In this document: one piece after another, positions 1 to 64,000 of the stretch | Layout of the letters: every line of letters begins with the position of its first letter | Position numbering within the stretch: the stretch's first letter is position 1 | Origin: Candidatus Saccharimonadales bacterium | GTDB taxonomy: Bacteria > Patescibacteriota > Saccharimonadia > Saccharimonadales > EFPC-124 | Reading direction: 5' to 3' | Assembly: GCA_035457485.1 (NCBI GenBank) | Contig: DATIBO010000006.1 | Span: forward strand, 370,659 to 434,658 | DNA: 64,000 nt | Program-made: the position numbers and the translations under genes | Notes under the pieces: model-generated | The model's database searches: none | What the model saw: only the letters and a program-made list of their open reading frames with translations | What the model was told of the DNA's origin: nothing

Positions 1-1015
1 CGACCCAAAATTCAGCCTAGAGCCTGTAGCTGAGCGGCTTAGTGAACTTCTAAAAGAACCTGTTGGTTTTGTGCCCGAATGCGTGGGCGACAAGGTCAAA
101 GTTGCGGTTAAGCACTTAAGGACTGGCGGGGTTTTACTACTCGAAAACTTACGCTTCCATCCTCAAGAAGAACAAAATGATCCGGAGTTTGCCAAAAAAC
201 TATCTACAAGTTGCGGTGCTGATTATTTTGTTCAGGATGGATTTGGAGTAGTCCATCGAGCTCATGCCAGCACAGATGTGATTACTCAATTTTTGCCAAG
301 CGTCGCGGGTTTATTGCTGCAAAAAGAGGTGACCACGATCACGCATGTTGTGCAAAACCCCAAACAGCCTGTTGTTGCTGTGGTCGGTGGAGCAAAAATT
401 GCTGACAAAATTAAGGTTCTTGAAAGGTTTATTCAAATCGCCGACCACATAATTATTGGCGGTGCTATGGCAAACACGTTTTTAAAGTATAAAGGTTTGC
501 CGATTGGGCAGAGTGTTTACGATGACGGTGAAGATGCGTTAATCTCTAAACTATATACCCAAGCTCGTAAAAAAGTCGGCGACAAAGTTGATGAATTTTT
601 AGTTCTACCCACCGATGTTGCGGTGGCAACTGAGATTGGCCCGGCTAAGCGACGCACTACAGTAAGTGTTCATGACGTGACGGAGGATGAATACATTTTG
701 GATATGGGTTCAAAAAGTACCGAAGCCATGTTGGCGATTGTAAAAAATGCCGGCACCGTAATTTGGAGCGGGACCTTAGGTGTGGCTGAATATGAAGCCT
801 TTGCGTATGCTTCGGCAAAATTGGCGCATGCCTTGGCCGTTCAAAAACATAGTACGTTTAGCTTAATCGGCGGTGGCGACACAGTGGACTTTGTTTTAGG
901 CTGGGATAGTCAAAAGGGCGACAGTTTCGGGTTGGTTTCCACTGGGGGAAGCGCTAGTCTTGAGCTGATGGCGGGAGAGACTCTTCCGGGCGTGGCCGCT
1001 CTAATGGATCGCTAA
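1..1015 (+). CDS. pgk: phosphoglycerate kinase, 5'-truncated by the window edge
   Basis: The frame is open from nt 2. It contains LLLENLRFHPQEE and the C-terminal STGGSASLELMAGETLPGVAAL typical of PGK. tpiA follows directly. Confidence 0.92.
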   Translation, partial: DPKFSLEPVAERLSELLKEPVGFVPECVGDKVKVAVKHLRTGGVLLLENLRFHPQEEQNDPEFAKKLSTSCGADYFVQDGFGVVHRAHASTDVITQFLPSVAGLLLQKEVTTITHVVQNPKQPVVAVVGGAKIADKIKVLERFIQIADHIIIGGAMANTFLKYKGLPIGQSVYDDGEDALISKLYTQARKKVGDKVDEFLVLPTDVAVATEIGPAKRRTTVSVHDVTEDEYILDMGSKSTEAMLAIVKNAGTVIWSGTLGVAEYEAFAYASAKLAHALAVQKHSTFSLIGGGDTVDFVLGWDSQKGDSFGLVSTGGSASLELMAGETLPGVAALMDR

Positions 1016-1245
1016 TTTTCATGGCGGCTGCAATGGCACAAAAACCACGAGCGCGACAGACGTAATTTTCTTCTATGCGTTCCAGTTTGCAAAACCGACT
1101 TTCACTTGCGCCCAAGATCTCTGGTGGACAAACTGGCAGTTCTTTTTCTCCGCGACCATCGTATTGTTTCATAAGTTAATTATTAGCGCTTTTTTGTATA
1201 AATCATAGTGCTTGTGCTAAGCTATTAAAAAAGCCATAGGGCATC

Positions 1246-2013
1246 ATGCGCAAGAAACTTATAGTAGCAAACTGGAAAATGAAATTTACAGTTGGGGAAT
1301 CCAGCCTATTTTTGAATAAGCTCCAAGAAAAAGTCGTGGCTAACCGTAATGTCGAAGTTGTGATTTGTCCTAATGTTTTAACTTTGCAATCGCTTTCATT
1401 ACAGATAGATCGACGCAAATTTAAACTTGGGGCGCAGAATTGCTACTACAAGGACGAGGGTGCATTTACTGGTGAAGTTTCTGCCAGTATGCTACGCGGG
1501 ATTGCAAACTATATAATTATTGGTCATTCCGAACGTCGACATATTTTTTGTGAGACCGACAAACTTATTACACAAAAAGTCCAGGCAGTTTTGCGTAGCG
1601 GCCTAAAGCCGATTTTATGCGTTGGCGAAACTAAAAACGAGCGAATCGCAGGCGAAACAGCCCACACCTTACACGCTCAGGTCACGGCGGGTTTGGCAAA
1701 CGTTACGTCCGAAGAAATCAAAGATGTGGTAATTGCATATGAACCAGTTTGGGCGATTGGAACCGGTGATTTTGCCAAATCCGAAGACGCCATGACCGCG
1801 GCAAAATATATCAGGCGACAAGTCGAAGGATTGTTTGGTAAAAAAGCGGCCGAAGAAATTCAGATTTTATACGGGGGTAGCGTAGATACAGATAACGCTG
1901 GATCGTACTTGGCGGCCGAAGATGTAGACGGTTTACTGGTGGGCGGAGCGAGCTTAAAGGCTGATGCTTTTGCTACAATAATAGGTAAAGCAAACGAAAT
2001 AGCAACGGCATAA
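1246..2013 (+). CDS. tpiA: triosephosphate isomerase
   Basis: Contains the ANWKMK, IIGHSERR, AYEPVWAIGTG and ILYGGSV motifs. Confidence 0.95.
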   Translation: MRKKLIVANWKMKFTVGESSLFLNKLQEKVVANRNVEVVICPNVLTLQSLSLQIDRRKFKLGAQNCYYKDEGAFTGEVSASMLRGIANYIIIGHSERRHIFCETDKLITQKVQAVLRSGLKPILCVGETKNERIAGETAHTLHAQVTAGLANVTSEEIKDVVIAYEPVWAIGTGDFAKSEDAMTAAKYIRRQVEGLFGKKAAEEIQILYGGSVDTDNAGSYLAAEDVDGLLVGGASLKADAFATIIGKANEIATA

Positions 2014-2024
2014 GGTGGTAACGA

Positions 2025-3074
2025 GTGGCTAACGACTTAGATTTAGACGAATTACATGAGGCAGTCAGTGCCTTGATGGATCAATCAAAGGAAAAGCGAG
2101 CAGCTAAGCCCGCCGAGCCGGCTGCTGTGCTCGACCCAGCCGAGAACGTGACGGTTAAAACGGCGCCACCGACAGTTGCGCCTGAGCCGAAGTCCGAACC
2201 AGAACCGATTGCCGACAAAATAGAGGTAAAGCGACCATTGCCGAACTTATCTATTAATCGTCCTAGGGGTAGAGCGATGGACGTGATCAGCCCTAAACCG
2301 GCTACTCCACCGCCGACAAAAATTAAGCGGCAAGGTGTGACTTTGCAACCAACTCAGGACGTAAAGCCTGAGCCACCTAAGGAAATTGTTAAAGCTGAGC
2401 CGGAAACGCCAAAGCCAGAGTCGGTTCCAGCTGAGCACGCGCGACCTGAAACGCCAGCTTTAAACTATCAAAAACCTGCCGAAACTGAATGGCCCGATCC
2501 ATTGGATGTGCACGGCTTTAAAGATGAGCTCGAGCCAAAAACAGATTCAGCGCCAACAATGACCGAGGACACTCAAACAAAACCTGACCAAATTGCGCAA
2601 ACGTCACCTTTTTTGAATACCAAAGTCGAAAAACGACCCCTCGGTGCCTATTCGTCAGAAGACGCTCCGATCGAGGTTGAACCAGAAGAAACTCCCCAGC
2701 CCGAACAACAAGATAACTGGTCTTTTGGTGATTTACCACAAAATCAACCCGATGTCAGGTCCGAGCAGCAACCCGAAGCGCCGCCAATTGATTCTCTCGA
2801 TCAAACTCAAGAAACTGACCTGGATGAAATGCGTCAGGCGACAATTCCACAGCAGTACAAAACTACACAAAAAGAACACAGTAGTGATAGCCGCCCAGTT
2901 TTTGATACAAAAGATTATCACCCGCCAATCCAAGCGGCACATGCTGCACATAGAAGTAATTCAGCAATGGGCTGGGTACTAATTTTAGTTTTTGCACTAA
3001 TTTTGATAGCTGCACTGATTTTTGCGTTTTACATGATGACGGGCAGCCTGGATTTTTCGGTTTTGTTTAAATAA
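2025..3074 (+). CDS. hypothetical Pro/Glu/Lys-rich protein with a C-terminal transmembrane anchor
   Basis: GTG start after a GGTGG SD. Codon usage looks native and the sequence is low-complexity. The C-terminal hydrophobic helix is WVLILVFALILIAALIFAFYMM. Confidence 0.6.
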   Translation: MANDLDLDELHEAVSALMDQSKEKRAAKPAEPAAVLDPAENVTVKTAPPTVAPEPKSEPEPIADKIEVKRPLPNLSINRPRGRAMDVISPKPATPPPTKIKRQGVTLQPTQDVKPEPPKEIVKAEPETPKPESVPAEHARPETPALNYQKPAETEWPDPLDVHGFKDELEPKTDSAPTMTEDTQTKPDQIAQTSPFLNTKVEKRPLGAYSSEDAPIEVEPEETPQPEQQDNWSFGDLPQNQPDVRSEQQPEAPPIDSLDQTQETDLDEMRQATIPQQYKTTQKEHSSDSRPVFDTKDYHPPIQAAHAAHRSNSAMGWVLILVFALILIAALIFAFYMMTGSLDFSVLFK

Positions 3075-3135
3075 GGTTTTAGCGTTCACTACAATACTGT
3101 GCCACGCAATTTGAACTCTGTATAAAGCTAAAATT

Positions 3136-3164
3136 TTGACACTAAATCAATTTTGTAGTATGGT
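3136..3164 (+). promoter_or_regulatory. sigma70-like promoter of cassette A
   Basis: TTGACA, 17-nt spacer, TATGGT. The 5' UTR carries the hairpin CTGCCA-tatggt-TGGCAG, followed by a GGAGGG SD. Confidence 0.5.
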
Positions 3165-3217
3165 TTTGTCTTAGTCGCTGCCATATGGTTGGCAGTAACT
3201 AGCTTCCGGAGGGAAGA

Positions 3218-3748
3218 ATGACCGCTCAGACGCGAGACTTCGCCGAGATCAGCGACAAGCAGATCTTGGAGGAGGCGATGGAGTCCGGCGAGACGATCTT
3301 CAACGATCTGTTCTGGCGGGACCTTCTCAACAGCGAGACGGTGTGCATCACGGTCGCGCTGGTCGACGCCCTCGGCAACTACACCTGGCTGGGCAGTCAG
3401 GTCTTCGGCGACAAGGTTCAGTGGGACGAGAGCAAGTTCAACAGCTCGCCCGACGACAACTTCTGGGCCTACGCCGGCGGCAAGGCGATCACCTCGGCGG
3501 TGCTTCGCAAGAACACCCGCGAGGCTCGCGAAGCCGGCGACCCGCTCCCCGTGGGTGGCCTCGACTGGAACGGCGGCGTCTTCCGCGCAGTGACGTTCGG
3601 TTCGGGTGACCAGAGCCGGCACGTCGCCGTCGCGGTCGGAACGTGTGGTGTTCAGGGTGACTTCGACGAGGTCATCTCGGCGGCGGTCGTCAACACCTTC
3701 TGCGCCGTGTGGTTGCAGCGCGAAGCTGCCCGCGCCGCGCAGAAGTAA
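3218..3748 (+). CDS. G+C-rich cassette A: hypothetical cytoplasmic protein (176 aa)
   Basis: GC3-rich codons and a GGAGGG SD 4 nt before the ATG. Off-frame ORFs on both strands are typical of high-GC DNA. I recognise no confident family; there is only a faint GlcG/DUF336-like pattern (VAVAVGTCGVQGDFDEVIS). Confidence 0.75.
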   Translation: MTAQTRDFAEISDKQILEEAMESGETIFNDLFWRDLLNSETVCITVALVDALGNYTWLGSQVFGDKVQWDESKFNSSPDDNFWAYAGGKAITSAVLRKNTREAREAGDPLPVGGLDWNGGVFRAVTFGSGDQSRHVAVAVGTCGVQGDFDEVISAAVVNTFCAVWLQREAARAAQK

Positions 3749-3757
3749 CGCCCGCAA

Positions 3758-3803
3758 GAAGCCCGCAAGAGGTAAACTCTTTGCACCGCTTCTTGCGGGC
3801 TTC
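3758..3803 (+). terminator. GC-rich hairpin 3' of cassette A
   Basis: GAAGCCCGCAAGA pairs with TCTTGCGGGCTTC (13 bp) and there is no U-tract. It is homologous to the hairpin after cassette B. Confidence 0.6.
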
Positions 3804-3814
3804 GTACATTGAGC

Positions 3815-4348
3815 TTATTTTAATTTTTTAACTAGTTCATCAAGTTTGATAGTAGCGTCGTCAGATGTATTGATCGTGATCAATTTATCTAAACCGATCG
3901 GGATGTGCTGGGCGGAACGTGAGTAATCGTCGATACGGTCAAAATCTCGGTGGCCAGGATGCCGCTCGCCAGTCTTGACTCGCTCAATAAACCGCTGTCT
4001 CGAAAGCTCGTATGGTACCTTGCAATAAATCTCGATAATTTCTACATCTGGGAAGTCTTCGACAATTTTTTTAATCTGTTTACCGGCAAAGTCTGGGTTA
4101 AAAGCGTTTTCAATAATTAAAGAACGTCCGCTTTTTAAAATCCCTCTGGCAAGTTCGATTAAAAAATCAGCCGACAAAGAACCAAGCAATTTTGACCACT
4201 CCACATCATCAATCCCAAGTCTGTCAAATAAAAACTCTTTTATGTCATCCTTTGAAATTAGCATAATCTTTGTTTGTGCAGACAAGTTTCGCGATAACGT
4301 CGTTTTACCAGATCCTGGGGCACCGTTGACAATAATTAGTTTGTTCAT
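3815..4348 (-). CDS. P-loop NTPase / small-molecule kinase-like (AAA_33-type) protein
   Basis: Walker A motif GAPGSGKTT near the N-terminus. Composition is native and low in GC. The gene is sandwiched between cassettes A and B. Confidence 0.8.
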   Translation of the reverse strand: MNKLIIVNGAPGSGKTTLSRNLSAQTKIMLISKDDIKEFLFDRLGIDDVEWSKLLGSLSADFLIELARGILKSGRSLIIENAFNPDFAGKQIKKIVEDFPDVEIIEIYCKVPYELSRQRFIERVKTGERHPGHRDFDRIDDYSRSAQHIPIGLDKLITINTSDDATIKLDELVKKLK

Positions 4349-4451
4349 GCGGTTATTATATCTAATTTCGATAGACTTTAGACAATTTGCAATTTTCGTT
4401 AAAAAAGTTTATATTATGGTCACTCTTACGCAAGAGACAACGGAGGTGTTT

Positions 4452-5000
4452 GTGACCGCCACGACTCCCACTCAACAAAGGTGGAAGCTTGACAAGGAGC
4501 TGCGCGAGGGCCCGATGTTCGTTCTCGTCGACGGCGAACCGTTCAAGGTTCTGAGTTCGCTCCGGAACAGCAAGCTGTATGTCGGGACCTTCATCGACGA
4601 ATCCTATGCAGGTTTGCTGATGAAGTTCAATCCCGAGACCAAGGCCGTGACTACGATCGATGCTAACGCCGGGCTTCAGGCACTCTACATGAACAGGCTG
4701 GCGATCCCTGACTTCGTATCGCACTTGGTCAGGGCGGTTCAATGTAGTGGCCGAGACTACCGAACAGTCAGCGATGAGATCGCGCGGTCCCTATACGGGG
4801 CTGGCTTAACGGCCGAGATGACGGTTGCTCAGTGGTCGGCGTGTGCGCCGGAGAACGCCATCGATCACATCCGGGCTGACATCGACTGGATCTGGGTCCA
4901 GGCTCGGGCACACAGTCGATGGATGACGCTCCAGATCACACTGGCCGTACTCGCCAAGCTACAGCTCGATAAGCGAAGGCCGGCCGGGGACGGCCAGTAG
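4452..5000 (+). CDS. G+C-rich cassette B: hypothetical protein (~182 aa)
   Basis: GTG start 5 nt after a GGAGG SD. The longer track ORF (4242) runs antisense through the kinase gene and across a TTGCAA-17-TATATT promoter, so I trimmed it. Codons are GC3-rich. Confidence 0.7.
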   Translation: MTATTPTQQRWKLDKELREGPMFVLVDGEPFKVLSSLRNSKLYVGTFIDESYAGLLMKFNPETKAVTTIDANAGLQALYMNRLAIPDFVSHLVRAVQCSGRDYRTVSDEIARSLYGAGLTAEMTVAQWSACAPENAIDHIRADIDWIWVQARAHSRWMTLQITLAVLAKLQLDKRRPAGDGQ

Positions 5001-5011
5001 TACCTGCCCGC

Positions 5012-5061
5012 GAAAAGCCCGCAAGGAGCAATCCTCGCGCCGTGCTTCTCGCGGGCTTTTC
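5012..5061 (+). terminator. GC-rich hairpin 3' of cassette B
   Basis: GAAAAGCCCGC pairs with GCGGGCTTTTC. The region aligns with the cassette A 3' module. Confidence 0.6.
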
Positions 5062-5116
5062 ATATGTTGTCATAAACACCTAGCGGCAAAACGCTAACAC
5101 TTGTTACAATAAAGCA

Positions 5117-7273
5117 GTGAGCGAAGCCGAACTACTCTTAAAAGACCTGAATCCAGAACAACGAAAAGCTGCTGAGACAACCGAGGGGCCAGTACTTATT
5201 TTAGCCGGCGCAGGATCTGGCAAAACTAAAACCTTAACACACAGAATCGCTTATTTAATTGCCAGCGGTAAGGCTAAGCCAAGCCAGATTTTAGCCGTAA
5301 CTTTTACCAACAAAGCCGCTAAAGAAATGCGCGAACGATTGGCGCACTTACTTGGCGCCAACGGAAATGATCGTGCGTTCATGCCATTTATGGGGACGTT
5401 TCACAGTATTTGTGTACGACTTTTACGTTTTGACGGCGAACATATTCAGATTCCAAAAAATTACGTAATTTTTGATGAGGGTGACCGTCAGAGCGCAGTA
5501 AAGCAAGCACTTAAAAAGCTTGGGGTAAGCGAAAAACAATACAGCTCAAATTCGGTCGCCGGTTTAATCAGTAGTGCCAAGAACGAACTTTTAAATCCGG
5601 CCGATTACGCAGCCCAAGCCCGTTTACCTCTACAAAAGGTTGCCGCTGACGCTTACGCGATTTATGAGCGAGTGAAAAAAGAAGCCTCTGCACTGGACTT
5701 TGATGATCTAATAGGTGAAACTGTAAAACTTTTAAAAACAGTGCCAGAGGTAAAAGATAAGTGGCGAAAACAATTCAAGTATGTTTTGATCGACGAGTAT
5801 CAAGATACAAACGCAGCGCAGTACAACTTGGTAAAAATGTTAGTAAACGATCAACAAAACCTCTGTGTAGTGGGCGATGACTGGCAAAGTATTTATAGCT
5901 GGCGCGGCGCTGATTTTAAAAATATTTTAAATTTTGAACATGACTACCCTAAGAGTTTAGTCGTAAAACTCGAAGAAAACTATCGCAGCACCAAAAGTAT
6001 TTTGGACGCGGCGCATAACGTAATTACAAAAAATACTCAACGCTCAAATAAGGCGTTATGGACAAAGGCAGGCGAGGGCAGCCCTGTTAGTATTCAGTAT
6101 GTAAGCAACGAGCATTATGAAGGCGAGGTTGTTGTCAGTAAGATTAAAAGTGCTGTTGCTATGCGTGCCAGGCGCTTTAAAGATTTTGCAGTTTTATACC
6201 GAACCAATGCGCAATCACGCAGCATAGAAGAAAGTTTTATACGTTACGGAATCCCATATAGGATTGTGGGTGGTGTGCGATTCTATGACCGCAAAGAAAT
6301 AAAAGACATAATCGCGTTTATGCGATTAATTTACCAGCCAGCTGACCGCGCTAGTTTTTTGAGAATTGTAAACGTGCCTTCGCGCGGATTAGGCAATATT
6401 TCGGTTCAACGATTTTTAGATTGGAAATCTGCCCGACTTGTTGACGACAGAACCAACATAATCAGTGCGCTTGAAGCCTGCGAAACGGCGCTTGGGATAA
6501 CTGCTAAAGCTAAAAAATCGTTTGCTGATTTGGGCGAAATGCTGGCCCGATTAAAAGAAGCATCCGAAACTATGAGCTTGCCTGATTTTATTGAAAAGAT
6601 TATTCAACGTGTCGACTATATGAACTACCTCGACGACGGCACGCCTCAGGCGGAAGATCGCCAAGAAAACGTTAAAGAGTTAATCTCGGTAGCTCGCGAG
6701 TATGCAGATTTGGGATTGGCTGGGTTTTTAGAAGAAGTTGCCTTAATTAGTGACCTTGATGTGATTCAGGCCGACCAGGATGCGGTTTTGCTCATGACTA
6801 TGCATGCTGCAAAAGGATTGGAATTTCCGTGCGTGTTTATGGTGGGCATGGAAGAAAGCATTTTCCCAAGCGCTCGGTCGCTTTATGACCAGGATGACCT
6901 GGAGGAAGAGCGCAGGCTTTGCTATGTAGGAATGACTCGGGCGCGAGAGGAACTTGTTTTGACCTGCGCAAGTAGCCGCATGATCTATGGATCGACTCAG
7001 CATAATCCACCGTCACGCTTTTTGGCCGACATTGACGGCAAGGCTGAAACGCATCAAGCAACAGCCTTCGGGTTTAATGGTCCGACCGATTATGGTAATG
7101 AGCCTCGGTATGTGCCTGACGATCTAGATTTGGCGGTTGGTGATAAAGTTAAGCACCGCGTTTTTGGTCAGGGGATAATAACCGAGATTGACGGTTCTAA
7201 TGTGGCGGTTAGCTTTGCCGGTCGCGGTATGAAACGTTTAAATGTTGAGTTCGCGCCACTAGAGAAACTTTGA
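5117..7273 (+). CDS. pcrA: ATP-dependent DNA helicase PcrA/UvrD (SF1)
   Basis: Contains AGAGSGKT, TFTNKAA, DEYQDTN, TMHAAKGLEF and VGMTRAREEL. Confidence 0.95.
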   Translation: MSEAELLLKDLNPEQRKAAETTEGPVLILAGAGSGKTKTLTHRIAYLIASGKAKPSQILAVTFTNKAAKEMRERLAHLLGANGNDRAFMPFMGTFHSICVRLLRFDGEHIQIPKNYVIFDEGDRQSAVKQALKKLGVSEKQYSSNSVAGLISSAKNELLNPADYAAQARLPLQKVAADAYAIYERVKKEASALDFDDLIGETVKLLKTVPEVKDKWRKQFKYVLIDEYQDTNAAQYNLVKMLVNDQQNLCVVGDDWQSIYSWRGADFKNILNFEHDYPKSLVVKLEENYRSTKSILDAAHNVITKNTQRSNKALWTKAGEGSPVSIQYVSNEHYEGEVVVSKIKSAVAMRARRFKDFAVLYRTNAQSRSIEESFIRYGIPYRIVGGVRFYDRKEIKDIIAFMRLIYQPADRASFLRIVNVPSRGLGNISVQRFLDWKSARLVDDRTNIISALEACETALGITAKAKKSFADLGEMLARLKEASETMSLPDFIEKIIQRVDYMNYLDDGTPQAEDRQENVKELISVAREYADLGLAGFLEEVALISDLDVIQADQDAVLLMTMHAAKGLEFPCVFMVGMEESIFPSARSLYDQDDLEEERRLCYVGMTRAREELVLTCASSRMIYGSTQHNPPSRFLADIDGKAETHQATAFGFNGPTDYGNEPRYVPDDLDLAVGDKVKHRVFGQGIITEIDGSNVAVSFAGRGMKRLNVEFAPLEKL

Positions 7274-7280
7274 TAATTTT

Positions 7281-7314
7281 GGTGCTCTCTGAGCACCGGC
7301 GCTCCCGACGGGAG
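7281..7314 (-). terminator. tandem hairpins 3' of cassette C, abutting the pcrA stop
   Basis: CTCCC-gtc-GGGAG is followed by GGTGCTC-aga-GAGCACC and then AAAATTA on the minus strand. The same hairpins could also terminate pcrA. Confidence 0.55.
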
Positions 7315-7333
7315 GCTAGTGCTCAGAGTGTGC

Positions 7334-7888
7334 TCAGCTGGAGGCCTTGGTTTTGCGCTTGTGGCTGAAGTAGCCGAAGATCCCTGCGATGGCCAGCCCG
7401 ATCGAGATGATCCAGCAGGCGCTCAGCGCCAGCTTCAGTCGGGTATCGTAGACGTTGTAGTAGATCGTCTGGATGAGGACGCCGATGGCGAGTGTGACGC
7501 AGGCCATCCAGAACTTGGTGGGCCATGTGACGCGCTTGTCGTCGATTGCGGGCCGTCCACTGTTGAACAGCATCATCCCGAACGCCACCATGAGCCATGC
7601 CGCCATCCAGCCGTTCAGACTGTTGGCTTTGGGCAGCATCCTGTCGGTCGCTGCCAGCTGCTGCTCGACCTCGATGAAGTCGATGGCCGCGGAGGCCGTA
7701 CCGCAGATAGGAATAGCGAGCATGAGCGTTACGATGATGTTCGTTGCGGTCGGCGAGACCGGGAGCCAGCTCGCCAGTCTCCAGATGCCGACGGCGACGA
7801 GAATCGCCGCCATCCACTTTCCGGTTGGCGGGTCGTACAAGGCATACGTCACCGGGTCGGTCCCGATACTCGCAATTGCGTTGAACAC
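7334..7888 (-). CDS. G+C-rich cassette C: multi-pass membrane protein (184 aa)
   Basis: GTG start within the GGAGGTAGCTGTG context. It has 4-5 hydrophobic helices and GC3-rich codons. Confidence 0.75.
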   Translation of the reverse strand: MFNAIASIGTDPVTYALYDPPTGKWMAAILVAVGIWRLASWLPVSPTATNIIVTLMLAIPICGTASAAIDFIEVEQQLAATDRMLPKANSLNGWMAAWLMVAFGMMLFNSGRPAIDDKRVTWPTKFWMACVTLAIGVLIQTIYYNVYDTRLKLALSACWIISIGLAIAGIFGYFSHKRKTKASS

Positions 7889-7972
7889 AGCTACCTCCAG
7901 TAGCTAGTCGTTTGACTGGTTGAATTTATACACTATTGTAAGAAAAAAGCAAGATTCAACAGGGGTAATGTA

Positions 7973-8001
7973 TTGACTATTTTATATAAATATGGTATAG
8001 T
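7973..8001 (+). promoter_or_regulatory. sigma70-like promoter of cassette D (divergent from the cassette C promoter)
   Basis: TTGACT, 17-nt spacer, TATAGT. On the other strand, TTGCTT-16-TATAAA (7925-7952) faces cassette C. The spacer between them is AT-rich. Confidence 0.55.
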
Positions 8002-8063
8002 CTCTTTTAGACTTATTTGCAAGCATCTGCTTAGCAAAAAGTTGACGAGGAGAGGAATTTGAC

Positions 8064-8399
8064 ATGAGCTGCATCGCCAACCCCATGTGGGGCGGAGAAG
8101 TCGTGCTCGGCATGCCGAATGGAGCCCTGTGGGCTTTCGCGGTACTGCTGCCGGTCATCGCGGCCGCGCTCGGGCTCGCCTGCCTGATCTTGCACGAGAA
8201 CGGCGACAACGCCGCTATCGTCGGCGTGATCAGCAGCGTCTTCGCGCCCGTCGCGGCCTACTGCACGTTCATGCTCGACACCGAGCTGATCTCGCGCATC
8301 GGCAGCGACCCCACGGCCACCGGGATCGGCATCATCGCCCAGATCGTAGCCATGGGCTTCGGTCTAGTGATGGGCCTGATCGCCACATTCGACAACTGA
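8064..8399 (+). CDS. G+C-rich cassette D: small 3-TM membrane protein (111 aa)
   Basis: The ATG follows a GAGGAGAGG SD. The protein is very Ala/Gly/Ile-rich and hydrophobic, with GC3-rich codons. Confidence 0.75.
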   Translation: MSCIANPMWGGEVVLGMPNGALWAFAVLLPVIAAALGLACLILHENGDNAAIVGVISSVFAPVAAYCTFMLDTELISRIGSDPTATGIGIIAQIVAMGFGLVMGLIATFDN

Positions 8400-8407
8400 C
8401 GGCGCAC

Positions 8408-8444
8408 GGCGCCCTGCTCACCCTACTTGGGGAAGCAGGGCGCC
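8408..8444 (+). terminator. GC-rich hairpin 3' of cassette D
   Basis: GGCGCCCTGC pairs with GCAGGGCGCC. There is no U-tract. Confidence 0.6.
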
Positions 8445-8464
8445 AAAGCCTCAGTCCTCTCCTT

Positions 8465-8522
8465 TAGCTGTCGATATTTTTACTAGTATCCTGATGAGTC
8501 CATATTTAGGACGAAACAGCTA
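8465..8522 (+). ncRNA. type III hammerhead ribozyme motif (HHR-1)
   Basis: The sequence reads UAGCUG-UC | GAUA-loop10-UAUC-CUGAUGA-GUCC-loop7-GGAC-GAAA-CAGCUA. All core nucleotides are present. Helix III is 6 bp plus A15.1:U16.1, helix II is 4 bp and helix I is 4 bp. The cleavage triplet is GUC, with predicted cleavage after C8472. Confidence 0.8.
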
Positions 8523-8527
8523 ACTAC

Positions 8528-8556
8528 TTGAAATTTTACTAATTTTATGGTATAAA
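8528..8556 (+). promoter_or_regulatory. sigma70-like promoter of cassette E
   Basis: TTGAAA, 17-nt spacer, TATAAA, immediately 3' of HHR-1. It is followed by a ~65-nt UTR and a GAGGAGG SD. Confidence 0.5.
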
Positions 8557-8621
8557 TACACAGTTGTTCAGCAAACCAGCTGATACGACAAAACGTACTG
8601 CATTGCCTGAGGAGGCTTGCA

Positions 8622-9245
8622 ATGTCCCTGTTCCGACGCGGCCAGCACTGCTGCTGCCAGCCAGCTTTCGCCACCATCATCGGCTTCGGGAGAATCCCGA
8701 TGACGAACGGTGGCCACAGCCACGACTGCACCTGCACGCACGGTCGCTGCATCGGTCCGGTCCGGATCGTCCACACCGCCGCCAACTGCACCTGCATCGA
8801 CGGCGAGTGCGACAAGACGGACTACGACCGCATCCAGCAGATGATCGACGCCGCCACGGCGCCGCTCACCATCCAGATCACCACGCTCACCAGTCGCCTC
8901 GACGAGGCCGGCCGGCGGATCGAGGACCTGGAGGCGCGGCCCATCGCCGGCATCACCGAGGTCGTGGGCGAGCGTCGCTCGTTCGTTACCCGGTGGACCC
9001 TGGTCGGAGCCATCATCGGCTTCGCTCTGGCGGTCATCGGGGCGCTCAGCGTCCCCGAGGGCATCTACCACCTGCTCGGCAACAAGACCTGGTTCTACAC
9101 CCAGAGCTTCCTGTTCTGGATGGAGATCATCATCGGTACGACGTTCATCGTCGCCGGACTCGGGTTCTTCTTCGGAATGGCCCGCAGTGCCGACGCCGTT
9201 CCGACGTACCGTGAGGTCACCCGCACGGACGGTGGTTCGCTGTGA
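8622..9245 (+). CDS. G+C-rich cassette E1: Cys/His-rich, coiled-coil, C-terminally membrane-anchored protein (207 aa)
   Basis: The N-terminus has CCCQ..HSHDCTCTHGRC..NCTCIDGEC. A heptad-like segment follows, then 2-3 C-terminal TM helices. Confidence 0.75.
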   Translation: MSLFRRGQHCCCQPAFATIIGFGRIPMTNGGHSHDCTCTHGRCIGPVRIVHTAANCTCIDGECDKTDYDRIQQMIDAATAPLTIQITTLTSRLDEAGRRIEDLEARPIAGITEVVGERRSFVTRWTLVGAIIGFALAVIGALSVPEGIYHLLGNKTWFYTQSFLFWMEIIIGTTFIVAGLGFFFGMARSADAVPTYREVTRTDGGSL

Positions 9246-9979
9246 ACCGTCGCCGTGTAGCGCTCGTTGGGTTGCTGGCGATTCCGCTGGCGTGCCTGGC
9301 GTTCGTGCTTTCGAACTCGGTGGTGATGGTCACCGGACCGGCTTCGGTTCCGGTGGCGATCGCGCCGAGTCCCTCTGTCGTCCCGTCCCCGGCCGTAGTG
9401 CCGCCGGACGACTACTGCCTGGTTAAGGCTCCGCCCGAGTATCTGGGCGAGTACACACCAGACAACGACTTCGGCTACCCTGCGGTTACCGATTGGGAGC
9501 GCAAGCACCCCAAGAAGTTCCTGCAGAACCCCGACAGTCTGCCCGACACGCTCACCGACCTGAAGATCCGCTGGTGCGGAGTCGATGGCGAGGGCGTGAG
9601 AGGCGGGGATCCGCTGCTTCAGAACGCACACTTCAGTGTGCCGGACGACAGCGACCCCAACCGCCCCTTCAACGAGGCCAGCTGGCGTGCCACCACGGAC
9701 GCCAACGTGAACCGCGTGAAGTGGGACCAGGCCGAGCTCAAGCTCGCGCCCGCGGGAGACTACTATGTCATGTACATGGTGGAATCCCGCAAGACCGGCA
9801 AGCTGGAAGTGCGAATCAGCCTCCAGTGGAAGCCGGACACCCTGGTGCTTATGCTGCCGATCGCGAGAGCGGACGGCACAGGCACCGAAACGCTGATGTT
9901 GCGACTGGAGTGTGGGTTCCAACCCATGTTCGAGAAGCGCAGCAGCGTCCCCCGGTGGCTGCAGAAGTTCCTGAACTGA
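9242..9979 (+). CDS. G+C-rich cassette E2: secreted protein with an N-terminal signal/TM segment (245 aa)
   Basis: GTG start overlaps the E1 stop (GTGA), suggesting translational coupling. The N-terminus is MNRRRVALVGLLAIPLACLAFVL, followed by a Pro-rich linker. Confidence 0.75.
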   Translation: MNRRRVALVGLLAIPLACLAFVLSNSVVMVTGPASVPVAIAPSPSVVPSPAVVPPDDYCLVKAPPEYLGEYTPDNDFGYPAVTDWERKHPKKFLQNPDSLPDTLTDLKIRWCGVDGEGVRGGDPLLQNAHFSVPDDSDPNRPFNEASWRATTDANVNRVKWDQAELKLAPAGDYYVMYMVESRKTGKLEVRISLQWKPDTLVLMLPIARADGTGTETLMLRLECGFQPMFEKRSSVPRWLQKFLN

Positions 9980-9995
9980 CGCCGCCACCAAGCGC

Positions 9996-10029
9996 GGGCC
10001 GCACCTGGACAAGTTCCCAGGTGCGGCCC
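9996..10029 (+). terminator. GC-rich hairpin 3' of cassette E
   Basis: GGGCCGCACCTGG pairs with CCAGGTGCGGCCC (13 bp perfect). Confidence 0.6.
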
Positions 10030-10094
10030 CGCCGCAACACCTTTGCCTCAGTAGGGCATTTTTTTATATCAAAAAATTGTGTCATAATTGAAGT

Positions 10095-10604
10095 ATGTTT
10101 AAAAGCAAAGACTCCAAAAAGAAAGTCGACAAAGTAAAAACCAGTAAATTCGAAGCTGTTGGCCGCATCGCTCACAAGGCGGCATCCCCATTCATGAAGT
10201 TCTATTTGCGCGATACACATGTTCGTGTGCGCGTTGTAATTATCAACGATCACAAAGAGGTTTTGTTGGTTCGTAGCTGGTTTAGTCATCAAAATTGGAG
10301 CTTACCAGGTGGCGGAATTAAGATTACAGAATCACCAGTAGAAGCCGGCGTGCGCGAGGTCTACGAAGAAACTGGTCTGCGGATAGCAGTGGATCATTTG
10401 CAAGATTTGGGAACGTTTAAAAATCCAAATCCGCAAGCTGGTTATACCGTCGCATGTTTTAAAGTTGACATTCCAAAGCGGCCGCCAAAAATCGCGCACC
10501 ATCGCCGCCTAGAGATGTTGGATGTGGCATGGTTTGATCTTGATACATTGCCAAAGAACCGCGCACCATCTGTAGACTTAGCTCTTGATTTGGCTAGTAA
10601 ATAG
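10095..10604 (+). CDS. Nudix hydrolase
   Basis: Nudix box GGGIKITESPVEAGVREVYEETGL. Confidence 0.85.
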   Translation: MFKSKDSKKKVDKVKTSKFEAVGRIAHKAASPFMKFYLRDTHVRVRVVIINDHKEVLLVRSWFSHQNWSLPGGGIKITESPVEAGVREVYEETGLRIAVDHLQDLGTFKNPNPQAGYTVACFKVDIPKRPPKIAHHRRLEMLDVAWFDLDTLPKNRAPSVDLALDLASK

Positions 10605-10696
10605 CGAAAATTTTACTACAATTTGCCGTTGACTTTTGTCTGACATAAGCATTATGCTTAAGGAAGTTTACTTTAAAAACACAAAAAGGCAAAAAA

Positions 10697-10828
10697 ATGA
10701 GTGAGGGTTTCGACGTACTACCGATAGTAGTTGTTTTGGCGTTAGTTGCATTTGGGGCAGCTCTAGCCATAATAGACAAAAAATATGCAAGGTTAAGCAC
10801 CGACTGGAACGAGTTTAAAAAACGCTAA
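10697..10828 (+). CDS. possible small membrane protein (43 aa)
   Basis: My own translation is MSEGFDVLPIVVVLALVAFGAALAIIDKKYARLSTDWNEFKKR. It lies downstream of TTGACT-18-TATGCT. It is below the ORF-track size cutoff and the SD is weak. Confidence 0.35.
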   Translation: MSEGFDVLPIVVVLALVAFGAALAIIDKKYARLSTDWNEFKKR

Positions 10829-10867
10829 ATCGGTCAAAGTTTGTTATAATAGTTCGCAGCACTACTT

Positions 10868-12007
10868 ATGCGAATTATTGAGTTTACAAAATTCAAGAGT
10901 TTTTGGTGGGCTGCAGCACTTTTTATGGTGCTTTTGGCAGGCGTATTTGCATTGAATTCTGGTAAAACCCATGCCGAAAACGAGCGTGTTATTACTATTT
11001 ATCATGACGGCGCAGAACAAACGATCGTAACAGATGCTCCAAACGTAGAAGAGGCTCTAAAACGGAGTGGAATTTCACTTGGAACTAGCGATTTTGTTGA
11101 ACCGGCATTAAACACGCAGTTTGAAGCACCTGCTTACAATATAAATATTTACCGTGCTCGGCCTATATTAATAGAAGATGGCGGCCAAAAACATTACGTT
11201 AGTAGCCCATTTTCTAGCCCCGAAAAAATCGCTGAGGCAGCCGGACTTAAATTACACGATGAAGACATAGCCGAGCTTACCCGAAGCAACGATTTAGTTG
11301 GTGATGGCGTTGGTCTAAAATTAACTATCCATCGTGCCACGCATGTTGTTTTAGTACTCTATGGCATGCAAAAAGATGTATATACTCAGTCGGCAACTGT
11401 GGGTGCGTTCTTGCAAGAAAAAGGCATAAAGCTTGGCGCCGAAGATGGAACTAGCTCTAGCCTACAGACCCTAATTACGGCCGACTTTAAAATAGAAGTT
11501 TGGCGTAATGGGGTGCAAACTATAACCGAAGAACAAGAGGTTAAATTTGCTACCGAGACAATCCGCGACACAAGCAAGCCAGTTGGATTTAAAGAAGTTA
11601 AAGAGCCGGGCAAAAATGGTAAAAAACTCGTCACATACGAAGTTGAACTACGTAACGGTGTCGAGCTAAGCCGAAAAGAAATTCAAAGCGTAGTGACCGA
11701 GGAGTCTAAAAAACAGGTAGAGGTTATTGGTGTCCAGCTTGGATTCACTGGCGCTTTCCAGGAAGCCCTTGCAAAACTTCGTTCTTGTGAGGCTGGCGGT
11801 AACTATGATCGTAATAGTGGAAACGGCTACTACGGCGCATATCAGTACGACATCTCTACTTGGGCTAATTGGCAAGGCTACGCACGCCCCGATCTTGCGC
11901 CGGCCGAGGTTCAGGATGCTAAGGCGTACGAGACTTATATGAGACGCGGTTGGCAGCCATGGCCATCGTGCACCTCTAAACTTGGTTTACAAGATATTTA
12001 TCGTTAG
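10868..12007 (+). CDS. RpfB/YabE-like cell-wall protein (DUF348 repeats, G5 domain, Rpf-type transglycosylase-like domain)
   Basis: N-terminal TM segment. The G5-like segment is KKLVTYEVELRNGVELSRKEIQSVV. The C-terminus has CEAGGNYDRNSGNGYYGAYQYDISTW. Confidence 0.85.
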   Translation: MRIIEFTKFKSFWWAAALFMVLLAGVFALNSGKTHAENERVITIYHDGAEQTIVTDAPNVEEALKRSGISLGTSDFVEPALNTQFEAPAYNINIYRARPILIEDGGQKHYVSSPFSSPEKIAEAAGLKLHDEDIAELTRSNDLVGDGVGLKLTIHRATHVVLVLYGMQKDVYTQSATVGAFLQEKGIKLGAEDGTSSSLQTLITADFKIEVWRNGVQTITEEQEVKFATETIRDTSKPVGFKEVKEPGKNGKKLVTYEVELRNGVELSRKEIQSVVTEESKKQVEVIGVQLGFTGAFQEALAKLRSCEAGGNYDRNSGNGYYGAYQYDISTWANWQGYARPDLAPAEVQDAKAYETYMRRGWQPWPSCTSKLGLQDIYR

Positions 12008-12016
12008 TATAAAAAC

Positions 12017-12442
12017 ATGACTTATAAATACGATGGTTTTAATTACGTTATTCGCTTAAATAAAGATGAGCGTTTGAGTGAAGCTCTTAAGGAGTTTTTG
12101 CAAAAAACCGAGGTTGATGGCGCTTGGATTTTAGGTATTGGTGGTGCTCAAGAGGCGACATTAGGCTTTTACAGTTTAAAAACTAAGCAGTACAACTGGC
12201 GAACATTTAGTGACTTAATGGAAGTCACTAGCTTACAGGGTAATATAGCAGTTGACGAGGATGGCGAACCGGTTTTTCATATGCACGGGACTTTCGCTGG
12301 CGAAGACTTCAATAGCTTTGGTGGCCATGTTAAAGATTTGATTGTGGGCGGGACTCTGGAAATTTTTGTTCATCGAACCGATGACATGCCTCTGAGCCGC
12401 AAGCACGATACTGAGGTTGGCTTGGATTTATTGGACTTGTAA
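12017..12442 (+). CDS. PPC (DUF296) domain protein
   Basis: The pattern MEVTSLQGNIAVDEDGEPVFHMHGTFAGEDFNSFGGHV matches my recollection of the PPC/DUF296 fold. Confidence 0.6.
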   Translation: MTYKYDGFNYVIRLNKDERLSEALKEFLQKTEVDGAWILGIGGAQEATLGFYSLKTKQYNWRTFSDLMEVTSLQGNIAVDEDGEPVFHMHGTFAGEDFNSFGGHVKDLIVGGTLEIFVHRTDDMPLSRKHDTEVGLDLLDL

Positions 12443-13035
12443 TGAATGTAGTTAATCTTGATCAGGCTGCCCAGCTGTTAAAAAGCGGTAAAATTGGAGT
12501 TATCCCAACCGATACTGTCTATGGACTAGTTGCTCTAGCGGCAAACGAACTGGCGGTTGCGCGAATTTACAAGGTAAAAAATCGTGTTAACAAACCCGGC
12601 CCCACAATTGCAGCTAGTGTTGATCAGTTGCGCGACCTAGGTTTGCTTGAGTCTGATCTTATAAAAGCTGCTAAATTTTGGCCCAATCCAATTAGTATTG
12701 TTTTAAAGCCTGGTGCAAACTTGGCTTATTTAAGTCAGGGCTTGCCAGATTTACCGTTTAGGGTAGTCGCCAATACAAAAACTAGCGAATTTTTGCAAAA
12801 AACTGGTGCTCTAGCCACTACAAGTGCCAATGCGCCAGGCGAACCAGCCGCCGAAAATTTGCAACAAGCAGTAGACTATTTTGGTGATGCAGTTGATTTT
12901 TATGTAGATGGCGGTGAAATTAGTAACGCTTTGCCGTCGACAATCATTGGATTTGATGGTGAAAATGTTAAAATTTATCGAGAAGGCGCTGTAACTAAAC
13001 AAAAAATAGAAAGTTTAAAAAATGCCAACTCCTAA
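12442..13035 (+). CDS. tsaC: L-threonylcarbamoyladenylate synthase (YrdC/Sua5 family)
   Basis: Contains GVIPTDTVYGLVA, TSAN and PSTII motifs. The start overlaps the upstream stop (ATGA-type coupling). Confidence 0.85.
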   Translation: MNVVNLDQAAQLLKSGKIGVIPTDTVYGLVALAANELAVARIYKVKNRVNKPGPTIAASVDQLRDLGLLESDLIKAAKFWPNPISIVLKPGANLAYLSQGLPDLPFRVVANTKTSEFLQKTGALATTSANAPGEPAAENLQQAVDYFGDAVDFYVDGGEISNALPSTIIGFDGENVKIYREGAVTKQKIESLKNANS

Positions 13036-13792
13036 AAAATCCCTGGGCCAACACTGGCTTTTCGACAGTAAGAGTCTAGGCGCAATTTGCGACGCAGCTG
13101 AGATTACTCCAGATGACACAATTTTAGAAATTGGCCCGGGTCTGGGGCCGCTTACAATAGAACTTACTCAGCGTGCAAAAAACGTTATAGCCGTGGAATT
13201 TGATGAACAATTAGCTCGCGAGTTACCGTCTCGGGTGCCGGCTGCTAACTTAAAAGTGATTCACGAAGATATTTTAAAGTTCAATTTAAATAATTTGCCT
13301 CAAAACTACAAGGTTGTGGCGAATGTGCCTTATTACATCACTAGCAGTCTAGTTCGATATTTATTAGAATCTAAAAATCCGCCAAAAACTACTGTAATGT
13401 TAATTCAAAAAGAAGTGGCAGAGCGAATCTGTGCTAAACCCGGAGACATGAGTATTTTAGCGATTAGCGCTCAGCTTTATGCTGAAACTGATTTGGGGGT
13501 TTTGGTCACGGCCGATAAATTTGATCCACCGCCAAAAGTGGATTCTCAGGTGGTAATTTTGAATAAACGCGAAAAACCACTGTTTAAAGATCTGGATGTT
13601 AAAAAGTTTTTTAGAATCGTTCGTGCTGGTTTTGGCGAAAAACGAAAAACGCTCCGCAACAGTTTAAGCGGGGGGTTGCAGCTTGATAAAACCAAAGTAG
13701 AAACGTTGTTAGATAAGTCTGGGATTGCGCAAACGACGCGAGCACAGCAACTTAGTCTAGAAGATTGGCATAAACTCTACATTGGGTTGTAG
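13022..13792 (+). CDS. rsmA: 16S rRNA (adenine1518/1519-N6)-dimethyltransferase
   Basis: Contains KKSLGQHWL, EIGPGLGPLT and VANVPYYITS. Confidence 0.95.
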   Translation: MPTPKKSLGQHWLFDSKSLGAICDAAEITPDDTILEIGPGLGPLTIELTQRAKNVIAVEFDEQLARELPSRVPAANLKVIHEDILKFNLNNLPQNYKVVANVPYYITSSLVRYLLESKNPPKTTVMLIQKEVAERICAKPGDMSILAISAQLYAETDLGVLVTADKFDPPPKVDSQVVILNKREKPLFKDLDVKKFFRIVRAGFGEKRKTLRNSLSGGLQLDKTKVETLLDKSGIAQTTRAQQLSLEDWHKLYIGL

Positions 13793-13796
13793 TAGG

Positions 13797-13831
13797 TTCG
13801 CCGCCCAGAGTCGAAAGCCCTGGGCGGCGAA
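13797..13831 (-). terminator. GC-rich hairpin 3' of cassette F, 5 nt from the rsmA stop
   Basis: TTCGCCGCCCAG pairs with CTGGGCGGCGAA (12 bp perfect). Confidence 0.6.
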
Positions 13832-13842
13832 CGGTGGTCGTT

Positions 13843-14106
13843 TTAGCTGCTTACATCTTCTCCCTGTTCATCCTGCCTGGCATCATTGCCAGAGATATCG
13901 GTCTCACCCTCGTCATCGGCAACTCCGGCCATCAGGGCTCGAATATCACCAACTCGGAAACGGTGGTGTCCACCCGGAGTTCTTTTTGAGCTAAGTCTTC
14001 CTGCCTTTACCCATCTGGGCACGGTTTTCGGATCAACCCGGAATAATGCTGCAACCTCCCCTGAGGTGAGTAGCTGGTCGTCTGGATCGATCAGTTCGCG
14101 TGGCAC
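13843..14106 (-). CDS. G+C-rich cassette F: BldC-like MerR/excisionase-family HTH DNA-binding protein (87 aa)
   Basis: LLTSGEVAALFRVDPKTVPRWVKAGRLSSKRTPGGHHRFRVGDIRALMAG closely follows the actinobacterial BldC/Xis-type wHTH pattern as I recall it. It has an acidic C-terminal tail and a GTG start after an AAGGAG SD. Confidence 0.85.
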   Translation of the reverse strand: MPRELIDPDDQLLTSGEVAALFRVDPKTVPRWVKAGRLSSKRTPGGHHRFRVGDIRALMAGVADDEGETDISGNDARQDEQGEDVSS

Positions 14107-14134
14107 ATGGCTCCTTACGTCGTTTGTGAAATAT

Positions 14135-14163
14135 ATAATAAAATAAAATTATGAGTTATGCAA
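14135..14163 (-). promoter_or_regulatory. sigma70-like promoter of cassette F
   Basis: On the minus strand: TTGCAT, 17-nt spacer, TATTAT, in an AT-rich spacer. Confidence 0.45.
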
Positions 14164-14287
14164 TATGTTCTTGTTAGGATCATGTTTTTGAAGTAATATT
14201 GGTTCATCATGTTATCGATGCAAATTATGGTTCGGTTTTAGCAGGCGTACAAAACTTGTATCTTATTAATTTTTTTGAGAACCAATT

Positions 14288-15934
14288 ATGATTGCATCTG
14301 TAAAAATAACCGAAAAATCTTTTGGGGCAACCCAACTTTATAAAAACTTAAACTTTAGTATTCAAAAAGGCGAAAAGCTGGCGATTATTGGCCGCAACGG
14401 AGTGGGCAAGTCTACGCTTTTTAATATAATGGACGGCAAAGATGGCGATTTTGTTGGAGATTTAATTTACAAAAAAGGCATAAAAATTGCCACGACTCGC
14501 CAAGAGCATCACGATGTGGATGATTTAACGGCGGTGGCATATATTTTGCAGGAATTGCCAGAATACTCGCGCCTAAAACATATAATCGAAACTTATCCGG
14601 CGCACATGGGCGACAATGAAGCGAAAATCACTAAATTTACTGAGGCGCTTGAACGTTTTGGCGAACTCGGTTTTTATCACGTAGAAGATGAAGTACGCAC
14701 AACCTTGGCGGATTACCAGATTGGCGATAAAGCCGACATGCCACTTAAAACTCTTTCGGGCGGTCAGCGCCGTTTTGTGGAGTTGGTAAAACTTACGCAC
14801 GCACGCGCCGATCTGTTATTGATCGACGAGCCAACCAACCACATGGACTACATTGCAAAAGAGCGTTTTATAAAATGGTTTAAAAACGCGCCTCAAGCCG
14901 TGGTTGTAATTTCGCACGATCGCGATATTTTGCAAACTGTGGATCAGATCATCGAGTTAACAGACGGCCTATCGTTAAAATTTGTAGGTAACTATGACGC
15001 TTATTTGCGTCAAAATGCGACCACAACGGTTAGCCAGCTTAACGATTACGAAACCGCTCTTAGAACAATCGAGAATTTAAACAAGCAAATTCAATCGGTT
15101 CGTGCCAAAAAAGCTAGCACAAGTAAAACGCCAAACCCATTCATACCGTTAGAGCGACGTTTGGTTAAGGAACGTGACGAACTAAAAGTTAATTTGCAAA
15201 AGCCTAATTTTTGGGTTGATCAAGAATCGCTTGCAGGCATGCAGGATAAAGTTAGCGAGAGGTACCATAAATATAAAGCTAAAAATATTTCGCTTAACAC
15301 AAAATCAATTTTGGCGAGCAAAGCAAATTATTTGGTCAGCGCTCTTGATCTTTCGCTGGGTTACAGCGAACCGCTTTTTACGGATGTAAACTTTACGATT
15401 TCGCCTGGTGATCGATTAGAGATTAGAGGACGCAATGGTGCCGGTAAATCCACGATTATTAATGCAATTATGGAGTTTGCGGCTGGCAATATCCCTGAAA
15501 CTCTTAAAGCCGGTGAAATAAAAGTTGATAAAAAATGTAAGATCGGCCGCTATGAACAAGAAATTAGCGGGAAGTTGCTTGATTTAAATTTGGTTCAGGC
15601 GATCGAACAGATTTATCGCGACTTTGGATTGAGTATAACTGATCAAGAGATCATGCGACTAATGAGTAACTATTTGTTCGATCCGCAGCTCGATAAAGAA
15701 AAAGAAGTTTCTAAACTCTCGGGCGGTCAAAAAGCGCGGCTGCAGCTGATTAGGTTGTTTGCAAATAACCCAGATTTGCTAATTTTGGACGAGCCGACCA
15801 ACCATTTAGATTTACCGAGTATCGAGGAATTAGAAAACGCCCTGTTAAAATTCGGTGGCGCGATCTTGTATGTCTCGCACGATAGTTATTTTACAAAAAA
15901 ATTGGCTGGGCAAGTTGTGAAAATCGGCAGGTAA
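14288..15934 (+). CDS. ABC-F family ATPase (two ABC domains, no TM domain)
   Basis: Walker A motifs GRNGVGKST and GRNGAGKST. ABC signature motifs LSGGQRR and LSGGQKAR. Confidence 0.9.
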   Translation: MIASVKITEKSFGATQLYKNLNFSIQKGEKLAIIGRNGVGKSTLFNIMDGKDGDFVGDLIYKKGIKIATTRQEHHDVDDLTAVAYILQELPEYSRLKHIIETYPAHMGDNEAKITKFTEALERFGELGFYHVEDEVRTTLADYQIGDKADMPLKTLSGGQRRFVELVKLTHARADLLLIDEPTNHMDYIAKERFIKWFKNAPQAVVVISHDRDILQTVDQIIELTDGLSLKFVGNYDAYLRQNATTTVSQLNDYETALRTIENLNKQIQSVRAKKASTSKTPNPFIPLERRLVKERDELKVNLQKPNFWVDQESLAGMQDKVSERYHKYKAKNISLNTKSILASKANYLVSALDLSLGYSEPLFTDVNFTISPGDRLEIRGRNGAGKSTIINAIMEFAAGNIPETLKAGEIKVDKKCKIGRYEQEISGKLLDLNLVQAIEQIYRDFGLSITDQEIMRLMSNYLFDPQLDKEKEVSKLSGGQKARLQLIRLFANNPDLLILDEPTNHLDLPSIEELENALLKFGGAILYVSHDSYFTKKLAGQVVKIGR

Positions 15935-15984
15935 ACCTAATGCTCACTATTAGTTATATCCTAATTATGATATAATGAGTGTAA

Positions 15985-16032
15985 ATGACACACAGTTTTG
16001 CTCAATTTTCGATGATGTACATGATGCGCTAG
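15985..16032 (+). promoter_or_regulatory. candidate Met-rich leader peptide ORF upstream of metG
   Basis: My own translation is MTHSFAQFSMMYMMR (5 Met in 15 codons). The ATG lies 9 nt after TATAAT (15971-15976). The stop overlaps the GC palindrome GCGCTAGCGCGC, which is followed by a T6 run (16040-16047). Confidence 0.3.
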
Positions 16033-16091
16033 CGCGCGAATGATTTTTTATACCCCAAATTTTGTTATCATCTTAAATAAGGACTATCACT

Positions 16092-17567
16092 GTGAATAAA
16101 TTCTATATTACAACCGCAATTCCATATGTTAACGCCGCGCCACACATTGGGCATGGACTTGATTTTACTTTGGCGGATGTTCTAGCCAGATTCCATCGTC
16201 AGCTTGGTGCAGACGTGTTTTTTGAAGTAGGTGTGGATGAACATGGCACGAAAATTGCTCAAAAAGCGCATGAATTCGGCAAAACCCCACAGCAGTATGT
16301 GGACGAAATCGTTCCGCTTTGGCAGGATTTTTATAAAAAATTAAACATAACACCGACCGGGTTTATTCGTACAACCAGCCCCGAACACGAGAAAGCTTCT
16401 CAGTTAATTTGGACGCAACTGGCTAAGTATATTTATAGAGGTAAGTACGAAGGCTGGTACTGCGTTGGCTGTGAAAGTTTTGTAACAGATCAGCAAGCGG
16501 CCGAGAACAACGGTGTTTGCCCAGATCACCAAAAGCCATACGAGCGACTAAGCGAGGAAAACTATTATTTTAAACTCAGTGCATTTGGCGAGCAACTTCG
16601 CCAAGGTATAGTTGCCGGTGAAGTTAAAATTGTACCAAGCTTTAGAAAGCACGAAATTTTAAACTTAATCGAAAAAGGTCTACAAGATATTAGTATTAGT
16701 CGTCCAAAAACGCAGCTAGCCTGGGGAATACCAGTGCCGGGTGATGACACCCAGGTAATGTACGTATGGTTCGAGGCCGTACTGAATTATCTGTCGGTTT
16801 TAGGTTACCCGAATGCTGACAACTTTAAGAAGTTCTGGCCAGCTGATGTTTGGGTGGGCGGAAAGGACATCTTGCGGTTCCATGGTGCGATTTTGCCTGC
16901 AATGCTAATTGGGCTGGATTTACCATTGCCAAAAACCTTGTTGGTACACGGTCACGTTTTAGCAGGTAATACTAAAATGAGCAAAACTTTAGGCAACGTA
17001 GTAAGTCCGATCGAGGTAATCGATACTTACGGGGCTGACGCTTTTAGGTATTTCTTTTTGCGCCATATCCCAACAGTTGACGATGGCGATTTTACGTGGG
17101 AAAAATTTGAAAACGCCTACAATAACGAGCTAGGTAACGAACTTGGTAACTTGGTGCAACGCGTTGCAAGTATGATCAACAGATATCAAAATGGTGTGAT
17201 TGGAGCATTACCGCCGTCCAAGCACGACACCAAGGCATTTTATGATGAGGTGAACGAGTTCAGATTTGATCGAGCGTTAGACGCAATCTGGGTAATGGTT
17301 CGCAATTTGAACATCTACTTAGAGGAAGTTAAGCCTTGGCAACTCGCAAAAAACCCTGAACAGGCGGATCATCTTCAAGAAGTTTTGGCATACTCTGCTG
17401 CTAGTTTGATTCAGATTGCAGATTTGTTACTACCGTTTTTGCCAACGACCGCCGAGGCAATTAAGCATGTGTTCGAAGGCGGGCAGGTTACTCCATATCA
17501 AGGTGTTTTATTTCCTAAGATTTACAAACATACAGTTGATCCGCGAGCTCAACAACCGGCAAAATAA
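16092..17567 (+). CDS. metG: methionine--tRNA ligase
   Basis: HIGH-type motif PHIGH and the KMSKT loop. The Cys cluster is CVGCESF..CPDH. Confidence 0.95.
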   Translation: MNKFYITTAIPYVNAAPHIGHGLDFTLADVLARFHRQLGADVFFEVGVDEHGTKIAQKAHEFGKTPQQYVDEIVPLWQDFYKKLNITPTGFIRTTSPEHEKASQLIWTQLAKYIYRGKYEGWYCVGCESFVTDQQAAENNGVCPDHQKPYERLSEENYYFKLSAFGEQLRQGIVAGEVKIVPSFRKHEILNLIEKGLQDISISRPKTQLAWGIPVPGDDTQVMYVWFEAVLNYLSVLGYPNADNFKKFWPADVWVGGKDILRFHGAILPAMLIGLDLPLPKTLLVHGHVLAGNTKMSKTLGNVVSPIEVIDTYGADAFRYFFLRHIPTVDDGDFTWEKFENAYNNELGNELGNLVQRVASMINRYQNGVIGALPPSKHDTKAFYDEVNEFRFDRALDAIWVMVRNLNIYLEEVKPWQLAKNPEQADHLQEVLAYSAASLIQIADLLLPFLPTTAEAIKHVFEGGQVTPYQGVLFPKIYKHTVDPRAQQPAK

Positions 17568-18346
17568 TGCAATTTGTCGATACGCATTGTCATATCCACG
17601 AACCAGGTTATAAGCTGGATACTTCTGAAGTTGAAAAAAACGCTGCAAAAGACGGGGTGACGCGGTTTATTTGTGTCGGAACTGATGTGATAACGAGTAG
17701 GCAGGCGGTCGAATTCGTAAAAAACCGGCCTAACGCCTGGGCGAGCGTGGGCTTGCATCCGCATGATGCGAAGAGTGAGGATTCGATTTCGGATTTAGGC
17801 GAGATTGTTGCGATAGCCAAACATGTTGCGCCGAACAAGATTGTCGCTATAGGCGAATGTGGCCTGGATTACTTTTACGAAAACTCTCCAAAAGCTGATC
17901 AAATAAGAATCCTGCGCCAACAGATTGAGCTAGCTCAAAAATACAATCTACCCATAATATTCCATGTTCGTGAAGCTTTTGACGATTTTTGGCCAATTTT
18001 TGACAGCTATAAGGGCCTGCGTGGAGTTCTGCACAGTTTTACCGATAATCAAGCGAACTTAGATAAGGCAATCGAGCGAGGCTTGTTTATTGGCGTGAAC
18101 GGAATCGCAACGTTTGCAAAAGACCCAAACCAACTGCAGGTTTATAAAAATATTCCGTTGGGTAAAATGCTGCTCGAAACAGATGCGCCGTTCTTGACTC
18201 CTAACCCATTTCGTGGTACAGTGAACGAGCCCGCGAAAGTTAAGGTTGTGGCAGAATTTTTAGCGAAACTTCGCGGCGAATCTATACAACAAATTGCCGA
18301 TTCCACAACCAAAAACGCACAAAATCTTTTTAGTCTAACAAAATAA
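17567..18346 (+). CDS. tatD: TatD family metal-dependent hydrolase
   Basis: Contains DTHCHI, GECGLDY, HSF and ETDAPFL. Confidence 0.9.
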   Translation: MQFVDTHCHIHEPGYKLDTSEVEKNAAKDGVTRFICVGTDVITSRQAVEFVKNRPNAWASVGLHPHDAKSEDSISDLGEIVAIAKHVAPNKIVAIGECGLDYFYENSPKADQIRILRQQIELAQKYNLPIIFHVREAFDDFWPIFDSYKGLRGVLHSFTDNQANLDKAIERGLFIGVNGIATFAKDPNQLQVYKNIPLGKMLLETDAPFLTPNPFRGTVNEPAKVKVVAEFLAKLRGESIQQIADSTTKNAQNLFSLTK

Positions 18347-18383
18347 ACATCCAAAAATAAAAATCTAACTTTAAGGATGTTTT

Positions 18384-18638
18384 ATGAATGAGCAACGAAT
18401 AAATTTTGGCGAAGTTACCCCGAGAACCCCCGAAGTTTTTGCCGAGACTGACCCTTTTAAGCTAAGCCAAATGGCCAACGAGCAAGCTGCAGAAATCCTT
18501 GGAATTGAAGATGCGCTAGACAATGCACATGCTCAATATCCGGAATCTAAAACAGGTGAACTTGACGGTGCTCATTTATACATTGGCCAAGTTGGCCGAA
18601 ACCTTGCAGAGGTACGCAACCAGCTTGCATCGAGGTAA
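18384..18638 (+). CDS. hypothetical protein (84 aa)
   Basis: AAGGA SD and native composition. No family recognised. Confidence 0.55.
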   Translation: MNEQRINFGEVTPRTPEVFAETDPFKLSQMANEQAAEILGIEDALDNAHAQYPESKTGELDGAHLYIGQVGRNLAEVRNQLASR

Positions 18639-18640
18639 AC

Positions 18641-19063
18641 ATGTCTAAATTTTTACAAAGCATTAAAACGTTTATAACCGGTCAGCAATCGGCGGGCTAT
18701 ACTCGTTTAACAATGCGTGATCTTATCAGAATGGAGTCTGCAATTGGCTCCAAACTTTTTGGCCCTGTCCCCAAAGGTCATCGGCGCGAATTTTTTTGCT
18801 TGGACGAACATGCGTGGGTTTGGTATGAAGAGTGGAAAGATCCAGCTACAAAAAAGAAAGTTAGCGTAACTACTCGCTACGAAATACATAATAACGGTAT
18901 TTTAAAAGTGCAAGATGGTCAGCCTTACCAGATTGTTAAGGGCGAAGAATTGCGCAACCTGGTGACCGCAATACAACTTTACTACGAACAAGTTGCTCGG
19001 CACGTTTACAAATTCGATGCCGCAACTGGCCAACCCTTGCCTCACCAACCTGCTAAAATATAG
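18641..19063 (+). CDS. hypothetical protein (140 aa)
   Basis: Tightly packed after the previous ORF and native in composition. Confidence 0.6.
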   Translation: MSKFLQSIKTFITGQQSAGYTRLTMRDLIRMESAIGSKLFGPVPKGHRREFFCLDEHAWVWYEEWKDPATKKKVSVTTRYEIHNNGILKVQDGQPYQIVKGEELRNLVTAIQLYYEQVARHVYKFDAATGQPLPHQPAKI

Positions 19064-19066
19064 TTA

Positions 19067-20206
19067 ATGAACAAGCAAGTTTATTTAGATTACGCAGCGG
19101 CGACCCCGCTTGACGGACGAGTTTTTAAGGCCATGGAGCCCTATTTTACAGATTTATTTTATAATCCATCAAGCTCGTATATAGCCGCAAAACAGGTTAA
19201 GTCAGATCTGGAAACTGCTCGCGCTAGAGTTGCGCACTGGCTTGGCGCAAAAAATGCCGAAGTGATTTTTACTGCGGGCGCAACTGAATCTATAAATTTG
19301 GCTATAAATGGTGTAATGCGTCAATTTGCAGACGCACAGCTTATTGCAAGCTCAATCGAGCATGAGGCAGTTTTGGCAACCGCTCGGCAGTACGACTATA
19401 TTTTAACGCCCGTCAAGCCAGACGGCGTGATCGATCTTGACGTTTTAAAGCAAAACATTACAGATAAAACTGTTTTAATCAGCGTTGGCTATGCAAACAA
19501 TGAACTGGGCGTAATTCAACCGTTGGGCGAAGTTGCGCAGATTATTAAGGAGATTCGCCGCTTACGGCAACTTAAGAACAACAAATTACCGCTTTATTTA
19601 CACACCGATGCCAGCCAGGCTGCTTGCTATTTGGACTTACATGCAAGTCGTTTGGGCGCTGATCTAATCACTCTTAACGGAGGTAAAATGTATGGCCCAA
19701 AGCAAACTGGCGTGCTTTTTGTAAGAGCTGGTGTAACTTTACAACCACAAGTTTACGGTGGCGGTCAGGAGATGGGTGTGCGGTCTGGCACAGAGAATGT
19801 TACCGGCGCAATCGGTTTGGCGGCGGCTTTGGATTTCGCTCAATCTGAACGAAAAGAGGCTATCGCTAAAGCCGGTGCCCTGCGCGATGAACTGCAGCGC
19901 CGAATAGTCGAGCTGCGCCCAGATGCAATTATTAACGGAAATCAAAAAAAGCGCTTGCCAAATATTTTGAACGTAAGCTTGCCTGGCGCTGATGGCGAGC
20001 GACTCTTAATGGAACTTGATGAGCTTGGGGTGATGATTAGTACCGGATCTGCCTGTGCGGCAAATAAGCAAACCGCCTCACACGTTTTGCAAGCGCTGGG
20101 GTGTGACGAGCAAACCGTGCAAGGAAGTCTGCGTTTTTCGGTTGGGCGGCGAACTTCTAAAGCAGATATAAATCGTGCGATTAAAGCGCTAGCGTCTGTA
20201 TTGTAA
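19067..20206 (+). CDS. cysteine desulfurase (class V aminotransferase, NifS/IscS-like)
   Basis: Contains HTDASQA, the PLP-lysine context LNGGKMYGPKQTG, and SGTENV. Confidence 0.9.
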   Translation: MNKQVYLDYAAATPLDGRVFKAMEPYFTDLFYNPSSSYIAAKQVKSDLETARARVAHWLGAKNAEVIFTAGATESINLAINGVMRQFADAQLIASSIEHEAVLATARQYDYILTPVKPDGVIDLDVLKQNITDKTVLISVGYANNELGVIQPLGEVAQIIKEIRRLRQLKNNKLPLYLHTDASQAACYLDLHASRLGADLITLNGGKMYGPKQTGVLFVRAGVTLQPQVYGGGQEMGVRSGTENVTGAIGLAAALDFAQSERKEAIAKAGALRDELQRRIVELRPDAIINGNQKKRLPNILNVSLPGADGERLLMELDELGVMISTGSACAANKQTASHVLQALGCDEQTVQGSLRFSVGRRTSKADINRAIKALASVL

Positions 20207-20229
20207 AAAACTTATTTTAATTGTATAAT
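20201..20229 (+). promoter_or_regulatory. sigma70-like promoter of cassette G
   Basis: TTGTAA (overlapping the desulfurase stop), 17-nt spacer, TATAAT. The ~95-nt leader contains an 8-bp stem, GTTTGAGA...TCTCAAAC (20244-20287). Confidence 0.5.
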
Positions 20230-20322
20230 AACCAAGCTAATTTGTTTGAGATGGGCTGTAAGACGTGGGTTTACACCTCGTCTCAAACAGGTTGAGGTGA
20301 GAGAGCTGAGAGGCTTCGTGCA

Positions 20323-20775
20323 ATGGAAGGTAGAATCCCCGACGGCCCCGAGGCCGTACTCGAGGGTGTGATCGCGGGTCGTAGAGCTGCAGGTCGCAAG
20401 TCCAAGATGACCGGCACGGGATGTCTCATCACTGTCGTCATCGTGGGCTTTCTGGTGGCCTGCTGCTGTGGCGCACCGAACTTCCCACTGTTCTTCAGTG
20501 GGACGGCCGTCGTCACGGTCTGCGACAAGGACCCAAAGCAGGACCAGTACCGGGTCAGTGTCAGTGACGGGGTCACCCGCGAGGTCTACGTGGTAGAGGA
20601 CATGCACCTCCCGATCGTGGCCTGGCGCACTGACGCCGCCGACCTATATTACCGCCTCGACAAGGGCAAGGTGTACGAGATCACGTACCGCGGTATCCGC
20701 TGGACGCCGGGATCGCGGTTCCGCAACATCGAGACCGCAACCCACCTGCCCAACGCAGTCCCCAAGGGCTGCTGA
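20323..20775 (+). CDS. G+C-rich cassette G: putative lipoprotein or membrane-anchored protein (150 aa, or 122 aa from the internal ATG)
   Basis: The hydrophobic segment CLITVVIVGFLVAC ends in a lipobox-like LVAC. Codons are GC3-rich. The start is uncertain (ATG 20323 or ATG 20407). Confidence 0.7.
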   Translation: MEGRIPDGPEAVLEGVIAGRRAAGRKSKMTGTGCLITVVIVGFLVACCCGAPNFPLFFSGTAVVTVCDKDPKQDQYRVSVSDGVTREVYVVEDMHLPIVAWRTDAADLYYRLDKGKVYEITYRGIRWTPGSRFRNIETATHLPNAVPKGC

Positions 20776-20786
20776 ACCCAAGAAGC

Positions 20787-20823
20787 GCGGCTCGGCCTGG
20801 ATGTTCATTCGGGCCGAGCCCGC
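20787..20823 (+). terminator. GC-rich hairpin 3' of cassette G
   Basis: GCGGCTCGGCC pairs with GGCCGAGCC(C)GC. There is no U-tract. Confidence 0.6.
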
Positions 20824-20833
20824 CCTTGGACGT

Positions 20834-20881
20834 GCTTACATGAATGTAGTTCATGCTGATGAGTCCAAAAGGACGAAAAGC
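20834..20881 (+). ncRNA. type III hammerhead ribozyme motif (HHR-2)
   Basis: The sequence reads GCU-UA | CAUGAA-loop5-UUCAUG-CUGAUGA-GUCC-AAAA-GGAC-GAAA-AGC. The core is complete. Helix I is 6 bp, helix II is 4 bp, and helix III is only 3 bp plus A15.1:U16.1. Predicted cleavage is after A20838. Confidence 0.6.
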
Positions 20882-20906
20882 TAAAAAGTATGAGAAAATA
20901 GAAGTA

Positions 20907-21506
20907 ATGAAATTAATTTTTACGATTGCAATCATTGCATTGGGTTTGTGGGCGGCGGTTACCGGTGTGAATAATCTTTTGACTGTAGATGATCTTAAGG
21001 AGTGTAGCGGCCCGAGTTCAACTAATACTACGTGTGCTCCCGCCGATGCGATCGTAGCGATCAGCGGTGGCGATACGCCGGCCCGCGTCGCCGAGGCCAT
21101 TAAACTCTACAAAGCTGGTTGGGCTAATGAATTAGTTTTTTCCGGCGCAGCTCTAGATGCCCAGAGCCCATCAAACGCCGAAGCCATGAAAGAGCAGGCT
21201 GTGACAGCTGGTGTTCCTGCGAGTGCAATTCTGTTAGAAGAAAACGCATTTGATACAACAGAGAATGCACTGCATACAAGCGTAATTTTAAGCGGCGCAG
21301 ACCGTGTTATAGTTGTGACTTCACCTTACCACCAGCGGCGGGCGGGACTTGAATTTAAACGCTTTTTAGGGCAAAATGTTCAAGTTGTTAACCATCCTAC
21401 TCCATATGACCGACTATGGCCGGATTATTGGTGGACGACTATGGCCGGTTGGTGGCTGGCAATGGCTGAAAGCGCAAAAACTTTAATTGTAATGATAAAA
21501 GCATGA
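20907..21506 (+). CDS. DUF218 (YdcF/ElyC-like) domain protein
   Basis: I moved the start to ATG 20907 (MKLIFTIAIIALG) because the track start at 20853 lies inside HHR-2. Contains the VVTSPYHQRRA motif. Confidence 0.8.
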   Translation: MKLIFTIAIIALGLWAAVTGVNNLLTVDDLKECSGPSSTNTTCAPADAIVAISGGDTPARVAEAIKLYKAGWANELVFSGAALDAQSPSNAEAMKEQAVTAGVPASAILLEENAFDTTENALHTSVILSGADRVIVVTSPYHQRRAGLEFKRFLGQNVQVVNHPTPYDRLWPDYWWTTMAGWWLAMAESAKTLIVMIKA

Positions 21507-22543
21507 ATATTTATGTAGGAATGAGCGGTGGCGTTGATAGTTCGCTGGCTGCGGCTTTGTTAAAAGAACAGGGTCACACAGTAACTGGCGTTTACATGAA
21601 AAACTGGACGCAAGATTTGCCCGGAATGAAATGCCCATGGGCCGATGATTTAGCCGACGCAAAACGCGTCGCTGTTCAGCTTGGAATTGATTTTAAAGTT
21701 TTTGATTTTCAAAAAGAATATCGCCAGCAAGTTGTAGATTACATGATTGCCGAATATAAAGCTGGTCGCACACCAAACCCCGACATTATGTGCAACCAAG
21801 AGATTAAGTTTAAGATTTTTTTAAAAACTGCGCTAGAAGATGGTGCCGATGCAATTGCAACCGGGCATTATTCGCGCGTAAAAGACGGCCAACTTTTGGT
21901 GGCGGCTGATAGTGCTAAAGACCAGACTTACTTTTTATACCGTGTTACCAAAGACGCCTTACTTAAAACATTCTTCCCGGTTGGCGAACTCACGAAACCC
22001 GAGGTACGCGCAGAAGCCGAAAAGCGTGGTTTAGTCACCGCTGGTAAAAAAGATAGCCAGGGTATTTGCTTTGTCGGCGAAGTTGGTATTAAAGACTTTT
22101 TAAGCCAGTATGTTACAGCCGAACCCGGCGATGTGATTGATAAAAAAACCGGCAAAATAATTGGCCAACACGAGGGCGCAATTTTTTACACAATCGGTCA
22201 GCGCCACGGGCTGGGGATCGGCGGCGGCTTGCCATATTATGTAACAAGCAAAGATATTGCCAAAAACGAGGTTTATGTTACCACAGATATCAACGACGCT
22301 GCTTTATGGCTAAATAAAGTTGAGCTCAATCAACCGCACTGGATTGATGAAAAGCCAAAAGTTGGTCATGAATATCAGGTTAGAACACGTTATCGTGCGC
22401 CACTCGTAACGGCGAAGATTACGAGAATCAGCGACAAAATCACCGAGCTTGAACTTAAGGATACGGCTAGGGCAATTACCGCTGGTCAATCAGTTGTAGT
22501 CTATAGTGGTGACAAAGTTTTGGGCGGCGGAATCGTAGCCTAA
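21503..22543 (+). CDS. mnmA: tRNA 2-thiouridine(34) synthase
   Basis: PP-loop GMSGGVDSS, plus ATGHY and CFVGE. Confidence 0.95.
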   Translation: MNIYVGMSGGVDSSLAAALLKEQGHTVTGVYMKNWTQDLPGMKCPWADDLADAKRVAVQLGIDFKVFDFQKEYRQQVVDYMIAEYKAGRTPNPDIMCNQEIKFKIFLKTALEDGADAIATGHYSRVKDGQLLVAADSAKDQTYFLYRVTKDALLKTFFPVGELTKPEVRAEAEKRGLVTAGKKDSQGICFVGEVGIKDFLSQYVTAEPGDVIDKKTGKIIGQHEGAIFYTIGQRHGLGIGGGLPYYVTSKDIAKNEVYVTTDINDAALWLNKVELNQPHWIDEKPKVGHEYQVRTRYRAPLVTAKITRISDKITELELKDTARAITAGQSVVVYSGDKVLGGGIVA

Positions 22544-22575
22544 AAACTTTAGCGTAAGCGTGTTACAATTGGCCT

Positions 22576-23805
22576 ATGCAATCAGGCCAGCATCACACGG
22601 TTGGAGTGAATAAGCCCGATAAAAAACTCAGGCCCTGGATTTATATTGGAATTCTAGTTTTAACAGCGCTTGCTGTAGCGTTTGCAATTTGGTGGTCGGT
22701 ACAGCAAACACCGGAGCAAATGGTGCAATCTGAACCTCCGATTGAGCAGGCTGTTCAAGATCAGCCCTTGGTTGTTCCAAAAATTGCTACCGAGGTTGTT
22801 TTAGGCGGGCGTGAACATATTTGGGATATTGGGTTTTTGCCCACTAAAGAAATGATTTTTACTGAACGCGGTGGTAAAATTAGCGCCTTTGTTGACGGCC
22901 AGGTTAGGGAACTTGCTAATGTAGACGATGTAAAAGTTGGTGGCGAAGGCGGCTTGTTAGGTTTGGCGATCGACCCTGATTTTGCTAATAACCGACTAAT
23001 TTACACCTGTTACGACAGTACCTCGGGCGACGTTAGAGTTGTTAAATTTAAAATTAACGACCAACTAAATGGTCTGCAAGGTAAGACAGACGTTGTTACT
23101 GGAATCCCAGCGAACCCGAGCGGACGGCATTCTGGCTGCAGAGTTGCCTTTGGACTTGACGGATATTTATGGGTGGCCACTGGCGACGCTGCAATGAACG
23201 GAACAATCCCTCAAGATCCTGAGAGCCTGGGTGGAAAAATTTTACGTGTTGATCGTGAGGGTAATGCTGCGCCTGGCAATTTAGGTGGAGAATTTGATGC
23301 GAGAATTTTTTCTTACGGCCATCGCAATTCGCAAGGTTTAGCATTTTTTAGCGAGCCAATAAATGGCATCCAAGGTATAAGTGTCGAGCACGGGAGCTAC
23401 CAAGATGACGAACTAAACCCTCTTTTGCCGGGTAACTTTGGTTGGTCTCCAGGCGCTGGCTACAACGAGCTTGGCGTGCCAATGACTGATAAGAGTCGGT
23501 TTACGGATGCCGTAAGTGCAATCTGGAGTTCCGGCGAGACTACAATTGCGCCTTCCGGTGCAGCAATCTTGCAAGGGCAAAATTGGGGTTTATGGCAGGG
23601 ACGCGTTGCTGTATCGGTTCTAAAGGATAAACACGTGCGCCTTTTTGAGCTTGATAAAGACTTAAAGCTAGTTAGCGAGCTTGAGTTATTTAAAAACGAA
23701 TTTGGGCGACTACGCGCGGCCACTCTGGGGCCAGATAACGCGCTTTATATTAGCACCAGCAACGGCAACGACGACAAGATCATTAGGGTTTTTACAACTG
23801 ATTAA
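22576..23805 (+). CDS. PQQ-dependent sugar (glucose/sorbosone) dehydrogenase-like beta-propeller, N-terminally anchored
   Basis: Contains GGLLGLAIDPDF, HSGCRVAFGLDGYLWV and GHRNSQGLAF. Confidence 0.8.
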   Translation: MQSGQHHTVGVNKPDKKLRPWIYIGILVLTALAVAFAIWWSVQQTPEQMVQSEPPIEQAVQDQPLVVPKIATEVVLGGREHIWDIGFLPTKEMIFTERGGKISAFVDGQVRELANVDDVKVGGEGGLLGLAIDPDFANNRLIYTCYDSTSGDVRVVKFKINDQLNGLQGKTDVVTGIPANPSGRHSGCRVAFGLDGYLWVATGDAAMNGTIPQDPESLGGKILRVDREGNAAPGNLGGEFDARIFSYGHRNSQGLAFFSEPINGIQGISVEHGSYQDDELNPLLPGNFGWSPGAGYNELGVPMTDKSRFTDAVSAIWSSGETTIAPSGAAILQGQNWGLWQGRVAVSVLKDKHVRLFELDKDLKLVSELELFKNEFGRLRAATLGPDNALYISTSNGNDDKIIRVFTTD

Positions 23806-23858
23806 ATTAAGTATGTGATATACTAACTTTGTAAGCATAAACATAATCGAGGGAAGTT

Positions 23859-24098
23859 ATGGATCCGCAACAAAATCCTGGTGCAACACCAACAGAAGGC
23901 ACGCAACCAACAACAGCTCCAACTCCGCCAAGCGGTGACACTGGCGCAACTCCACCAGCTCCAACAGAGGGCGGTAATTGGGAACAGCCCGCCGGTGGCA
24001 CTCCAACTGCAGGCGGCACAACACCTCCGCCTGCTGGCGGTGAGGCGACTCCTCCAGCCCCAGATGCAGGTGGCACTCCACCAGTAGCCGGTCAGTAA
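23859..24098 (+). CDS. low-complexity Pro/Thr/Gly/Ala-rich small protein (79 aa)
   Basis: The GC looks elevated only because of amino-acid bias. Third codon positions are A/T-rich, so the gene is native. There is a GAGGGAAG SD-like sequence. Confidence 0.45.
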   Translation: MDPQQNPGATPTEGTQPTTAPTPPSGDTGATPPAPTEGGNWEQPAGGTPTAGGTTPPPAGGEATPPAPDAGGTPPVAGQ

Positions 24099-24154
24099 GT
24101 CGGTGAACCAAAAAAGGGGTCGAGTTCTTTCGGCCTCTTTTTATATCTGTTATA

Positions 24155-26137
24155 ATGGCATCAAATATGAACGCACAACAAATTCGCAATAAATACATAG
24201 AGTTTTACAAGCAACGTGATCACAAAATTATTCCGCGTGCTCTTTTAGTGCCGCAAAACGACCCAACTACGCTTTTTACGGGTAGCGGCATGCAGCCAAT
24301 GGTGCCGTATTTGTTGGGCGAAGAACACCCCGAAGGCAAGCGAATTGCCGACAGCCAAACCTGTTTGCGTGTGCAAGACATCGAAGAGGTTGGTGATCCG
24401 CGCCACACAACCTTTTTTGAAATGCTCGGTAACTGGAGTTTGGGCGACTATTTTAAAAAAGAACAACTACCGTGGATTTTCGAATTTATGGTGGATGTCG
24501 TCGGGCTTGACCCAAACAAAATTTATGTAACTGCGTTTATAGGTGACAAAGAATTTAATGTTCCTAAAGACACCGAGTCGGGCGAAATCTGGAAGAGCTT
24601 ATTTAAGTCCAAAGGAATTGAGGCTGGCGAAGTCGATTCTGGCTCCGAGGCTAACGCCGCTAAAGTTGGGATGCCGGCTGGTGCGCGAATTTTTTACTAT
24701 GACGACAAAAAGAACTGGTGGTGGCGTGGTAGCATGATCAAAAATATGACCGTTGGAGAACCAGGCGGTCCGTCGACCGAGCTATTTTACGAGTTCGATT
24801 TTATCGAGCATGACACAAGCTACGGCGAAAAGTGTCATCCTAACTGCGATTGTGGCCGCTTTGTAGAGATTGGCAACAATGTACTAATGGAATATGTACG
24901 AACTGAAAAGGGTATTGAGCCATTGCCATCTAAAAATATTGACTTTGGTGGTGGCTTGGAACGTATTGCCCAAGCAGCAATTAACAGCCCAGACATGTTT
25001 AAAGTAAGCCTTTTGTGGCCGATCGTAGAAAAACTTGAGGAAATCAGCGGCAAAAAATACGAAAATCACACCAATGCGATGCGCGTAATTGCCGATCACT
25101 TGCGTGGTGCGGCGTTTTTGGCAGTAGATGGAGTGACACCAAGCAATAAAGAACAAGGCTACGTTATGCGTCGTTTAATGCGCCGTGCGATTCGTTTTGC
25201 GTTTGAACTTGGCGTCGAGCAAAACTTTATGCAACAAATTGTTCCGGTGATCGCCGAAATATACGAAAAAGATTTCCCTGAAGTGGCGAAGAATCGCGAT
25301 CACGTGGTTGAGGTTTTGGCGCGCGAAGAAAAAGTGTTCCGTCAGACCCTGAGGAACGGACTAAAAGTTTTTGAAAAACTTACAACCAAAGAAGTCGTTC
25401 CGAGCTCTGCGCATATTGGACTAGACGCTCGAGTTGATGGTGATACTCAGATAGGCAAAGTAAAGATAAGGTTGCTTAGGGGTGAAGATATATTTTTATT
25501 GTACGATACGTATGGTTTTCCAGTTGAGCTTAGTGTCGAAGAAGCATTTAAGCAAGAAGTTGAAGTTCCCGAAAACTGGCGCGAAGACTTTGAAAAACAT
25601 ATGCAAGAACAACGTGCTCGCAGCCAAACTGCCAGCAAAGGCGTGTTTAAGGGTGGTTTGGGTGGTCAGCAATTAATCCATAAAAAATATCACACTGCGA
25701 CTCACTTGCTTTACCAGGCTTTGCGCGATGTTTTAGGTAAGCACGTGATCCAGCGGGGCAGTAATATTACTGAAGAACGGTTACGTTTTGACTTTAGTCA
25801 CCCAGAAAAGGTAACTCCAGAACAGCTAAAACAAGCCGAAGACATTGTTAATGAGCAAATTGGCAAAGACTTAAAAATATCATGGGCCGAATATCCAACT
25901 ACCGAAGCAACCGGGCCTTTGGGTGCTTTGGGGCAGTTTGGCGATCGCTACGGCGAGACTGTTAAGGTCTACAAAATGATCGCCGATGGCGCCGAAAAAC
26001 CTTTTAGCTTTGAGATCTGTGGCGGTCCGCATGTTGATCATACTTTGCAGTTGTTCGAAGATGGTAAACGATTTAAGATCTTAAAAGAAGAAGCAAGCAG
26101 CGCCGGTGTGCGTCGAATAAAAGCAGTTTTGCAATAA
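24155..26137 (+). CDS. alaS: alanine--tRNA ligase (660 aa; ends after the editing domain with no C-Ala domain)
   Basis: Contains FTGSGMQP and HTTFFEMLGNWSLGDYFK. The editing-domain motifs HTATHLL and CGGPHV are present. The protein terminates at GVRRIKAVLQ. Confidence 0.95.
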   Translation: MASNMNAQQIRNKYIEFYKQRDHKIIPRALLVPQNDPTTLFTGSGMQPMVPYLLGEEHPEGKRIADSQTCLRVQDIEEVGDPRHTTFFEMLGNWSLGDYFKKEQLPWIFEFMVDVVGLDPNKIYVTAFIGDKEFNVPKDTESGEIWKSLFKSKGIEAGEVDSGSEANAAKVGMPAGARIFYYDDKKNWWWRGSMIKNMTVGEPGGPSTELFYEFDFIEHDTSYGEKCHPNCDCGRFVEIGNNVLMEYVRTEKGIEPLPSKNIDFGGGLERIAQAAINSPDMFKVSLLWPIVEKLEEISGKKYENHTNAMRVIADHLRGAAFLAVDGVTPSNKEQGYVMRRLMRRAIRFAFELGVEQNFMQQIVPVIAEIYEKDFPEVAKNRDHVVEVLAREEKVFRQTLRNGLKVFEKLTTKEVVPSSAHIGLDARVDGDTQIGKVKIRLLRGEDIFLLYDTYGFPVELSVEEAFKQEVEVPENWREDFEKHMQEQRARSQTASKGVFKGGLGGQQLIHKKYHTATHLLYQALRDVLGKHVIQRGSNITEERLRFDFSHPEKVTPEQLKQAEDIVNEQIGKDLKISWAEYPTTEATGPLGALGQFGDRYGETVKVYKMIADGAEKPFSFEICGGPHVDHTLQLFEDGKRFKILKEEASSAGVRRIKAVLQ

Positions 26138-26146
26138 TTATAAAAC

Positions 26147-26171
26147 AGCCCCAGAGAGTATCTGGGGCTTT
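26147..26171 (+). terminator. alaS intrinsic terminator
   Basis: AGCCCCAGA-gagta-TCTGGGGCT followed by TT. Confidence 0.6.
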
Positions 26172-26202
26172 CGCCGCCCATGACGCTATAGTCAGGGCGG
26201 CG
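26172..26202 (-). terminator. GC-rich hairpin at the distal end of cassette H
   Basis: CGCCGCCC pairs with GGGCGGCG, directly abutting the alaS terminator. Confidence 0.5.
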
Positions 26203-26324
26203 CGTCTTTTGGCTGTGAGATGCATGATCGCACTTATAGCCTGATGGTCGTCTTCTTAGGGCGAGGGAAGATCAATGTGATCCAGCTCGCCATTCGGCAG
26301 AATGAATGGAGTCGACAACGAGAA

Positions 26325-26561
26325 CTATCGCTTGGTGTGGTGGCGTCCCTTGCTGGGACTGCCGGACAGGAGTCCGTAAGCCGCAACGGCGATCAACACA
26401 AAGGTCGAAGTCACGCCGAAGAACATGAAGTTTTGAGCACTCTCGTCGTTCTGCGTAAGCGTGCAGGCCATGCTCCCACCATATCCTACGGCCGCACACG
26501 TCATCGAAACAATCAACGAGATGTACCAAAGCCAAGTCTTAAACTCCACAGCTTCCTCCAA
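26325..26561 (-). CDS. cassette H2: small 2-TM membrane protein (74-78 aa), intermediate GC
   Basis: The most likely start is GTG 26549, 5 nt after a GGAGG SD; the track uses TTG 26561. Hydrophobic helices are WLWYISLIVSMTCAAVGYGG and FFGVTSTFVLIAVAAYGLL. Confidence 0.6.
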   Translation of the reverse strand: MEEAVEFKTWLWYISLIVSMTCAAVGYGGSMACTLTQNDESAQNFMFFGVTSTFVLIAVAAYGLLSGSPSKGRHHTKR

Positions 26562-26586
26562 GGCTGCGATCCAATTAGACTTCTAT

Positions 26587-26614
26587 ATTATACCACAAGC
26601 ACTATAAAATTCAA
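26587..26614 (-). promoter_or_regulatory. sigma70-like promoter between H1 and H2
   Basis: On the minus strand: TTGAAT, 16-nt spacer, TATAAT, in a short AT-rich spacer between two GC-rich ORFs. Confidence 0.5.
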
Positions 26615-26667
26615 GGTATTGAGGGATGCGAGCGGCGAAATAGAACGCCGGCCCGCACCCCTGCTAC

Positions 26668-26832
26668 TCACGAGGCGAGGGAGGAGAAAAAGTCTCCGAA
26701 GCCCTCGGCGATGTCGATGAGCGTTCCGAACACCGACTTGACCACGTTGGCAGCACCGCTCGGGTTGTTGACAACCCAGGCAATTCCCAGGATCAGCAAG
26801 ATCCACGGCAGGAACTTTTTAAACTTGGCCAC
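26668..26832 (-). CDS. cassette H1: tiny single-TM protein (54 aa), below the track cutoff
   Basis: My own translation of the minus strand is VAKFKKFLPWILLILGIAWVVNNPSGAANVVKSVFGTLIDIAEGFGDFFSSLAS. It has a GTG start after GAAAGG and GC3-rich codons. The track ORF 26588..26806 is the wrong frame. Confidence 0.5.
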   Translation of the reverse strand: MAKFKKFLPWILLILGIAWVVNNPSGAANVVKSVFGTLIDIAEGFGDFFSSLAS

Positions 26833-26930
26833 GATGAGCCTTTCTCGAGAGGTGATCTATTAATATCACAACTAAGCTTTTGCGGCAACTGTTCAATTAA
26901 CAAATCAGCTTATGCTATACTTACCTGTAG

Positions 26931-28202
26931 ATGATTTTTAGTAAGCTCAAAAACGTCATTCCGGGTAGCGGTAACGGAGGGGATCAACACCTCGTAGCGT
27001 TAGATATTGGAACAGGATTTATTAAAGCACTTATCGCCAAAGTTGATGGCGACGATTTACGAATCATAGGCATGGGTCGCGAGAAGCAAGGTTTGAGCGA
27101 CATGCACGCGGGAGCGATCGCAGATATCGGCGCCGTTGTGCGTAATTGCGAAAAAGCTCTAAACGACGCCGAAAATCAGGCCGGCTTGCAGGCAAAACGT
27201 GTGGTAATTGGAATTGCCGGCGAACTTGTAAAAGGGATGACTAGCACGATTCGCTATAAGCGGCCTCAGCCAAATATGCCGCTGGACATGCGTGAAATGG
27301 AATTTATCATCGAAAAGGTTCAGGAACGCGCGCAAGCTAAAGCGCAAAAACAGATTGCCTGGGAGACCGGCAACGACGATGTCGAGATTAAACTGGTTAA
27401 CAGTGCAATTGTGAGCATACACATCGATGGGTATAAAGTTTCTAACCCAATTGGTTTTCAGGGTAAAGATGTAGCTATTCAAATTTACACAGCTTTTGCG
27501 CCAATGGTTCATATTGGAGCGCTGGAACGAACTGCTCAAGAATTAGATTTAGATTTAATTGCAGTGGCCGCGGAGCCTTTTGCGGTTAGTCGCAGTGTTC
27601 TAGGAACTGATGCAAGTACAAATTTTACGGCAGTTTTAGCCGACGTAGGCGCTGGAACGACCGATATTGCCGTTGTTAACGACGGTGGCGTCGAAGGCAC
27701 GAAAATGTTTGGAATCGGCGGCCGCAGCTTTACGCGCACAATTGCTACTGACCTTGATTTGCCTTACGATGATGCCGAAAAATTGAAACTTCACATTGAG
27801 GAGCCTAATTTAAAAGCGGACATTAAGAGCAAGGTTGAAGATTCCATTGATAAGACTTTGGATGTTTGGATTAACGGAGTAGAGCTTGCGCTTAGTGAGT
27901 TCGATGCGATTGATCATTTGCCGAATCGTATATTACTTTGTGGTGGCGGATCATCACTAAAAAAACTTGTGACGGCACTTGAGACTCGTGATTGGTATAA
28001 AGAGTTGCCATTTACTCGTAAGCCCAGTATTCATCACATAAAACCAACCGACGTGGCCGGAATTATTGACGAAACGGGCAATGTAAACGATCATACATAC
28101 ATAACCGCAATGGGTTTGCTCCGAGTAGGATATGATACGATTGTAGGCAGTGCCGGCCCCGAGGGCGTAAAAGAAACATTTAACAGAATTTTAAGGGTAT
28201 AA
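26931..28202 (+). CDS. ftsA: FtsA/PilM-family actin-like ATPase (probable cell-division protein FtsA)
   Basis: Phosphate-binding motifs ALDIGTGFIKALIA and ADVGAGTTDIAV. Confidence 0.75.
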   Translation: MIFSKLKNVIPGSGNGGDQHLVALDIGTGFIKALIAKVDGDDLRIIGMGREKQGLSDMHAGAIADIGAVVRNCEKALNDAENQAGLQAKRVVIGIAGELVKGMTSTIRYKRPQPNMPLDMREMEFIIEKVQERAQAKAQKQIAWETGNDDVEIKLVNSAIVSIHIDGYKVSNPIGFQGKDVAIQIYTAFAPMVHIGALERTAQELDLDLIAVAAEPFAVSRSVLGTDASTNFTAVLADVGAGTTDIAVVNDGGVEGTKMFGIGGRSFTRTIATDLDLPYDDAEKLKLHIEEPNLKADIKSKVEDSIDKTLDVWINGVELALSEFDAIDHLPNRILLCGGGSSLKKLVTALETRDWYKELPFTRKPSIHHIKPTDVAGIIDETGNVNDHTYITAMGLLRVGYDTIVGSAGPEGVKETFNRILRV

Positions 28203-28203
28203 C

Positions 28204-29847
28204 GTGCAAAAAGATGTAATTTACATCGACACAGAAGACGACGTAACCGCCATAATTGGCAAAGTTAAGGCCACTAAAAATAAGATTGTCGCGCTAGTTC
28301 CGCCAAAACGAATCGGCGTTTTGCAGAGTGCCGTTAACTTGAAATTGTTGCAAAAAGCGGCGGCAGGTTCACAAAAACACATCGTGTTAATTACTAACGA
28401 ACACAGTTTGGTTGCGCTTGCGGCTGGTTTGAGTATGCCTGTGGCAAAAAATCTGCAATCTAAGCCCGAAATTCCAAAAATTGATCTTTTGAACGACACC
28501 GAAGAAGAAGTTATTGATGGAGAATCGATCCCAGTTGGCGATTTTGCCAGTAAGATTGGTTTGGCTGCGGCGGTTAAAAAAGATAAATCGGCGGCAGATG
28601 AAATTAGTGAAAAAGTGGATATCGGTGAAGTCGCGGTAGAAGCGGTTAAAGAGGGAAAGGGCAAGGTTAAGTCTGCGGTTCCAAACTTTAACACCTTTCG
28701 TAAAAGATTCTTTTTGATAGGTGGTGGTGTTTTGGTTTTGATTTTGTTCATGGTGTGGGCATTTGTGTTTGCGCCACGCGCCACAGTTACAATTACTGCG
28801 AGAACTACTGCTGTCAACATAGATAAAAATTTAAAGCTCGACCCATCAATTCAGGCAAGTGATACAAACGCGTTATTACTAAAATCAACCGAACAATCTG
28901 TTAAAAAAACAGTAGCGGTTGAATTCGATGCCACGGGCACCAAAGAAATTGGCAATAAATCCAGCGGCACTATAACAATCCGGAACTGCGATTTTTCGGA
29001 TGACACGGTAATTCCTTCCGGAACAAAGTTCACCGCCACGGGTGGGCAGGTTTTCGTGAGCACCCAATCTGTAACCGTGCCGGACTTCACAGGGCCTTCT
29101 AGTTCGTGTACACAGGCAGGATCTGAATCTGGTAAGGCGACCGTTTCGGTTGAGGCTACGGCCGTTGGTCCAGACTACAACATTGCTGCACAAGCCTACT
29201 CGATTAGTGGTTACTCTAACAAAGTTGATGGCGTGGGATCGGCCATGACTGGTGGGACAAAAGAAACTGTGAAAGTTGTTTCGCAACAAGATGTAGACAA
29301 GGCGCGTGAGCAGTTGCCAAAGCCAGATGACAATGCGGCTAAAGTTGAATTAAAACAATTATTTACTGCTGATCAAATTGTGATCAATGAGAGTTTTGAA
29401 ACATCGAAAGCTCCCGAGGTTGTTGCTCCAAATGTTGGTGAACAGGCAACTCGAGCCAAACTTAGCCAGGAAACCACTTATAAGCTTACCGGAGTCCAGC
29501 GCACAGATGTTGATGCAATTCTAAAACAAACTGTGGACGCTGTTTTGCAAAGTAAGTCCGATCAACAAGCGTATAGCTATGGTCAAGACACGATTGTATT
29601 TCAAACTTTCCAACGCATCGACGACCATACAGTAATGTCACGAATGGTCACGACAGCTTACATTGGCCCTAGAATTGACACAAACCAGCTGGCGCAACAG
29701 CTAGAGGGTAAGCGCTACGGTGAGATACAGGAGATTGTTAACCTAATTCCAGGTGTAGAAAATGTAGAAATTAATCTATCGCCATTCTGGGTTACTAAGG
29801 CGCCTAAAGCTGAAAAAATAGATATTAAATTTAGCGTAGAGAACTAG
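28204..29847 (+). CDS. hypothetical single-pass membrane protein (547 aa)
   Basis: GTG start 1 nt after the ftsA-like stop. There is a TM helix near residue 170. Composition is native. Confidence 0.65.
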   Translation: MQKDVIYIDTEDDVTAIIGKVKATKNKIVALVPPKRIGVLQSAVNLKLLQKAAAGSQKHIVLITNEHSLVALAAGLSMPVAKNLQSKPEIPKIDLLNDTEEEVIDGESIPVGDFASKIGLAAAVKKDKSAADEISEKVDIGEVAVEAVKEGKGKVKSAVPNFNTFRKRFFLIGGGVLVLILFMVWAFVFAPRATVTITARTTAVNIDKNLKLDPSIQASDTNALLLKSTEQSVKKTVAVEFDATGTKEIGNKSSGTITIRNCDFSDDTVIPSGTKFTATGGQVFVSTQSVTVPDFTGPSSSCTQAGSESGKATVSVEATAVGPDYNIAAQAYSISGYSNKVDGVGSAMTGGTKETVKVVSQQDVDKAREQLPKPDDNAAKVELKQLFTADQIVINESFETSKAPEVVAPNVGEQATRAKLSQETTYKLTGVQRTDVDAILKQTVDAVLQSKSDQQAYSYGQDTIVFQTFQRIDDHTVMSRMVTTAYIGPRIDTNQLAQQLEGKRYGEIQEIVNLIPGVENVEINLSPFWVTKAPKAEKIDIKFSVEN

Positions 29848-29848
29848 A

Positions 29849-30244
29849 GTGTATATTGCTTTCGACGTAGGTGAAAAACGCATTGGTGTCGCATTGGCCG
29901 ATCCGGCAATTAAAGTTACTTGGCCTCTAAAAACCGTTGATGTCACCGAAAATATAAAGCAGGTTTTACAGGACTTAGTGAACGACAGCAGTGTTAGTGA
30001 TATTGTGGTTGGTCGGCCGTTAAATCAGTCCGGCCAGACTACGCGGCAGACAGAAAAAGTTGAAGAATTTGTTCAGGACAACCTAGTCGATCTTGGCCTA
30101 CCAATTCACTGGCAAGAGGAATCACTAACGTCTGTTTTGGCCGAAGAACGTCTGACTAAATCTAAAAAGAGCTTTCAAAAACATGAAATCGACGCTGAAG
30201 CTGCCGCAATTATTTTACAAGATTACCTGGAGACCTTGCATTGA
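29849..30244 (+). CDS. ruvX: Holliday-junction resolvase-like pre-16S rRNA nuclease YqgF/RuvX
   Basis: N-terminal AFDVGEKRIGVALAD motif. Confidence 0.9.
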   Translation: MYIAFDVGEKRIGVALADPAIKVTWPLKTVDVTENIKQVLQDLVNDSSVSDIVVGRPLNQSGQTTRQTEKVEEFVQDNLVDLGLPIHWQEESLTSVLAEERLTKSKKSFQKHEIDAEAAAIILQDYLETLH

Positions 30245-31431
30245 ACGATATTAGGCGATCTCCCAAGCAAATAAAAAAGGCTGATATTTTACCAGCGCCT
30301 AGATCATATGAGGCACCCGAAAGTCAACGATCATCTAGTTCTAAAAAACAGGCTGAATCTATCTTGGGAAATCTTGATTTGCCTAGAGTTGAGCCCGTTA
30401 AACCTACCGAAAAGCGCAAATTAATAAATTGGATAGCAGGCACAATCCTGCTTGGCATATTACTAAGTATGGTAGCGGCCGCGTTTGGTTATTTTTGGTA
30501 TCAAGAAGCATTAAAACCTAAAACTCAGGACTATGTTCAGGTCGAAGTTGAAATACCACAAGGCGCTTCGATAGATCAAAGTTCAGCAATTTTGCAAAAT
30601 TCAGGCGTTGTTAAAAGCTCTCTGGCTACCCAGCTTTACATGACATTTACTGGTAAAACTAGTGTAAAAGCCGGGCATTATTTATTGTCACCTAACCAAT
30701 CGGTTGCCGAAGTCGTTGACTGGTTAAATGAAGGGCGTGTTGACACGATTGAGATTACCATTTTACCGGGTAAAACCCTCGCTGACATTAAAGCCTTATT
30801 CTTAACTTACGGTTATTCTCAGCAAGATATCGACGCTGCCTTTGCGAAAAACTATCAGTTCGATCTTTTCGAAGGCAAGCCAGCCGATGCTAATCTCGAG
30901 GGTTATATTTATCCTGACACGTATTTTGCTTTATCGGGCGACTCCGTAGAAGACGTGCTAAGTAGTGCATTTGCTGAATTTGATGCGCTTATTAAGCAAA
31001 ATAACTTAAAAGAGCAACTTGCGCGGCAAGGTCTTAATCTTTATCAAGGCATAACGTTGGGTTCGATTGTCTACAAAGAAGTTAATGGTCCAGAAGATCA
31101 ACGCAAAGTGGCTCAAGTATTTTTAAAGCGTATGTCCGAGGGTATGCCTTTAGGATCTGATGTAACTTTTATTTACGGCGCTAAGCTTTTGGGTGTAGCG
31201 CCAACTCCAACACTTAATTCACTTTATAACACTCGTATTGTATTAGGTTTGCCACCGGGACCGATAAGTAATTTTACGATTGGCGCGCTCGAGGCCGTAG
31301 CCAATCCCGCTAACACCGAGTATTTATATTTTGTCGCCGGCGATGATGGCATTACGCGCTTTTCTTATACAAATGAAGAACATGAGCAAAATGTAAACTT
31401 GTACTGTCGAGTTTTGTGCGAGCTTGAGTAG
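30241..31431 (+). CDS. mltG: endolytic murein transglycosylase (YceG-like)
   Basis: N-terminal TM segment, plus GSIVYKEV and YNTRIVLGLPPGPISN. Confidence 0.9.
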   Translation: MNDIRRSPKQIKKADILPAPRSYEAPESQRSSSSKKQAESILGNLDLPRVEPVKPTEKRKLINWIAGTILLGILLSMVAAAFGYFWYQEALKPKTQDYVQVEVEIPQGASIDQSSAILQNSGVVKSSLATQLYMTFTGKTSVKAGHYLLSPNQSVAEVVDWLNEGRVDTIEITILPGKTLADIKALFLTYGYSQQDIDAAFAKNYQFDLFEGKPADANLEGYIYPDTYFALSGDSVEDVLSSAFAEFDALIKQNNLKEQLARQGLNLYQGITLGSIVYKEVNGPEDQRKVAQVFLKRMSEGMPLGSDVTFIYGAKLLGVAPTPTLNSLYNTRIVLGLPPGPISNFTIGALEAVANPANTEYLYFVAGDDGITRFSYTNEEHEQNVNLYCRVLCELE

Positions 31432-31487
31432 TTAACTATATTACGTAATATATTGACACTTTAGGCAATAACGACTAGAATTGATAT

Positions 31488-31706
31488 ATGCACTTGAGGT
31501 AGGGTGGGATACCTAAAACCTTAAGGCTCTTCCGTAGCCCCAAAAGCGAGTAAATTACAAATTAGTAATTAAAGGCGGCCGCACGGAAGTGAATCCTGGC
31601 AACAGGCATTCCGGAGAAGCATATTATTACCCAACGTGTACGAGAAAAATTCTCGAACATATTACCAAAACGTGATTCGACTTTCGTAGTCGATAGTGAT
31701 GGTAAT
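31488..31706 (+). promoter_or_regulatory. long structured 5' leader; candidate ydaO-type (c-di-AMP) riboswitch
   Basis: The promoter is TTGACA-17-TAGAAT (31453-31481), followed by a ~220-nt leader. Two similar half-elements are present: GGUAGGG..CCGUAGCCCCAAAAGCG and ACGGAAGUGAAUCC..CCGGAGAAGC. The downstream gene is a LysM-CHAP hydrolase, a typical ydaO regulon member. Confidence 0.35.
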
Positions 31707-32792
31707 TTGGTAACACCAGAGACGCGCAACAGCTCTCGCAATAAAAAATTGAATATTGCTCTGCTCAGTTCCCATGTAGCAGTTGTACTTGGTATTATCG
31801 GTCTAATTGGCCTTAACTATCGCGCGCCCGTCGAAGCGGGCAGTTCTTCACAAGCACGTTCGTTCGGTGTGTTAGACGAAGCCGCTGCTCCTTCAGTTGA
31901 CCAAATTGTGGCAGCGGACGTTGCTACGGCCGTTGCTCAGGTAGCTAAACTGCCTGTGGAGTCTAACGTTCAAAGCCTGTCTATTTCGCTTGCTGGTAAA
32001 ACCGAGCTTGCGCAAACCGAGTCTGACTATGTAACTAAACCTCAGATCGTGCAAACCGAAACAGGCCGAGCACCGATCACTACTTACGTTACTGTGGATG
32101 GCGACAATGTTAATTCGGTGGCCGCTAAATTTGGAATCTCAGAAGATACAGTTCGTTGGGCTAACAACCTAACTTCCGACGCCTTGACCTCTGGTAAAGA
32201 GTTGAAAATTGCTGGCACAACGGGTGTAGTTTACACTGTTAAAGCAGGTGACGCTGTCGACGGCTTAGCATCAAAGTACCAAAGTGACAAAGATCGAATC
32301 GTCTCTTATAACGACCTCGAGCTAAGTGGTTTGATCGTGGGCTCTCAAATTGTCTTGCCTGGTGGTGTGTTGCCTGAAAACGAGCGTCCCGGTTATGTTG
32401 CTCCGCGCACTTCCGGAAGTGTTAACGTAGCTTACGTGGCCGTTCAGCCTACAGTTTACGCAGGAAATAAGTACGCCTATGGGTACTGTACTTGGTATGC
32501 ATACAACAGGCGTGCGGAACTGGGTCAACCAATTGGTAGTAACTGGGGCAACGCCGCTACTTGGGCAACTTACGCGCGCGCTGGCGGATTCCGAGTTGAC
32601 AAAACTCCTGAACCAGGAGCTGTATTCCAGACTGCTGCAGGATGGTATGGATTTGGTCACGTTGGTATCGTCGAGCGTGTAAACGGCGACGGAAGCTTTG
32701 TGACTAGTGAGATGAACTATGGTGGTTGGAACCGAATTTCTAGTCGAACAATTTCTGCTGCTGAAGCTGGCCAGTACAACTACATCCACTAG
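31707..32792 (+). CDS. secreted peptidoglycan hydrolase with two LysM domains and a C-terminal CHAP domain
   Basis: LysM segments are VTVDGDNVNSVAAKFGISEDTVRWANNL and YTVKAGDAVDGLASKY. The CHAP domain shows YGYCTWYAYNRR and GHVGIVERV. The start codon is uncertain. Confidence 0.85.
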   Translation: MVTPETRNSSRNKKLNIALLSSHVAVVLGIIGLIGLNYRAPVEAGSSSQARSFGVLDEAAAPSVDQIVAADVATAVAQVAKLPVESNVQSLSISLAGKTELAQTESDYVTKPQIVQTETGRAPITTYVTVDGDNVNSVAAKFGISEDTVRWANNLTSDALTSGKELKIAGTTGVVYTVKAGDAVDGLASKYQSDKDRIVSYNDLELSGLIVGSQIVLPGGVLPENERPGYVAPRTSGSVNVAYVAVQPTVYAGNKYAYGYCTWYAYNRRAELGQPIGSNWGNAATWATYARAGGFRVDKTPEPGAVFQTAAGWYGFGHVGIVERVNGDGSFVTSEMNYGGWNRISSRTISAAEAGQYNYIH

Positions 32793-32833
32793 TCCTATCG
32801 CAAACTAATTCATAAGATGTTATAATTAGCAAA

Positions 32834-34114
32834 ATGTTTGTTGATAAAGTTTTAGTTAAGGTGATTGCGGGCAATGGCGGAAACGGCGTTGTTAGTTGGC
32901 GCAAAGAAAAATTCATTGATCGCGGCGGCCCAGATGGCGGCGATGGCGGGAGAGGTGGTGATGTTATTTTTGTTGCCGATCCTAACGAAAATACTCTTGT
33001 ATCTTTTAGGTTTAAACAAGAACTTAAAGCGCAAAATGGTGTAAACGGTGCTCATCGCAATCAGCATGGCCGCAATGGTGACGATTTATTTGTTAAAGTA
33101 CCTGTCGGAACACAAGTTTGGCAAGACGATAAAATTATTGCCGACTTAGTTGCCAACGGTCAGCAAGTTGTCATTGCTAAGGGTGGTGATGGCGGTTTTG
33201 GCAACGCTCACTTTAAATCGTCGGTGCGACGTGCCCCAAAAGTTGCGGAAGTCGGTGAGCAGGGTGAGGAAAAAGATCTTACGTTAGAGCTTAAAATTTT
33301 AGCCGATGTTGGTTTACTTGGTTTTCCTAACGCAGGAAAATCAACGTTTTTATCCGTTATTAGCAATGCAAAGCCTGAAATCGGCGATTATGCTTTTACA
33401 ACGTTAACTCCAAACCTAGGTGTCGCGGTTATCGATAATTCTAGTTTGTTGGTGGCGGATATTCCTGGATTGATCGAAGGTGCAAGCCAAGGCAAAGGTT
33501 TGGGTGATGCTTTTTTGCGACATGTCGAGAGAACCGAAGTTCTGATCCATCTAATTGATATTTACGAAGATGATGTTGCAAAAGCATATCAAACTATAAA
33601 TGCTGAGCTCGTGGCTTACAATAAACAGATGTCGAAACGTCCGCAGATTGTGGCTTTGACTAAAATTGAAGGTTTGCCGCAAGACGGAATTGACCAAAAA
33701 ATCGCCGAACTTAAAAAAGTAGTGCCGAAAGGAACGCAGATTTTTGCGATTTCGTCGCAGGCGCACATTGGTGTGACCGAACTTTTACGAGCTGCACAAA
33801 AATTAGTCACAAAGGTTAAGTCTAAAGCGGCTAAAAATCCTGCTAAAACAGACGAATTACCAACTATTAGCCTTGGTGAACAGCAAAAGGAGAATGCCTG
33901 GAAAGTTACTAAAAAAGAAGGCTACTTTGTGGTTGTGGGTAATAAAATTGAAAAGTTTGCAGCTAGAACCAACTTCGACACGGAGCCTGGTCTGCGCAGA
34001 TTACGTGACATTATGAAAAAAATGGGCATAATGCATGAGCTTGAACGACAAGGTGTGAAACACGGTGATAAAATTGTAATTGGTCGCCGAACTGATTATA
34101 GTTTGACGTTTTAA
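32834..34114 (+). CDS. obg: GTPase Obg/CgtA
   Basis: Gly-rich Obg fold (GGNGGNG, GGDGGRGGDV), plus GFPNAGKST and DIPGLIEGA. Confidence 0.95.
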   Translation: MFVDKVLVKVIAGNGGNGVVSWRKEKFIDRGGPDGGDGGRGGDVIFVADPNENTLVSFRFKQELKAQNGVNGAHRNQHGRNGDDLFVKVPVGTQVWQDDKIIADLVANGQQVVIAKGGDGGFGNAHFKSSVRRAPKVAEVGEQGEEKDLTLELKILADVGLLGFPNAGKSTFLSVISNAKPEIGDYAFTTLTPNLGVAVIDNSSLLVADIPGLIEGASQGKGLGDAFLRHVERTEVLIHLIDIYEDDVAKAYQTINAELVAYNKQMSKRPQIVALTKIEGLPQDGIDQKIAELKKVVPKGTQIFAISSQAHIGVTELLRAAQKLVTKVKSKAAKNPAKTDELPTISLGEQQKENAWKVTKKEGYFVVVGNKIEKFAARTNFDTEPGLRRLRDIMKKMGIMHELERQGVKHGDKIVIGRRTDYSLTF

Positions 34115-34167
34115 TACGTGCTTAGCTGGTTCACCTTTTTTAGGCAGTTGATGTTACACTTATTCCA

Positions 34168-35574
34168 ATGAGCAATTTCTTTTTTTACGATCTAGAGACC
34201 TCCGGTTTTGACCCCAAAAGTCAGCGTATTATGCAATTTGCTGGGCAGCGGACTGACGAAAATCTAAGTCCAATTGGCGAGCCGGTTAACGTTTTGGTTA
34301 AGCTGACAGACGAAATCTTGCCTGACCCTCAGGCTGTTTTAATCACTGGGATCACGCCGCAGCAGACTTTGCAAGATGGCTACACGGAAGCTGATTTTTT
34401 GAAATTATTACATGATCAAGTTTTTTTGCCGGATACTATAATTTTAGGCTTTAACAGTGTTAGATTCGACGACGAATTTATGCGGTATACACTTTATCGC
34501 AATTTTTATGACCCTTACGAGTGGGCATGGCAGGATGGTCGAAGTCGTTGGGATATGTTAGACGTCGTGCGAATGACTCGTGCGCTGCGGCCAGAGGGCA
34601 TAAACTGGCCGGTCACCGAAGACGGCCAAGCAATAAATAAGCTTGAATTATTATCGAGCCACAATGGGCTAGATCACGAAAAAGCTCACGACGCTCTAAG
34701 TGACGTCCTTGCATTAATCGCTGTGGCAAGACTAATTAAGCAAAAACAGCCTAAACTTTTTGAGTATTTATTAAAAATGCGCAGTAAAAAAGAAGTTGCC
34801 AATTTGGTTAACTTAGATGATCCGCAGCCGTTTATTTATACTTCTGGGCGCTTACCTAAGGGTACCGGCCATACCACGATAGCCTATCCGTTAGCTCCAG
34901 GGGGCACGCCGGGTACTGTGATTGTTTATGATTTGCGTCACGACCCCACAGACTGGGATGAAATGAGCGTAGCTGAACTGCAAGAAGTACGATTCGCTAA
35001 CTACGAAAAACGCCAAATGGAAGGTTTTGTCCCGTTGCCAGCAAAGGAACTTAATTACGGAAAGTGCCCAGCGGTCGCTCCTGTCGGAGTGCTGGATGAA
35101 GCCGCCCGCGACCGTATTAAGATTGACATGAAACTGGTTCAGCAAAACCTGAATAAACTTAAAAGAAGTGGCTTGGCCGATAAACTGCGTGAGGTCTTTG
35201 CTCGCGGTGAGTTTGCTAAAACATCAGATGTGGACGCGCGTTTATATGATGGTTTTGTGGGCGATAAAGATAAAATTAAAATGGCTGCGGTCCGGGCGGC
35301 CGATGAAAAAATACTAGCCGATTTTAATCCTGATTTTACCGATGAACGTCTAAGTGACTTGCTTCTACGCTATAAAGCGCGTAATTTTGCTAAAAGCTTG
35401 GCCGAACACGAGCAAGCAAGCTGGGAATCTTACCGCAAAGAACGCCTGCAACGAGATTTGCCTGTGTTCGCGCAGAACCTGCAGACTCTAGGCTCACAAG
35501 CTCAAACTACAAACTCACACTTTTTGCTCAGCGAACTTCAGCTTTGGGCCGAAAGCATTGCACCGGCTGACTAA
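34168..35574 (+). CDS. sbcB: exodeoxyribonuclease I
   Basis: DEDDh motifs FFFYDLETSGFDP, GFNSVRFDDEF and AHDALSDV. Confidence 0.9.
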   Translation: MSNFFFYDLETSGFDPKSQRIMQFAGQRTDENLSPIGEPVNVLVKLTDEILPDPQAVLITGITPQQTLQDGYTEADFLKLLHDQVFLPDTIILGFNSVRFDDEFMRYTLYRNFYDPYEWAWQDGRSRWDMLDVVRMTRALRPEGINWPVTEDGQAINKLELLSSHNGLDHEKAHDALSDVLALIAVARLIKQKQPKLFEYLLKMRSKKEVANLVNLDDPQPFIYTSGRLPKGTGHTTIAYPLAPGGTPGTVIVYDLRHDPTDWDEMSVAELQEVRFANYEKRQMEGFVPLPAKELNYGKCPAVAPVGVLDEAARDRIKIDMKLVQQNLNKLKRSGLADKLREVFARGEFAKTSDVDARLYDGFVGDKDKIKMAAVRAADEKILADFNPDFTDERLSDLLLRYKARNFAKSLAEHEQASWESYRKERLQRDLPVFAQNLQTLGSQAQTTNSHFLLSELQLWAESIAPAD

Positions 35575-35828
35575 CGCTTTTTTATGTGTTTTTTGTACCA
35601 GGCTAGGATTACCTGAAATTTTTGGATAAACAGCTCTTTAACCTGCCTTGCAGATGTAAACTCGGTTGCTAAAATTGCAAAACCTAAAAATATTGCCGCC
35701 CAACCCGGACCAGGTAGAGCGAGCATGGCAACGCCGGCAACAACTGTTAACCAGCCGGCCACAAACACGAAAATTTTACGCACTGACTGCGGTATTTTTT
35801 TCCAGTTCTGCTCTAGCAAGTTTTTCAT
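35571..35828 (-). CDS. PGPGW-domain small membrane protein
   Basis: Contains ALPGPGWAAIFLGFAILATEF. Confidence 0.7.
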   Translation of the reverse strand: MKNLLEQNWKKIPQSVRKIFVFVAGWLTVVAGVAMLALPGPGWAAIFLGFAILATEFTSARQVKELFIQKFQVILAWYKKHIKKR

Positions 35829-35876
35829 TTAATTGTATTATAACTTAATTATCAAAATTTTGTGAGTCTGGGCATT

Positions 35877-35902
35877 GGGCCAGCGCCTCTCGACGCTGGC
35901 CC
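35877..35902 (-). terminator. GC-rich hairpin 3' of cassette I
   Basis: GGGCCAGCG pairs with CGCTGGCCC. Confidence 0.55.
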
Positions 35903-35915
35903 GCCCACCGAATGG

Positions 35916-36425
35916 TCAGATCGCAATGCCCTCCGCGGTGATGTGCTCTTCCCAGTTCTGGTTAGGGCGAGGCAAAGAGAAGACCAGTTTCCATCCTTCG
36001 AAGCTGCTGGGAGGGCAAACGGTAATATGATCGCACACGATTTTTCCGTGTAGGGAAACTGCTACGGCCTCGACCTGCTCAGCGGTGAACTCGTTGCCGT
36101 ACAGACTGAGAGTACGCCACCAGTTGCGGGGATACCGCGATACCGCGTATTCAACGTAATCGAGCGTGCCAGTGTACGGCATCTCGGTTCCGAAGTAGTG
36201 ACGCAGGGAATCGATTTGAGCATTTAAGTTGGCGCGAGCTACCTTGGCGACACGGATTACACATCCGTCGGCGGAAATCTCGGGCAGAAACCGATTTTGC
36301 TCAATTAGCCACTCTACGAATGCTCCCATTCTTAGTGTGGCGATATTCTCGCGGAACGTCACCACAACGTACCTGTAGTTTACTGTGATCTTGACTGCCT
36401 TGGGCGGTTCGCTGTTCTCTGTCAC
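35916..36425 (-). CDS. cassette I: hypothetical cytoplasmic protein (169 aa), intermediate-to-high GC
   Basis: GTG start in the GGAGTAGCTGTG context, the same string as cassette C. No family recognised. Confidence 0.7.
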   Translation of the reverse strand: MTENSEPPKAVKITVNYRYVVVTFRENIATLRMGAFVEWLIEQNRFLPEISADGCVIRVAKVARANLNAQIDSLRHYFGTEMPYTGTLDYVEYAVSRYPRNWWRTLSLYGNEFTAEQVEAVAVSLHGKIVCDHITVCPPSSFEGWKLVFSLPRPNQNWEEHITAEGIAI

Positions 36426-36451
36426 AGCTACTCCATTCTTTGGGCAAACAT

Positions 36452-36480
36452 ATTTTAAGACTTAAGTTATATTTTGTCAA
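36452..36480 (-). promoter_or_regulatory. sigma70-like promoter of cassette I
   Basis: On the minus strand: TTGACA, 17-nt spacer, TAAAAT. Confidence 0.5.
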
Positions 36481-36557
36481 AAATGCGAGCAATATGGCTG
36501 TATGCAGTCAAGCCTAACCTATCTAAATACTTAATTTTGATGTATAATTTTTGGGTT

Positions 36558-39368
36558 ATGTCAGGAAGTTTAACGGTTCGTGGCGCGCGCGAACATAACT
36601 TAAAAAATGTTAGTGTAAGTATTCCGCGCGATAAATTAGTTGTAATTACGGGCTTATCTGGATCAGGTAAGTCTAGCCTTGCTTTTGACACGATTTACGC
36701 CGAAGGGCAGCGGCGTTACGTCGAAAGTTTAAGCAGTTATGCCAGACAATTCTTGGGGCTAATGGAAAAACCTGATGTTGACCAAATTGACGGCTTAAGC
36801 CCGGCTATCAGCATTGACCAAAAATCCACAAGCCGAAACCCCCGCTCAACAGTTGCAACTGTTACCGAGATCTACGACTACTTGCGTTTATTGTTTGCGC
36901 GAATAGGCACCCCGCATTGTCCGGTTTGCGCCAAAGAGGTTACACGTCGCAGTCCGCAGCAAATTGTGGACGAAATTGTTGGAACCGTTGAGGGTGCGCG
37001 ATTAATTATTTTAGCTCCGATAATTGTGGATAAAAAAGGTGAGTTTGCTCACATCCCAGATCAGTATCAGCGAGCAGGCTTTGCGCGCGTTCGCGTGGAT
37101 GGAATTATTTATGCGCTCGATGAGTTTCCGACGCTAGATAAAAAGAAGAAGCACACAATCGAGATCGTGGTGGATCGAGTAGTTAATAATGCTGATAACA
37201 AGGGGCGAATTACTCAGTCCGTCGAGCAGTCACTCGAAGTTGCCGAGGGTGTGGTTAAAGTTTTAAATGCAGATGATGAAACTGAGCGAACTTACAGCGA
37301 GCGATATGCTTGTGTTGACCACCCAGAGGTTGAGATTCCGGAGCTCGCGCCGCGATTATTCAGCTTTAACTCGCCACATGGAGCTTGCCCGGTTTGCACT
37401 GGCTTGGGTAATAGGCTTGAAGTTGATCCCGATTTAATCTTAAATCCAAGTTTAACGATTGCCGAAGGTGCGATTCGCCCTTGGAACCGAATCAGGATCG
37501 ACACTTGGTATATGAAACAAGTTGCGGCAATGGCCGAAGCGAACGGTTTTTCGATCCAAGTTCCTGTGCGTGAATTAACCGTAGATCAGTTAAATAAAAT
37601 TCTATACGGAACAGGTAGTCAAAAATATAGGATTTCGCTCACGAGTGGTCGCAGCTTTGAGTCGACTTTTGAAGGAATTATTCCAAATCTCGAACGTCGT
37701 CATAAAGAAACCGAAAGTGAATTTATGCGTCGCGACATCGAGCGCTTTATGCGCGAGCGCAAATGTCACGCTTGCGGTGGCGCACGATTAAAACCCGAGG
37801 CTTTAGCCGTAACTGTGCAAAACCTAAACATAATGGATGTTTGTGGTTTAAGTGTGGCTGATGGCTTGGAACTTTTTGATAAGGGCCTAAAGTTTACCGA
37901 ACAAGAACTATTTATTGCTAAGCAAATTTTGCGAGAAGTTAGTTCCCGGTTAGGGTTTTTGAATGACGTTGGCCTAGGTTACATTGAACTTGCCCGCAGT
38001 GCCAACACTTTAAGCGGTGGTGAAGCGCAGAGAATCCGTTTGGCGACTCAGATTGGATCAGGACTGCAGGGTGTGCTTTACGTTTTGGACGAGCCATCAA
38101 TTGGTTTGCATCAGCGCGACAACGATCGATTAATCGCAACTCTTAAGCATTTGCGCGATTTAGGCAACTCGGTGATTGTGGTTGAACATGACGAAGACAC
38201 AATTCGTGCCGCCGACTATTTACTCGACATTGGCCCAGGTGCTGGTGTTCACGGTGGGCAAATCGTATCCGAAGGTACGCCGGCCGAGGTTGCTGCCGAC
38301 AAGAACAGCTTAACGGGCGCGTATTTAAGTGGTCGCGAAAAAATCGCAGTGCCAAAACGTCGCCGAATTAGCAATGGCAAAGAATTGGCTATTAAAGGTG
38401 CGCGCGAGCACAACTTAAAAAACATCGATGTTAAAATTCCGCTGGGTGTTTTAACAGTTGTTTCAGGCGTTTCAGGGTCTGGTAAATCTACATTAGTTAA
38501 TGACATTCTAGCTAAAGAACTTGCTCATCGCTTGCACCGGGCCAACGAAGTTGCTGGCAAGCATGACGCAATCGACGGAATTGAGAGTTTAGATAAAGTT
38601 ATTACTATTGACCAGTCGGCTATTGGTCGCACGCCGCGCAGTAACCCGGCAACCTACACCGGTGTATTTACGCCAATTCGCGAACTTTTTGCTAGCACGC
38701 CAGAGGCGAATATTCGTGGCTACAAATCGGGCCGCTTTAGTTTTAACGTAAAAGGCGGACGCTGCGAAAATTGCCAAGGTGATGGTGTAATTAAAATTGA
38801 AATGCACTTTTTGCCGGACGTCTACGTAACCTGCGAGGTCTGCAAGGGTAAACGCTATAACCGCGAGGCACTAGAAATCCATTTTAAAGGCAAAACTATT
38901 GCCGACGTACTCGAGATGACGGTAGAACAGGCGGCAGAATTTTTTGTTAACGTGCCTGTAATTGCTAAAAAAATGCAAACCTTAAACGAAGTGGGTTTGG
39001 GTTATATTAAACTGGGTCAACCGGCAACAACTTTAAGTGGTGGTGAGGCACAGCGTATTAAGCTTGCCAGTGAGCTGAGTCGCCGCGCAACCGGCCGGAC
39101 TTTATATATTTTAGATGAGCCAACAACTGGCCTACATAGTGCTGACGTTAAAAAGTTACTTCATGTGTTGCAGGCATTGGTAAACGCCGGCAACAGTATG
39201 GTGATTATTGAACACAACCTAGATGTCATTAAAAGCGCTGACAACGTGATCGACATGGGTCCAGAAGGCGGCGAGGGCGGTGGAACTGTAGTTGCTCAGG
39301 GCACGCCCGAAGACATTGCTAAAAACTCGAAATCTTACACCGGTAAATACCTTGCACCGTTGCTCTAG
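36558..39368 (+). CDS. uvrA: excinuclease ABC subunit A
   Basis: I trimmed the start to ATG 36558 ([17 protein letters not shown]), 9 nt after TATAAT, which looks leaderless. Contains [25 protein letters not shown] and LSGGEAQRI (twice), plus zinc-finger cysteines. Confidence 0.95.
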
Positions 39369-39386
39369 AGCCGTGTTATCTGGAAG

Positions 39387-39866
39387 CTAGCCAAGTAAAT
39401 AATCAACTTTCGTATTGGCGATCTTATCTACGAAATTTTGTAGGTCTAGATTGTTCATTTTAAGAAGCCCTGTAACATAAACCTTGCTAAGGTTATTTTC
39501 AATCGTCTGTCGCCACGCCAGAGGCACGTCAACGCTAAAATACGGCTTATTGGTGATAACTATTGGTTTTTTGTAATCGAACGCCAGTAAGATGCTCTCA
39601 GCCATTCTAAGATCGATTAGTCCGCCAATCTCGTTACTAACAACATGGAAAGAGCTATGTTTGATTGATTCAAATAGATCATTGATCATTTGCTCTTCGG
39701 TGATTTTTGCAGGGTCGTAAGTTAGGGTACTGTCTATTTTTAAATTAAGTCTGTTTTGGATTGGGAATTTTACATCAACGCCAACTAGCTTAAGGCGATC
39801 CTTAAGCCTGAATAACATTACTGTCGCCCCCCTATTTTGTCCGATTACTTGACTTGATTTGGGCAT
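39387..39866 (-). CDS. hypothetical protein, nucleoside 2-deoxyribosyltransferase-like fold; paralog of 41465..42013
   Basis: FHVVSNEIGGLIDLRMAESILLAFDYKKPIVI resembles the NDT-like motif (D/E-G-T..E.G.A.a.gKPv). It aligns with the other copy at LVGVDVKFP/AAGVDVRQP and KKPIVITNKP/NKPIMLLNEP. Confidence 0.55.
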   Translation of the reverse strand: MPKSSQVIGQNRGATVMLFRLKDRLKLVGVDVKFPIQNRLNLKIDSTLTYDPAKITEEQMINDLFESIKHSSFHVVSNEIGGLIDLRMAESILLAFDYKKPIVITNKPYFSVDVPLAWRQTIENNLSKVYVTGLLKMNNLDLQNFVDKIANTKVDYLLG

Positions 39867-39979
39867 GGAATTTCTTTGTTATACTGTATATACATATAAC
39901 ATACGCATATTATGTTTGTAAAGTTGCTATAAGGCGTGATTGGTATGCAAATAAGATGTAGTATAGAATTGGGGTTTAT

Positions 39980-40828
39980 ATGTCCGAGCTAGTCCATCCG
40001 AAAGATCTGCATGATTCTCCGTTCCATGTTCAAGAAGCCGCGTACACCAAGAATGCTGGGCGACTAAAGTATGACGCTGAGCGCGTAATTAAAAACACCA
40101 AGGTACCGAAGGGCGCAAAAATTCCAAAAATTTTAGGCTGGTCGGGACCAGCCAGGTCTGGTACAACTGCACTTTTATTTTTGATGGGCGGCCATGCGCA
40201 AGTTGACCGCTTGTATTTTCAGCCGCAAAAATCAATCATGCGCCAGGCTGATGTGAAGTTTGAGCTTTTTGAAACTGATAATTTTGTATGTATGAAAGAA
40301 GTTTTTGGTCAGTTTTATAGCGCTGAAAATTACGATCCAATTGATCTTCTGCTAAAAGCTGGCGTACCTGAGGCGAACATAGCGTGGATCTCATTATTAC
40401 GTGATCCCATGCAATGTATGGCTTCTTGGTACCATAAAGATCCACGAATTCTAAAGGCTGCGCAAGATCATACTTTGGACATTTATCAAAAATACCAAGG
40501 TCGAGTAAAAATGGTTCCGTTTGTATACGAGCTCTTGCGCGGCAACGAATTAAAAACAATTAAGGCTTTGTTGAGGGCTGTTGGTCTTGACGACGAAATC
40601 GACCTTAAGTTTAACATTAGAGAAATTGGCAAAAAGTTAGTGCCGTTTCAGGCAGGTGATGAATCGTTTTATAAAGTTCACGTTCAGGCGATTTTTGAAC
40701 GCGAGAATTTTACATTTGGCCAAAATAACTATTCCATGAATCCAGAAACAATACTGAAAGTTAAAAAAATCTGCCTACCTGCTTATGAGGATTTTTATAG
40801 GCACTCTAAAAAGGTACTGATGTTGTAA
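39980..40828 (+). CDS. sulfotransferase-like protein
   Basis: GWSGPARSGTTAL resembles the PAPS-binding 5'-PSB loop P(K/R)SGTT. This is weak evidence from a single motif. Confidence 0.45.
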   Translation: MSELVHPKDLHDSPFHVQEAAYTKNAGRLKYDAERVIKNTKVPKGAKIPKILGWSGPARSGTTALLFLMGGHAQVDRLYFQPQKSIMRQADVKFELFETDNFVCMKEVFGQFYSAENYDPIDLLLKAGVPEANIAWISLLRDPMQCMASWYHKDPRILKAAQDHTLDIYQKYQGRVKMVPFVYELLRGNELKTIKALLRAVGLDDEIDLKFNIREIGKKLVPFQAGDESFYKVHVQAIFERENFTFGQNNYSMNPETILKVKKICLPAYEDFYRHSKKVLML

Positions 40829-40895
40829 AGAGCTTGAGCTTGAAAAAATCGACCTAAGATGGTATTACTTAATAAAGTTATTTTAAGGAATTCCA

Positions 40896-41468
40896 ATGAT
40901 AGTTCATCTGATAGGCTCTCGTTATCAAGTTGATAAAAACATTAACCATTTGCGAATTTTAGTCGACGCGATCCATGATGGCGCGCATACGCTTGCTTGG
41001 GATTGGGTTGAACCAACTTTTGCAAACGTAAAGCGCGGCGGGAAAAACGAAATTGACTGGCACGCGGTCTACAAAGAATCTATGGAAGCAATCAACAAGG
41101 CTGACGTTATTATCGCCGATGCGACCATTCGTGGGTTTGGAATTGGCTATCAGGTTGCCGTTGCGGTTCAAATGAAAAAACCGGTTTTGGTTTTGCGCCA
41201 CGAAGAAATTGACGATTCGCTGTTTGCTAGCGGCATTGATACGGGGGTTTCTTATAAATCTTTTAAATCTGCGGCCAACCTCAAAAATATAATCAAAGAA
41301 TTTCTAGAAGAAAACGACATCAAGTTAAAAGACATGCGCTTCAACTTCTTTATCGATCGTCCGATTTACAACTATTTGCGCTGGGCATCCTTTAAAACTG
41401 GTAAAACCAAGGCCGAAATCCTACGTGATTTAGTTAGTAAAGAGATCGAAAAACAAACCCTAAACTAA
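40896..41468 (+). CDS. NDT-like domain fused to a C-terminal ribbon-helix-helix (CopG-like) domain
   Basis: The NDT-like part is INKADVIIADATIRGFGIGYQVAVAVQMKKPVLVL. The RHH-like C-terminus is MRFNFFIDRPIYNYLRWASFKTGKTKAEILRDLVSKEI. Confidence 0.55.
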   Translation: MIVHLIGSRYQVDKNINHLRILVDAIHDGAHTLAWDWVEPTFANVKRGGKNEIDWHAVYKESMEAINKADVIIADATIRGFGIGYQVAVAVQMKKPVLVLRHEEIDDSLFASGIDTGVSYKSFKSAANLKNIIKEFLEENDIKLKDMRFNFFIDRPIYNYLRWASFKTGKTKAEILRDLVSKEIEKQTLN

Positions 41469-42013
41469 AGCAAATCGCTTATATTCTTTTGCGAAATCAC
41501 GCGAACTAATGTCTTTTGTGCTGCGTTCAAATTGTATGCAGGCGTGGTTCTCCGGGCTTTTAAGAAAGTTCTTAAGATGGTTGGCGTAGTATGCTTGCGT
41601 GGGTCAAAAATTATAAACTTATCTTGGCATTCTCTTAAGATTTGCTTAATGTCTGGCGCAACAGTGTTTGCGTACCGAGGCTCATTAAGTAGCATGATAG
41701 GTTTGTTTTTGCGTATCGCATAAAGCATACCTTTTGCTGTATTTTCGCCTATGTGACCTTTTGCCGTACCTAATTCGTTGCAAACAAAGTGCAGGTCGCA
41801 GGTTGCTATCGATCTTAAAAAGTCTAGTTCAACTTGCTTTAGGGTTGCTGCGAGCGGGTGAAACCCATAGCTCTTGCCATCGTCGCCGATTACGAAGTTA
41901 TCGCCCATTGGTTGGCGCACGTCAACTCCGGCCGCCACCAGTTTGTTCTTTACCTCGAAAAGGGCGTGATTCTCGGGCCGGTAAGGGCCACCTAATTGTG
42001 TATTTATGTCCAT
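41465..42013 (-). CDS. hypothetical protein, NDT-like fold; paralog of 39387..39866
   Basis: Contains LHFVCNELGTAKGHIGENTAKGMLYAIRKNKPIMLL. It overlaps the stop of 40896..41468 by 4 nt in convergent orientation. Confidence 0.55.
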   Translation of the reverse strand: MDINTQLGGPYRPENHALFEVKNKLVAAGVDVRQPMGDNFVIGDDGKSYGFHPLAATLKQVELDFLRSIATCDLHFVCNELGTAKGHIGENTAKGMLYAIRKNKPIMLLNEPRYANTVAPDIKQILRECQDKFIIFDPRKHTTPTILRTFLKARRTTPAYNLNAAQKTLVRVISQKNISDLL

Positions 42014-42123
42014 TTTAAAAATCCGTTTATGACTGGAATACTTACAGGCACAAAGTTTTTTATACCACGAGCTGGGGAACTAAAAAAAGTCTTGATTTTT
42101 GAGGATAAATAAGTTTAACCAAC

Positions 42124-42789
42124 TTAGTTATCTGTTTTACTTGATTTTATTTTCAATTTTTTTAGTAAAATTTCGCGACTGTCTTTGTCTTTTAAAATGT
42201 GATAAATAGGCGAAGCGACTGTAACTAAGACAGCTAATGCGATTATTGGCAAGACTAATGCGTCAACGTTAATACCTTTGGAATCTAAAAAAGCACCGCC
42301 ATAAAAACCGAACAAGGTTAAACTGGTCGTCCAAAGTGCACCGCCAATTACGTTATATGTTAAAAATGTTGAGTATTTCATTTGGGCGATGCCGGCAACG
42401 GTTGGGGCAAAAGTTCTAACCAGCGGTGTAAAGCGAGCTAGAATAATCGTAATTGGACCGTATTTTTCGTAAAATTTTTCGGCTCGCTCTAGGTTTTTGT
42501 GGCTAAAAAATAACGAATCAGGCTTTTTGAAAAGTCTGCGACCAAAGCGATATCCAATAGAATATCCTACGCTATCGCCAATTACTGCCGCAAAAAACAG
42601 AATACTGATTAAACCGACCAAGTTTATTTGAACGACGCCTTGCGATGCTAAAAATCCAACTGTAAAAAGCAACGTGTCGCCTGGCAAGAAAAATCCAATC
42701 AAAAGTCCGGACTCGGCAAAAATTATTGCGGCGATTCCAAGAACGCCGATCGTGCGTAAAATTTCTTCAATGTCTAAATCATGCAACAT
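42124..42789 (-). CDS. dedA: DedA family (SNARE-associated) membrane protein
   Basis: Contains ESGLLIGFFLPGDTLLF and ARFTPLVRTFAPTVAG. Confidence 0.9.
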   Translation of the reverse strand: MLHDLDIEEILRTIGVLGIAAIIFAESGLLIGFFLPGDTLLFTVGFLASQGVVQINLVGLISILFFAAVIGDSVGYSIGYRFGRRLFKKPDSLFFSHKNLERAEKFYEKYGPITIILARFTPLVRTFAPTVAGIAQMKYSTFLTYNVIGGALWTTSLTLFGFYGGAFLDSKGINVDALVLPIIALAVLVTVASPIYHILKDKDSREILLKKLKIKSSKTDN

Positions 42790-42848
42790 GAGTTTATTCT
42801 AACATGCTATACTTTATAGGTAAGCAATTTGGTGGAGAAGGACGGAAT

Positions 42849-43529
42849 ATGGGTGAAAAAGTAGTTCTTGAAGTTAAACAGCGGAAACTTGTAGGTAAGA
42901 AAGTTTCTAAATTGCGAAAAGAAGGCTTAGTGCCTGGTGTTATTTATGGCGAACATCTTAAATCTAAAGCCGTTGAAGCTAGTTACATTGATGTTCAAAA
43001 AGTTTGGCGAGTTGCTGGCCGTCGACAGCCGATTGAAGTAAGCGTTGACGGTGCAAAGCACTTGGCGATGATTAAGTCTGCTGATATTGATCCTGTTAAG
43101 CATAGGATTCGCCATTTGGGTATTCACGTAGTTAATAAAAATGAAAAGGTCGAGACCGAGGTTCCTGTCAAGATCAAACTTGATGAAGGTAACGAAACTA
43201 CTCCCGCCGAGCGAGCCGGCTTAGTGGTCCTGACTGCACTCGAGAAAGTTGAGATTGAAGCGCTACCGAATGATTTACCTGAAGCAATTTATGTTAATGG
43301 TGAAGTTTTGGCAGAAGAAGGCCAGCATGTTTCAGTTAGTGATTTAATTGTTCCAAAGGGTGTCAAGGTTTTAACCGACCCAGAGATTGTGATTGCTACG
43401 GTTTATGAACCGAGTGCGATTGCTGCTCAAAACGAAGAAACTGCCGGCGCGGGCGAAAGTCCTGCTGAAGTCGAATCCGAGAACGGTTCGGCTGAGCCGG
43501 AGGCTGAATCTAAAAAAGAAGAAAAGTAA
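42849..43529 (+). CDS. rplY: 50S ribosomal protein L25 / general stress protein Ctc
   Basis: Start placed at the ATG after GGAGAAGGA. Contains LRKEGLVPGVIYG and an acidic C-terminal tail. Confidence 0.9.
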   Translation: MGEKVVLEVKQRKLVGKKVSKLRKEGLVPGVIYGEHLKSKAVEASYIDVQKVWRVAGRRQPIEVSVDGAKHLAMIKSADIDPVKHRIRHLGIHVVNKNEKVETEVPVKIKLDEGNETTPAERAGLVVLTALEKVEIEALPNDLPEAIYVNGEVLAEEGQHVSVSDLIVPKGVKVLTDPEIVIATVYEPSAIAAQNEETAGAGESPAEVESENGSAEPEAESKKEEK

Positions 43530-43536
43530 ACAAAGA

Positions 43537-43566
43537 AATCACCTCATAAAACTGGGGTGATTTTTT
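43537..43566 (+). terminator. rplY intrinsic terminator
   Basis: AATCACC...GGTGATT followed by a T-run. Confidence 0.6.
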
Positions 43567-43588
43567 GTTTGGATAAATTTGGATGGGT

Positions 43589-43612
43589 GGCGACTGTGGA
43601 GGAACAGTCGCC
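43589..43612 (-). terminator. GC-rich hairpin 3' of cassette J
   Basis: GGCGACTG pairs with CAGTCGCC, about 20 nt from the rplY terminator. Confidence 0.55.
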
Positions 43613-43681
43613 GCACCACCTCTCATCTTGCTTGTCTTGCTCGTTCTTGTTACGGCTCAGGCCGCCGGCGCCGCGTGGGCG

Positions 43682-44119
43682 TCAGGGCTTGATGTTCACG
43701 CAGATCTTGCCGATCTCCGTGCCGTACGACATGAACTGGAAGCACGCGCTGCCGGTCCGGGCCTTGCCGCTGATCGACGACCACCAGTGGCGGTAGCCCC
43801 AGGTGCGACCGTAGCCGCGGTAGGTGATCGCGCTCAGGTAGGCGGTGCCGTTGGTGTCGTAGAACGTCGTGCGCTCGGTCGGGTACTCCACGAAGAGCCC
43901 GTGCCAGCTGCCGCTGGTGCTGTTGACCTGCAGCCCGCTCCCGCTGACCGAGATGCAGTACTGGCCGGTGGGCACGGTGTAGCCCTGGATCCGGATCGAG
44001 CTGGTCAGCGCGCAGCGGGTGACGTCGGCGTGGGCCGGCGCAGCAGCGACGACCGACAGACCGATCATCAGACCGATCGCGGTCATCAGGACGCCGAAGC
44101 GTCGGAACATCGTCCTCAT
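43682..44119 (-). CDS. G+C-rich cassette J: secreted Cys-containing beta-rich protein (~145 aa precursor)
   Basis: Start at the ATG after GAAGGG (MRTMFRRFGVLMTAIGLMIGLSVVAAAPAHA|DV), a classic signal peptide with an AHA cleavage site. The mature part has 4 Cys. Confidence 0.7.
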   Translation of the reverse strand: MRTMFRRFGVLMTAIGLMIGLSVVAAAPAHADVTRCALTSSIRIQGYTVPTGQYCISVSGSGLQVNSTSGSWHGLFVEYPTERTTFYDTNGTAYLSAITYRGYGRTWGYRHWWSSISGKARTGSACFQFMSYGTEIGKICVNIKP

Positions 44120-44189
44120 AGCGGTTAACCCTTCAGACGGCGCAATTTGCGCAGATGGGTGGTGCATGCCGCAGGTAGCGGCTCGAACT

Positions 44190-44219
44190 ATTTTAAACTT
44201 ATTCTGTTAAATAAGTCAA
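44190..44219 (-). promoter_or_regulatory. sigma70-like promoter of cassette J
   Basis: On the minus strand: TTGACT, 17/18-nt spacer, TTAAAAT, starting 3 nt after the ABC exporter stop. The UTR carries the hairpin GCGCAAATTGCGC. Confidence 0.5.
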
Positions 44220-44221
44220 CT

Positions 44222-45988
44222 TTATTCTTCTATAAACCCACCTGATTGATGCGCCCAGAGATTAGCATAAACGCCTTTTTGTTCGATTAGCTTTTTGTGG
44301 CTGCCTTGTTCTACGATCTTTCCGTTGTCCAAAACTATGATCCTATCCATTTTTTGTACAGTGCTTAACCGGTGAGCAATCACAATTGCTGTTCGATCAT
44401 TCATTAACTTCCAAAGTGCATCCTGGATCAAGACCTCGCTTTCGCTGTCCAGTGCGCTGGTCGCTTCGTCTAGAACTAAAATAGGCGCATCTTTTAACAT
44501 TGCGCGTGCAATTGCTATTCGTTGACGCTGTCCGCCGCTTAATTTAACTCCGCGTTCCCCAACTAAAGTGTCGTAGCCGTCCTTTAGTCCTTCTATGAAC
44601 TCATGAGCATTAGCTCGGCGGGCAGCCTTTTCGATATCTGCTTTAGATGCGCTAGGTCTGCCGTAAGCAATGTTCTCGCGGATAGAGCGATGGAACAACA
44701 AAGGCTCCTGTGGTACATATGCAATTTGCGACCTAAGATCATCTTGTGTGATTTTAGCGATATTTTGTCCATCGATTAAAATTTCGCCGCCATTAACATC
44801 TGCAAAACGTAAAAGCAAGCGAGTTAAGCTGGTTTTACCAGATCCACTGTGACCAACCAAGCCGATTTTTTCGCCTGGTTCAATCTGTAAGTTTAAATCA
44901 TCGAATAATTTGTCTGATCCTTCGTGGTTAAAATCAACGTTGTTTATGCTGATTTTACCTTTAGTTACTTTTAGTTTTTCTGGCGCTTCCAAGTCTTCAA
45001 CTTCGGGTTTTTGGTCTAAAATTTTAATCATCGCTTCACTGTCGCCAAAAGCACGGTTGTAGTTTCGCATGCCGGTATGGCAAAAGTCCCACAAGTTTCT
45101 GATTACAATACCAGTAAAGTTTAAAACCAAAAATACGGTTGCAATTTGCGCATCAAATAAAGCCACGCTTAATATTGCCGCTAAAAAGGCCACAATGTTA
45201 AGTGTTGAGGTTATTGTGCTAAAAAATGCATCACGCTTAATTACCGCGCTCATCACATCCATTGTCGAATTCAGGCTGTCTTCGGCTGCGGCAGCGTAAC
45301 GTTTGATTTCTTTTTGGCTAGAGGCAAAGCTTTTAACGGCCATTATGTTGGTTATTGCATCGGCTAGAAATCCGGTTTGCTTATTTTGTTTTTTTGCCTC
45401 TATGCTGGTTAGTTTACGCACATTTTTTGTTAAAAATATACAGGCATACACGAAGATAACTGAAAAAACAAAGAGCGCTAAAACGTAAACTGGTACAACC
45501 GGCAGTAAGAATATTGCCGTAAAAACAATACTCAACACCAGCTGGCCGACGGTGAAAAGCGTGGTGTCGGTAAAACGCACGTATGATCCTGCCAGTTTTC
45601 CAACCTGGCTTACAAGCGAACCACCAAAATTATTTGCGTGAAAGTTGGCACTCATTTTTATTAAGTGATTAAAAACCTCTATGTTGATATCGCGCAAAAC
45701 CTTAGCTTCTAAGCGCCAAATTAAAGCAATAACCACTCGCCAGGCAACAACTCCACCTAATACACTCACAATTGCGTACAAAATTATGCTTGAGCCAAAA
45801 CTTCCCCAAAGATTGTTAGCGTCAAATTGACCCGTGCTTAAACGATCAAGCGCGCCGGCTGCAATTAATGAAGGGAAAAACTGCAACGAAATTGTTACAG
45901 GCATTGCAATTAAAAGCGCGATCACGAACTTGGGATATTTCCATGCATGGCGCCAAAAATATTTAATAGTGCTTTGTGTTGTGTCCAT
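44222..45988 (-). CDS. ABC exporter, fused permease-ATPase (MsbA/type I exporter-like)
   Basis: Contains GHSGSGKTSL, LSGGQRQRIAIARA and LVLDEATSALD, with six N-terminal TM helices. I prefer the ATG at 45988 after GAGG over the track's TTG at 46012. Confidence 0.9.
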   Translation of the reverse strand: MDTTQSTIKYFWRHAWKYPKFVIALLIAMPVTISLQFFPSLIAAGALDRLSTGQFDANNLWGSFGSSIILYAIVSVLGGVVAWRVVIALIWRLEAKVLRDINIEVFNHLIKMSANFHANNFGGSLVSQVGKLAGSYVRFTDTTLFTVGQLVLSIVFTAIFLLPVVPVYVLALFVFSVIFVYACIFLTKNVRKLTSIEAKKQNKQTGFLADAITNIMAVKSFASSQKEIKRYAAAAEDSLNSTMDVMSAVIKRDAFFSTITSTLNIVAFLAAILSVALFDAQIATVFLVLNFTGIVIRNLWDFCHTGMRNYNRAFGDSEAMIKILDQKPEVEDLEAPEKLKVTKGKISINNVDFNHEGSDKLFDDLNLQIEPGEKIGLVGHSGSGKTSLTRLLLRFADVNGGEILIDGQNIAKITQDDLRSQIAYVPQEPLLFHRSIRENIAYGRPSASKADIEKAARRANAHEFIEGLKDGYDTLVGERGVKLSGGQRQRIAIARAMLKDAPILVLDEATSALDSESEVLIQDALWKLMNDRTAIVIAHRLSTVQKMDRIIVLDNGKIVEQGSHKKLIEQKGVYANLWAHQSGGFIEE

Positions 45989-46132
45989 TTTTTGCCTCGT
46001 TAAAAATACCAAAATTGGTTTATTTTTGTGTTAAAAATGCGTGACTAAGTTCTTCCGTTTCGAAGGACGATCTAACGACCAGAGGACATTCCACCTAAAA
46101 TGTCGTAATCCATCAATTATAATGTATAATAT

Positions 46133-47047
46133 ATGTCGATGCAAAAAGTTTTACTTTATTACAAATTTGCGCCCCTCTCTGATCCGCAGGCAGTAATGTT
46201 TTGGCAGCGGGCTTTATGTGAACGCCTCAACCTAAAAGGTCGTATTTTGATTTCTAAACATGGGATCAACGGCACTGTCGGCGGCGAAATTGATGATCTA
46301 AAAGCCTATATTAAAGAAACCAAAGCTTTTACAGGCTTCAAAGGCACTGTGTTTAAATGGTCCGACGGCGGTAGAGAAGACTTTCCACGCTTAAGCGTTA
46401 AAGTTCGCGACGAAATTGTAACTTTTGGAGCTCCAGACGAGCTTAAAGTCGACGAGAAAGGTGTAGTGGGTGGCGGCAAGCACTTAAAGCCCGAGCAAGT
46501 TCACGAACTTATTAAAGAACGTGGCGATGAAGTAGTGTTTTTTGACGGTCGCAATGCATATGAAGCTGCAGTTGGTAAATTTAAAAACGCAGTGGTGCCC
46601 GACACTCGCACCACTCGCGACTTTTTAAACGATCTGGAAAGCGACAAATATAACGACATCAAAGATAAGCCGGTAGTAACCTACTGTACGGGTGGTATAC
46701 GATGTGAGGTTTTGAGCTCGCTAATGAAAAACCGTGGGTTTAAAGAGGTTTATCAAATCGACGGCGGGATTGCAAAGTACGGCGAGACTTTCAAGGATGA
46801 GGGCCTGTGGGAAGGTAGTATGTACGTTTTTGATAAGCGTATGGGTATAAAGTTTAGCGACAAAGCTAAGGATATTGGTGTTTGCATACATTGCCAAGGT
46901 AAAACCAGTAACTATGAAAACTGTGCTTATATGCCGTGTAACAACTTAGTTTTGATTTGCGAAGACTGTAAAACTTCAGATTTAACCTGCTCGCAAGAAT
47001 GCGCTAAAAGTTTAAACGCCGTACAACAAAACGTGCAATCCGCATAA
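46133..47047 (+). CDS. trhO: rhodanese-domain tRNA uridine(34) hydroxylase (UPF0176/YceA)
   Basis: Rhodanese active-site loop CTGGIRCE and a C-terminal Cys cluster. Confidence 0.85.
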
Positions 47048-47713
47048 GATCAACAGATGCGCTGGGTAGAACCAGTAAAACCACCATTTAGAGATTTTTA
47101 TTCCTTGTTTTCCGTTGTAACAGTACATAAGTGGCAAAGCGATTATACTGTAGAGTTGGATCAATCCTACCTGAAGCGGAACCATAAGTGCATTAAACAT
47201 TGAAGTTCCAACAAATAAAAAGCCGCCCAAAATCGGCTTGAATAGAATCACGAAGCATGACGCGATCATCCAGATTCCGTATGCACCGTAGTCTATGTTT
47301 GTCAGAGTTGCAAAAGCACCAGCCAAAAGAATTATTATAATTTTTACAAGTATATTCTTGTATCGTTGCGTCAAATAAAGCGCGCCTAGCCCAAGTGCCA
47401 GTAAAAAGAAAATATTCAAGTTGGCGATATTGTTGCCAGTTAAATAGCTCGCCAGGCTATATGGAATCTGCGAGATTAGCGCAAATACCATTAGCCTAAG
47501 CAGGTAATTTTTAACGCTACTGGTTTTTAGGAGTCCTTGAGCAAGTAGGAACGCAAAAAGCGGTAACGCTAGCCGACCGATTTCGCGTAGCCATAGTTGG
47601 TCTGGAAAAATTAAAAAGCCAATATGGTCAACTAGCATCGTTACGACAGCGATTACTTTTAAAGTGAATGCGTCGATAATTTTAGAGTTGCCAAATATGT
47701 TAATCTGTTTCAT
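47012..47713 (-). CDS. TraX family membrane protein
   Basis: Contains [18 protein letters not shown] and is polytopic. Confidence 0.75.
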
Positions 47714-47742
47714 TAAAACCTTTGCCCCATTATAATATCGTT

Positions 47743-49245
47743 ATGACCGACAAGCTTCAACAAAAATTAAAATCTTTGCCGCTATCCGCTGGCGTGTATT
47801 TTCATAAAAACGCCAAGGGTCAGATTATATATGTTGGAAAAGCCGCTGTACTTAAAAATCGCGTGCGTCAGTACTTTCAGAAAACTCGTGATCAAGATGC
47901 AAAAACTAAAGTTTTAGTAAGTGAAATTGCGGACACCGACTGGATTACGACTGAGTCCGAAATTGATGCGCTGTTTTTAGAAAGTGAAATGGTTAAACGG
48001 TATAAGCCGCGCTACAACATTTTGTTGCAAGACGACAAATCGCAGCTGTTTGTGCGGATTAATATGCGTGACGCCTACCCATTCATCAGTTTTACTCGTC
48101 AGCCAATGGATGACGGCGCTGAATATTTTGGCCCATACTATAATGGCTTTGCTGTTAAAAAAGCATTGCGATTTTTACGAAAAGTGTTTCCATATTCAAC
48201 TCACGCAACTATGCCAAAACGACTTTGCTTGCAATACCATTTAGGCTTGTGTCCTGGAGTAGAAGAGCAAAAAATAAGTTCTACCGATTATAAAAAGACG
48301 CTTCGAAGTCTAATCTTGTATCTAAAAGGTGAGCGCGTAAAACTTGTAAATCAGCTGGAATCCGAGATGAATGTGGCTGCAAAACATCACAACTTCGAGC
48401 TGGCGGCAACACGACGTAACCAAATTTACAATTTAAAAGAGCTACAAAAACAAATCTTGTTTAGTGATCGTGAATTTATGGATATAAGTAAAGATCAGGC
48501 GTTGGCTGGTTTGGATCAGATTCTAAGCCTAAAGGGCGCGCCCCATAGAATCGAAGGTTACGACATCAGTCACATGAGTGGAACAAATAATGTAGCCAGC
48601 ATGGTGGTGGCGACTAATGGTTTGGCCGATAAGGCCGAGTACCGCAAGTTTAAAATGCGGCTTCCTGGCAACAACGATTTTGCCCATATGCACGAAACAA
48701 TAAGTCGCAGGTTTAGCGGGCGTCATTTAGATTGGCCAAAGCCTGATTTGATTTTGATTGACGGAGGTAAAGGGCAGTTGGCGAGTGCGATCCAAGCTTT
48801 GCAGGAGCGGGGAATTCAGATCCCGGTAATTGGTCTTGCCAAACGCTTAGAGGAGATTGTTATAAGTAAGAATGGTTCGAATGTCACCCTTGATTTGCAA
48901 AATTATCCGGACGCATTTTTAAGTGAGTTCGAAGACTTTTATGTGGTTTTATTGCCCAAAGATTCACATATTATTAAGTTGTTGCAGCGCCTGCGCGATG
49001 AATCTCATAGGTTTGCCGTGAGTTACCATACTGTTTTAAAGCGAGCAAAGCAGACCGAAAGTGAAGTCGACAGTATTCCGGGGATTGGACCGGCAACTCG
49101 TAAAAAACTTATTTTATCATTCGGAAGCTTGCGTGCAGCCAAACAAGCCAGTAAGCAAAAACTCGTTGCGGTTCTAGGTAAAAGTAAGGCCGAGATTTTT
49201 TATAAATATGTGGCCGGCGATATTGCTAATGCTAACAAAACGTAG
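47743..49245 (+). CDS. uvrC: excinuclease ABC subunit C (compact, ~500 aa)
   Basis: Start at the ATG 6 nt after TATAAT (leaderless-like). GIY-YIG motif GVYFHKNAKGQIIYVGKA, UVR domain FELAATRRNQIYNLKEL, IDGGKGQL, and HhH motif IPGIGPATRKKL. Confidence 0.95.
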   Translation: MTDKLQQKLKSLPLSAGVYFHKNAKGQIIYVGKAAVLKNRVRQYFQKTRDQDAKTKVLVSEIADTDWITTESEIDALFLESEMVKRYKPRYNILLQDDKSQLFVRINMRDAYPFISFTRQPMDDGAEYFGPYYNGFAVKKALRFLRKVFPYSTHATMPKRLCLQYHLGLCPGVEEQKISSTDYKKTLRSLILYLKGERVKLVNQLESEMNVAAKHHNFELAATRRNQIYNLKELQKQILFSDREFMDISKDQALAGLDQILSLKGAPHRIEGYDISHMSGTNNVASMVVATNGLADKAEYRKFKMRLPGNNDFAHMHETISRRFSGRHLDWPKPDLILIDGGKGQLASAIQALQERGIQIPVIGLAKRLEEIVISKNGSNVTLDLQNYPDAFLSEFEDFYVVLLPKDSHIIKLLQRLRDESHRFAVSYHTVLKRAKQTESEVDSIPGIGPATRKKLILSFGSLRAAKQASKQKLVAVLGKSKAEIFYKYVAGDIANANKT

Positions 49246-49274
49246 TTAAATTGGATTAACTAAGGATAGATTCT

Positions 49275-49826
49275 ATGGAAGATTTATATAGCTCTCAACC
49301 TCAACAACCAATACCAACTCCTACGCCGTCGCCTGCGCCTCAGATTGGCGGCGGATCTAACTCAAAAATGGTTTGGACGATCATTTTGGCTGTACTTTTG
49401 TTGGCTGCAGTTGGTTTTGCTGGTTGGCAATGGTACACAGGTTCTAAAAAGAATCAAGAGATCAGCGATTTACAGGCTTCTAACACGCAGTTGCAGTCAC
49501 AGGTTTCAACACTTGAGCAGCAAGTTGAATCTGACCAAGGCGGAGCTGCTGCCGCTCCAAGCGATACCGATAAAATTTTGGCGGCCGTCGATGCTTATAC
49601 GCGTGCTCCCATCGCAGCAAATGGCAAAGTTTTTAAATACACGGTTGCCGAAAACAATGGAACTTTTGCAAAAGTCAACGTAGAAGTTGAAGGCGACCAA
49701 GGTTACACTTTAGCCTTAAAGAAAATTGATAACGCCTGGACTGTAGTCGTGTCCAGTAAAGACTCCCCGACACAGGCTGACCTTGATGCCTACGGGGTTC
49801 CTGCTGGCTACATTACAGTTAGCTAG
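49275..49826 (+). CDS. hypothetical N-terminally anchored protein (183 aa)
   Basis: TM helix MVWTIILAVLLLAAVGFAGW followed by a coiled-coil-like segment. Composition is native. Confidence 0.6.
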   Translation: MEDLYSSQPQQPIPTPTPSPAPQIGGGSNSKMVWTIILAVLLLAAVGFAGWQWYTGSKKNQEISDLQASNTQLQSQVSTLEQQVESDQGGAAAAPSDTDKILAAVDAYTRAPIAANGKVFKYTVAENNGTFAKVNVEVEGDQGYTLALKKIDNAWTVVVSSKDSPTQADLDAYGVPAGYITVS

Positions 49827-49853
49827 TGCTGTGTTATACTTAAAATTAACGAT

Positions 49854-50246
49854 ATGCAAAAACAATTCTTATTATTTTTGCTGCGCTGGTTGCTAAACAG
49901 CTTCTCCCTTTGGGTGGCCGCAAGCTTGTTAACTGGTGTAGAATATGATCCTGGCGAAGTTCTTTTAACATTCTTGCTAGCAGGAGTAGTCTTGACGATT
50001 ATAAATGCGGTGATCCGGCCGATCTTGCTAATCTTATCGTTGCCAGCAATTGTTTTGAGCCTTGGCTTATTCATGCTTATTGTTAATGGTGTGTTGATCT
50101 GGTTGGTTGGTCTAATTGTTCCTGGACTCGAAATTAGTTTCTGGGAGTCGATAATTGCTGGTATAATTGTAAGCGTATTGAACTTTGTGTTTACCCTTTT
50201 AGTTGACTACGATTGGGAAAGCTCAAAAAGAAAAGGCAAAAGATGA
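49854..50246 (+). CDS. DUF360 / phage-holin-family-4-like membrane protein
   Basis: Four TM helices. The pattern LAGVVLTIINAVIRPILLILSLPAIVLSLGLF matches my recollection of PF04020. Confidence 0.6.
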   Translation: MQKQFLLFLLRWLLNSFSLWVAASLLTGVEYDPGEVLLTFLLAGVVLTIINAVIRPILLILSLPAIVLSLGLFMLIVNGVLIWLVGLIVPGLEISFWESIIAGIIVSVLNFVFTLLVDYDWESSKRKGKR

Positions 50247-50458
50247 ATATTATAAATTACGTCACAATTGTTTCGGCCGTTTTAATGATATTGGCTATTT
50301 TGTTGCAACAACGTGGTGCCAGTTTAGGTGCGGGCTTTGGTAGTTCGGGGGAACTTTTTACGACTCGCCGAGGAGTAGATAAGAGTCTTTTTGACACGAC
50401 AATTGTTTTGGCAGTTATTTTTGTTGGATCACTGGTTGTAGGTTTATTAATAATTTAG
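50243..50458 (+). CDS. secG: preprotein translocase subunit SecG
   Basis: The ATG overlaps the upstream stop (ATGA). There are two TM helices, and the loop LLQQRGASLGAGFGSSGE is typical of SecG. Confidence 0.8.
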   Translation: MNIINYVTIVSAVLMILAILLQQRGASLGAGFGSSGELFTTRRGVDKSLFDTTIVLAVIFVGSLVVGLLII

Positions 50459-50465
50459 GGGGCAA

Positions 50466-52244
50466 ATGTTACGCGCGCCGCTTAATCAGCTTCAAGAGAT
50501 GACGCCAAGCAAGCGTACTATTAAAGGTCATTTAAGACGGGTTGAGCGCGTTACCCTGCGTCACGCGCACCGGTTTATTGTGCAGCGCGCCGCAAACCTA
50601 CGTGACGTAAGTCGTAAGGCGACTGCCTGGATTATTTTGATTTTGATGTTCATTGGAGTTACGGTTTGGCAGCAAACTGTGACAGCGAAAACTTATACAG
50701 CCGATATCCCTAGCTCTGGCGGAGTTTACTCCGAAGGTGTTTTTGGTACCCTCGATAACTTAAACCCAATTTTAGCTAGCTCGGCGGCTGAAAGATCAGG
50801 CTCACGTTTATTATTCGCACAATTGGTAACCTACAACGAACAGGGTAACTTGGTTGGCGAACTCGCACGAACTTGGCACTCGACTGACGACGGAAAAACT
50901 TACATTGTCACGTTGCGCGATGATGCGCTTTGGCAGGACGGTACTCCGATTACCGCCGACGACGTTTTATTTACCTTTAATCTGATAAAAAACGCCGATA
51001 CGCGCTCCCCACTTTATAGTAGCTGGCGAAACATTGTAGTAGAGAAGGTAGACGACAAAAATATTAGATTTATATTGCCCAATCCTCTCGCATCTTTCGA
51101 GAATTCATTAACGGTGGGAATCTTGCCGATGCAGGCGTTAAAAGATTTACTACCGTCGGAGCTTAGAACTGCCGATTTTAATCTTAGACCAACAATGGCT
51201 AGTGGTCCGTTTGTGTTTCAGGACTCAAACGTCATCGAGCCTGGCGTACATGAACTTTTGCGCTTAAAGGCAAATCCCAATTATTTTTTGGGAAAACCAA
51301 GCTTGGACGGATTCAACCTGCATGCTTACCAGGATCGTGACGTTATGACGACGGCATTTAGGACGCACGAGGTTGCAAGTATCAGCGATGCAAATGCTGA
51401 GCAAATTAAAGCTTTGCAGGGTGTGGATTTTGTTGAGACAAACTCACCGCTTTATCACGGCACCTTCGCATTTTTAAAGAATGATTCAACAATTTTGTCT
51501 GATATTAGAGTACGGCGTGCCCTGCAGGCTGCGACTGATCAACAAAAGATTCTTGATTTACTACAAGGACGACCTCAATCTCTTAGTGGTCCACTTTTGC
51601 CAGGTCAGCTGGGGTATAGGGCAGACTATGGTCAGCCGGGCTACGATTTGGCACGAGCTAACCAATTACTTGATGAAGCCGGCTGGGTAAAAGGTCCGGA
51701 TGGGATAAGAAGCAAAGATGGTCGACCACTAGTTTTGCGAATAGTTACGACGAGTAGTGGTGATTTTCCGGCTATCGCTCAGGCAATAATGAATCAGTGG
51801 CAAGAGCTTGGAATTACATTTGACTCGCAAATTGTACGCTCCGAAGATATTCAAGAAAATGTAATTGCCCCTCGTAGTTACGATGTTCTAATTTACGAGA
51901 TTGCAATTGGTCGCGACCCTGATGTTTTTGCATTTTGGGACACTAGTCAGGCGACCGAACGCGGCTTTAACTTGTCGGATTATAAGTCTGGTCGCGCCGA
52001 CGAAGCCCTGCAATCAGCAAGGATTCGTTTAGATGCGGCGTTGCGAGCTGCCAAGTATCAGTCATTTGTAAGCATATGGACGACAGACGCCGCGGCCGTT
52101 GCGTTGTTTAGACCAACATTAACATATGTGCAAAGCGAAAACGCTGTAACCTTTTTACCACACCCTATGGTTGACCAAACAGATCGCTATTACAATGTTC
52201 GATATTGGGCGCCAACCCGAGTCCCTGGTAATCCAACCCGATAG
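50466..52244 (+). CDS. ABC transporter substrate-binding protein, family 5 (peptide/nickel type), N-terminally anchored
   Basis: Length and motif pattern (e.g. TWHSTDDGKTYIVTLRDDALWQDGTPITADDV) are typical of SBP_bac_5. Confidence 0.8.
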   Translation: MLRAPLNQLQEMTPSKRTIKGHLRRVERVTLRHAHRFIVQRAANLRDVSRKATAWIILILMFIGVTVWQQTVTAKTYTADIPSSGGVYSEGVFGTLDNLNPILASSAAERSGSRLLFAQLVTYNEQGNLVGELARTWHSTDDGKTYIVTLRDDALWQDGTPITADDVLFTFNLIKNADTRSPLYSSWRNIVVEKVDDKNIRFILPNPLASFENSLTVGILPMQALKDLLPSELRTADFNLRPTMASGPFVFQDSNVIEPGVHELLRLKANPNYFLGKPSLDGFNLHAYQDRDVMTTAFRTHEVASISDANAEQIKALQGVDFVETNSPLYHGTFAFLKNDSTILSDIRVRRALQAATDQQKILDLLQGRPQSLSGPLLPGQLGYRADYGQPGYDLARANQLLDEAGWVKGPDGIRSKDGRPLVLRIVTTSSGDFPAIAQAIMNQWQELGITFDSQIVRSEDIQENVIAPRSYDVLIYEIAIGRDPDVFAFWDTSQATERGFNLSDYKSGRADEALQSARIRLDAALRAAKYQSFVSIWTTDAAAVALFRPTLTYVQSENAVTFLPHPMVDQTDRYYNVRYWAPTRVPGNPTR

Positions 52245-52276
52245 CGTGATAATATTTTTACGTAATGAGGTAGGGT

Positions 52277-52606
52277 ATGAGTAAGCTTAAATTTTCAGAT
52301 GCACCAACTTTAAAAGAGGTTCAACAATATACCCTAGACATGGAACGCGAACGCGGATTCGCTGATGAGCATGTTTCGGGCAAATGTTTGTTACTTGTAG
52401 AAGAAGTGGGTGAGTTAGTGAAAGCGATTCGTAAGTCACATTTTGGAATCGCTCAAGATGTAAATAAAAAGTATGAACACGATGTCGAAGGCGAAATTGC
52501 CGACATTTTGATTGTGTTAAATTGCATTGCCAATAAACTTGGGGTCGATGTAGAACAGGCACTACGCGACAAAGAAGAGAAAAATAAAAAGCGCGTTTGG
52601 AAATAG
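52277..52606 (+). CDS. MazG-like nucleotide pyrophosphohydrolase
   Basis: Contains EEVGELVKAIRK and EGEIADILIVL (EEXXE/EXXD-type motifs). Confidence 0.8.
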   Translation: MSKLKFSDAPTLKEVQQYTLDMERERGFADEHVSGKCLLLVEEVGELVKAIRKSHFGIAQDVNKKYEHDVEGEIADILIVLNCIANKLGVDVEQALRDKEEKNKKRVWK

Positions 52607-52651
52607 CGTGGTAAAATAAACATAAATACAATAAGTTTTGTGAGGGTATAA

Positions 52652-54289
52652 GTGAATAAGGTTGCAAATTATCTGCAAGAACATATCGTTGGTGAAGTTT
52701 TAGCAGCTAACGAAGTGCGCAAATATTTTTCTACTGACGGTGGTGTTTTCGAGGTAATGCCTGCGCTGGTGGTTTATCCTAAGAATGTTCAGGATGTGCG
52801 CAAAGTCGCTCGCTTTAGTTGGCAATTGGCCGAAAAAGGTCACAACTTACCGATTACAGCTCGTGGTCGAGGTAGCGACCAAGGTGGAGCGGCGATTGGT
52901 CGAGGTGTAATTATGGTCTTTCCTGCCCACATGAACCGTCTACTGGAACTCGATAATAAGCGAAAACTTGCCAGGATCCAACCGGGTATGAACTATCGTG
53001 CCTTTCAGGAGTCAATGCATAGCCATTCTTTGTTTTTGCCGCCGTATCCGAGTTCAATCGACTACGCAACTTTGGGTGGCGCAATCGCTAACAATACCGC
53101 TGGTGAAAAAACCGTAAAGTATGGATCGATCCGAAATTACGTAGAAAACTTGGAAGTGGTTTTGGCTAACGGAGAAGTTATTCAAACCGGGCGAATTAAT
53201 AAAAAAGAACTCGAAAAGCGCAAAGGTTTAACAACTTTTGAGGGTGAGATTTATCGTCAGCTAGATGGTTTAATTACTGATAACTGGGAATTGATCCAGA
53301 CACACTTGGGTTCGCCAAAAGTTAGTAAAAATTCCGCTGGCTACGCTCTGGGGCAAGTAAAGCTTAAAGACGGTTCCATTGATTTGACACCGCTTTTTGT
53401 TGGTTCGCAAGGGACGCTCGGAATTGTTACGGAGGCGATTTTGCGCCTAGAACAGTACACGCCCGAGACTACTTTATTTAAAATTAATCTGGAAAACTTA
53501 GAGCAAGCGGTGGCGGTGGTTCAAAGTATTATGCGGCTTGAGCCGAGCGCTCTTGAGGTAGTGGATAGCAATTTACTAGGGTTCCTCGATAAGGTGAGTC
53601 CTAATAGACTAAAAGGTCTGGTTGAAAAACCTTTCCCATCACTTGTTCTGCTCGCTGAGTTCGACGACGTAAATAGCCGTGCGCAAGCTAAAAAATCTAA
53701 AAAAGTCCAAAAATGGCTCCAGCAACAACAGATGAGCTTTGTGGTTACGCAAGACGCAGAAGAGCAGCAACGGTTATGGTCAATCCGGCATTCCGCTGCA
53801 GCGGTTATTTGGCATGTAGAAGGTAATAAAAAGGCTTTGCCAATCATCGAAGACGGAGTGGTTCCGCGCGAAAAGTTTGGTGAGTTTGTAAAAAATATTT
53901 ACGATTTGTTCCAAAAATACGGACTACAAGTTGCAATATGGGGTCACGCAGGCGATGCAAATCTGCACTTACAGCCATTTTTAGACTTGAGTTTAATTGG
54001 TGACCGTCAAAAGGTGTTCAAGATTATGGAAGAGTACTACGACATGGTTTTAAAGATGGGCGGAAGCACTTGTGGAGAACATAACGACGGTCGTTTACGT
54101 GCGCCGTTTTTGCCAAAAGTTTATGGCGCCGAGGTTTACGAATTGTTCCGGCAGGTTAAACGAATTTTCGATCCGTATAACATACTGAACCCGGGAGTAA
54201 AAATTGACGTAAACTTAAAAGATTTAGTACCAATTTTACGTCACGAATATTCGATGGAACATTTGGCGGATCATTTGCCGCGATCGTAA
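52652..54289 (+). CDS. FAD-binding (PCMH-type) oxidoreductase, GlcD/D-lactate dehydrogenase-like
   Basis: Contains VVYPKNVQDVRKV, ARGRGSDQGG and LGGAIANNTAGEKTVKYGSIRNYV. Confidence 0.85.
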   Translation: MNKVANYLQEHIVGEVLAANEVRKYFSTDGGVFEVMPALVVYPKNVQDVRKVARFSWQLAEKGHNLPITARGRGSDQGGAAIGRGVIMVFPAHMNRLLELDNKRKLARIQPGMNYRAFQESMHSHSLFLPPYPSSIDYATLGGAIANNTAGEKTVKYGSIRNYVENLEVVLANGEVIQTGRINKKELEKRKGLTTFEGEIYRQLDGLITDNWELIQTHLGSPKVSKNSAGYALGQVKLKDGSIDLTPLFVGSQGTLGIVTEAILRLEQYTPETTLFKINLENLEQAVAVVQSIMRLEPSALEVVDSNLLGFLDKVSPNRLKGLVEKPFPSLVLLAEFDDVNSRAQAKKSKKVQKWLQQQQMSFVVTQDAEEQQRLWSIRHSAAAVIWHVEGNKKALPIIEDGVVPREKFGEFVKNIYDLFQKYGLQVAIWGHAGDANLHLQPFLDLSLIGDRQKVFKIMEEYYDMVLKMGGSTCGEHNDGRLRAPFLPKVYGAEVYELFRQVKRIFDPYNILNPGVKIDVNLKDLVPILRHEYSMEHLADHLPRS

Positions 54290-54340
54290 AAAATGCATTT
54301 TTGGTGTAATATTTTTTAGGCACTTAACTAAGGTGGTCGT

Positions 54341-54745
54341 TTGGTGAAAGATTTGAGCGCTCTGGCAGACGCTCTTCGGGTTGTCTACGGGCTTGGCTCT
54401 GAGGAGGCGGCTAGTTGGGCGACTAAGGTTGATGTCTCGCTCGAGGATGTCATTAACCGGCGAGTTGACCCTGCGGAAGTGGAACTAAGAGCTCGTGTTG
54501 TAATGCAGAACCCACTGGCAGTGGCGCTAGTGAGACTGCGCAAAGAAGCAAAACTTTCTGCCGAGGAGGTGGTTGATAAGGCCTCATGGTCACGAAGCAA
54601 GCTGGCGAACATTGAAAAAGGCGCCGTAAAAGTTAGCAAAAATGACTTGGAGTTCTTGCTCAAGCTGTATGGCGCCTCAGCAGAGTTAATGATTGAACTT
54701 GAGGAACTTCGCTCTGAGCTTAAAGCGGCCTCCAAGATCGGTTAG
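54341..54745 (+). CDS. cassette K: XRE-family HTH protein of actinobacterial type (HTH_31-like), intermediate GC
   Basis: LRKEAKLSAEEVVDKASWSRSKLANIEKGAVKVSKNDLEFLLKLYG follows the WS.SK.S.IE.G...LL.LYG pattern of Streptomyces-type regulators. The start is TTG 54341 or GTG 54344, after an AAGGTGG SD. Confidence 0.7.
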   Translation: MVKDLSALADALRVVYGLGSEEAASWATKVDVSLEDVINRRVDPAEVELRARVVMQNPLAVALVRLRKEAKLSAEEVVDKASWSRSKLANIEKGAVKVSKNDLEFLLKLYGASAELMIELEELRSELKAASKIG

Positions 54746-54750
54746 GTGCT

Positions 54751-54771
54751 AGCCCCACGTTGTGGGGCTTT
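54751..54771 (+). terminator. intrinsic terminator of cassette K
   Basis: AGCCCCAC-gtt-GTGGGGCT followed by TT. Confidence 0.6.
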
Positions 54772-54827
54772 AGCATATCTGTAAACTTGATTTTCATCTG
54801 TTAAAAAGGTATGCTTACTTAGGTTCC

Positions 54828-54913
54828 GCGCGAGTGGTGGAATGGTAGACACGCTACCTTGAGGTGGTAGTGGGAGCAATCCTGTGGAGGTTCAAGTCCT
54901 CTCTCGCGCACCA
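54828..54913 (+). tRNA. tRNA-Leu (anticodon GAG), class II with a long variable arm, CCA encoded
   Basis: The acceptor stem is GCGCGAG/CTCGCGC. The anticodon stem-loop is CTACC-TTGAGGT-GGTAG. The T-arm is GGAGG-TTCAAGT-CCTCT. Confidence 0.9.
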
Positions 54914-54933
54914 AACAGTTCTTGTGCAAACCA

Positions 54934-54961
54934 AGCCGGACGAGCGATTCGTCCGGCTTTT
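54934..54961. terminator. bidirectional hairpin between tRNA-Leu and the GC-rich remnant
   Basis: AGCCGGACGA-gcgat-TCGTCCGGCT followed by TTT. Confidence 0.55.
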
Positions 54962-55054
54962 GCGTTTTCGACAGATACGCGAAGACCTTTTCTTGCTGGC
55001 CAGAACCCGGCACAGCAGGATGCGACACCGTCGCAACCTGCGGCTGACCACCGT

Positions 55055-55306
55055 TCATCTCACCTTCCGCCTCACGCTCGGCTCGCTCCTCGGCGATGTC
55101 GCCGCAGCGGCGACGCTCTTCTCGGCGTCGACCATCTCCCGCGTCAGCCGATCCATCTCGGTCTTGAGCATGTCCAGCGGCACAGCGCCGGCGTAGTGGG
55201 CGTTGAGCAGCTTCTCGCGGTCCTCGCTGATCTCCGGAACGGGACATTCGAGCTCCTGCCGACCGGAACCGGCGGAGTCAGTTCGGCAGTAATCAGCGGC
55301 GATGGC
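55055..55306 (-). pseudogene. GC-rich remnant resembling the C-terminal coiled-coil region of a recombinase-family (large serine recombinase-like) protein
   Basis: My minus-strand translation is ...QELECPVPEISEDREKLLNAHYAGAVPLDMLKTEMDRLTREMVDAEKSVAAAA. There is no start codon in frame. The frame then shifts into ...DIAEERAEREAEGE, which runs into the tRNA. The family assignment is from memory only. Confidence 0.4.
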
Positions 55307-55344
55307 TCAACCATCTCCAATCTCAGCCAAGCGCTAATCGTTGG

Positions 55345-55896
55345 CTAATTTGGCGCCGGTGCCACATTGACACCCAGCGAAACCCACTCTTTTGTGCCGA
55401 TGTCTGGATAAGAAGGATCTTGCGCCATGTCTTGATAATCCAGGACGAGTCGCATCATTAAACCATCACGAAAGGCAAAGACTGGACAGATTCCTAGCCG
55501 TCTGGCCGTACAACGCTCAACGTCTTCCGGAGAGTCGCCTGGAGCCATCCGATAGCCAAGCGTATTAAGGGTGTTCAGCAGAAAGGCTGCTCCATCTTTT
55601 GGCTCAAGTGGCACGTACCACTCCTGGTCATAACTAGGGCAAGTTATATCTATACAAAACAGAGGTTGCCCAACATGTACACCCTGGATTACTTCTCGTC
55701 CGGTGTATATCGCCCCTGCAGGTTTTAGAACTTCATCTTGCAGTCGGCCCATTTCATGTTGCACTTCCGAAAACTTACTTTGAATCACTTGCTCAGCCAT
55801 AACAAGGCCAAACCCGAGAAGCCCCAAAGAGAGGAACAAAACGATCAAGGTTCTACGAATATAACGATTAGCGGTTGTTTGCATATGCATTAACAT
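55345..55896 (-). CDS. hypothetical N-terminally anchored protein (183 aa), intermediate GC
   Basis: TM helix LIVLFLSLGLLGFGLVMA. No family recognised. Confidence 0.55.
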   Translation of the reverse strand: MLMHMQTTANRYIRRTLIVLFLSLGLLGFGLVMAEQVIQSKFSEVQHEMGRLQDEVLKPAGAIYTGREVIQGVHVGQPLFCIDITCPSYDQEWYVPLEPKDGAAFLLNTLNTLGYRMAPGDSPEDVERCTARRLGICPVFAFRDGLMMRLVLDYQDMAQDPSYPDIGTKEWVSLGVNVAPAPN

Positions 55897-55905
55897 AATG
55901 CATAT
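55883..55905. promoter_or_regulatory. perfect 10-bp inverted repeat (operator-like) in a divergent intergenic region
   Basis: ATATGCATTA-aca-TAATGCATAT overlaps the start region of 55345..55896. Confidence 0.35.
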
Positions 55906-55956
55906 CGATCATTAGTTCAAGACTAGGAATTCATCACTCAAGGAAGAGGTACGCAA

Positions 55957-56436
55957 GTGAAGACAACGCATCGATTGGCGCCGCGCCTACGTTATTTGAT
56001 TCTGCTATCAGTTTTAGCAGGATTAGTACTACCAAGCTGGATAGGAGTACCGCCAACCAGTGCCGCCGAGGTTCCCGGCTGCATGAACGGAGGCTTCCTG
56101 GTGGTTTTCCTGCGAGGAACCAACGGAACTCTTAACCGTTCAGGCGAGTACGAACGATTTACCTCAGGATTGACTAGTTCATTCGGCGATACTGCTAGGG
56201 TCGTAGAAATCGGCGACCAAGATGGAAATGGGCAGATCGATGTGCCGGGTTATAGCTACCCGGCGATCGGCCTACTTAGCCTGCCGGATTACGTAACCAG
56301 CGTGGCACTGGGCGTTAAGGAATTGACTGAACTCCTCAACTATCGAGCAGCCACCCTGAAATTATATAAATTCAAGTCTCTGCGTCGACCAGCCCACGCG
56401 GTCTGCGGGGCTGATCGACGACAGCGACGTCAGTAA
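55957..56436 (+). pseudogene. 5' fragment of a secreted cutinase/alpha-beta-hydrolase-like gene, truncated at the cassette L junction
   Basis: There is a signal peptide and then PGCMNGGFLVVFLRGTNGT (cutinase-like C..VVFARGT pattern). The sequence is lost before any GxSxG nucleophile. The last ~25 codons read through AT-rich junction DNA into the cassette L hairpin. Confidence 0.45.
56384..56419 (-). terminator. GC-rich hairpin 3' of cassette L
   Basis: GTCGACCAGCCC pairs with GGGCTGATCGAC (one mismatch). Confidence 0.5.
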
Positions 56437-57086
56437 ACGCCGGTTCGCAGTGGGAACTGCTCGGCGAGCATCATGAAGGTGGACGGGTAGTCGGTCATGG
56501 CCTGCGCGGTCAGAACGACCCTGATGTGCGAGGGCTTGTTCGGCCGTCGCACCCACTCGACGCTCACACACAGGCCGGTGGCCATCATGCGCGTCACGGT
56601 GGCGGGGATATATTGCTGGCCGGATTCCCCGAAGTTGAGGAATCCGTGCGTGATCTTGAACGAGTCGCCCAGGCCGGGCAGGAATCTGCCGGTTGGGGTG
56701 ATGTCAATCGTGTCCCTGTCGGGCTCACCCGCGAACTCGTTGTAAGTCGTGTCCTCCGGGTTCGCGGCACGCTGGAAGTAGCTGAACGTGATTCGATCCG
56801 GCGTGCTTACCGATCGGTCCATGTCCAGCAGGCTGAGCGTGGCCTCGATCATGTTGTTCACGTCGATTGTGAACTGAGCGTTGTTGCCGCTTGTCACGAC
56901 CACGGTTCCACGTTCGACGAGCCGACGGACGATCCGCCGCCGTCGGGGTGTTGCCTCTGCATTGTACAGCGTCACGTTGAAGCTGCGGCCTCGTAGTGAG
57001 TGGGTGATCTCGGCAATTGCTCTGGCGTCGTCTTGTCCGTAGCGCAGTTGAACTGTGCCGGGGCGGACGATTGCGCGCTCTCCCAT
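56430..57086 (-). CDS. G+C-rich cassette L: hypothetical protein (218 aa)
   Basis: ATG start 4 nt after a GGAGGG SD (GGAGGGAAAAATG). Codons are GC3-rich. No family recognised. Confidence 0.7.
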   Translation of the reverse strand: MGERAIVRPGTVQLRYGQDDARAIAEITHSLRGRSFNVTLYNAEATPRRRRIVRRLVERGTVVVTSGNNAQFTIDVNNMIEATLSLLDMDRSVSTPDRITFSYFQRAANPEDTTYNEFAGEPDRDTIDITPTGRFLPGLGDSFKITHGFLNFGESGQQYIPATVTRMMATGLCVSVEWVRRPNKPSHIRVVLTAQAMTDYPSTFMMLAEQFPLRTGVY

Positions 57087-57116
57087 TTTTCCCTCCATGG
57101 GCTTGACGTCGAATAT

Positions 57117-57184
57117 ACCATAACACCTTTTACATCATCGTACAAACCTAAACTATTTACTTTTTTTGTTTTTGGTTTTATAAT
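57117..57184. promoter_or_regulatory. divergent promoter pair for cassettes L and M in a ~130-nt AT-rich spacer
   Basis: Minus strand: TTGTAC-17-TATGGT (57117-57145). Plus strand: TTTACT-17-TATAAT (57156-57184). Confidence 0.5.
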
Positions 57185-57217
57185 ATTTAAATCAGCCACT
57201 TTCGTGAAGGATGTGAC

Positions 57218-57697
57218 ATGAGTACCTCGCGTCACCGCAAGGGTATTGTCGTGACTCGCACGCCGCGAACCTTCCCTGTTCCGGCCGCCGACGCGTTCAT
57301 CGGTACCGTCGGTACCCGCGCCAACAACGTCTCGATCTGGGAGCAGGTCGTCGCGAACATGCTGGTGATCCAGCAGCGCGCACGCTACATGGTCACCTGG
57401 ACCGAGGAGCAGGGCAAGAACATCAGCATGCGCTGGTGGATCGGCGACCAGGAGGTCTGTGCCCGGGCCTACAAGACCGTCTTGCACGACCGCTTCTGCA
57501 ACTACAACGACTGCCCGGGCTGCTACATCTACTGGGACCTGCGCCTTGAGCGGTTCGGCCCTAGCGGCCAGATCGCGGCGCAGTCCATGCCCGCGCTGCT
57601 CTACGGTGAGTGGCGCCAGGAGAGCTGGTCCGAGTTCCTCGACCGCCTCAACACCCAGCTCGACGCGGCCACGCGCGCCAACAACGGCCGCCGCTGA
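57218..57697 (+). CDS. G+C-rich cassette M: hypothetical protein (159 aa)
   Basis: ATG after a GAAGGA SD. Contains the Cys cluster CNYNDCPGC. No family recognised. Confidence 0.7.
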   Translation: MSTSRHRKGIVVTRTPRTFPVPAADAFIGTVGTRANNVSIWEQVVANMLVIQQRARYMVTWTEEQGKNISMRWWIGDQEVCARAYKTVLHDRFCNYNDCPGCYIYWDLRLERFGPSGQIAAQSMPALLYGEWRQESWSEFLDRLNTQLDAATRANNGRR

Positions 57698-57702
57698 TCT
57701 AA

Positions 57703-57756
57703 ACTCCGCTGACCCTTCGTGAGCAAGCATTCCGCTGGCCCAAGGGTCGGCGGAGT
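57703..57756 (+). terminator. long GC-rich hairpin 3' of cassette M
   Basis: ACTCCGCTGACCCTT pairs with AAGGGTCGGCGGAGT (one G:U), followed by GTTTTG. Confidence 0.6.
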
Positions 57757-57816
57757 GTTTTGCTATAAGGGGCTTTTTTTATAGCCAATAAAGTGTTATA
57801 CTACATAAGTTCTTAA

Positions 57817-57893
57817 GGGTTGTTAGCTCAGCTGGCTAGAGCATCTCGTTTACACCGAGAGGGTCGGGGGTTCGAATCCCTCACAACCCACCA
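57817..57893 (+). tRNA. tRNA-Val (anticodon TAC), CCA encoded
   Basis: The acceptor stem is GGGTTGT/ACAACCC. The anticodon loop is TTTACAC. The T-loop is TTCGAAT. Confidence 0.9.
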
Positions 57894-57896
57894 TAG

Positions 57897-57928
57897 AAAA
57901 AAGTCACCGGTAAAATGGTGACTTTTTT
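57897..57928. terminator. bidirectional terminator after tRNA-Val
   Basis: AAAAAAGTCACC...GGTGACTTTTTT. Confidence 0.6.
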
Positions 57929-57973
57929 CTATGGTTGCGATTATTGAGTTTTTTTACCAGAGTGATTTGCAAA

Positions 57974-58004
57974 TGCAGGCAGGCGCTCACCGCGCCTGCC
58001 TGCA
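57974..58004 (-). terminator. GC-rich hairpin 3' of cassette N
   Basis: TGCAGGCAGGCGC pairs with GCGCCTGCCTGCA (13 bp perfect). Confidence 0.6.
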
Positions 58005-58008
58005 GAGT

Positions 58009-58455
58009 CTACCTGCTCCGCACCCTGAGTTCGTGTAGAATCAGGACGCCGGTGACGAAGGCCGCCGCGAAGCACGCAAGCTCGAACATGCCAACCAGTA
58101 CACCTGATGACAGGCGAAGTTGGTAGGCGCCCTGAGCCGCCGTGGTGGTCGGACCTATGATACATAGCAGCATCACCGACCCAGTCCTTGCGTTGAAGTC
58201 TTCGGCTGAGCGTAGGTAGAGTAGCCACCAGGTAATGACTGTGGCTACTAGTGTGCACGCGATTGTCGCGGCCCAGTTGACGGGTCTGCTGACGCTCGAA
58301 ATTACGGCAGCGCTGCCGCCGATTCCGATGATTGCGAGCGCAAGGCTCAGCCACGCGGACGCGGCTTCGCGGATGGCGCGGAGGCTGAGGATGACGAGCA
58401 TGATCGATATGATCAGTCCAAACCAGCCGCCGTTGACAACAGGCGTTGATGGCAC
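58009..58455 (-). CDS. G+C-rich cassette N: 4-TM membrane protein (148 aa)
   Basis: GTG start 4 nt after a GGAGGG SD. There are four hydrophobic helices. Confidence 0.7.
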   Translation of the reverse strand: MPSTPVVNGGWFGLIISIMLVILSLRAIREAASAWLSLALAIIGIGGSAAVISSVSRPVNWAATIACTLVATVITWWLLYLRSAEDFNARTGSVMLLCIIGPTTTAAQGAYQLRLSSGVLVGMFELACFAAAFVTGVLILHELRVRSR

Positions 58456-58530
58456 GATGCCCTCCTGTGGTGTGTTTTGTCAAAATCACTCTGGAAGGTG
58501 CAAACCCAAAGCAATTTTGGATGCCAAGAT

Positions 58531-58559
58531 ACTATACAATAATTATTAAATTAATTCAA
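58531..58559 (-). promoter_or_regulatory. sigma70-like promoter of cassette N
   Basis: On the minus strand: TTGAAT, 17-nt spacer, TATAGT, followed by a ~70-nt leader. Confidence 0.5.
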
Positions 58560-58609
58560 TATGCTGCAGTGGTGCACAAGATGCTATACTTAGCGCATCA
58601 AGGAGTAGT

Positions 58610-59362
58610 ATGGATACATTTGTGGTTTTTTGGTTAGTGGTTTTGGGCGCGGTTTTACTTAGTGGCATTAAAGTTGTCAATCAATACGAACGCGGCGTGG
58701 TTTTAACTCTGGGTAAGTTTACAGGAATTCGTTCACCTGGCTTACGGTTGGTTATTCCAGTTTTTCAGCGAATGATCCGCGTTGATGTGCGTTCGTTGCC
58801 GGTTGATGTGCCTCGCCAAGAAGTAATCACCAAAGATAACGTAACCATCAACGTTGACGCTGTGGTTTATTTTAAAGTTCTAGATGCAGCCAAAGCTGTG
58901 CTTGAAATTAACAACTATATTTATGCAACTTCGCAGTTTGCCCAAGCTGCTCTGCGCGACGTAGTCGGTAACGTTGAATTAGATGCACTCTTGAGTAAAC
59001 GCGAAGAAATCAGCCAAGAAATTAAAGCAATTGTAGATTCCGAAACAAACAAATGGGGGATCGACGTTGAGAATGTTAAGATCCAAAACATCGAATTACC
59101 TCAAGATATGAAACGCGCAATGGCAAAGCAAGCCGAAGCTGAACGTGAGCGTCGTGCTGTGATAATTACCGCGGCCGCTGAAAAGTCTGCTGCTCAAGAA
59201 GTCTCGGAGGCTGCCGAAATGCTCAGCAAAATCCCGGGTGGAATAAGTTTGCGAACTCTGCAGACCCTAGAGAAGATTGCGAGCGAGCCATCGCAAAAGA
59301 CTTTGATCGTGCTGCCAACAGACCTCGGCAGCGTGGTTAGCAGTTTTATTAAAAAACAATAG
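58610..59362 (+). CDS. SPFH/band-7 (stomatin/slipin-like) membrane protein
   Basis: N-terminal TM segment, then VNQYERGVVLTLGKF and the Ala/Glu-rich region AEAERERRA. Confidence 0.9.
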   Translation: MDTFVVFWLVVLGAVLLSGIKVVNQYERGVVLTLGKFTGIRSPGLRLVIPVFQRMIRVDVRSLPVDVPRQEVITKDNVTINVDAVVYFKVLDAAKAVLEINNYIYATSQFAQAALRDVVGNVELDALLSKREEISQEIKAIVDSETNKWGIDVENVKIQNIELPQDMKRAMAKQAEAERERRAVIITAAAEKSAAQEVSEAAEMLSKIPGGISLRTLQTLEKIASEPSQKTLIVLPTDLGSVVSSFIKKQ

Positions 59363-59365
59363 TCG

Positions 59366-59917
59366 CTATTTTTCCAATAAGGCTTCGAGTTTTTTGGTGG
59401 TGTTCCAGTTGCGGATTGTAATATTTTGGTAAATCGGCATACCTATTAACCGTCCCAGGTAGCTTTGCGTTGCTCGGGCTTCGACGCGACTGTGAAAAAC
59501 TACCCCCTCAGCGCCTGGCCATGCTTCGTCCACATCTTGTCTGATTGGGATTTCTTTCATGGCTTGTTGAGTTGTTAGTGGCCCTTTTAAAAATAAAACA
59601 TAGTATCTAAAGTTGGCTGGATCGGTACCGAAACTTTTTGGAGCGCTCGCTACAATTTTTTTAAGTTGGTCGGCTGATCTGACCACAACGCTGGCGTTGT
59701 AATTAAAGTTGGTTGACAGCATTTCTTCTAGTTTTTTAGATAAATCGTCGGCACTTTGGTTGGGCGCTTCAAAGATTACATTGCCGCTTTGAATGTAAGT
59801 CGAAACGTTCTCGTAGCCGTGGTGCTCAAAGCAAAACTTAAGCTCGGCCATTTTTATAATGTTTTTCCCGCCAACATTGATGCCGCGTAAAAGTGCTAAA
59901 TATTTTTGTGTTGCCAT
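59366..59917 (-). CDS. DUF1697 family protein
   Basis: N-terminal YLALLRGINVGGKNIIKMAEL. Confidence 0.8.
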   Translation of the reverse strand: MATQKYLALLRGINVGGKNIIKMAELKFCFEHHGYENVSTYIQSGNVIFEAPNQSADDLSKKLEEMLSTNFNYNASVVVRSADQLKKIVASAPKSFGTDPANFRYYVLFLKGPLTTQQAMKEIPIRQDVDEAWPGAEGVVFHSRVEARATQSYLGRLIGMPIYQNITIRNWNTTKKLEALLEK

Positions 59918-59983
59918 ACATGGATTTTAGCAACAGCAAGCAATTGATAAAAGACTAGAATTTAGTTATAATACATCAGTCGT

Positions 59984-60059
59984 GGCTCTTTAGCTCAGTT
60001 GGTAGAGCAGAGGCCTGAAGAGCCTTGTGTCCCCAGTTCGAGTCTGGGAGGAGCCACCA
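59984..60059 (+). tRNA. tRNA-Phe (anticodon GAA), CCA encoded
   Basis: The acceptor stem is GGCTCTT/AGGAGCC. The anticodon loop is CTGAAGA. The T-loop is TTCGAGT. Confidence 0.9.
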
Positions 60060-60113
60060 CGAAATTATTATGATAAAAGTTCCAGGAGACTGGAGCTTTT
60101 TTATGAGGAAAAA

Positions 60114-60767
60114 ATGGCGGAGATCCCAAATCTTAATAGCGTAGGTAAAGATTTTAAAGTTTTTCTTGATCAAGATGACACTTTGGCGCCTTCGAACGCG
60201 TTTAGCAGATTGTACGAAGTTATTGGTGCATCAGAGAGGCTAGAGGCTGAGCGTGAACATCAGCGCAAAGCCAGTCGTGAGGCGGCAAAAAGTGGGGGAA
60301 CTTTGATTGTTCCGCCGTATGATATCGTAGAGCATCTAGGCCCGAACCCGGACCCATCTTATGGCGTCGAGATTCCTTACAATCTATCACCTCAAGATAT
60401 TATGGCGATGGCGCTACGGGCTCGCGAAAGTCAACCAAATCCGCTTTTTCCAGATGCACGGAGACTGCTGGCGCGCCTAGCAATTATCGGGATCACTCCG
60501 ACAATCCTAACTTATGGTGACGATTTTACGCAGCGCCTAAAAGCCGCCTTGAACGGCTTAGATATCTACCCGATTGAGGTTGTTAATAAACTAAAACCAG
60601 AATATCTGGCCGATGTTGAAGGGCTGGGAATTCTTGTCGAAGATCGCATTAAGCACTTGCCAAAAATCGGTGAGAGCCAAATAGCTGGAGTTTTATATGA
60701 TCGAAACGGCAACCATCCGGATTTTGAGGGTGTGATAATTAAAAGCCATGACGAACTTTTTAGATAA
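60114..60767 (+). CDS. HAD-superfamily-like hydrolase
   Basis: Start placed at ATG 60114, because the track start at 60027 lies inside tRNA-Phe. Motif I-like sequence FLDQDDTL. Confidence 0.55.
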   Translation: MAEIPNLNSVGKDFKVFLDQDDTLAPSNAFSRLYEVIGASERLEAEREHQRKASREAAKSGGTLIVPPYDIVEHLGPNPDPSYGVEIPYNLSPQDIMAMALRARESQPNPLFPDARRLLARLAIIGITPTILTYGDDFTQRLKAALNGLDIYPIEVVNKLKPEYLADVEGLGILVEDRIKHLPKIGESQIAGVLYDRNGNHPDFEGVIIKSHDELFR

Positions 60768-60850
60768 TTTATCCCTTCGTCAATTCCCTGACGAACCAAG
60801 AAGGCGAAACTGTTAAAGTCAACCGTGTTCAAACGCTAAAATTAGATAAT

Positions 60851-60879
60851 AATAAATCCAGTCGCTAGCTGGATTTATT
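60851..60879. terminator. bidirectional AT-rich terminator
   Basis: AATAAATCCAG-tcgctag-CTGGATTTATT lies between convergent genes. Confidence 0.55.
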
Positions 60880-60890
60880 ATCGATTGTTG

Positions 60891-61445
60891 TTACTGAGCT
60901 GGAACTGATTCAACCGATCGAGCTAACTCTTCTAAGGCTGGCCCGTACTGGTTCATGATCTCGATGTTGGCTTGAGTCGGCTCTGTGCACGGTGCGTCCG
61001 TTGGTTGCCAGAGGTAGTAATAGTCGCCGATTTTTATTGCAGACGAGTTTTCTTCGATTTTAGATCCAAACCAATTGTAATCGTAACCGGCAACTCCGCG
61101 AACTAATTGACCAGTGCTGCCGTCAGCTTTACAATCTCCGTTAGTTTTTTCTAGGTAGACCGCAGTAGTCAAGTAAAGTTTGTTGTCGCTTACTGTGTAT
61201 AGTGTATCGGCCGTGGCTGCAGTTGGCTTAAGCCGCACACCCCATTCACTCACAACGATGTAGCCTTCGTTTGGATCTTGCGAACTTTGCGTTTGTTGAG
61301 TCGGAGTATCTGCTTGGGGGTTCGTGCTAGGCGATTGTTTATTGCTGTTGTAAATATAAATTCCTCCCATTATAATCGCCGCAACGACTATAATACCGAT
61401 AATAATCTCGATTACCCCAAAGCCAGACACGTTTTGTTTTTGCAT
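60891..61445 (-). CDS. type IV pilin-like (prepilin-type N-terminal) protein
   Basis: MQKQNVSG|FGVIEIIIGIIVVAAII shows a G/F cleavage context with Glu at +5 and a hydrophobic helix. Confidence 0.7.
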   Translation of the reverse strand: MQKQNVSGFGVIEIIIGIIVVAAIIMGGIYIYNSNKQSPSTNPQADTPTQQTQSSQDPNEGYIVVSEWGVRLKPTAATADTLYTVSDNKLYLTTAVYLEKTNGDCKADGSTGQLVRGVAGYDYNWFGSKIEENSSAIKIGDYYYLWQPTDAPCTEPTQANIEIMNQYGPALEELARSVESVPAQ

Positions 61446-61605
61446 AGAATTCCTTGATTTAAGTTAATTGTACATTAGTTGTACGTAGATTTTGGCAAAA
61501 AGTTTCAAAATATATGTATTTTGGACAAATTTATTCAGCGAATTTAGTTGCCACTTAGCACCCTTGTAAAAAGTGCCAAACTTGGGTAAAATATTAAATT
61601 GTTAC

Positions 61606-61681
61606 GCGGGTGTAGCTCAGTTGTTAGAGCGCTGCCTTGCCAAGGCAGAGGCCACGAGTTAGAGTCTCGTCACCCGCACCA
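61606..61681 (+). tRNA. tRNA-Gly (anticodon GCC), CCA encoded, with an unusual U19:A56 elbow pair
   Basis: The acceptor stem is GCGGGTG/CACCCGC. The anticodon loop is TTGCCAA. The D-loop is AGTTGTTA (T at position 19) and the T-loop is TTAGAGT (A at position 56). Confidence 0.85.
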
Positions 61682-63212
61682 TTTGGACATTTTTAGACAC
61701 TTCGGTGTCTTTTTTTGTTGTCGCTAAGGTGATGAGGGGGCTTATTTTGGGGGTGTAAACATTTTTATCGGCGTCCATGTAAAAACCAGCGGGAAATATG
61801 ATTTGTTTACACTTTTCACGGTTCTCCTCTGTTATGGTCATGAAGTTGTCACCCATATTACTGGCGAAGTTAAAGGCAAACTTAAGGAACTTATCTTTAT
61901 CTGTGTCCATCTTTTGCTCTAGGGAATGTAATTCTTCTTTTAATTCTTCAACCTGCGTTTTCATTTTCTCTATGTTCGCAAGTATCTCAGGCTTGATTTT
62001 GATGTTTGACGGGTCTATGGCTGCTATAGCACGATTGTCTATATCATCACTCAGTGCCTTTATTTTCTGGCCGATACGAACGCTGTCCTGTCTAGCTTGG
62101 GCTTCTTTCTTTTTCCAGACAACATCAAGTGCTTCTATAAAATCTTTGGCCCCATCTTCATTTATGGGGTTGTCCTTAAAGAGCTGAGCAACTTTTGGAT
62201 GCAACTCGGCACGAGTAAGGTAAAATCCACACGAACGACAACGGTACTTCTCATAGATTAAGTTAGGATTTTTGCCATTGCCATGGTCGTATCCAACGAA
62301 CTTGCCTTTGTTTTTTAATTCCAGGCAGGTGTCGTGCAAAGTTATGCGATTAAGAGGAAATTTCGGATTGCCATTTTTGCGTGGACCCGTCTGAGTCTTC
62401 TTTTTCGCATCGAATATTCTTAGCAATTCCTCGTGTTGCTCAAACGTAATCAGTGGCTCGTGCTCACCATTCTCATTGCGAACCTTAACCTGTTTGTTAA
62501 TCTCAACAATTCCAGCGTAGAAGGGATCAGTTGCTATCTTACGAAACTTATCCATCTTCAATGGTGAACGCTCTAATGTATAGTCGCTTTTGTTCAATTC
62601 GATGAGCCCCTCTGTCGGCGTTACAACGTGCTCCGCCATACGAACAAACACCTCACGTAATGCAATACCTCTGACAGGGTGGACATCTGGTACACCCTTG
62701 TTAGTGCCACGCATGTAACCAGCCTTCGGGTGGAATGGATAACGGCCATCTTTCAGAGCGGTTGTTTGGCCTGATATTGACTTGTGTATACGTTCTTCGT
62801 TACTGCCTTCTGCTTTATATGCTTCCAGCATTAAAAGCAATGTATTAGCAGCAGTATCCGTCTTAAGATTTGGCTGTGAAGCAAAAACAACCTCTACGCC
62901 TTGTTGCTTGAAAAGAACTAAAAAATATCCGATTTCAAGTATTGAACGCATAAAACGGTCAAGTTCGTCAATGATTACAAACTTTATACGTTTATCTTTC
63001 TTGCATAGGTTGAGCATTTCTTCTAGGTCTTTACGGTCAACATTTGAGCCTTTTTTACTACTAACGCTCCCCGACCATACTTTGATAATTTCTACCCCTA
63101 GCTCTTTGGCTGCTGCATATACTGAGCTCTCCTGTCTAGGTAAGCTATTATTTAACAGTTGCTCTATGCTGGATACACGACAGTTCGCTATTGCGAATAC
63201 TTTTTTAGTCAT
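61659..63212 (-). CDS. large serine recombinase (integrase)
   Basis: Start at the ATG after GGGGA (MTKKVFAIANCRVSSIEQ, with the catalytic Ser context). Resolvase domain motif DELDRFMRS, a recombinase domain, the zinc-ribbon-like YRCRSCGFY, and a long coiled coil. The 3' end of the ORF overlaps the last 23 nt of tRNA-Gly in antisense. Confidence 0.9.
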   Translation of the reverse strand: MTKKVFAIANCRVSSIEQLLNNSLPRQESSVYAAAKELGVEIIKVWSGSVSSKKGSNVDRKDLEEMLNLCKKDKRIKFVIIDELDRFMRSILEIGYFLVLFKQQGVEVVFASQPNLKTDTAANTLLLMLEAYKAEGSNEERIHKSISGQTTALKDGRYPFHPKAGYMRGTNKGVPDVHPVRGIALREVFVRMAEHVVTPTEGLIELNKSDYTLERSPLKMDKFRKIATDPFYAGIVEINKQVKVRNENGEHEPLITFEQHEELLRIFDAKKKTQTGPRKNGNPKFPLNRITLHDTCLELKNKGKFVGYDHGNGKNPNLIYEKYRCRSCGFYLTRAELHPKVAQLFKDNPINEDGAKDFIEALDVVWKKKEAQARQDSVRIGQKIKALSDDIDNRAIAAIDPSNIKIKPEILANIEKMKTQVEELKEELHSLEQKMDTDKDKFLKFAFNFASNMGDNFMTITEENREKCKQIIFPAGFYMDADKNVYTPKISPLITLATTKKDTEVSKNVQMVRVTRL

Positions 63213-63453
63213 TTTCGTTCCCCTCGATACCCGTTTTATTTGCTGGTATTGGACAATTCTCATTATATATTTTATAAATAAGTTCTGCTAGTTCCATAGC
63301 GTCTCTTTTCCTCTGCTGTAAAGGAGTTAATTGTGGGGTGTCTGTTGTTTCGTTTTGATTTTTTTGTATTTGCCCTGAGACATTTTGGGCTTCTTTTTTC
63401 GAGATAGCTAAATCGCCACTCGTGTTCATAGAAGTAAGCATTAAAAAATCCAA
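63205..63453 (-). CDS. hypothetical small protein upstream of the recombinase
   Basis: It overlaps the recombinase start by 8 nt. No family recognised. Confidence 0.4.
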   Translation of the reverse strand: MDFLMLTSMNTSGDLAISKKEAQNVSGQIQKNQNETTDTPQLTPLQQRKRDAMELAELIYKIYNENCPIPANKTGIEGNEND

Positions 63454-63773
63454 TACTATACTTACCTCGTTGAACGGACGAGGGGTTTAATATTGGTTTA
63501 ATGCAGTTCGCCTCTAAAAAATGTGTTTACTTCACGCCGCCTATCGTTGCTGTTTCGCCGAATGACGTCGCAATCCCGAAAATCTGGCCAGAAAAAATCC
63601 GTAATGTCGCACATAAAGTCCAAGAAGCAAAAGATGAACGGTTATTTATACCCCCCTGGAGGCTCTCCAGAATCGGCTGGAGATGTTTTAGGACAAAAGA
63701 TGGGTAAAGTATCGTCCCAAGGTTACAATGGTTGGTTTGACTGACAAATATACGGGCTTAGGAGCCTAGCGCA

Positions 63774-64000
63774 ATGGGGAGTGGTCGCACCAACGGTCAC
63801 TCCTACGGAGGGAGCAACGGAGGCAAATGTGTCTTCTGTGAGCAGCCAACCGTCTCAAAGCCATTACGTTCAGCCAAGGACATCCTAGCTTGTTTGGAAT
63901 TCTTCAGGGACAAAAATCAAGAATGGCTCGTAAGCCTTAGTCTGGATGGAGCTGGCAATCTGATTCTGCGCCGTATTGTCACTATTGGGCTATTGGATAT
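63774..64000 (+). CDS. RadC-like JAB-domain protein, 3'-truncated by the window edge
   Basis: ATG 9 nt after a GGAG SD. KDILACLEFFRDKNQEWLVSLSLDGAGNLILRRIVTIG resembles the RadC N-terminal core. Confidence 0.55.
   Translation, partial: MGSGRTNGHSYGGSNGGKCVFCEQPTVSKPLRSAKDILACLEFFRDKNQEWLVSLSLDGAGNLILRRIVTIGLLD

Follow-up and report, generated by a model that had tools for sequence, protein, structure and literature searches.

Phage morons, in the concept of Hendrix and Juhala, are single genes, each with a sigma-70-type promoter and a factor-independent terminator of its own, which lie between unrelated genes and differ from these neighbours in base composition. In the small genomes of Prochlorococcus and SAR11, hypervariable regions lie at a few fixed places and are enriched in cell-surface functions. 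Transfer hotspots or 'genomic islets' between core genes of naturally transformable bacteria were reportedly described by Oliveira et al. in 2017. Transfer from Actinomycetota to Saccharimonadia has been published, with more than 99% nucleotide identity; the documented case is a five-gene region with an identifiable donor, containing a regulator and genes of unknown function, partly near tRNAs and recombinases (bioRxiv 10.64898/2026.09.16.751625). This is a precedent for a transferred origin of the genes analyzed here.

The stretch of DNA under study (64 kb, hereafter the window) comes from the metagenome-assembled genome (MAG) of an uncultured soil bacterium of the Saccharimonadales (TM7), a small-genome epibiont lineage, as had been predicted. 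Two-state segmentation of the window yielded 13 high-GC segments with a mean GC of 63.5%, versus 43.7% for the backbone. They sum to 7,510 bp or 11.7%, close to the eighth of the window estimated in the original prediction. Twelve of the predicted cassettes were accepted as island units (A, B, C, D, E, G, H, I, J, L, M and N), whereas F and K proved to be of native composition and were dropped. The units and two neighbouring features are:

Unit A, 3136–3800, plus strand: promoter-like TTGACA-17-TATGGT (3136–3164), GGAGG Shine-Dalgarno (SD) site, GC hairpin at about 3750–3800; ORF 3218–3748, 176-aa orphan, singleton cluster, GC3 0.88.
Accessory gene between A and B, 3815–4348, minus strand: zeta-toxin/AAA_33-like kinase (Pfam in the Logan annotation), GC3 0.39.
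Unit B, 4386–5056, plus strand: promoter-like site 4386–4415, GGAGG SD, hairpin 5006–5056; ORF 4452–5000, GTG start, 182-aa orphan, GC3 0.74.
Unit C, 7281–7960, minus strand: hairpin 7281–7330, GGAGG SD, AT-rich promoter region shared divergently with D; ORF 7334–7888, 184 aa, four TM-like segments, GC3 0.85 (the Logan gene caller called the wrong strand here).
Unit D, 7973–8450, plus strand: extended -10 promoter-like site 7973–8001, hairpin at about 8408–8444; ORF 8064–8399, 111 aa, three TM-like segments, GC3 0.89.
Unit E, 8540–10032, plus strand: two-gene operon E1–E2, hairpin 9996–10029.
E1, 8622–9245, plus strand: Cys-rich N-terminus, coiled coil, two TM-like segments, GC3 0.90.
E2, 9242–9979, plus strand: signal/TM anchor, Pro-rich linker, C-terminal domain ending in L-x-L-E-C-G-F-Q-P, GC3 0.83.
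Unit G, 20323–20828, plus strand: 13–14 bp GC hairpin past the ORF; ORF 20323–20775, 150 aa, N-terminal TM/signal, GC3 0.79.
Unit H, 26325–26832, minus strand: two small membrane ORFs elevated at GC3 only, both with low GC1/GC2; ORF 1, 26668–26832, minus strand, 54 aa, GC3 0.80; ORF 2, 26325–26549, minus strand, 74 aa, GGAGG-N5-GTG, GC3 0.71.
Unit I, 35870–36425, minus strand: GGAG SD, hairpin 35877–35902; ORF 35916–36425, 169-aa orphan of intermediate composition, GC3 0.64.
Unit J, 43581–44190, minus strand: GC-rich leader, hairpin at about 43581–43620; ORF 43682–44119, 145 aa, signal-peptide-like N-terminus ending AHA, GC3 0.95.
GC-rich non-genic or decayed fragment, 54920–55379, minus strand: 61% GC in the two-state segmentation, lying directly 3' of tRNA-Leu (54828–54913).
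Unit L, 56376–57217, minus strand: hairpin 56376–56425, GGAGG SD, promoter region of about 33% GC divergent with M; ORF 56430–57086, 218-aa soluble orphan, GC3 0.79.
Unit M, 57218–57756, plus strand: hairpin 57703–57756; ORF 57218–57697, 159-aa soluble orphan, GC3 0.90; tRNA-Val (57817–57893) lies downstream.
Unit N, 57974–58560, minus strand: hairpin 57974–58004, GGAGG SD, AT-rich promoter region; ORF 58009–58455, GTG start, 148 aa, four TM-like segments, GC3 0.71.

GC3 was 0.78–0.95 in A, C, D, E1, E2, G, J, L and M, 0.74 in B and 0.71 in N, versus 0.37–0.43 in 13 backbone genes (about 0.42 overall), confirming GC3-dominated coding for most units; taken together, the units form a continuum from 0.95 to 0.58. 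GC in the islands was raised at codon positions 1 and 2 as well as at position 3, and R/(R+K) was 0.72 versus 0.42 in the backbone. Unit H was missed by the segmentation, which uses total GC. The relative synonymous codon usage of the islands correlated with that of islands of relatives (r=0.97) and of genes on genuine 64–69% GC soil contigs (r=0.95), versus r=-0.22 for the window's own backbone. When 11 units were averaged, GC rose from 0.32 at -140 to -61 through 0.35–0.38 (5' leader) and 0.52 (SD) to 0.58–0.65 within the ORF, and fell to 0.35 over the 80 nt past the hairpin. The composition therefore switches sharply at the edges, as had been predicted, and the GC-rich block comprises SD, ORF and terminator, the transcribed 5' leader being AT-rich. 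The kinase gene between A and B, of which no homolog was found in the loci of relatives, has native composition, indicating that individual genes, and not the region, are shifted in GC.

The two rejected cassettes are the ones to which an actinobacterial flavour had been ascribed: F (13843–14106; GC3 0.47) encodes a regulator of the BldC family, orthologs of which occur in relatives, and K (54341–54745; GC3 0.53) an XRE/HTH_31 protein. A short GC-rich patch at 23898–24091 is a Pro/Thr/Gly-rich low-complexity ORF and was also discarded. Within the fragment next to tRNA-Leu, the minus-strand frame 55055–55306, previously taken for a recombinase remnant, is GC-rich and coding-like (GC123 = 0.65/0.51/0.82), yet it matched nothing in Pfam, phages or plasmids and did not resemble the serine recombinase encoded in the window.

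An AT-rich region precedes all 12 units, an SD is present in 11 of them (a perfect GGAGG in six), and a strong GC hairpin follows the stop codon by about 5–30 nt in every unit examined (all but H). The islands appear to be autonomous promoter-SD-ORF-terminator units, with promoters predicted from sequence, which largely bears out the architecture originally claimed. The hairpin is no hallmark of the class, since native F and AlaRS (26149–26204) end in the same kind; those of A and B are 79% identical and are the sole two copies. Perfect GGAGG-N5/6-start arrangements occurred in the window only at island gene starts, and anti-SD duplex energies were -8.1 kcal/mol for islands versus -2.6 for the backbone (p=6e-4). 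Corresponding values in relatives were -8.8 and -5.3 (p=2.5e-14), with GGAGG at 25% of island genes versus 3% of backbone genes. Strong SD sites are absent from the AT-leaning backbone, where about 40% of first-in-unit genes look leaderless. SD-led initiation is therefore a mode distinct from that of the backbone and common to the island class across the clade. Together, composition, codon usage, Arg/Lys ratio and initiation mode support the view that the islands are genes shaped in a high-GC genome. The supposed envelope bias of their products was not significant: TM-like segments were predicted in 7/12 island proteins versus 20/52 backbone proteins (p=0.33).

Islands occupy a handful of gaps between operons, such as x2025|UvrD, UvrD|NUDIX and PK|PGK; throughout the clade these gaps contain small genes that evolve fast and are mostly orphans. 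Synteny comparison, which had been proposed as a search for empty sites, found these slots empty in locus L007 and holding GC3-elevated genes in nine other loci of related Saccharibacteria (L002, L003, L004, L005, L006, L008, L009, L010 and L046). Members of the E2 family lie in the UvrD|NUDIX slot of L002, L004 and L008, E1 is present in L004 and L006, and both occur together on L082. HbpS-like PF03928 genes occupy the upstream slot of L002, L004 and L046; alignment of unit A with them (hhalign E=0.009, invariant motifs aligned) suggests that A possibly encodes a diverged HbpS/GlcG-like protein. The best matches of E1 and E2, and probably of A, are thus found inside the lineage, in the same slots of other Saccharibacteria, a result that the original prediction had itself named as evidence against it. 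Because similar genes sit in these gaps in related species, we read the islands as a long-standing flexible-gene compartment with the composition of a high-GC bacterium, and not as a new mechanism capturing host genes one at a time.

Species with homologous occupants in the same slots show only about 78% UvrD identity to the window, and four-fold sites are saturated among the E2 orthologs of the window, L002, L004 and L008, indicating that these are not fresh captures. Their GC3 is 0.83–0.93 whatever the backbone GC3 (0.42–0.63), and ortholog divergence does not follow backbone divergence. By contrast, a syntenic E2 ortholog in L023 has fully native composition; together with the fully native actinobacterial-type genes BldC and RpfB, it indicates that amelioration does happen. 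GC3 never deviates (maximum +0.04) in families found in 10 or more loci; only lineage-restricted genes do so. A link to high-GC bacteria was substantiated for one family: relatives of E2 lie on uniformly 64–69% GC contigs of a soil bacterium, beside IS and integrase. In the E2 tree, copies from high-GC genomes form one shallow clade nested in deep Saccharibacteria branches, a picture biased by the motif-limited metagenome scan for relatives; transfer could thus have run from epibiont to high-GC bacterium.

The explanation that we favor, and to which we give roughly an even chance, is that the slots are conserved horizontal-transfer hotspots and the islands in them moron-like accessory genes of high GC, subject to turnover. 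A few inter-operon gaps would act as hotspots, and the island genes or their ancestors would derive from a high-GC bacterial pool near the epibionts, most plausibly their Actinomycetota hosts. They would probably have entered as DNA taken up by the cell and then recombined, either illegitimately or with the help of homology, with insertions persisting only at the few sites where no operon is broken. Deletion bias of the reduced genome would then trim the islands to the minimal expressed unit, giving sharp SD-to-hairpin boundaries, after which they would long be kept, or be swapped or replaced at the same site, with no dedicated one-by-one machinery. The GC3 continuum fits different residence times. 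Saturated E2 orthologs that still have GC3 0.83–0.93 are not predicted by a simple 'acquire then ameliorate' process, and the predicted AT-rich promoter regions common to the divergent pairs C–D and L–M are awkward for simple fragment insertion. Also against this explanation, no donor was identified: the nine island proteins found by exact look-up among about 15 billion proteins were orphans, although that collection covers a Logan assembly made from the very sample, in which an abundant host should show up. The E2 tree, as noted, would also allow transfer in the opposite direction.

The persistence of high GC3 in saturated orthologs speaks for an endogenous, vertically inherited accessory-gene class whose high GC and host-like codon usage are actively maintained, an account we hold possible though doubtful. 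Maintenance could be by selection, e.g. translation tuned to another tRNA supply during host contact, or by a GC-biased process acting on individual genes, for example biased gene conversion where loci recombine often. Positional orthologs with saturated synonymous sites and backbone-independent GC3 of 0.8–0.9 agree with it, as do the proteins being orphans outside Saccharibacteria and the initiation mode common to the class across the clade; the restriction of the GC block to SD, ORF and terminator behind an AT-rich leader fits a coding-level constraint. However, codon positions 1–2 and amino acids are shifted too, pointing to mutational history and not codon selection, GC3 is continuous and not discrete, and ortholog divergence is uncoupled from that of the backbone. 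The native gene between A and B speaks against a regional process, the native L023 ortholog against maintenance, and we know of no bacterial mechanism that gives a +0.45 GC3 offset.

Repeated, recent, one-by-one capture from the current actinobacterial host or its phages, with ORFs placed behind native promoters, was the original prediction and now appears rather improbable. High-GC composition and codon usage, the epibiont lineage, the E2 relatives in a high-GC soil bacterium and published recent Actinomycetota-to-Saccharimonadia transfers (bioRxiv 10.64898/2026.09.16.751625) are in its favor, and unameliorated GC3 of up to 0.95 normally means recent arrival. However, all nine island proteins found by exact look-up among about 15 billion proteins were singleton clusters; J with a longer start was absent from that collection by the same look-up. 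An exhaustive HMMER search of L against 1.84 billion representatives returned itself and one marginal match (E=4.5e-4). A tblastn comparison of twelve island proteins with 50,697 phages and 72,556 plasmids gave no match, and five, among them J and M, had no relative in 2.9 million viral contigs. Unit I had no match in Pfam, NCBIfam or PADLOC, and PHROGs gave matches for G (remote, to phrog_301 'secreted protein', E=5e-10, with no tblastn match in phages) and J (weak, to phrog_8414) only. Moreover, random host DNA would consist mostly of recognisable families and not of 12/12 orphans, no insertion signatures were found, and homologs with saturated synonymous sites sit in the same slots of species with only about 78% UvrD identity.

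Deposition of the units by integron-type cassette capture or by decayed tRNA-targeting integrative elements or prophages is very unlikely. An ORF with a hairpin superficially resembles an ORF with attC, the right-hand cluster (54.8–58.5 kb) lies among four tRNA genes with the GC-rich fragment abutting tRNA-Leu, a 534-aa serine recombinase (61659–63263) adjoins tRNA-Gly, and recombinases lie beside tRNAs in the published transfer region (bioRxiv 10.64898/2026.09.16.751625). However, the units are scattered, not arrayed, each with its own predicted promoter, and most (A–J) are far from any tRNA; the serine recombinase is native in composition, the fragment is not recognisable as a recombinase, and phage-family matches are limited to the two above. 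GTTRRRY core sites within 25 nt of 11 hairpins numbered 0 versus 2.0 expected, and neither flanking repeats above chance nor att repeats (tRNA-end direct repeats) nor an adjoining integrase were found. These results give no support to the envisaged system placing ORFs singly behind native promoters. A chimeric joining of high-GC reads into a low-GC contig during assembly or binning, conceivable for a metagenome-assembled TPA record from soil, where high-GC organisms dominate metagenomes, is next to negligible given more than 20 junctions, all intergenic with intact flanking genes, ordered promoter, SD and terminator signals, identical sequence and layout in the independent Logan assembly of SRR25158331, and recurrence of the pattern in independent MAGs of related species from other studies, with the same slots GC-rich and some genes homologous.

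Compared with known systems, the islands resemble integron cassettes in their compact ORF followed by a hairpin-forming element and in that many of the products are small orphans, often located in the membrane or secreted, but they lack array, intI and attC core sites and have a predicted promoter each. As in Prochlorococcus and SAR11, a small genome has a few fixed variable regions; those islands are large, multi-gene and usually of lower or similar GC, whereas here single-gene islets of much higher GC occur in an epibiont. The documented Saccharimonadia transfer likewise involves an epibiont of high-GC hosts with small host-type regions; here, by contrast, no donor is detectable, at least 12 units lie within 64 kb and several are old positional orthologs. 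Like morons, the islands are single genes of deviant composition with their own promoter and terminator, although their setting is the chromosome of a bacterium, between housekeeping operons and outside any prophage, with no phage genes near. With chromosomal hotspots they share accessory genes of varying content in a few core-flanked intervals common to relatives; many such hotspots have no recognisable mobility genes, and turnover by recombination is inferred. Unlike in those hotspots, the cargo here is compositionally uniform and extreme (+0.45 GC3), consists almost entirely of single-gene orphan units, differs from the backbone in initiation mode and stays foreign in composition even where species have diverged.

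The composition of the window was analyzed by two-state segmentation, which delimited 13 high-GC segments spanning 7,510 bp (11.7% of the window), with a mean GC content of 63.5% versus 43.7% in the remainder and 46.0% in the window as a whole. GC content at third codon positions (GC3), computed in the frames of the original prediction, was 0.78–0.95 for the GC-rich orphan units (hereafter islands) A, C, D, E1 and E2 (the two genes of unit E), G, J, L and M, and 0.74, 0.71 and 0.64 for B, N and I, respectively, versus 0.37–0.43 in 13 housekeeping genes and ca. 0.42 in the backbone. Edges were sharp: averaged over 11 units, GC was 0.32 at −140 to −61, 0.35–0.38 in the leader, 0.52 at the SD, 0.58–0.65 within the ORF and 0.35 past the terminator. 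Island codon usage (RSCU) correlated with that of the islands of relatives (r = 0.97) and of genes on genuine high-GC contigs (r = 0.95), with r = −0.22 versus the window's own backbone. The rise in GC extended to codon positions 1 and 2, and amino acid composition was also shifted, R/(R+K) being 0.72 in islands versus 0.42 in the backbone and GARP residues 29.8 versus 24.3%, which indicates past GC-biased pressure beyond codon selection alone. The GC-rich cassettes originally predicted are real and had been described largely accurately, except that H is raised at the third codon position alone (GC3 0.80 and 0.71 in its two small ORFs), and F and K have native composition (GC3 0.47 and 0.53). 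K encodes an HTH_31/XRE protein. F, which scores 83.3 bits with NCBIfam model NF033787 (curated cutoff 77) and has orthologs in relatives, belongs together with an RpfB-type gene to the native-composition, syntenic Saccharibacteria backbone, and the two would represent ancient connections to Actinomycetota that have ameliorated completely:
13843–14106, minus strand: BldC-family regulator (F)
10868–12007, plus strand: RpfB-type DUF348-G5-transglycosylase gene

A short GC-rich patch at 23898–24091 was rejected as an island, its GC coming from codon positions 1 and 2 of a low-complexity Pro/Thr/Gly ORF that mimics an island in total-GC scans and has native GC3:
23858–24094, plus strand: small ORF for a 78-aa Pro/Thr/Gly/Ala-rich low-complexity peptide, with the SD-like sequence GAGGGAAG

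An independent Logan assembly of SRR25158331 (contig L001) showed a layout identical to that of the window. UvrD-anchored loci were compared across 80 species representatives, nearly all of them Saccharibacteria, the nearest being 75–79% identical in UvrD, and the gene order TIM-x2025-UvrD-NUDIX-Rpf was conserved among relatives. The original prediction had called for a synteny search for empty sites, and such sites exist: both slots flanking UvrD are empty in one relative (L007), and in nine others (L002–L006, L008–L010 and L046) these slots hold GC3-elevated genes, which are different or diverged. In some of those nine, GC3-elevated genes also occupy the slot between PK and PGK, where L005 has six. 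The slot directly downstream of UvrD contains an E2-family member in the window, L002, L004 and L008. E1 could be detected in two relatives, L004 and L006, and both genes are present on a 1.2-kb contig of 63% GC (L082). Upstream of UvrD, the slot next to x2025 contains HbpS-like (PF03928) genes in L002, L004 (two copies) and L046. GC-rich positional orthologs were 33–52% identical in the pairs L009/L010, L003/L005, L002/L046 and L037/L074, and their divergence did not track that of the backbone. Among the 1,427 genes called, deviation in GC3 was confined to lineage-restricted genes; families shared by 10 or more loci departed by +0.04 at most.

The pattern continues into the 4.4 kb that precede the window (L001 1–4364):
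L001 187–1245, minus strand: SPFH/Band-7 gene, GC3 0.93
L001, PK–PGK slot: two small membrane ORFs, GC3 0.76–0.80

The automated gene calls for this Logan contig misplace several GC-rich ORFs in strand or frame, which suggests that this class of high-GC genes is probably under-reported and misannotated in CPR MAGs:
L001 11692–12267, plus strand: unit C, called on the plus strand
L001 12932–13435, minus strand: antisense ORF replacing E1
L001 154–1272, plus strand: called in place of the SPFH/Band-7 gene

Regarding the loci themselves, L006 (DATLJN010000063.1, from a 'Magnetospirillaceae bacterium' MAG) carries a UvrD 77% identical to that of the window in a locus syntenic with Saccharibacteria UvrD, and the UvrD of L011 (DATLVY010000009.1, from a 'Candidatus Acidoferrum sp.' MAG) is 63% identical; both contigs are probably mis-binned, L006 being the one of the pair that was mapped gene by gene.

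The age of E2 (9242–9979, plus strand) in its slot was assessed from four-fold degenerate third bases at conserved amino acids. The window shared 12 of 44 of these with L002 (13.7 expected), 15 of 40 with L004 (14.8 expected) and 17 of 43 with L008 (14.5 expected), so that synonymous sharing is at chance and the sites are saturated. In the same four loci E2 still has a GC3 of 0.83–0.93, versus 0.42–0.63 in the backbone. The islands are therefore not simply fresh, un-ameliorated captures. Three further E2 genes are syntenic orthologs with the same conserved neighbours, in genomes that are about equidistant (UvrD 66–71%) and similar in backbone GC3 (0.41–0.47), despite opposite compositions of E2:
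L023 1324–2988: E2 ortholog, GC3 0.33, backbone 0.41
L037 2592–3542: E2 ortholog, GC3 0.76
L074 1608–2681: E2 ortholog, GC3 0.80

We read the islands as conserved horizontal-transfer hotspots, the best-supported reading, which in our view has about an even chance of being correct. Moron-like accessory genes of high-GC composition would sit in these hotspots, the units being trimmed to a minimal form and turned over on long timescales. The main rival holds that the islands are an endogenous gene class whose GC is actively maintained; the native composition of E2 in L023, versus that in L037 and L074, indicates that they are not uniformly maintained either, and we regard this rival as rather unlikely.

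The layout of the units was claimed to be uniform. Plausible −35/−10 elements lie in AT-rich DNA upstream of every unit, 11 of the 12 have an SD, and a strong GC hairpin, whose stem is a near-perfect GC helix typical of terminators, follows the stop by 5–30 nt in each of the 11 units examined (A–E, G, I, J and L–N). The hairpins are not confined to islands: native F and AlaRS bear the same kind, and attC core sites are absent, so that neither an island-specific nor an attC-like nature was retained. Hairpin regions of A and B (3745–3830 and 4997–5082) are 79% identical over ca. 60 nt next to unrelated ORFs; no third copy exists in either the window or the loci retrieved from other genomes, and the likeness could stem from a common donor repeat or a local duplication. 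As an island-specific −10 motif, TATGGTATA was also discarded: it occurs exactly before D, E and L, native genes are preceded by one-mismatch versions, and its total number equals that expected by chance.

What distinguishes the islands is translation initiation, not the hairpin. Seven genuine gene starts have a perfect GGAGG with the start codon 5–6 nt on; all seven belong to GC-rich genes, and the motif is missing from all of the ca. 55 backbone genes. The energy of the anti-SD duplex in the window was −8.1 kcal/mol for islands versus −2.6 kcal/mol for the backbone (p = 6e-4); clade-wide, among relatives, it was −8.8 kcal/mol for GC-rich genes versus −5.3 kcal/mol (p = 2.5e-14), and GGAGG was present in 25% of GC-rich genes versus 3% of the others. 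A −10-like hexamer ending 3–12 nt before the start was found in 13 of 33 first-in-unit backbone genes versus 1 of 11 island genes (p = 0.08). In many first-in-unit backbone genes, boxes such as TACAAT, TATAAT or TAGAAT, often after TGT, end 5–10 nt before the start and no SD is present. Given boxes so near the start and the lack of an SD, much of the housekeeping backbone appears leaderless. Leaderless-looking starts with a −10-like box are, among others:
5095–5116 (UvrD)
22555–22575
32813–32833
34147–34167
42790–42811, minus strand
46112–46132

We consider genuinely interesting the persistence of high GC over saturated divergence, the leadered, SD-bearing islands in an SD-poor, often leaderless-looking backbone, and the flip in composition between L023 and L037/L074. 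A further reading, improbable as a whole, combines these points into a positionally conserved compartment, kept by Saccharibacteria of this clade, that would resist amelioration. Its genes may have host-like GC and codon usage and strong SD sites, the rest of the genome being AT-rich without strong SDs. The compartment could be functionally coupled to the host, for instance if RNA or tRNA from the host controls translation while the cell feeds, in which case the genes would be envelope or secreted factors induced by host contact; alternatively, genes may be traded with the host continuously and in both directions. The E2 orthologs of opposite composition would be a natural switch between states.

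Relatives of E2 were also sought more widely. A profile scan of metagenome contigs, based on a three-sequence alignment with two exact peptide motifs and biased in the diversity recovered, yielded eight relatives, all on uniformly 64–69% GC soil contigs, seven of which were recovered independently by a local HMM. A profile search of a protein collection was dominated by Pro-rich words and matched only E2 and its L008 ortholog. Neighbours on the soil contigs are LuxR, WYL, NUDIX, IS and integrase genes:
L083–L090 (JGI contigs, including Ga0126374_10003658 and Ga0081540_1001195): single-gene E2-family homolog
L086 555–1709: IS-type transposase beside the E2 homolog
L087 1577–2419: integrase-like gene beside the E2 homolog

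E2 is similarly identical (22–34%) to the Saccharibacteria copies and to one high-GC soil bacterium. In a neighbour-joining tree, the soil-contig copies form one shallow clade (82–100% identical) beside L002, amid deep Saccharibacteria branches. Exchange could therefore have run either way. The high-GC soil bacterium may represent a host lineage or a partner in exchange, and under the improbable further reading above, the nesting of its copies would be a hint that genes passed from epibiont to host.

Homology searches with the island proteins were largely negative. None of 10 island proteins tested exceeded the Pfam gathering score, and the nine island proteins found in an exact look-up among ca. 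15 billion proteins were all singletons or in self-only clusters. No match for twelve island proteins was obtained by tblastn in 50,697 phages and 72,556 plasmids, G included, nor a close relative for five of them in 2.9 million viral contigs. Only G (remotely, E = 5e-10) and J (weakly) matched PHROGs, and affiliation to defence systems was dropped for want of any PADLOC match. When L (56430–57086, minus strand) was searched exhaustively with HMMER against 1.84 billion representatives, the single non-self match was marginal (E = 4.5e-4, over four stretches); the matched protein, of 1160 aa, is built of calycin-like beta-barrel repeats (PF13944), a hint that one such domain may make up L. A has no Pfam match; its alignment with the four HbpS-like/GlcG (PF03928) genes of the same slot in relatives was weak (hhalign E = 0.009), on invariant K-A-x-T...W-x-G-G motifs. 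AlphaFold2 models of A (single sequence, pLDDT 40.5) and E2 (three sequences, pLDDT 46.4) were too poor to use. The envelope bias ascribed to island proteins was not significant (p = 0.33).

Signatures of a mobilizing mechanism were also searched for. Islands showed no flanking direct repeats above chance, and phage or conjugation genes in the cargo came down to the G and J matches in PHROGs. The 'recombinase remnant' at 55055–55306 (minus strand) found no support: it lacks matches in Pfam and, by tblastn, in phages and plasmids, and is unlike the window's serine recombinase (61659–63263, minus strand, 534 aa, native composition), the only recombinase among the proteins scanned. The latter gene overlaps the 3′ end of a tRNA-Gly (61606–61681), and the stretch to its right (61.7–64 kb) is possibly an integrative element of its own. 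A tRNA-targeting element or prophage is disfavoured by the absence of tRNA-end att direct repeats from 54–64 kb, by a GC-rich fragment beside tRNA-Leu without integrase likeness and by the distance of most islands from any tRNA. A regional GC-raising process is disfavoured by a zeta-like gene of native composition (GC3 0.39) between A and B, and de novo ORFs in GC-rich DNA are ruled out by a GC3 > GC1 > GC2 periodicity and conserved E2 motifs, which indicate long-term coding. Recent capture of genes one by one from a host or phage by a new system, as originally proposed, is not supported, given the slots shared among relatives, the saturated sites and the lack of repeats, att sites and core sites.

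To our knowledge, hardly any hosts of environmental Saccharibacteria have been identified, and transferred genes are among the rare genomic leads to such hosts. With ca. 12% of the 64-kb window in high-GC genes, the codon and oligonucleotide signature and shared families such as E2 provide a handle for nominating hosts. Cultured oral Saccharibacteria-host pairs gave no evidence of transfer (Jaffe et al., PMC8406219). Transfer from Actinomycetota to Saccharimonadia at >99% nucleotide identity has been described in a 2026 preprint, for a region of five genes with recombinases beside tRNAs (10.64898/2026.09.16.751625). Positional orthologs at GC3 0.8–0.9 across saturated synonymous divergence are a problem for a model of amelioration. 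It has been proposed that Patescibacteria feed on host RNA, with a codon usage complementary to that of GC-rich hosts, and that their AT-richness is selected for this complementarity (10.64898/2026.06.21.733656), a proposal on which the persistence of GC3 bears.

In the literature searched, we found no account of high-GC islets that are both dense and conserved in position. Compared with an integron, in which cassettes form a tandem array beside intI with attI and Pc, the units are spread across 55 kb and have individual promoter-like sites, and the 25 nt next to each of the 11 hairpins contain no GTTRRRY core site, versus a chance expectation of 2.0; a cassette array is rejected accordingly. 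Horizontally acquired genomic islets at hotspots flanked by core genes resemble the units in two respects: composition and codon usage are atypical for the host genome, and the sites lie between conserved core genes with content that is variable or empty among relatives. Recent arrival is not shared, E2 occupying the same slot in long-diverged species at saturated four-fold sites. In architecture, as predicted from sequence, the units would correspond to morons, each a single ORF with a putative promoter and intrinsic terminator and a composition unlike that of its neighbours.

Follow-up and report, generated by a model that had tools for sequence, protein, structure and literature searches.

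The DNA analysed here, called the window in its whole length of 64 kb, belongs to a Candidatus Saccharimonadales MAG with a genome of 43% GC, and the same locus is also present in an independent Logan assembly. Native genes of the window have 40–48% GC and a GC3 of 0.29–0.44. Among them lie about 12 small ORFs of 58–66% GC, with a GC3 of 0.74–0.91 where the frame is confident, and Pfam returned no match above the curated threshold for these GC-rich small ORFs. Each of the GC-rich ORFs examined is preceded by an AT-rich sigma-70-like promoter and a strong Shine-Dalgarno sequence, several also by a 5' UTR hairpin, and every one has its own strong GC-rich hairpin 1–25 nt past the stop codon; GC-rich hairpins also end some native genes of the window. 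Neighbouring cassettes carry hammerhead ribozymes directly past their 3' hairpins, as well as 5' UTR hairpins, and the motif GARCTTAT follows several cassette hairpins. A role of this motif as a DNA-uptake sequence was rejected, as it is not over-represented in the window. A literature search on GC-rich gene islands or hammerheads in Saccharibacteria found nothing specific.

Two of these ORFs, here called gene A and gene B, lie on either side of a low-GC kinase gene and share a 3' module of about 60 nt. The features of the locus are as follows.

3136-3164, forward strand: promoter-like site of gene A (TTGACA-17-TATGGT), conserved in the relative L023
3178-3195, forward strand: 5' UTR hairpin of gene A, conserved in L023
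3218..3748, forward strand: gene A, 176 aa, GC3 0.88, with a divergent DUF336/GlcG/HbpS-like fold
3749..3810, forward strand: module copy A, starting 1 nt past the TAA of ORF 3218-3748
3750-3762 with 3788-3800: outer stem of copy A (13 bp)
3765-3784: inner hairpin of copy A
3761-3771: second GCCCGC box of copy A; the tail of this copy reads CTTCGTACAT
3815..4348, reverse strand: low-GC P-loop kinase (AAA_33 / zeta-toxin-like), convergent with gene A and a pseudogene in L022
4387-4415, forward strand: promoter-like site of gene B, within the 4387..4451 upstream region
4387..4451, forward strand: region with the gene B 5' UTR and its GGAGG, orthologous to the sequence upstream of L027:3606
4452..5000, forward strand: gene B, an orphan of 182 aa with a GTG start, a GGAGG ribosome-binding site and GC3 0.74
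5005..5066, forward strand: module copy B, starting 5 nt past the TAG of ORF 4452-5000
5006-5018 with 5044-5056: outer stem of copy B, with one A.C mismatch
~5021-5038: inner hairpin of copy B
5017-5027: second box of copy B
5057-5065: U-rich tail of copy B, TTTTCATAT
5063..5119, forward strand: native promoter region of pcrA (-10 box TACAAT at 5105-5110, GTG start at 5117)

The hot spot that holds gene A is variable in content and is bounded by a conserved membrane-protein gene and pcrA. Relatives with 78–85% PcrA identity keep the gene order PK-PGK-TIM-X-[gap]-PcrA-[gap]-NUDIX, but the gaps differ. In a rough tree L022 is nearest to the window, followed by L023 and then L027, and the gap between X and PcrA holds the following.

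L022: a GC-rich remnant and the kinase pseudogene
L023: an orthologue of gene A (46% aa identity)
L024: two Pfam HbpS-like (DUF336) genes and another ORF
L025: empty
L026: empty
L027: an orthologue of gene B (39% aa identity)
L028: one 203-aa gene

Gene A has few relatives, with only 14 distant ones among 1.84 billion representative proteins, and the motifs GK..T, W.GGV and ASGVQG.FD are conserved in the family. Its AlphaFold2 model (pLDDT 90, pTM 0.87) has DUF336 proteins as its best PDB matches, namely ORFY (2a2l), EfgA (6bws) and PduO-C (5cx7), with a probability of 1.0 each. For gene B, a word-indexed search of 5.8 billion proteins gave no match, and a structure prediction was uninformative (pLDDT 43).

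The first-pass annotation had described the two modules as homologous, structured and attached to unrelated ORFs, and this description is correct. Both sequences that it quoted after the stop codons of the two cassettes are present where it placed them, and the similarity holds in a formal local alignment, in which A and B score 51 against 17.7 +/- 2.6 for shuffles (maximum 30), with 42 of 53 core positions identical. The ORFs, by contrast, are unrelated (BLASTP of A against B, E = 0.93), and we therefore rejected the idea that A and B are diverged paralogues. The flanks of the two copies have no common sequence beyond the module. A repeat search of the window recovered the modules as a 53-nt pair, the sole repeat family touching the region, and the pattern GCCCGCRA..GCGGGCTT occurs at two sites in the 64-kb window, which are modules A and B, vs 0.01 expected from shuffles. 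A covariance model built from the pair scored 85 bits for A and 81.9 bits for B and found no further copy in the window, the next best hit scoring 18 bits.

Both modules fold strongly (A -34.5 and B -31 kcal/mol; z = -6.6 and -4.4, respectively), and with the third copy described below the hairpin energies range from -31 to -38 kcal/mol. The stem differences between the copies had been called compensatory, which RNAalifold bears out: across the three copies it pairs 21 positions, of which 7 are still paired after changes on both sides. One A-U pair of the module, for example, is G-C in copy B, and the L023 module has 2 extra nt in its 5' arm that are matched by 2 extra nt in its 3' arm. At the third pair of the inner stem, copy A has A-U, L023 has G-C and copy B has A.C. 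The pairing drawn in the first-pass annotation, between the second box and the 3' arm, stands as an alternative conformer but is not the most stable one; in the minimum-energy fold it is the first GCCCGC box that pairs with the 3' arm, enclosing a small inner hairpin. Blocking the 10–14 nt past the stop codon leads the second box to pair with the 3' arm instead; this holds for each of the three copies (-19 to -31 kcal/mol), and the alternative hairpin formed with this second arm is 12–17 bp long and reaches into the U-tract in B and L023. The duplicated arm and the inner hairpin are kept in all three copies. No Rfam family matched the module at either gathering or permissive thresholds. The counts of G.U and A.C pairs favour neither strand, and the minus strand folds as well as the plus strand or better, so that a role of the hairpin at the DNA level is possible.

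The third copy, CCCGCAAGAGAAGCCCGCGAGAGAAATCTCGCACCGCTTCTCTTGCGGGCTTTTC, lies directly past the stop codon of a gene A orthologue at the same locus in L023 (E = 2e-58). Scored with the model built from the window pair only, it reaches 39.9 bits (E = 2e-9). Pairwise distances among the three copies are similar (42–46 of 53). Between window and L023, 48 of 51 aligned bases are identical; the A ORF reaches 68%, as does its promoter with the 5' UTR, and tpiA, pcrA and X reach 65–75%. Since the module is better conserved than the flanking genes and shows compensatory changes, the comparison indicates that it is under selection and travels with gene A, and it marks gene A as the native owner. We consider the module a real, selected 3' stem-loop. 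In the L024 hot spot, the hairpin after an HbpS-like gene (8488-8991) has arms and a tail like those of module A and a simple UUCG loop, which suggests, as a lead rather than a result, that the module is an old terminator of the gene A lineage whose inner part arose by duplication of the 5' arm. An origin of the L023 module as an A/B recombinant, with an A-type body and a B-type tail, was not retained, since the A tail CTTCGTAC is also found behind an L024 HbpS-like cassette and both types of tail seem to derive from a single sequence.

The position and composition of the module are largely those of a terminator. It starts 0–5 nt past the stop codon, and its stem is followed by a U-rich tail (UUUUCAUAU, UUUUCAAUUU). 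The sense-strand tail is U-rich in copy B (TTTTCATATGTT, UUUUCAUAUGUU) and in the L023 copy (CTTTTCAATTTC, CUUUUCAAUUUC), while the U-tract of copy A is weak (TTCGTACATT, TTCGTACATTGA); no antisense tail is U-rich apart, in part, from that of A. The module copies of B and L023 are followed, 40–50 nt downstream, by the -10 box of the pcrA promoter. Copy A is the sole hairpin in the 66-nt gap between the convergent gene A and kinase gene, and it could therefore act as a terminator in both directions. Taken together, we think it probable, at somewhat better than even confidence, that the module is a Rho-independent transcription terminator and protective 3' stem-loop of gene A that was copied onto a neighbour. 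The earlier proposal of a shared RNA-stability signal comes close to this explanation, which combines a terminator with a 3' stabilizer.

In the mechanism that we infer, RNA polymerase leaving the ORF would transcribe the GC-rich outer stem of 13–14 bp, enclosing the small inner hairpin, and then the U-rich tail, upon which the transcript would be released. Termination would keep read-through away from the pcrA promoter, and copy A would separate the two convergent genes. If a terminating ribosome covered the first arm, the second arm could still pair with the 3' arm over 12–17 bp, and the duplicated arm might thus keep the terminator working whether or not the ORF is translated. As a 3' stem-loop, the module would also protect the message of a small gene that has a strong promoter.

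Compared with Rho-independent terminators in general, the module shares the GC-rich stem-loop past the stop codon, the U-rich sense tail (in B and L023), an A-rich stretch before the second arm, and its place at the end of a promoter-to-terminator unit, with copy A between convergent genes. It differs in being longer and two-level, with a tandem 5' arm that gives two mutually exclusive stems, and in the weak U-tract of A. The GCCCGCAAGAA/TTCTTGCGGGC stem is also that of an ordinary terminator in an unrelated organism (L017/L018). This observation, together with box-plus-stem likenesses in viral contigs, might suggest that modules A and B are independent terminators that converged on the strong stem GCCCGC...GCGGGC. 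However, the similarity of A and B is co-linear and includes both boxes, the inner hairpin, an identical 18-nt spacing and the tail; their alignment score lies 13 sd above shuffles, and the third copy scores 40 bits with the model from the first two. Independent origins are thus very improbable, and co-linearity that extends over loop, spacing and tail leaves hardly any room for convergence alone.

The presence of the module behind gene B may be explained by comparison with L027. The gene B orthologue there (E = 1.5e-33) agrees with window B in its promoter, in its ribosome-binding site and in the pcrA promoter region that follows (TATGTTGTCAT..ACACCTAGC..TACAAT), but its 3' hairpin, GTGCCCGGGGCC-TAAAA-CCCCGGGCAC, is unrelated to the module. 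The last 8 codons of B in the window (CGA AGG CCG GCC GGG GAC GGC CAG) align with the L027 stop codon and the 5' arm of its hairpin. Window B thus reads through the aligned L027 stop into a remnant of that 5' arm, and the module then fills the sequence up to TATGTTGTCAT. The pcrA promoter region, which is conserved in L022 and L027, begins right past the tail of module B. Since the L027 orthologue has an unrelated hairpin and window B reads into a remnant of its 5' arm, the B copy appears to be secondary to the A copy. We suggest that about 75 nt from the 3' end of A, probably through ectopic recombination within the locus, took the place of the distal half of the original B terminator. The L027 comparison, with its single outgroup, is the main basis for the timing and direction of this putative copying.

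The copied piece may have included some sequence ahead of the module. About 12 nt before the A stop codon (CAGAAGTAA) resemble their B counterpart (CAGTAGTAC) and may belong to it; in this stretch the end of gene A and the B side read CAGAAGTAAC and CAGTAGTACC, respectively. A local alignment in which the homology ran about 30 nt into both ORFs was discounted, because the A part encodes the family-conserved C-terminus and the B part aligns with the L027 hairpin remnant.

Alternative to a terminator, the module might be a recombination substrate that moves cassettes, either as the site of a dedicated enzyme or as a direct repeat of about 60 nt for homologous recombination, and the kinase and B segment would then have been inserted, or be deletable, between the two copies. 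Several observations are in line with this. Copies A and B are direct repeats around exactly the kinase and B segment, and L023, which does not have this segment, shows the arrangement A-module-pcrA; B's own hairpin is half-replaced by the module; and the locus belongs to a set of three hot spots, filled differently in each relative, and is empty in L025. However, the first-pass annotation's idea of a recombination or capture site is not supported as far as a dedicated site is concerned. Scanned with covariance models, as that annotation had proposed, the window and related sequence did yield the third copy at the 3' end of the L023 cassette. Yet the module occurs at only 3 of the approximately 45 GC-rich cassette 3' ends in about 184 kb of related sequence (models R1/R2), the others being unrelated hairpins. 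Over this Saccharimonadales sequence the refined model R2 found three copies (A with 75.5 bits, B with 75.3 bits, and L023), and its next best hit scored 20 bits.

The core motifs of attC sites, GTTRRRY and RYYYAAC, are absent as well. A regular-expression search of the three copies and their flanks gave no GTTRRRY and one chance RYYYAAC, which overlaps the L023 stop codon. Inspection of the locus for an integron integrase or attI array gave none, with pgk, tpiA, the membrane-protein gene, the kinase gene and pcrA as neighbours, and no integrase or transposase was present among the ORFs tested or near the locus. MITE or IS ends are not indicated either, with no transposase among the ORFs scanned and the flanks of the copies alike only in the module itself. 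Further, copies that are about 80% identical are poor substrates for RecA-dependent exchange, and the strong sequence conservation together with the sense-strand U-tract fits an RNA role. The module does look like an attC site in that it is an imperfect palindrome, some 60 nt long, found at the 3' ends of small and variable genes that are unrelated to one another and lie in an array-like hot spot. It differs in the missing R''/R' cores, IntI and attI, in a sigma-70-like promoter of its own for each gene, in a different hairpin on nearly every cassette, and in the inheritance of the module with one gene family. We attach a small probability to a role in recombination altogether; a passive one, as direct repeats, is possible, and a dedicated capture site is unlikely. 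Most likely, the module is an ordinary terminator and not a gene-capture site.

Another possibility raised in the first-pass annotation was a repeat of a donor genome. The module would then be a REP-like repeat of a GC-rich actinobacterial donor, carried in with captured cassettes, which could be argued from ORFs with an actinobacterium-like GC3 of 0.74–0.88 in a 43% GC genome and from the location of the module within a GC-rich segment. However, scans of 185,579 species genomes (GTDB), JGI metagenomes and IMG/VR with exact patterns, which diverged copies would escape, gave no true copy; the matches in viral, genome and metagenome data were unrelated terminators, coding matches and an unrelated alphaproteobacterial repeat, and were discarded. 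In addition, synteny across two genomes covers gene A together with promoter, UTR and module, with synonymous sites at saturation, and the gene A relatives with context examined are of the AT-rich-promoter, Saccharimonadales type. With no copy in species genomes, metagenomes or viral contigs, and with a module inherited together with gene A, a donor-genome repeat is extremely improbable.

The module resembles REP/BIME elements and repeated terminator motifs in that a conserved palindrome is reused downstream of unrelated genes. It differs from REP/BIME elements in the number of copies seen, with two copies in the approximately 68 kb examined of this 889-kb genome and three in the 184 kb of related sequence, and in that no multi-copy module family is detectable in the public collections searched. 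A mycobacterial example of such a conserved repeated terminator motif is TRIT, which is reported in the RNIE terminator paper.

The claim that the ORFs are freshly captured actinobacterial cassettes is doubtful on the same grounds, given the syntenic orthologue of gene A, its saturated synonymous sites and a GC3 that stays above 0.8. Synonymous sites of gene A are saturated relative to the L023 orthologue and its GC3 is still 0.83–0.88, while its relatives, where the context was examined, all lie behind AT-rich promoters on Saccharimonadales-type contigs. Therefore, the GC-rich composition looks maintained, and not like a trace of recent actinobacterial transfer. Identical amino acids are encoded by the same codon in 59% of cases in A vs 47–49% in pcrA and tpiA. 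Gene F of this class also has a syntenic orthologue (41% aa identity).

It is also conceivable that the module has some other RNA role, as a protein-binding, processing, localization or export signal of some GC-rich transcripts. The sequence of the module, and not just its pairing, is highly conserved, its duplicated arm and inner hairpin persist throughout, and the neighbouring cassettes carry the other RNA devices mentioned above (5' UTR hairpins, hammerhead ribozymes, and GARCTTAT past several hairpins). We regard such a role as improbable, since the module matches no Rfam family, is carried by two gene families only, has features that are all terminator-like, and has no known binding partner.

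A broader reading would make the module one piece of a dedicated expression architecture for a resident Saccharimonadales gene class, comprising a consensus promoter, a 5' hairpin, a strong Shine-Dalgarno sequence, an ORF with GC3 0.8–0.9 and actinobacterium-like codons, a long GC-rich 3' hairpin and sometimes a hammerhead, with selection keeping the host-like composition of the class. Patescibacteria are reported to import host RNA and to have a codon usage complementary to that of their GC-rich hosts (preprints 10.64898/2026.06.21.733656; 10.64898/2026.09.16.751625), which makes a resident gene class with host-like codons notable. In the boldest version, these transcripts or genes would be built to function in the GC-rich actinobacterial host via the cell-cell conduit that also serves the import of host RNA, and the 3' module would, if this were true, be a host-compatible terminator and stabilizer. 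We give this architecture, the selection on composition and the conduit, taken jointly, a very low chance.

On the favoured reading as a terminator, the module offers a well-documented case in which a terminator stayed conserved together with its gene and was transplanted onto an unrelated neighbour, and the conservation of its duplicated arm hints at how termination could go on with a ribosome at the stop codon. With the module as a marker, rearrangements of the variable hot spots in Saccharibacteria genomes can be reconstructed, and the result removes the main argument for an integron-like capture system at this locus. The real oddity is that small, fast-evolving orphan genes keep host-like, GC-rich codons over the long term in AT-rich, reduced genomes.

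The GC-rich orphan ORFs constitute a class of short genes with a GC3 of 0.74-0.91, compared with 0.29-0.44 for the native genes of the same genome, and members occur both in the window and in L020, another sequence carrying GC-rich cassettes:

Window, 3218-3748 (gene A)
Window, 4452-5000 (gene B)
Window, 7334-7888
Window, 8064-8399
Window, 8622-9979
Window, 20323-20775
Window, 43682-44167
Window, 56430-57098
Window, 57218-57697
Window, ~58009-58455
L020, 2913-3407
L020, 3533-4036

In those examined, the promoter is consensus-like, a Shine-Dalgarno sequence is present, and the ORF ends in a GC-rich 3' hairpin of its own. The octamer GA[AG]CTTAT is located 1-8 nt 3' of the hairpin in 6 of 42 GC-rich ORFs vs. 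none of 79 native ORFs, and a longer form, ACATTGARCTTAT, is common to window gene A and two cassettes of L006, also a sequence with GC-rich cassettes. Genome-wide over-representation of the octamer was not found, the count being made in the window.

GA[AG]CTTAT sites:
Window, 3811-3818
L020, 3482, 2862 (minus strand)
L006, 4905, 5587 and 10315
L027 (related locus), ~4171-4178

Two window genes are followed by type III hammerhead ribozyme motifs, one of which has a positional orthologue in the related locus L023:

Window, 8465-8522, plus strand, directly 3' of the hairpin of GC-rich gene 8064-8399 (47.3 bits)
Window, 20831-20884, plus strand, directly 3' of the hairpin of GC-rich gene 20323-20775 (31.5 bits)
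L023, 7245-7297, positional orthologue (44.4 bits)

All three scores, against Rfam Hammerhead_3, fall below its gathering score of 48.5 bits. The L023 core reads CCGAUGAG, vs. CUGAUGAG. Separately, the module pattern scan matched an unrelated repeated element, GGCGGGCGTGGCG.AACGAAGCGGGCGAAGCC..GCCCGCGAGAAGCCCGCCGACCCCCC, found twice in one genome, the alphaproteobacterial MAG OY282459.1 (L013 4606-4658; L014 5802-5852).

Comparison of the window with the related loci L022-L028 revealed three intergenic hot spots, in which GC-rich gene content differs relative by relative, apart from L025, where all three are empty:

Window, 1015-1246, between PK and PGK
Window, 3075-5116, between X (a membrane-protein gene) and PcrA
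Window, 7274-10094, between PcrA and NUDIX

Gene A, gene B and the module are all absent from the closest relative, L022, and an internally deleted P-loop kinase pseudogene occupies the matching position (750-960, minus strand). Elsewhere in the window, a GC-rich segment (54914-55340) without a convincing ORF or Pfam match adjoins the 3' end of tRNA-Leu (54828-54913), and may be the remnant of a tRNA-integrated element.

L024 (12303-16616) has six consecutive GC-rich genes of 195-220 aa that resemble an array of paralogues. Four of them have, upstream, a promoter that is nearly the same in each, TTGACATTA(T/C)T, and all except the first have their own 3' hairpin.

The family of gene A is unannotated and small, with about 15 members, and the gene has no sequence match in Pfam or PDB; its predicted fold is DUF336/GlcG/HbpS-like (pLDDT 90; PDB matches 2a2l, 6bws, 5cx7). 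Gene calls in the GC-rich L023 segments are unreliable (6229-6765, 7343-8056, 8053-8751), and the orthologue of gene F, another GC-rich window gene, is on the plus strand (8065-8688), where the L023 record annotates a minus-strand gene. The window and L023 orthologues share 46% amino acid identity for gene A and 41% for gene F, and high GC3 is retained in both pairs despite synonymous sites that look saturated.

Follow-up and report, generated by a model that had tools for sequence, protein, structure and literature searches.

A natural type III hammerhead ribozyme after a G+C-rich gene cassette in a Saccharibacteria chromosome, and its proposed role in 3'-end formation

A complete type III hammerhead ribozyme (HH1) is found in the chromosome of an uncultured Saccharibacterium, between the G+C-rich 3' hairpin of one orphan gene cassette (cassette D) and the start of the next cassette on the same strand (cassette E). 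The window, that is, the whole stretch of DNA which was analysed, is 64,000 nucleotides long; the features discussed here are listed in Table 1. HH1 is very probably a genuine natural hammerhead, and the original prediction of a complete motif of this type is borne out by the sequence, the Hammerhead_3 score and the minimum-energy fold. The evidence tips, although not heavily, towards a role in which the ribozyme makes the 3' end of the cassette D transcript and insulates the downstream gene from read-through.

Table 1. Positions and supporting evidence of the features discussed in the text. Positions refer to the window, except for the last entry.
Feature	Position	Strand	Description and evidence
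Cassette D promoter, predicted sigma-70-type	7973-8001	+	TTGACT, 17-nt spacer, TATAGT, upstream TG; scan 10/12 matches
Cassette D CDS	8064-8399	+	111 aa, multi-pass membrane-like orphan, 65% GC, GC3 0.89
Cassette D 3' hairpin, G+C-rich	8408-8444	+	Sequence and fold of 8400-8530
HH1, type III hammerhead ribozyme	8465-8522	+	Rfam RF00008 score, fold, L006 homologue
Cassette E promoter, putative	8528-8556	+	TTGAAA (8528-8533), 17-nt spacer, TGnTATAAA; starts 5 nt after HH1
Cassette E, two-gene G+C-rich operon	8622-9979	+	E1 8622-9245, E2 9242-9979, stop/start overlap
Intrinsic terminator closing cassette E	10044-10065	+	Hairpin and T7; terminator scan and sequence
Cassette F CDS	20323-20775	+	150-aa orphan, 63% GC
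Cassette F 3' hairpin, G+C-rich, without U-tract	20786-20823	+	Sequence
HH2, weaker type III hammerhead	20831-20884	+	Rfam RF00008 in E-value mode, fold, core pattern
L006 hammerhead, type III	CAYOML010000007.1, L006:12537-12596		Uncultured Saccharibacteria MAG; descriptor search

Hammerhead motifs in the window

The 58 nt of HH1, identical to the sequence given in the original prediction, contain the full type III core: C3 U4 G5 A6 N7 G8 A9, G12 A13 A14, the A15.1-U16.1 pair (A8516-U8471) and an H nucleotide at position 17. The topology is also that of type III, with helices I and II closed by loops, helix III open and G10.1-C11.1 closing helix II. Helix III is formed by UAGCUGU (8465-8471) and ACAGCUA (8516-8522); its 7 bp grow to 8 bp with the U8464-A8523 pair. 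C17 (C8472) is unpaired and the predicted cleavage point is 8472/8473. Helix I (8473-8490) consists of four Watson-Crick pairs (GAUA/UAUC) with a 6-nt loop, and can be extended to 6 bp through a U.G and a U-A pair. The core segments CUGAUGA (8491-8497) and GAA (8513-8515) enclose helix II (8498-8512), which reads GUCC-AUAUUUA-GGAC and has a 7-nt loop.

Against the Rfam Hammerhead_3 model (RF00008) HH1 scores 47.3 bits, 1.2 bits short of the gathering score of 48.5, which is a curation cut-off and not a biochemical property. The alignment extends over the whole model (positions 1-54), with an E-value of 1.8e-9 in a local Hammerhead_3 search and 2.9e-7 when the full window is searched on both strands with all 4227 Rfam families. 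In the covariance-model check proposed earlier, HH1 thus has a low E-value and a score narrowly below the gathering cut-off. A default Rfam scan of the window at gathering thresholds lists only four tRNAs; HH1 is listed only in E-value mode. The pattern CTGATGAGTCC-N(3-9)-GGACGAAA, which covers the core and helix II, occurs twice in the window, compared with 0.00 expected from 100 dinucleotide-preserving shuffles.

Folded alone, HH1 RNA adopts the hammerhead three-way junction in both the minimum-energy and the centroid structures (-15.5 kcal/mol, z = -2.8). The junction persists in the fold of 8400-8530, where the cassette D hairpin is an independent domain (-54.6 kcal/mol, z = -6.6). Stem I (6 bp) exceeds stem II (4 bp) by 2 bp, a geometry which has been tied to pseudoknots (PMC3088659). 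By eye, no convincing tertiary contact between loops 1 and 2, of the sort that favours activity at physiological Mg, was found, their complementarity being just 2 bp. That the motif is a chance resemblance without a ribozyme fold is scarcely credible: the score below the Rfam threshold could be cited for it, but the E-value for the window, the core pattern found twice here and in none of the 100 shuffles, the minimum-energy fold and a conserved homologue with covariation (L006, see below) all speak against it.

The second occurrence of the core pattern belongs to a weaker type III hammerhead, HH2. This scores 31.5 bits against RF00008 (E 0.0086 for the window, 4e-5 locally) and 24.8 bits against R1, a covariance model which we built from HH1 and the L006 hammerhead. 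The core is complete and matches the pattern exactly, with CUGAUGA at 20856-20862. Helix III is merely 4 bp long (20834-20837/20878-20881), position 17 is an A (A20838) with UUA as the cleavage triplet, and helix I (20839-20855) has 6-7 bp. Helix II is GUCC-AAAA-GGAC (20863-20874), the commonest form among phage hammerheads. The minimum-energy fold is again the hammerhead fold. HH2 lies 10 nt past the cassette F hairpin, and the next core gene begins 22 nt further on, with its start codon at 20907. R1, run over the window with its filters off, detected no additional hammerhead, intact or degenerate, behind the other cassettes.

Resemblance to RiboJ and natural origin of the locus

The original prediction had noted a resemblance to the satellite tobacco ringspot virus (sTRSV) hammerhead used as the RiboJ insulator, and held that an engineered origin must be excluded. 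The resemblance holds for the core, the GUCC/GGAC helix II and the GCUGUC/GACAGC helix III, but breaks down in helix I and loop 2. Our references were the sTRSV 46-mer (GTCACCGGATGTGCTTTCCGGTCTGATGAGTCCGTGAGGACGAAAC; PMC9519601) and the 5' end of RiboJ (AGCTGTCACCGG..., a primer in PMC6263354). HH1 and sTRSV/RiboJ are both type III hammerheads and have AGCUGUC, CUGAUGAGUCC and GGACGAAAC(AGC) in common; in the alignment with sTRSV, identity is confined to the core, helix II and helix III. The helix I/loop 1 segments (GAUAUUUUUACUAGUAUC in HH1, ACCGGAUGUGCUUUCCGGU in sTRSV) are unrelated, loop 2 is AUAUUUA in HH1 and GUGA in sTRSV, and the 7-8 bp helix III and the 3' flank of HH1 also differ from those of sTRSV/RiboJ. 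The hairpin which we take to be the 3' hairpin of RiboJ is absent at HH1.

Natural sequences contain the same string. The pattern CTGAYGAGTCCA-N(2-8)-AGGACGAAA was found in 119 stretches of IMG/VR, giving 106 distinct hits with enough flank, 66 of which are type III under strict criteria. A GCTGTC arm is present in 10 of these 66 viral hammerheads, and a stable hairpin lies within 45 nt upstream of 55. A metagenome scan with GCYGTC...CTGAYGAGTCCA...AGGACGAAAC returned 50 natural stretches with 54 occurrences of the motif, of a marine, phage-like type; none of the 50 is a Saccharibacteria-like locus. Where the flank is long enough, nearly all have a stem-loop just 5' of the hammerhead, and in the majority an RBS and an ATG lie within about 20-50 nt. 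When the pattern was made to require an A+U-rich helix I (ATAT...TATY), the metagenomes gave 0 matches. Judged by these sequences, the RiboJ-like GCUGUC...CUGAUGAGUCC...GGACGAAACAGC is an ordinary consensus of natural type III hammerheads, and the shared string is not diagnostic of RiboJ because it is common in viral and metagenomic examples.

The surrounding DNA belongs to a Saccharibacteria genome. The core genes next to the cassettes encode PcrA/UvrD (5117-7273) and a NUDIX protein (10095-10604), and four tRNAs are present in the window. Proteins of Candidatus Saccharibacteria/Saccharimonadales MAGs match PcrA at 75-78% identity, and the gene order g71-g1246-g2025-PcrA-[gap]-NUDIX-g10868-g12017-g13022 is common to Saccharibacteria MAGs (core synteny with 12). 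In relatives the gap between PcrA and NUDIX may be as short as 0.5 kb or as long as 4.8 kb, which identifies it as a hotspot for accessory genes. The D, E2 and F proteins are 100% identical to VLA77_02170, VLA77_02180 and VLA77_02250 of an NCBI Candidatus Saccharimonadales MAG (889,392-bp contig). The Logan assembly of SRR25158331 is identical to window positions 5064-11399 (6,336 bases), HH1 included. A megablast of positions 1-16000 against phages and a blastn of 8400-8640 against plasmids gave no match.

The window is environmental DNA of an uncultured Saccharibacterium (a soil-type MAG) and not a construct. A RiboJ- or sTRSV-derived part, carried by a construct or a contaminant, could account for the shared strings and for the tidy promoter-UTR-RBS-CDS-hairpin order of the cassettes; as an explanation its probability is close to nil. 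The unrelated helix I, loop 1 and loop 2, the lack of a plasmid or phage match, the position within a MAG reproduced by an independent read assembly, and the natural occurrence of both the string and, in other MAGs, the cassette design together with a diverged hammerhead are all against it. The engineered origin raised in the original prediction is excluded on these grounds.

The cassettes and a homologous hammerhead in a related genome

Against a background of about 43% GC, at least nine islands in the window reach 60-66% GC, and their GC3 is 0.8-0.9. These cassettes have a common layout: a sigma-70-like promoter rich in A+T is followed by a 5' UTR that contains a small hairpin, then by an RBS and one or two ORFs, and a G+C-rich hairpin stands at the 3' end. 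No cassette ORF scored above the Pfam curated cut-offs, and none of the six cassette proteins searched had a match in PHROG. Searches for homologues of D, E2 and F returned the proteins themselves and one relative each for D and E2; none was found for F. The relative of D is P0005 in L252 (34% identity), a gene which ends in a U-tract terminator and has no hammerhead. E2 has a 51% homologue, P0002, and shows 29% identity to a gene which L001 carries at the same hotspot. In L201, the ORF upstream of P0002 shares 34% identity with E1. Designs of the same kind are thus present in related natural MAGs (an E1/E2-like operon in the same gap of L001, the D homologue in L252, E1- and E2-like genes in L201), so the cassettes are not assembly chimeras.

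In the hairpin of cassette D an outer stem of 11 bp encloses 15 nt, within which three further pairs are predicted. It has no U-tract, was not called as an intrinsic terminator by the scan, and probably acts as a stabiliser or terminates weakly. As predicted, HH1 lies 20 nt past this hairpin, which ends at 8444. The predicted spacing of 5 nt between HH1 and the -35 of cassette E was also found; the promoter itself is read from sequence and was not called by the scanner, because its -10 hexamer ends in A. It resembles the promoter of cassette D, with TATGGTATA in common. The two genes of cassette E have a GC3 of 0.90 (E1) and 0.83 (E2), and the terminator after them, the only canonical one nearby, is not followed by a hammerhead. 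Cassette C is on the minus strand. Cassette A has neither a U-tract nor a hammerhead, and its neighbour is convergent. Cassettes B and E have a U-tract terminator and no hammerhead. Cassette F and HH2 make up an insertion of about 700 nt, with HH2 adjoining its 3' end; the flanking core genes are adjacent in L006, about 35 nt apart.

One further reading of this arrangement is that the hammerhead sets the end of a retrozyme-like or circular RNA intermediate through which the cassettes spread. Both hammerheads of the window lie at or beside the 3' end of inserted DNA, the cassettes are polymorphic for presence and absence at the hotspot, and cassettes A and B have a 53-nt 3' hairpin in common, all of which would fit such a mechanism. 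We nevertheless regard it as very improbable: a cassette with a hammerhead has a single one and not a flanking pair, the majority of cassettes lack one altogether, and we saw no reverse transcriptase or integrase, and around the cassettes no target duplications or terminal repeats (other than the A/B hairpin).

A hammerhead homologous to HH1 is found in the same PcrA-NUDIX gap of another uncultured Saccharibacteria MAG, L006. It scores 40.3 bits against Rfam (E 2.2e-7) and its core is complete. The order of elements is that of the HH1 locus: a gene for a small (88-aa) membrane protein, a G+C-rich hairpin without a U-tract, a pyrimidine-rich spacer, the hammerhead and an A+T-rich promoter-like stretch. 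The hammerhead also has an A+U-rich helix I. It departs from HH1 in having C at N7 and compensatory changes in helices III and I, and it is followed by the core NUDIX gene and not by another cassette. The similarity between the D protein and the 88-aa protein is marginal (E 0.036), and homology is not established.

HH1 and the L006 hammerhead align without gaps, with 44 of 59 bases identical in the global alignment. All 17 pairs are standard in both sequences, and three are altered on both sides, two of them in helix III (U-A/C-G, A-U/U-G) and one in helix I (G-C/A-U). Pairing falls to 32-50% when the partners are slid by one to three columns. The observed covariation is attained by 62 of 500 shuffles, a comparison of two sequences with low statistical power. 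In the flanks, the hairpin has diverged, while the pyrimidine-rich spacer can be aligned, as can the promoter-like region downstream. An intact core with compensated helices in otherwise diverged DNA is the pattern which a working ribozyme would show.

The distribution of the motif was examined in 80 Saccharibacteria PcrA loci (1.38 Mb) by a descriptor search and with R1; the L006 hammerhead alone was found. Candidates in L032, L047, L055 and L071 were rejected, as the core is missing. Over 1.44 Mb the matches to R1 are limited to HH1, HH2 and the L006 hammerhead. The motif is present at the PcrA-NUDIX hotspot in 2 of 81 Saccharibacteria loci, and the hammerhead is therefore dispensable for the core genome. 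An Rfam search of L001-L007 found no other ribozyme classes.

Proposed role at the 3' ends of cassettes

No source of plus-strand RNA across HH1 is evident other than the cassette D promoter, because cassette C lies on the minus strand. From this context we infer transcription of the motif, read-through, cleavage in vivo and an effect on the fate of the mRNA, as follows. Transcription from the D promoter would run past the D hairpin with substantial read-through, since this hairpin, lacking a U-tract, is not likely to be an efficient terminator. HH1 would then fold during transcription and cleave itself between C8472 and G8473. The upstream product would be the D mRNA, ending in a 2',3'-cyclic phosphate 28 nt past the stable hairpin, which may protect its 3' end; the downstream product would start with a 5'-OH followed by the helix I and helix II hairpins. 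Such a cut would uncouple the cassette D transcript from the gene that comes next on this strand, that of cassette E. The original suggestion that read-through from D would be cut after C8472 is consistent with every sequence and structure test applied here. At HH2 an equivalent cut would fall 22 nt ahead of the core gene, and would restore a short leader to a gene which the insertion has displaced from its upstream neighbour.

The three hammerheads (HH1, HH2 and that of L006) all follow a hairpin without a U-tract and all precede a gene on the same strand, while cassettes B and E and the L252 homologue of D have a U-tract terminator and no hammerhead. This association is drawn from three loci with a hammerhead and three or four without one. 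What would be gained by cutting read-through at the D/E junction is not obvious, because cassette E has its own promoter after HH1.

The closest known system is that of phage hammerheads. In phages and prophages these flank single genes or short gene blocks and cut native transcripts of about 2 kb in vitro; in 2011, Perreault et al. proposed that they process long transcripts into gene-length mRNAs (PMC3088659). The layout of a hairpin, a hammerhead and the next gene is an already known bacterial and phage arrangement (PMC3088659). It agrees with the hairpin-hammerhead-RBS-ATG order that is frequent in phages, and it is seen at HH1 (hairpin 8408-8444, cassette E at 8622) and at HH2 (hairpin 20786-20823, core gene at 20907). 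HH1 shares with the phage type III hammerheads an identical catalytic core, the topology, the GUCC/GGAC helix II, often the GCUGUC/GACAGC helix III, a stem-loop before the motif and a same-strand gene shortly after it. There are also differences. HH1 is in a Saccharibacteria (CPR) chromosome, where hammerheads stand at the ends of G+C-rich orphan cassettes and no phage genes can be recognised nearby. Its helix I is A+U-rich and its 7-nt loop 2 is made up of A and U, whereas most phage examples have a GYGWGUGC-type loop 1 and an AAAA loop 2. The distance from the hairpin is 20 nt at HH1 versus 0-5 nt in phages, and HH1 is followed by a promoter and not directly by an RBS.

The main alternative to the 3'-end and insulator reading is that the hammerheads are passengers or relics, which came with phage-derived cassettes, once processed a phage polycistronic RNA and are perhaps still cleaving, with no function in the bacterium. 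We consider this a serious possibility, although an unlikely one. The closest architectural matches are indeed phage and viral contigs, helix II of HH2 is of the phage-typical form, the motif is sporadic (2 of 81 loci) and the cassettes are orphans of foreign base composition. However, a phage or prophage location is not what was found: no PHROG family was matched by the cassette proteins, genes for phage structural proteins or integrases were not seen near 7-10 kb, and the neighbours are PcrA and NUDIX core genes in conserved synteny. Also, between HH1 and L006 the 17 pairs are kept through three compensatory changes and all core bases are kept, beside an adjacent hairpin which has strongly diverged; this points to selection for a working ribozyme.

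A more specific version of the 3'-end reading, which we offer as doubtful, is that the hammerheads are the built-in 3' ends of a class of undescribed, self-contained accessory cassettes of Saccharibacteria, which insert between core genes at hotspots and in which the ribozyme replaces the terminator. Under this reading an insertion would leave the downstream core gene undisturbed, or would deliberately feed that gene. The donors of the cassettes may be of high GC, e.g. the Actinobacteria that host these epibionts, or the phages of those hosts.

Apparently intact hammerhead ribozymes are now placed in the chromosomes of Saccharibacteria (CPR); our literature search found no paper mentioning both hammerhead ribozymes and Saccharibacteria. 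With scores below the gathering cut-off, HH1, HH2 and the L006 hammerhead are all missed by standard annotation at the Rfam threshold. The likely effect of HH1, the trimming of RNA upstream of a gene's 5' UTR, is the purpose for which RiboJ was designed, and the arrangement would be a natural counterpart of that insulator logic, with a ribozyme after a U-tract-less hairpin separating the transcript of an inserted gene from the next gene. The function of bacterial hammerheads has been vague since 2011; if the link between hammerheads and terminator-less cassettes holds across genomes, it would give them a concrete, testable role. The G+C-rich orphan cassettes in a genome of about 43% GC are an odder feature than the ribozyme itself, and may tell more than it does about gene flow into reduced epibionts.

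G+C-rich cassettes of the window

The window contains at least nine accessory cassettes with a G+C content of 58–66%, against a background of about 43%. GC3 is 0.8–0.9 in eight of them, and cassette B has the lowest G+C content of the set. Core genes that keep the same order in relatives flank the cassettes, and each cassette has its own A+T-rich promoter, 5'-UTR hairpin, RBS and G+C-rich 3' hairpin. Their proteins are orphans, with no Pfam match above the curated cut-off and no PHROG family match; each has at most one homologue among the billions of sequences searched. An obvious guess for the donors is high-GC Actinobacteria, as hosts, or the phages of these hosts. Four tRNA genes lie scattered across 54828–61681 (Leu-GAG, Val-TAC, Phe-GAA and Gly-GCC), interspersed with several of the G+C-rich islands.

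Positions of the G+C-rich cassettes and of the second hammerhead (HH2) in the window
Feature	Position	Strand	Description
Cassette A	3218–3748	+	G+C-rich island
Cassette B	4452–5000	+	G+C-rich island, ~58% GC
G+C-rich cassette	7334–7888	-	G+C-rich island
Cassette D	8064–8399	+	G+C-rich island
Cassette E	8622–9979	+	G+C-rich island
Cassette F	20323–20775	+	G+C-rich island
HH2	20831–20884	+	Type III hammerhead, 31.5 bits
G+C-rich cassette	43682–44167	-	G+C-rich island
G+C-rich cassette	56430–57098	-	G+C-rich island
G+C-rich cassette	57218–57697	+	G+C-rich island

Cassette ends

The 3' hairpins of cassettes A (3750–3802) and B (5006–5058) are 72% identical across 53 nt (GCCCGCnAnAAGCCCGCAAG...CTTCTnGCGGGCTT), which suggests that both bear a common cassette-end element. 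HH2, with a 4-bp helix III and the cleavage triplet UUA, is found at the end of cassette F, 22 nt upstream of the core gene starting at 20907. For protein D, the one homologue that could be detected is 34% identical and is encoded in locus L252 (1–1034). Its cassette follows the same design, closes with a canonical U-tract terminator and lacks a hammerhead.

The PcrA–NUDIX gap and its promoters

The intergenic gap between the core genes PcrA and NUDIX (7274–10094) is a hotspot: across related Saccharibacteria (L001, 12134–13800, and L002–L009 included) it measures 0.5 to 4.8 kb, and its contents vary and are mostly G+C-richer. In L001 it holds a distant operon resembling E1/E2, the two genes of cassette E. 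Opposite E1 (8622–9245, plus strand, 207 aa), the Logan gene caller placed a 167-aa ORF on the minus strand (8568–9071). Of the two, E1 is the conserved one: its counterpart, at 34% identity, is the ORF that precedes the E2 homologue in L201. The minus-strand ORF is likely a wrong-strand call in high-GC DNA. The promoters of D (7973–8001) and E (8528–8556) have a long motif in common, TTGAnnnTTTTAnnAAnTnTATGGTATA, and in L006, a Saccharibacteria MAG, the stretch 3' of the hammerhead can also be aligned to the region of the E promoter, so the promoter may be part of the hammerhead module.
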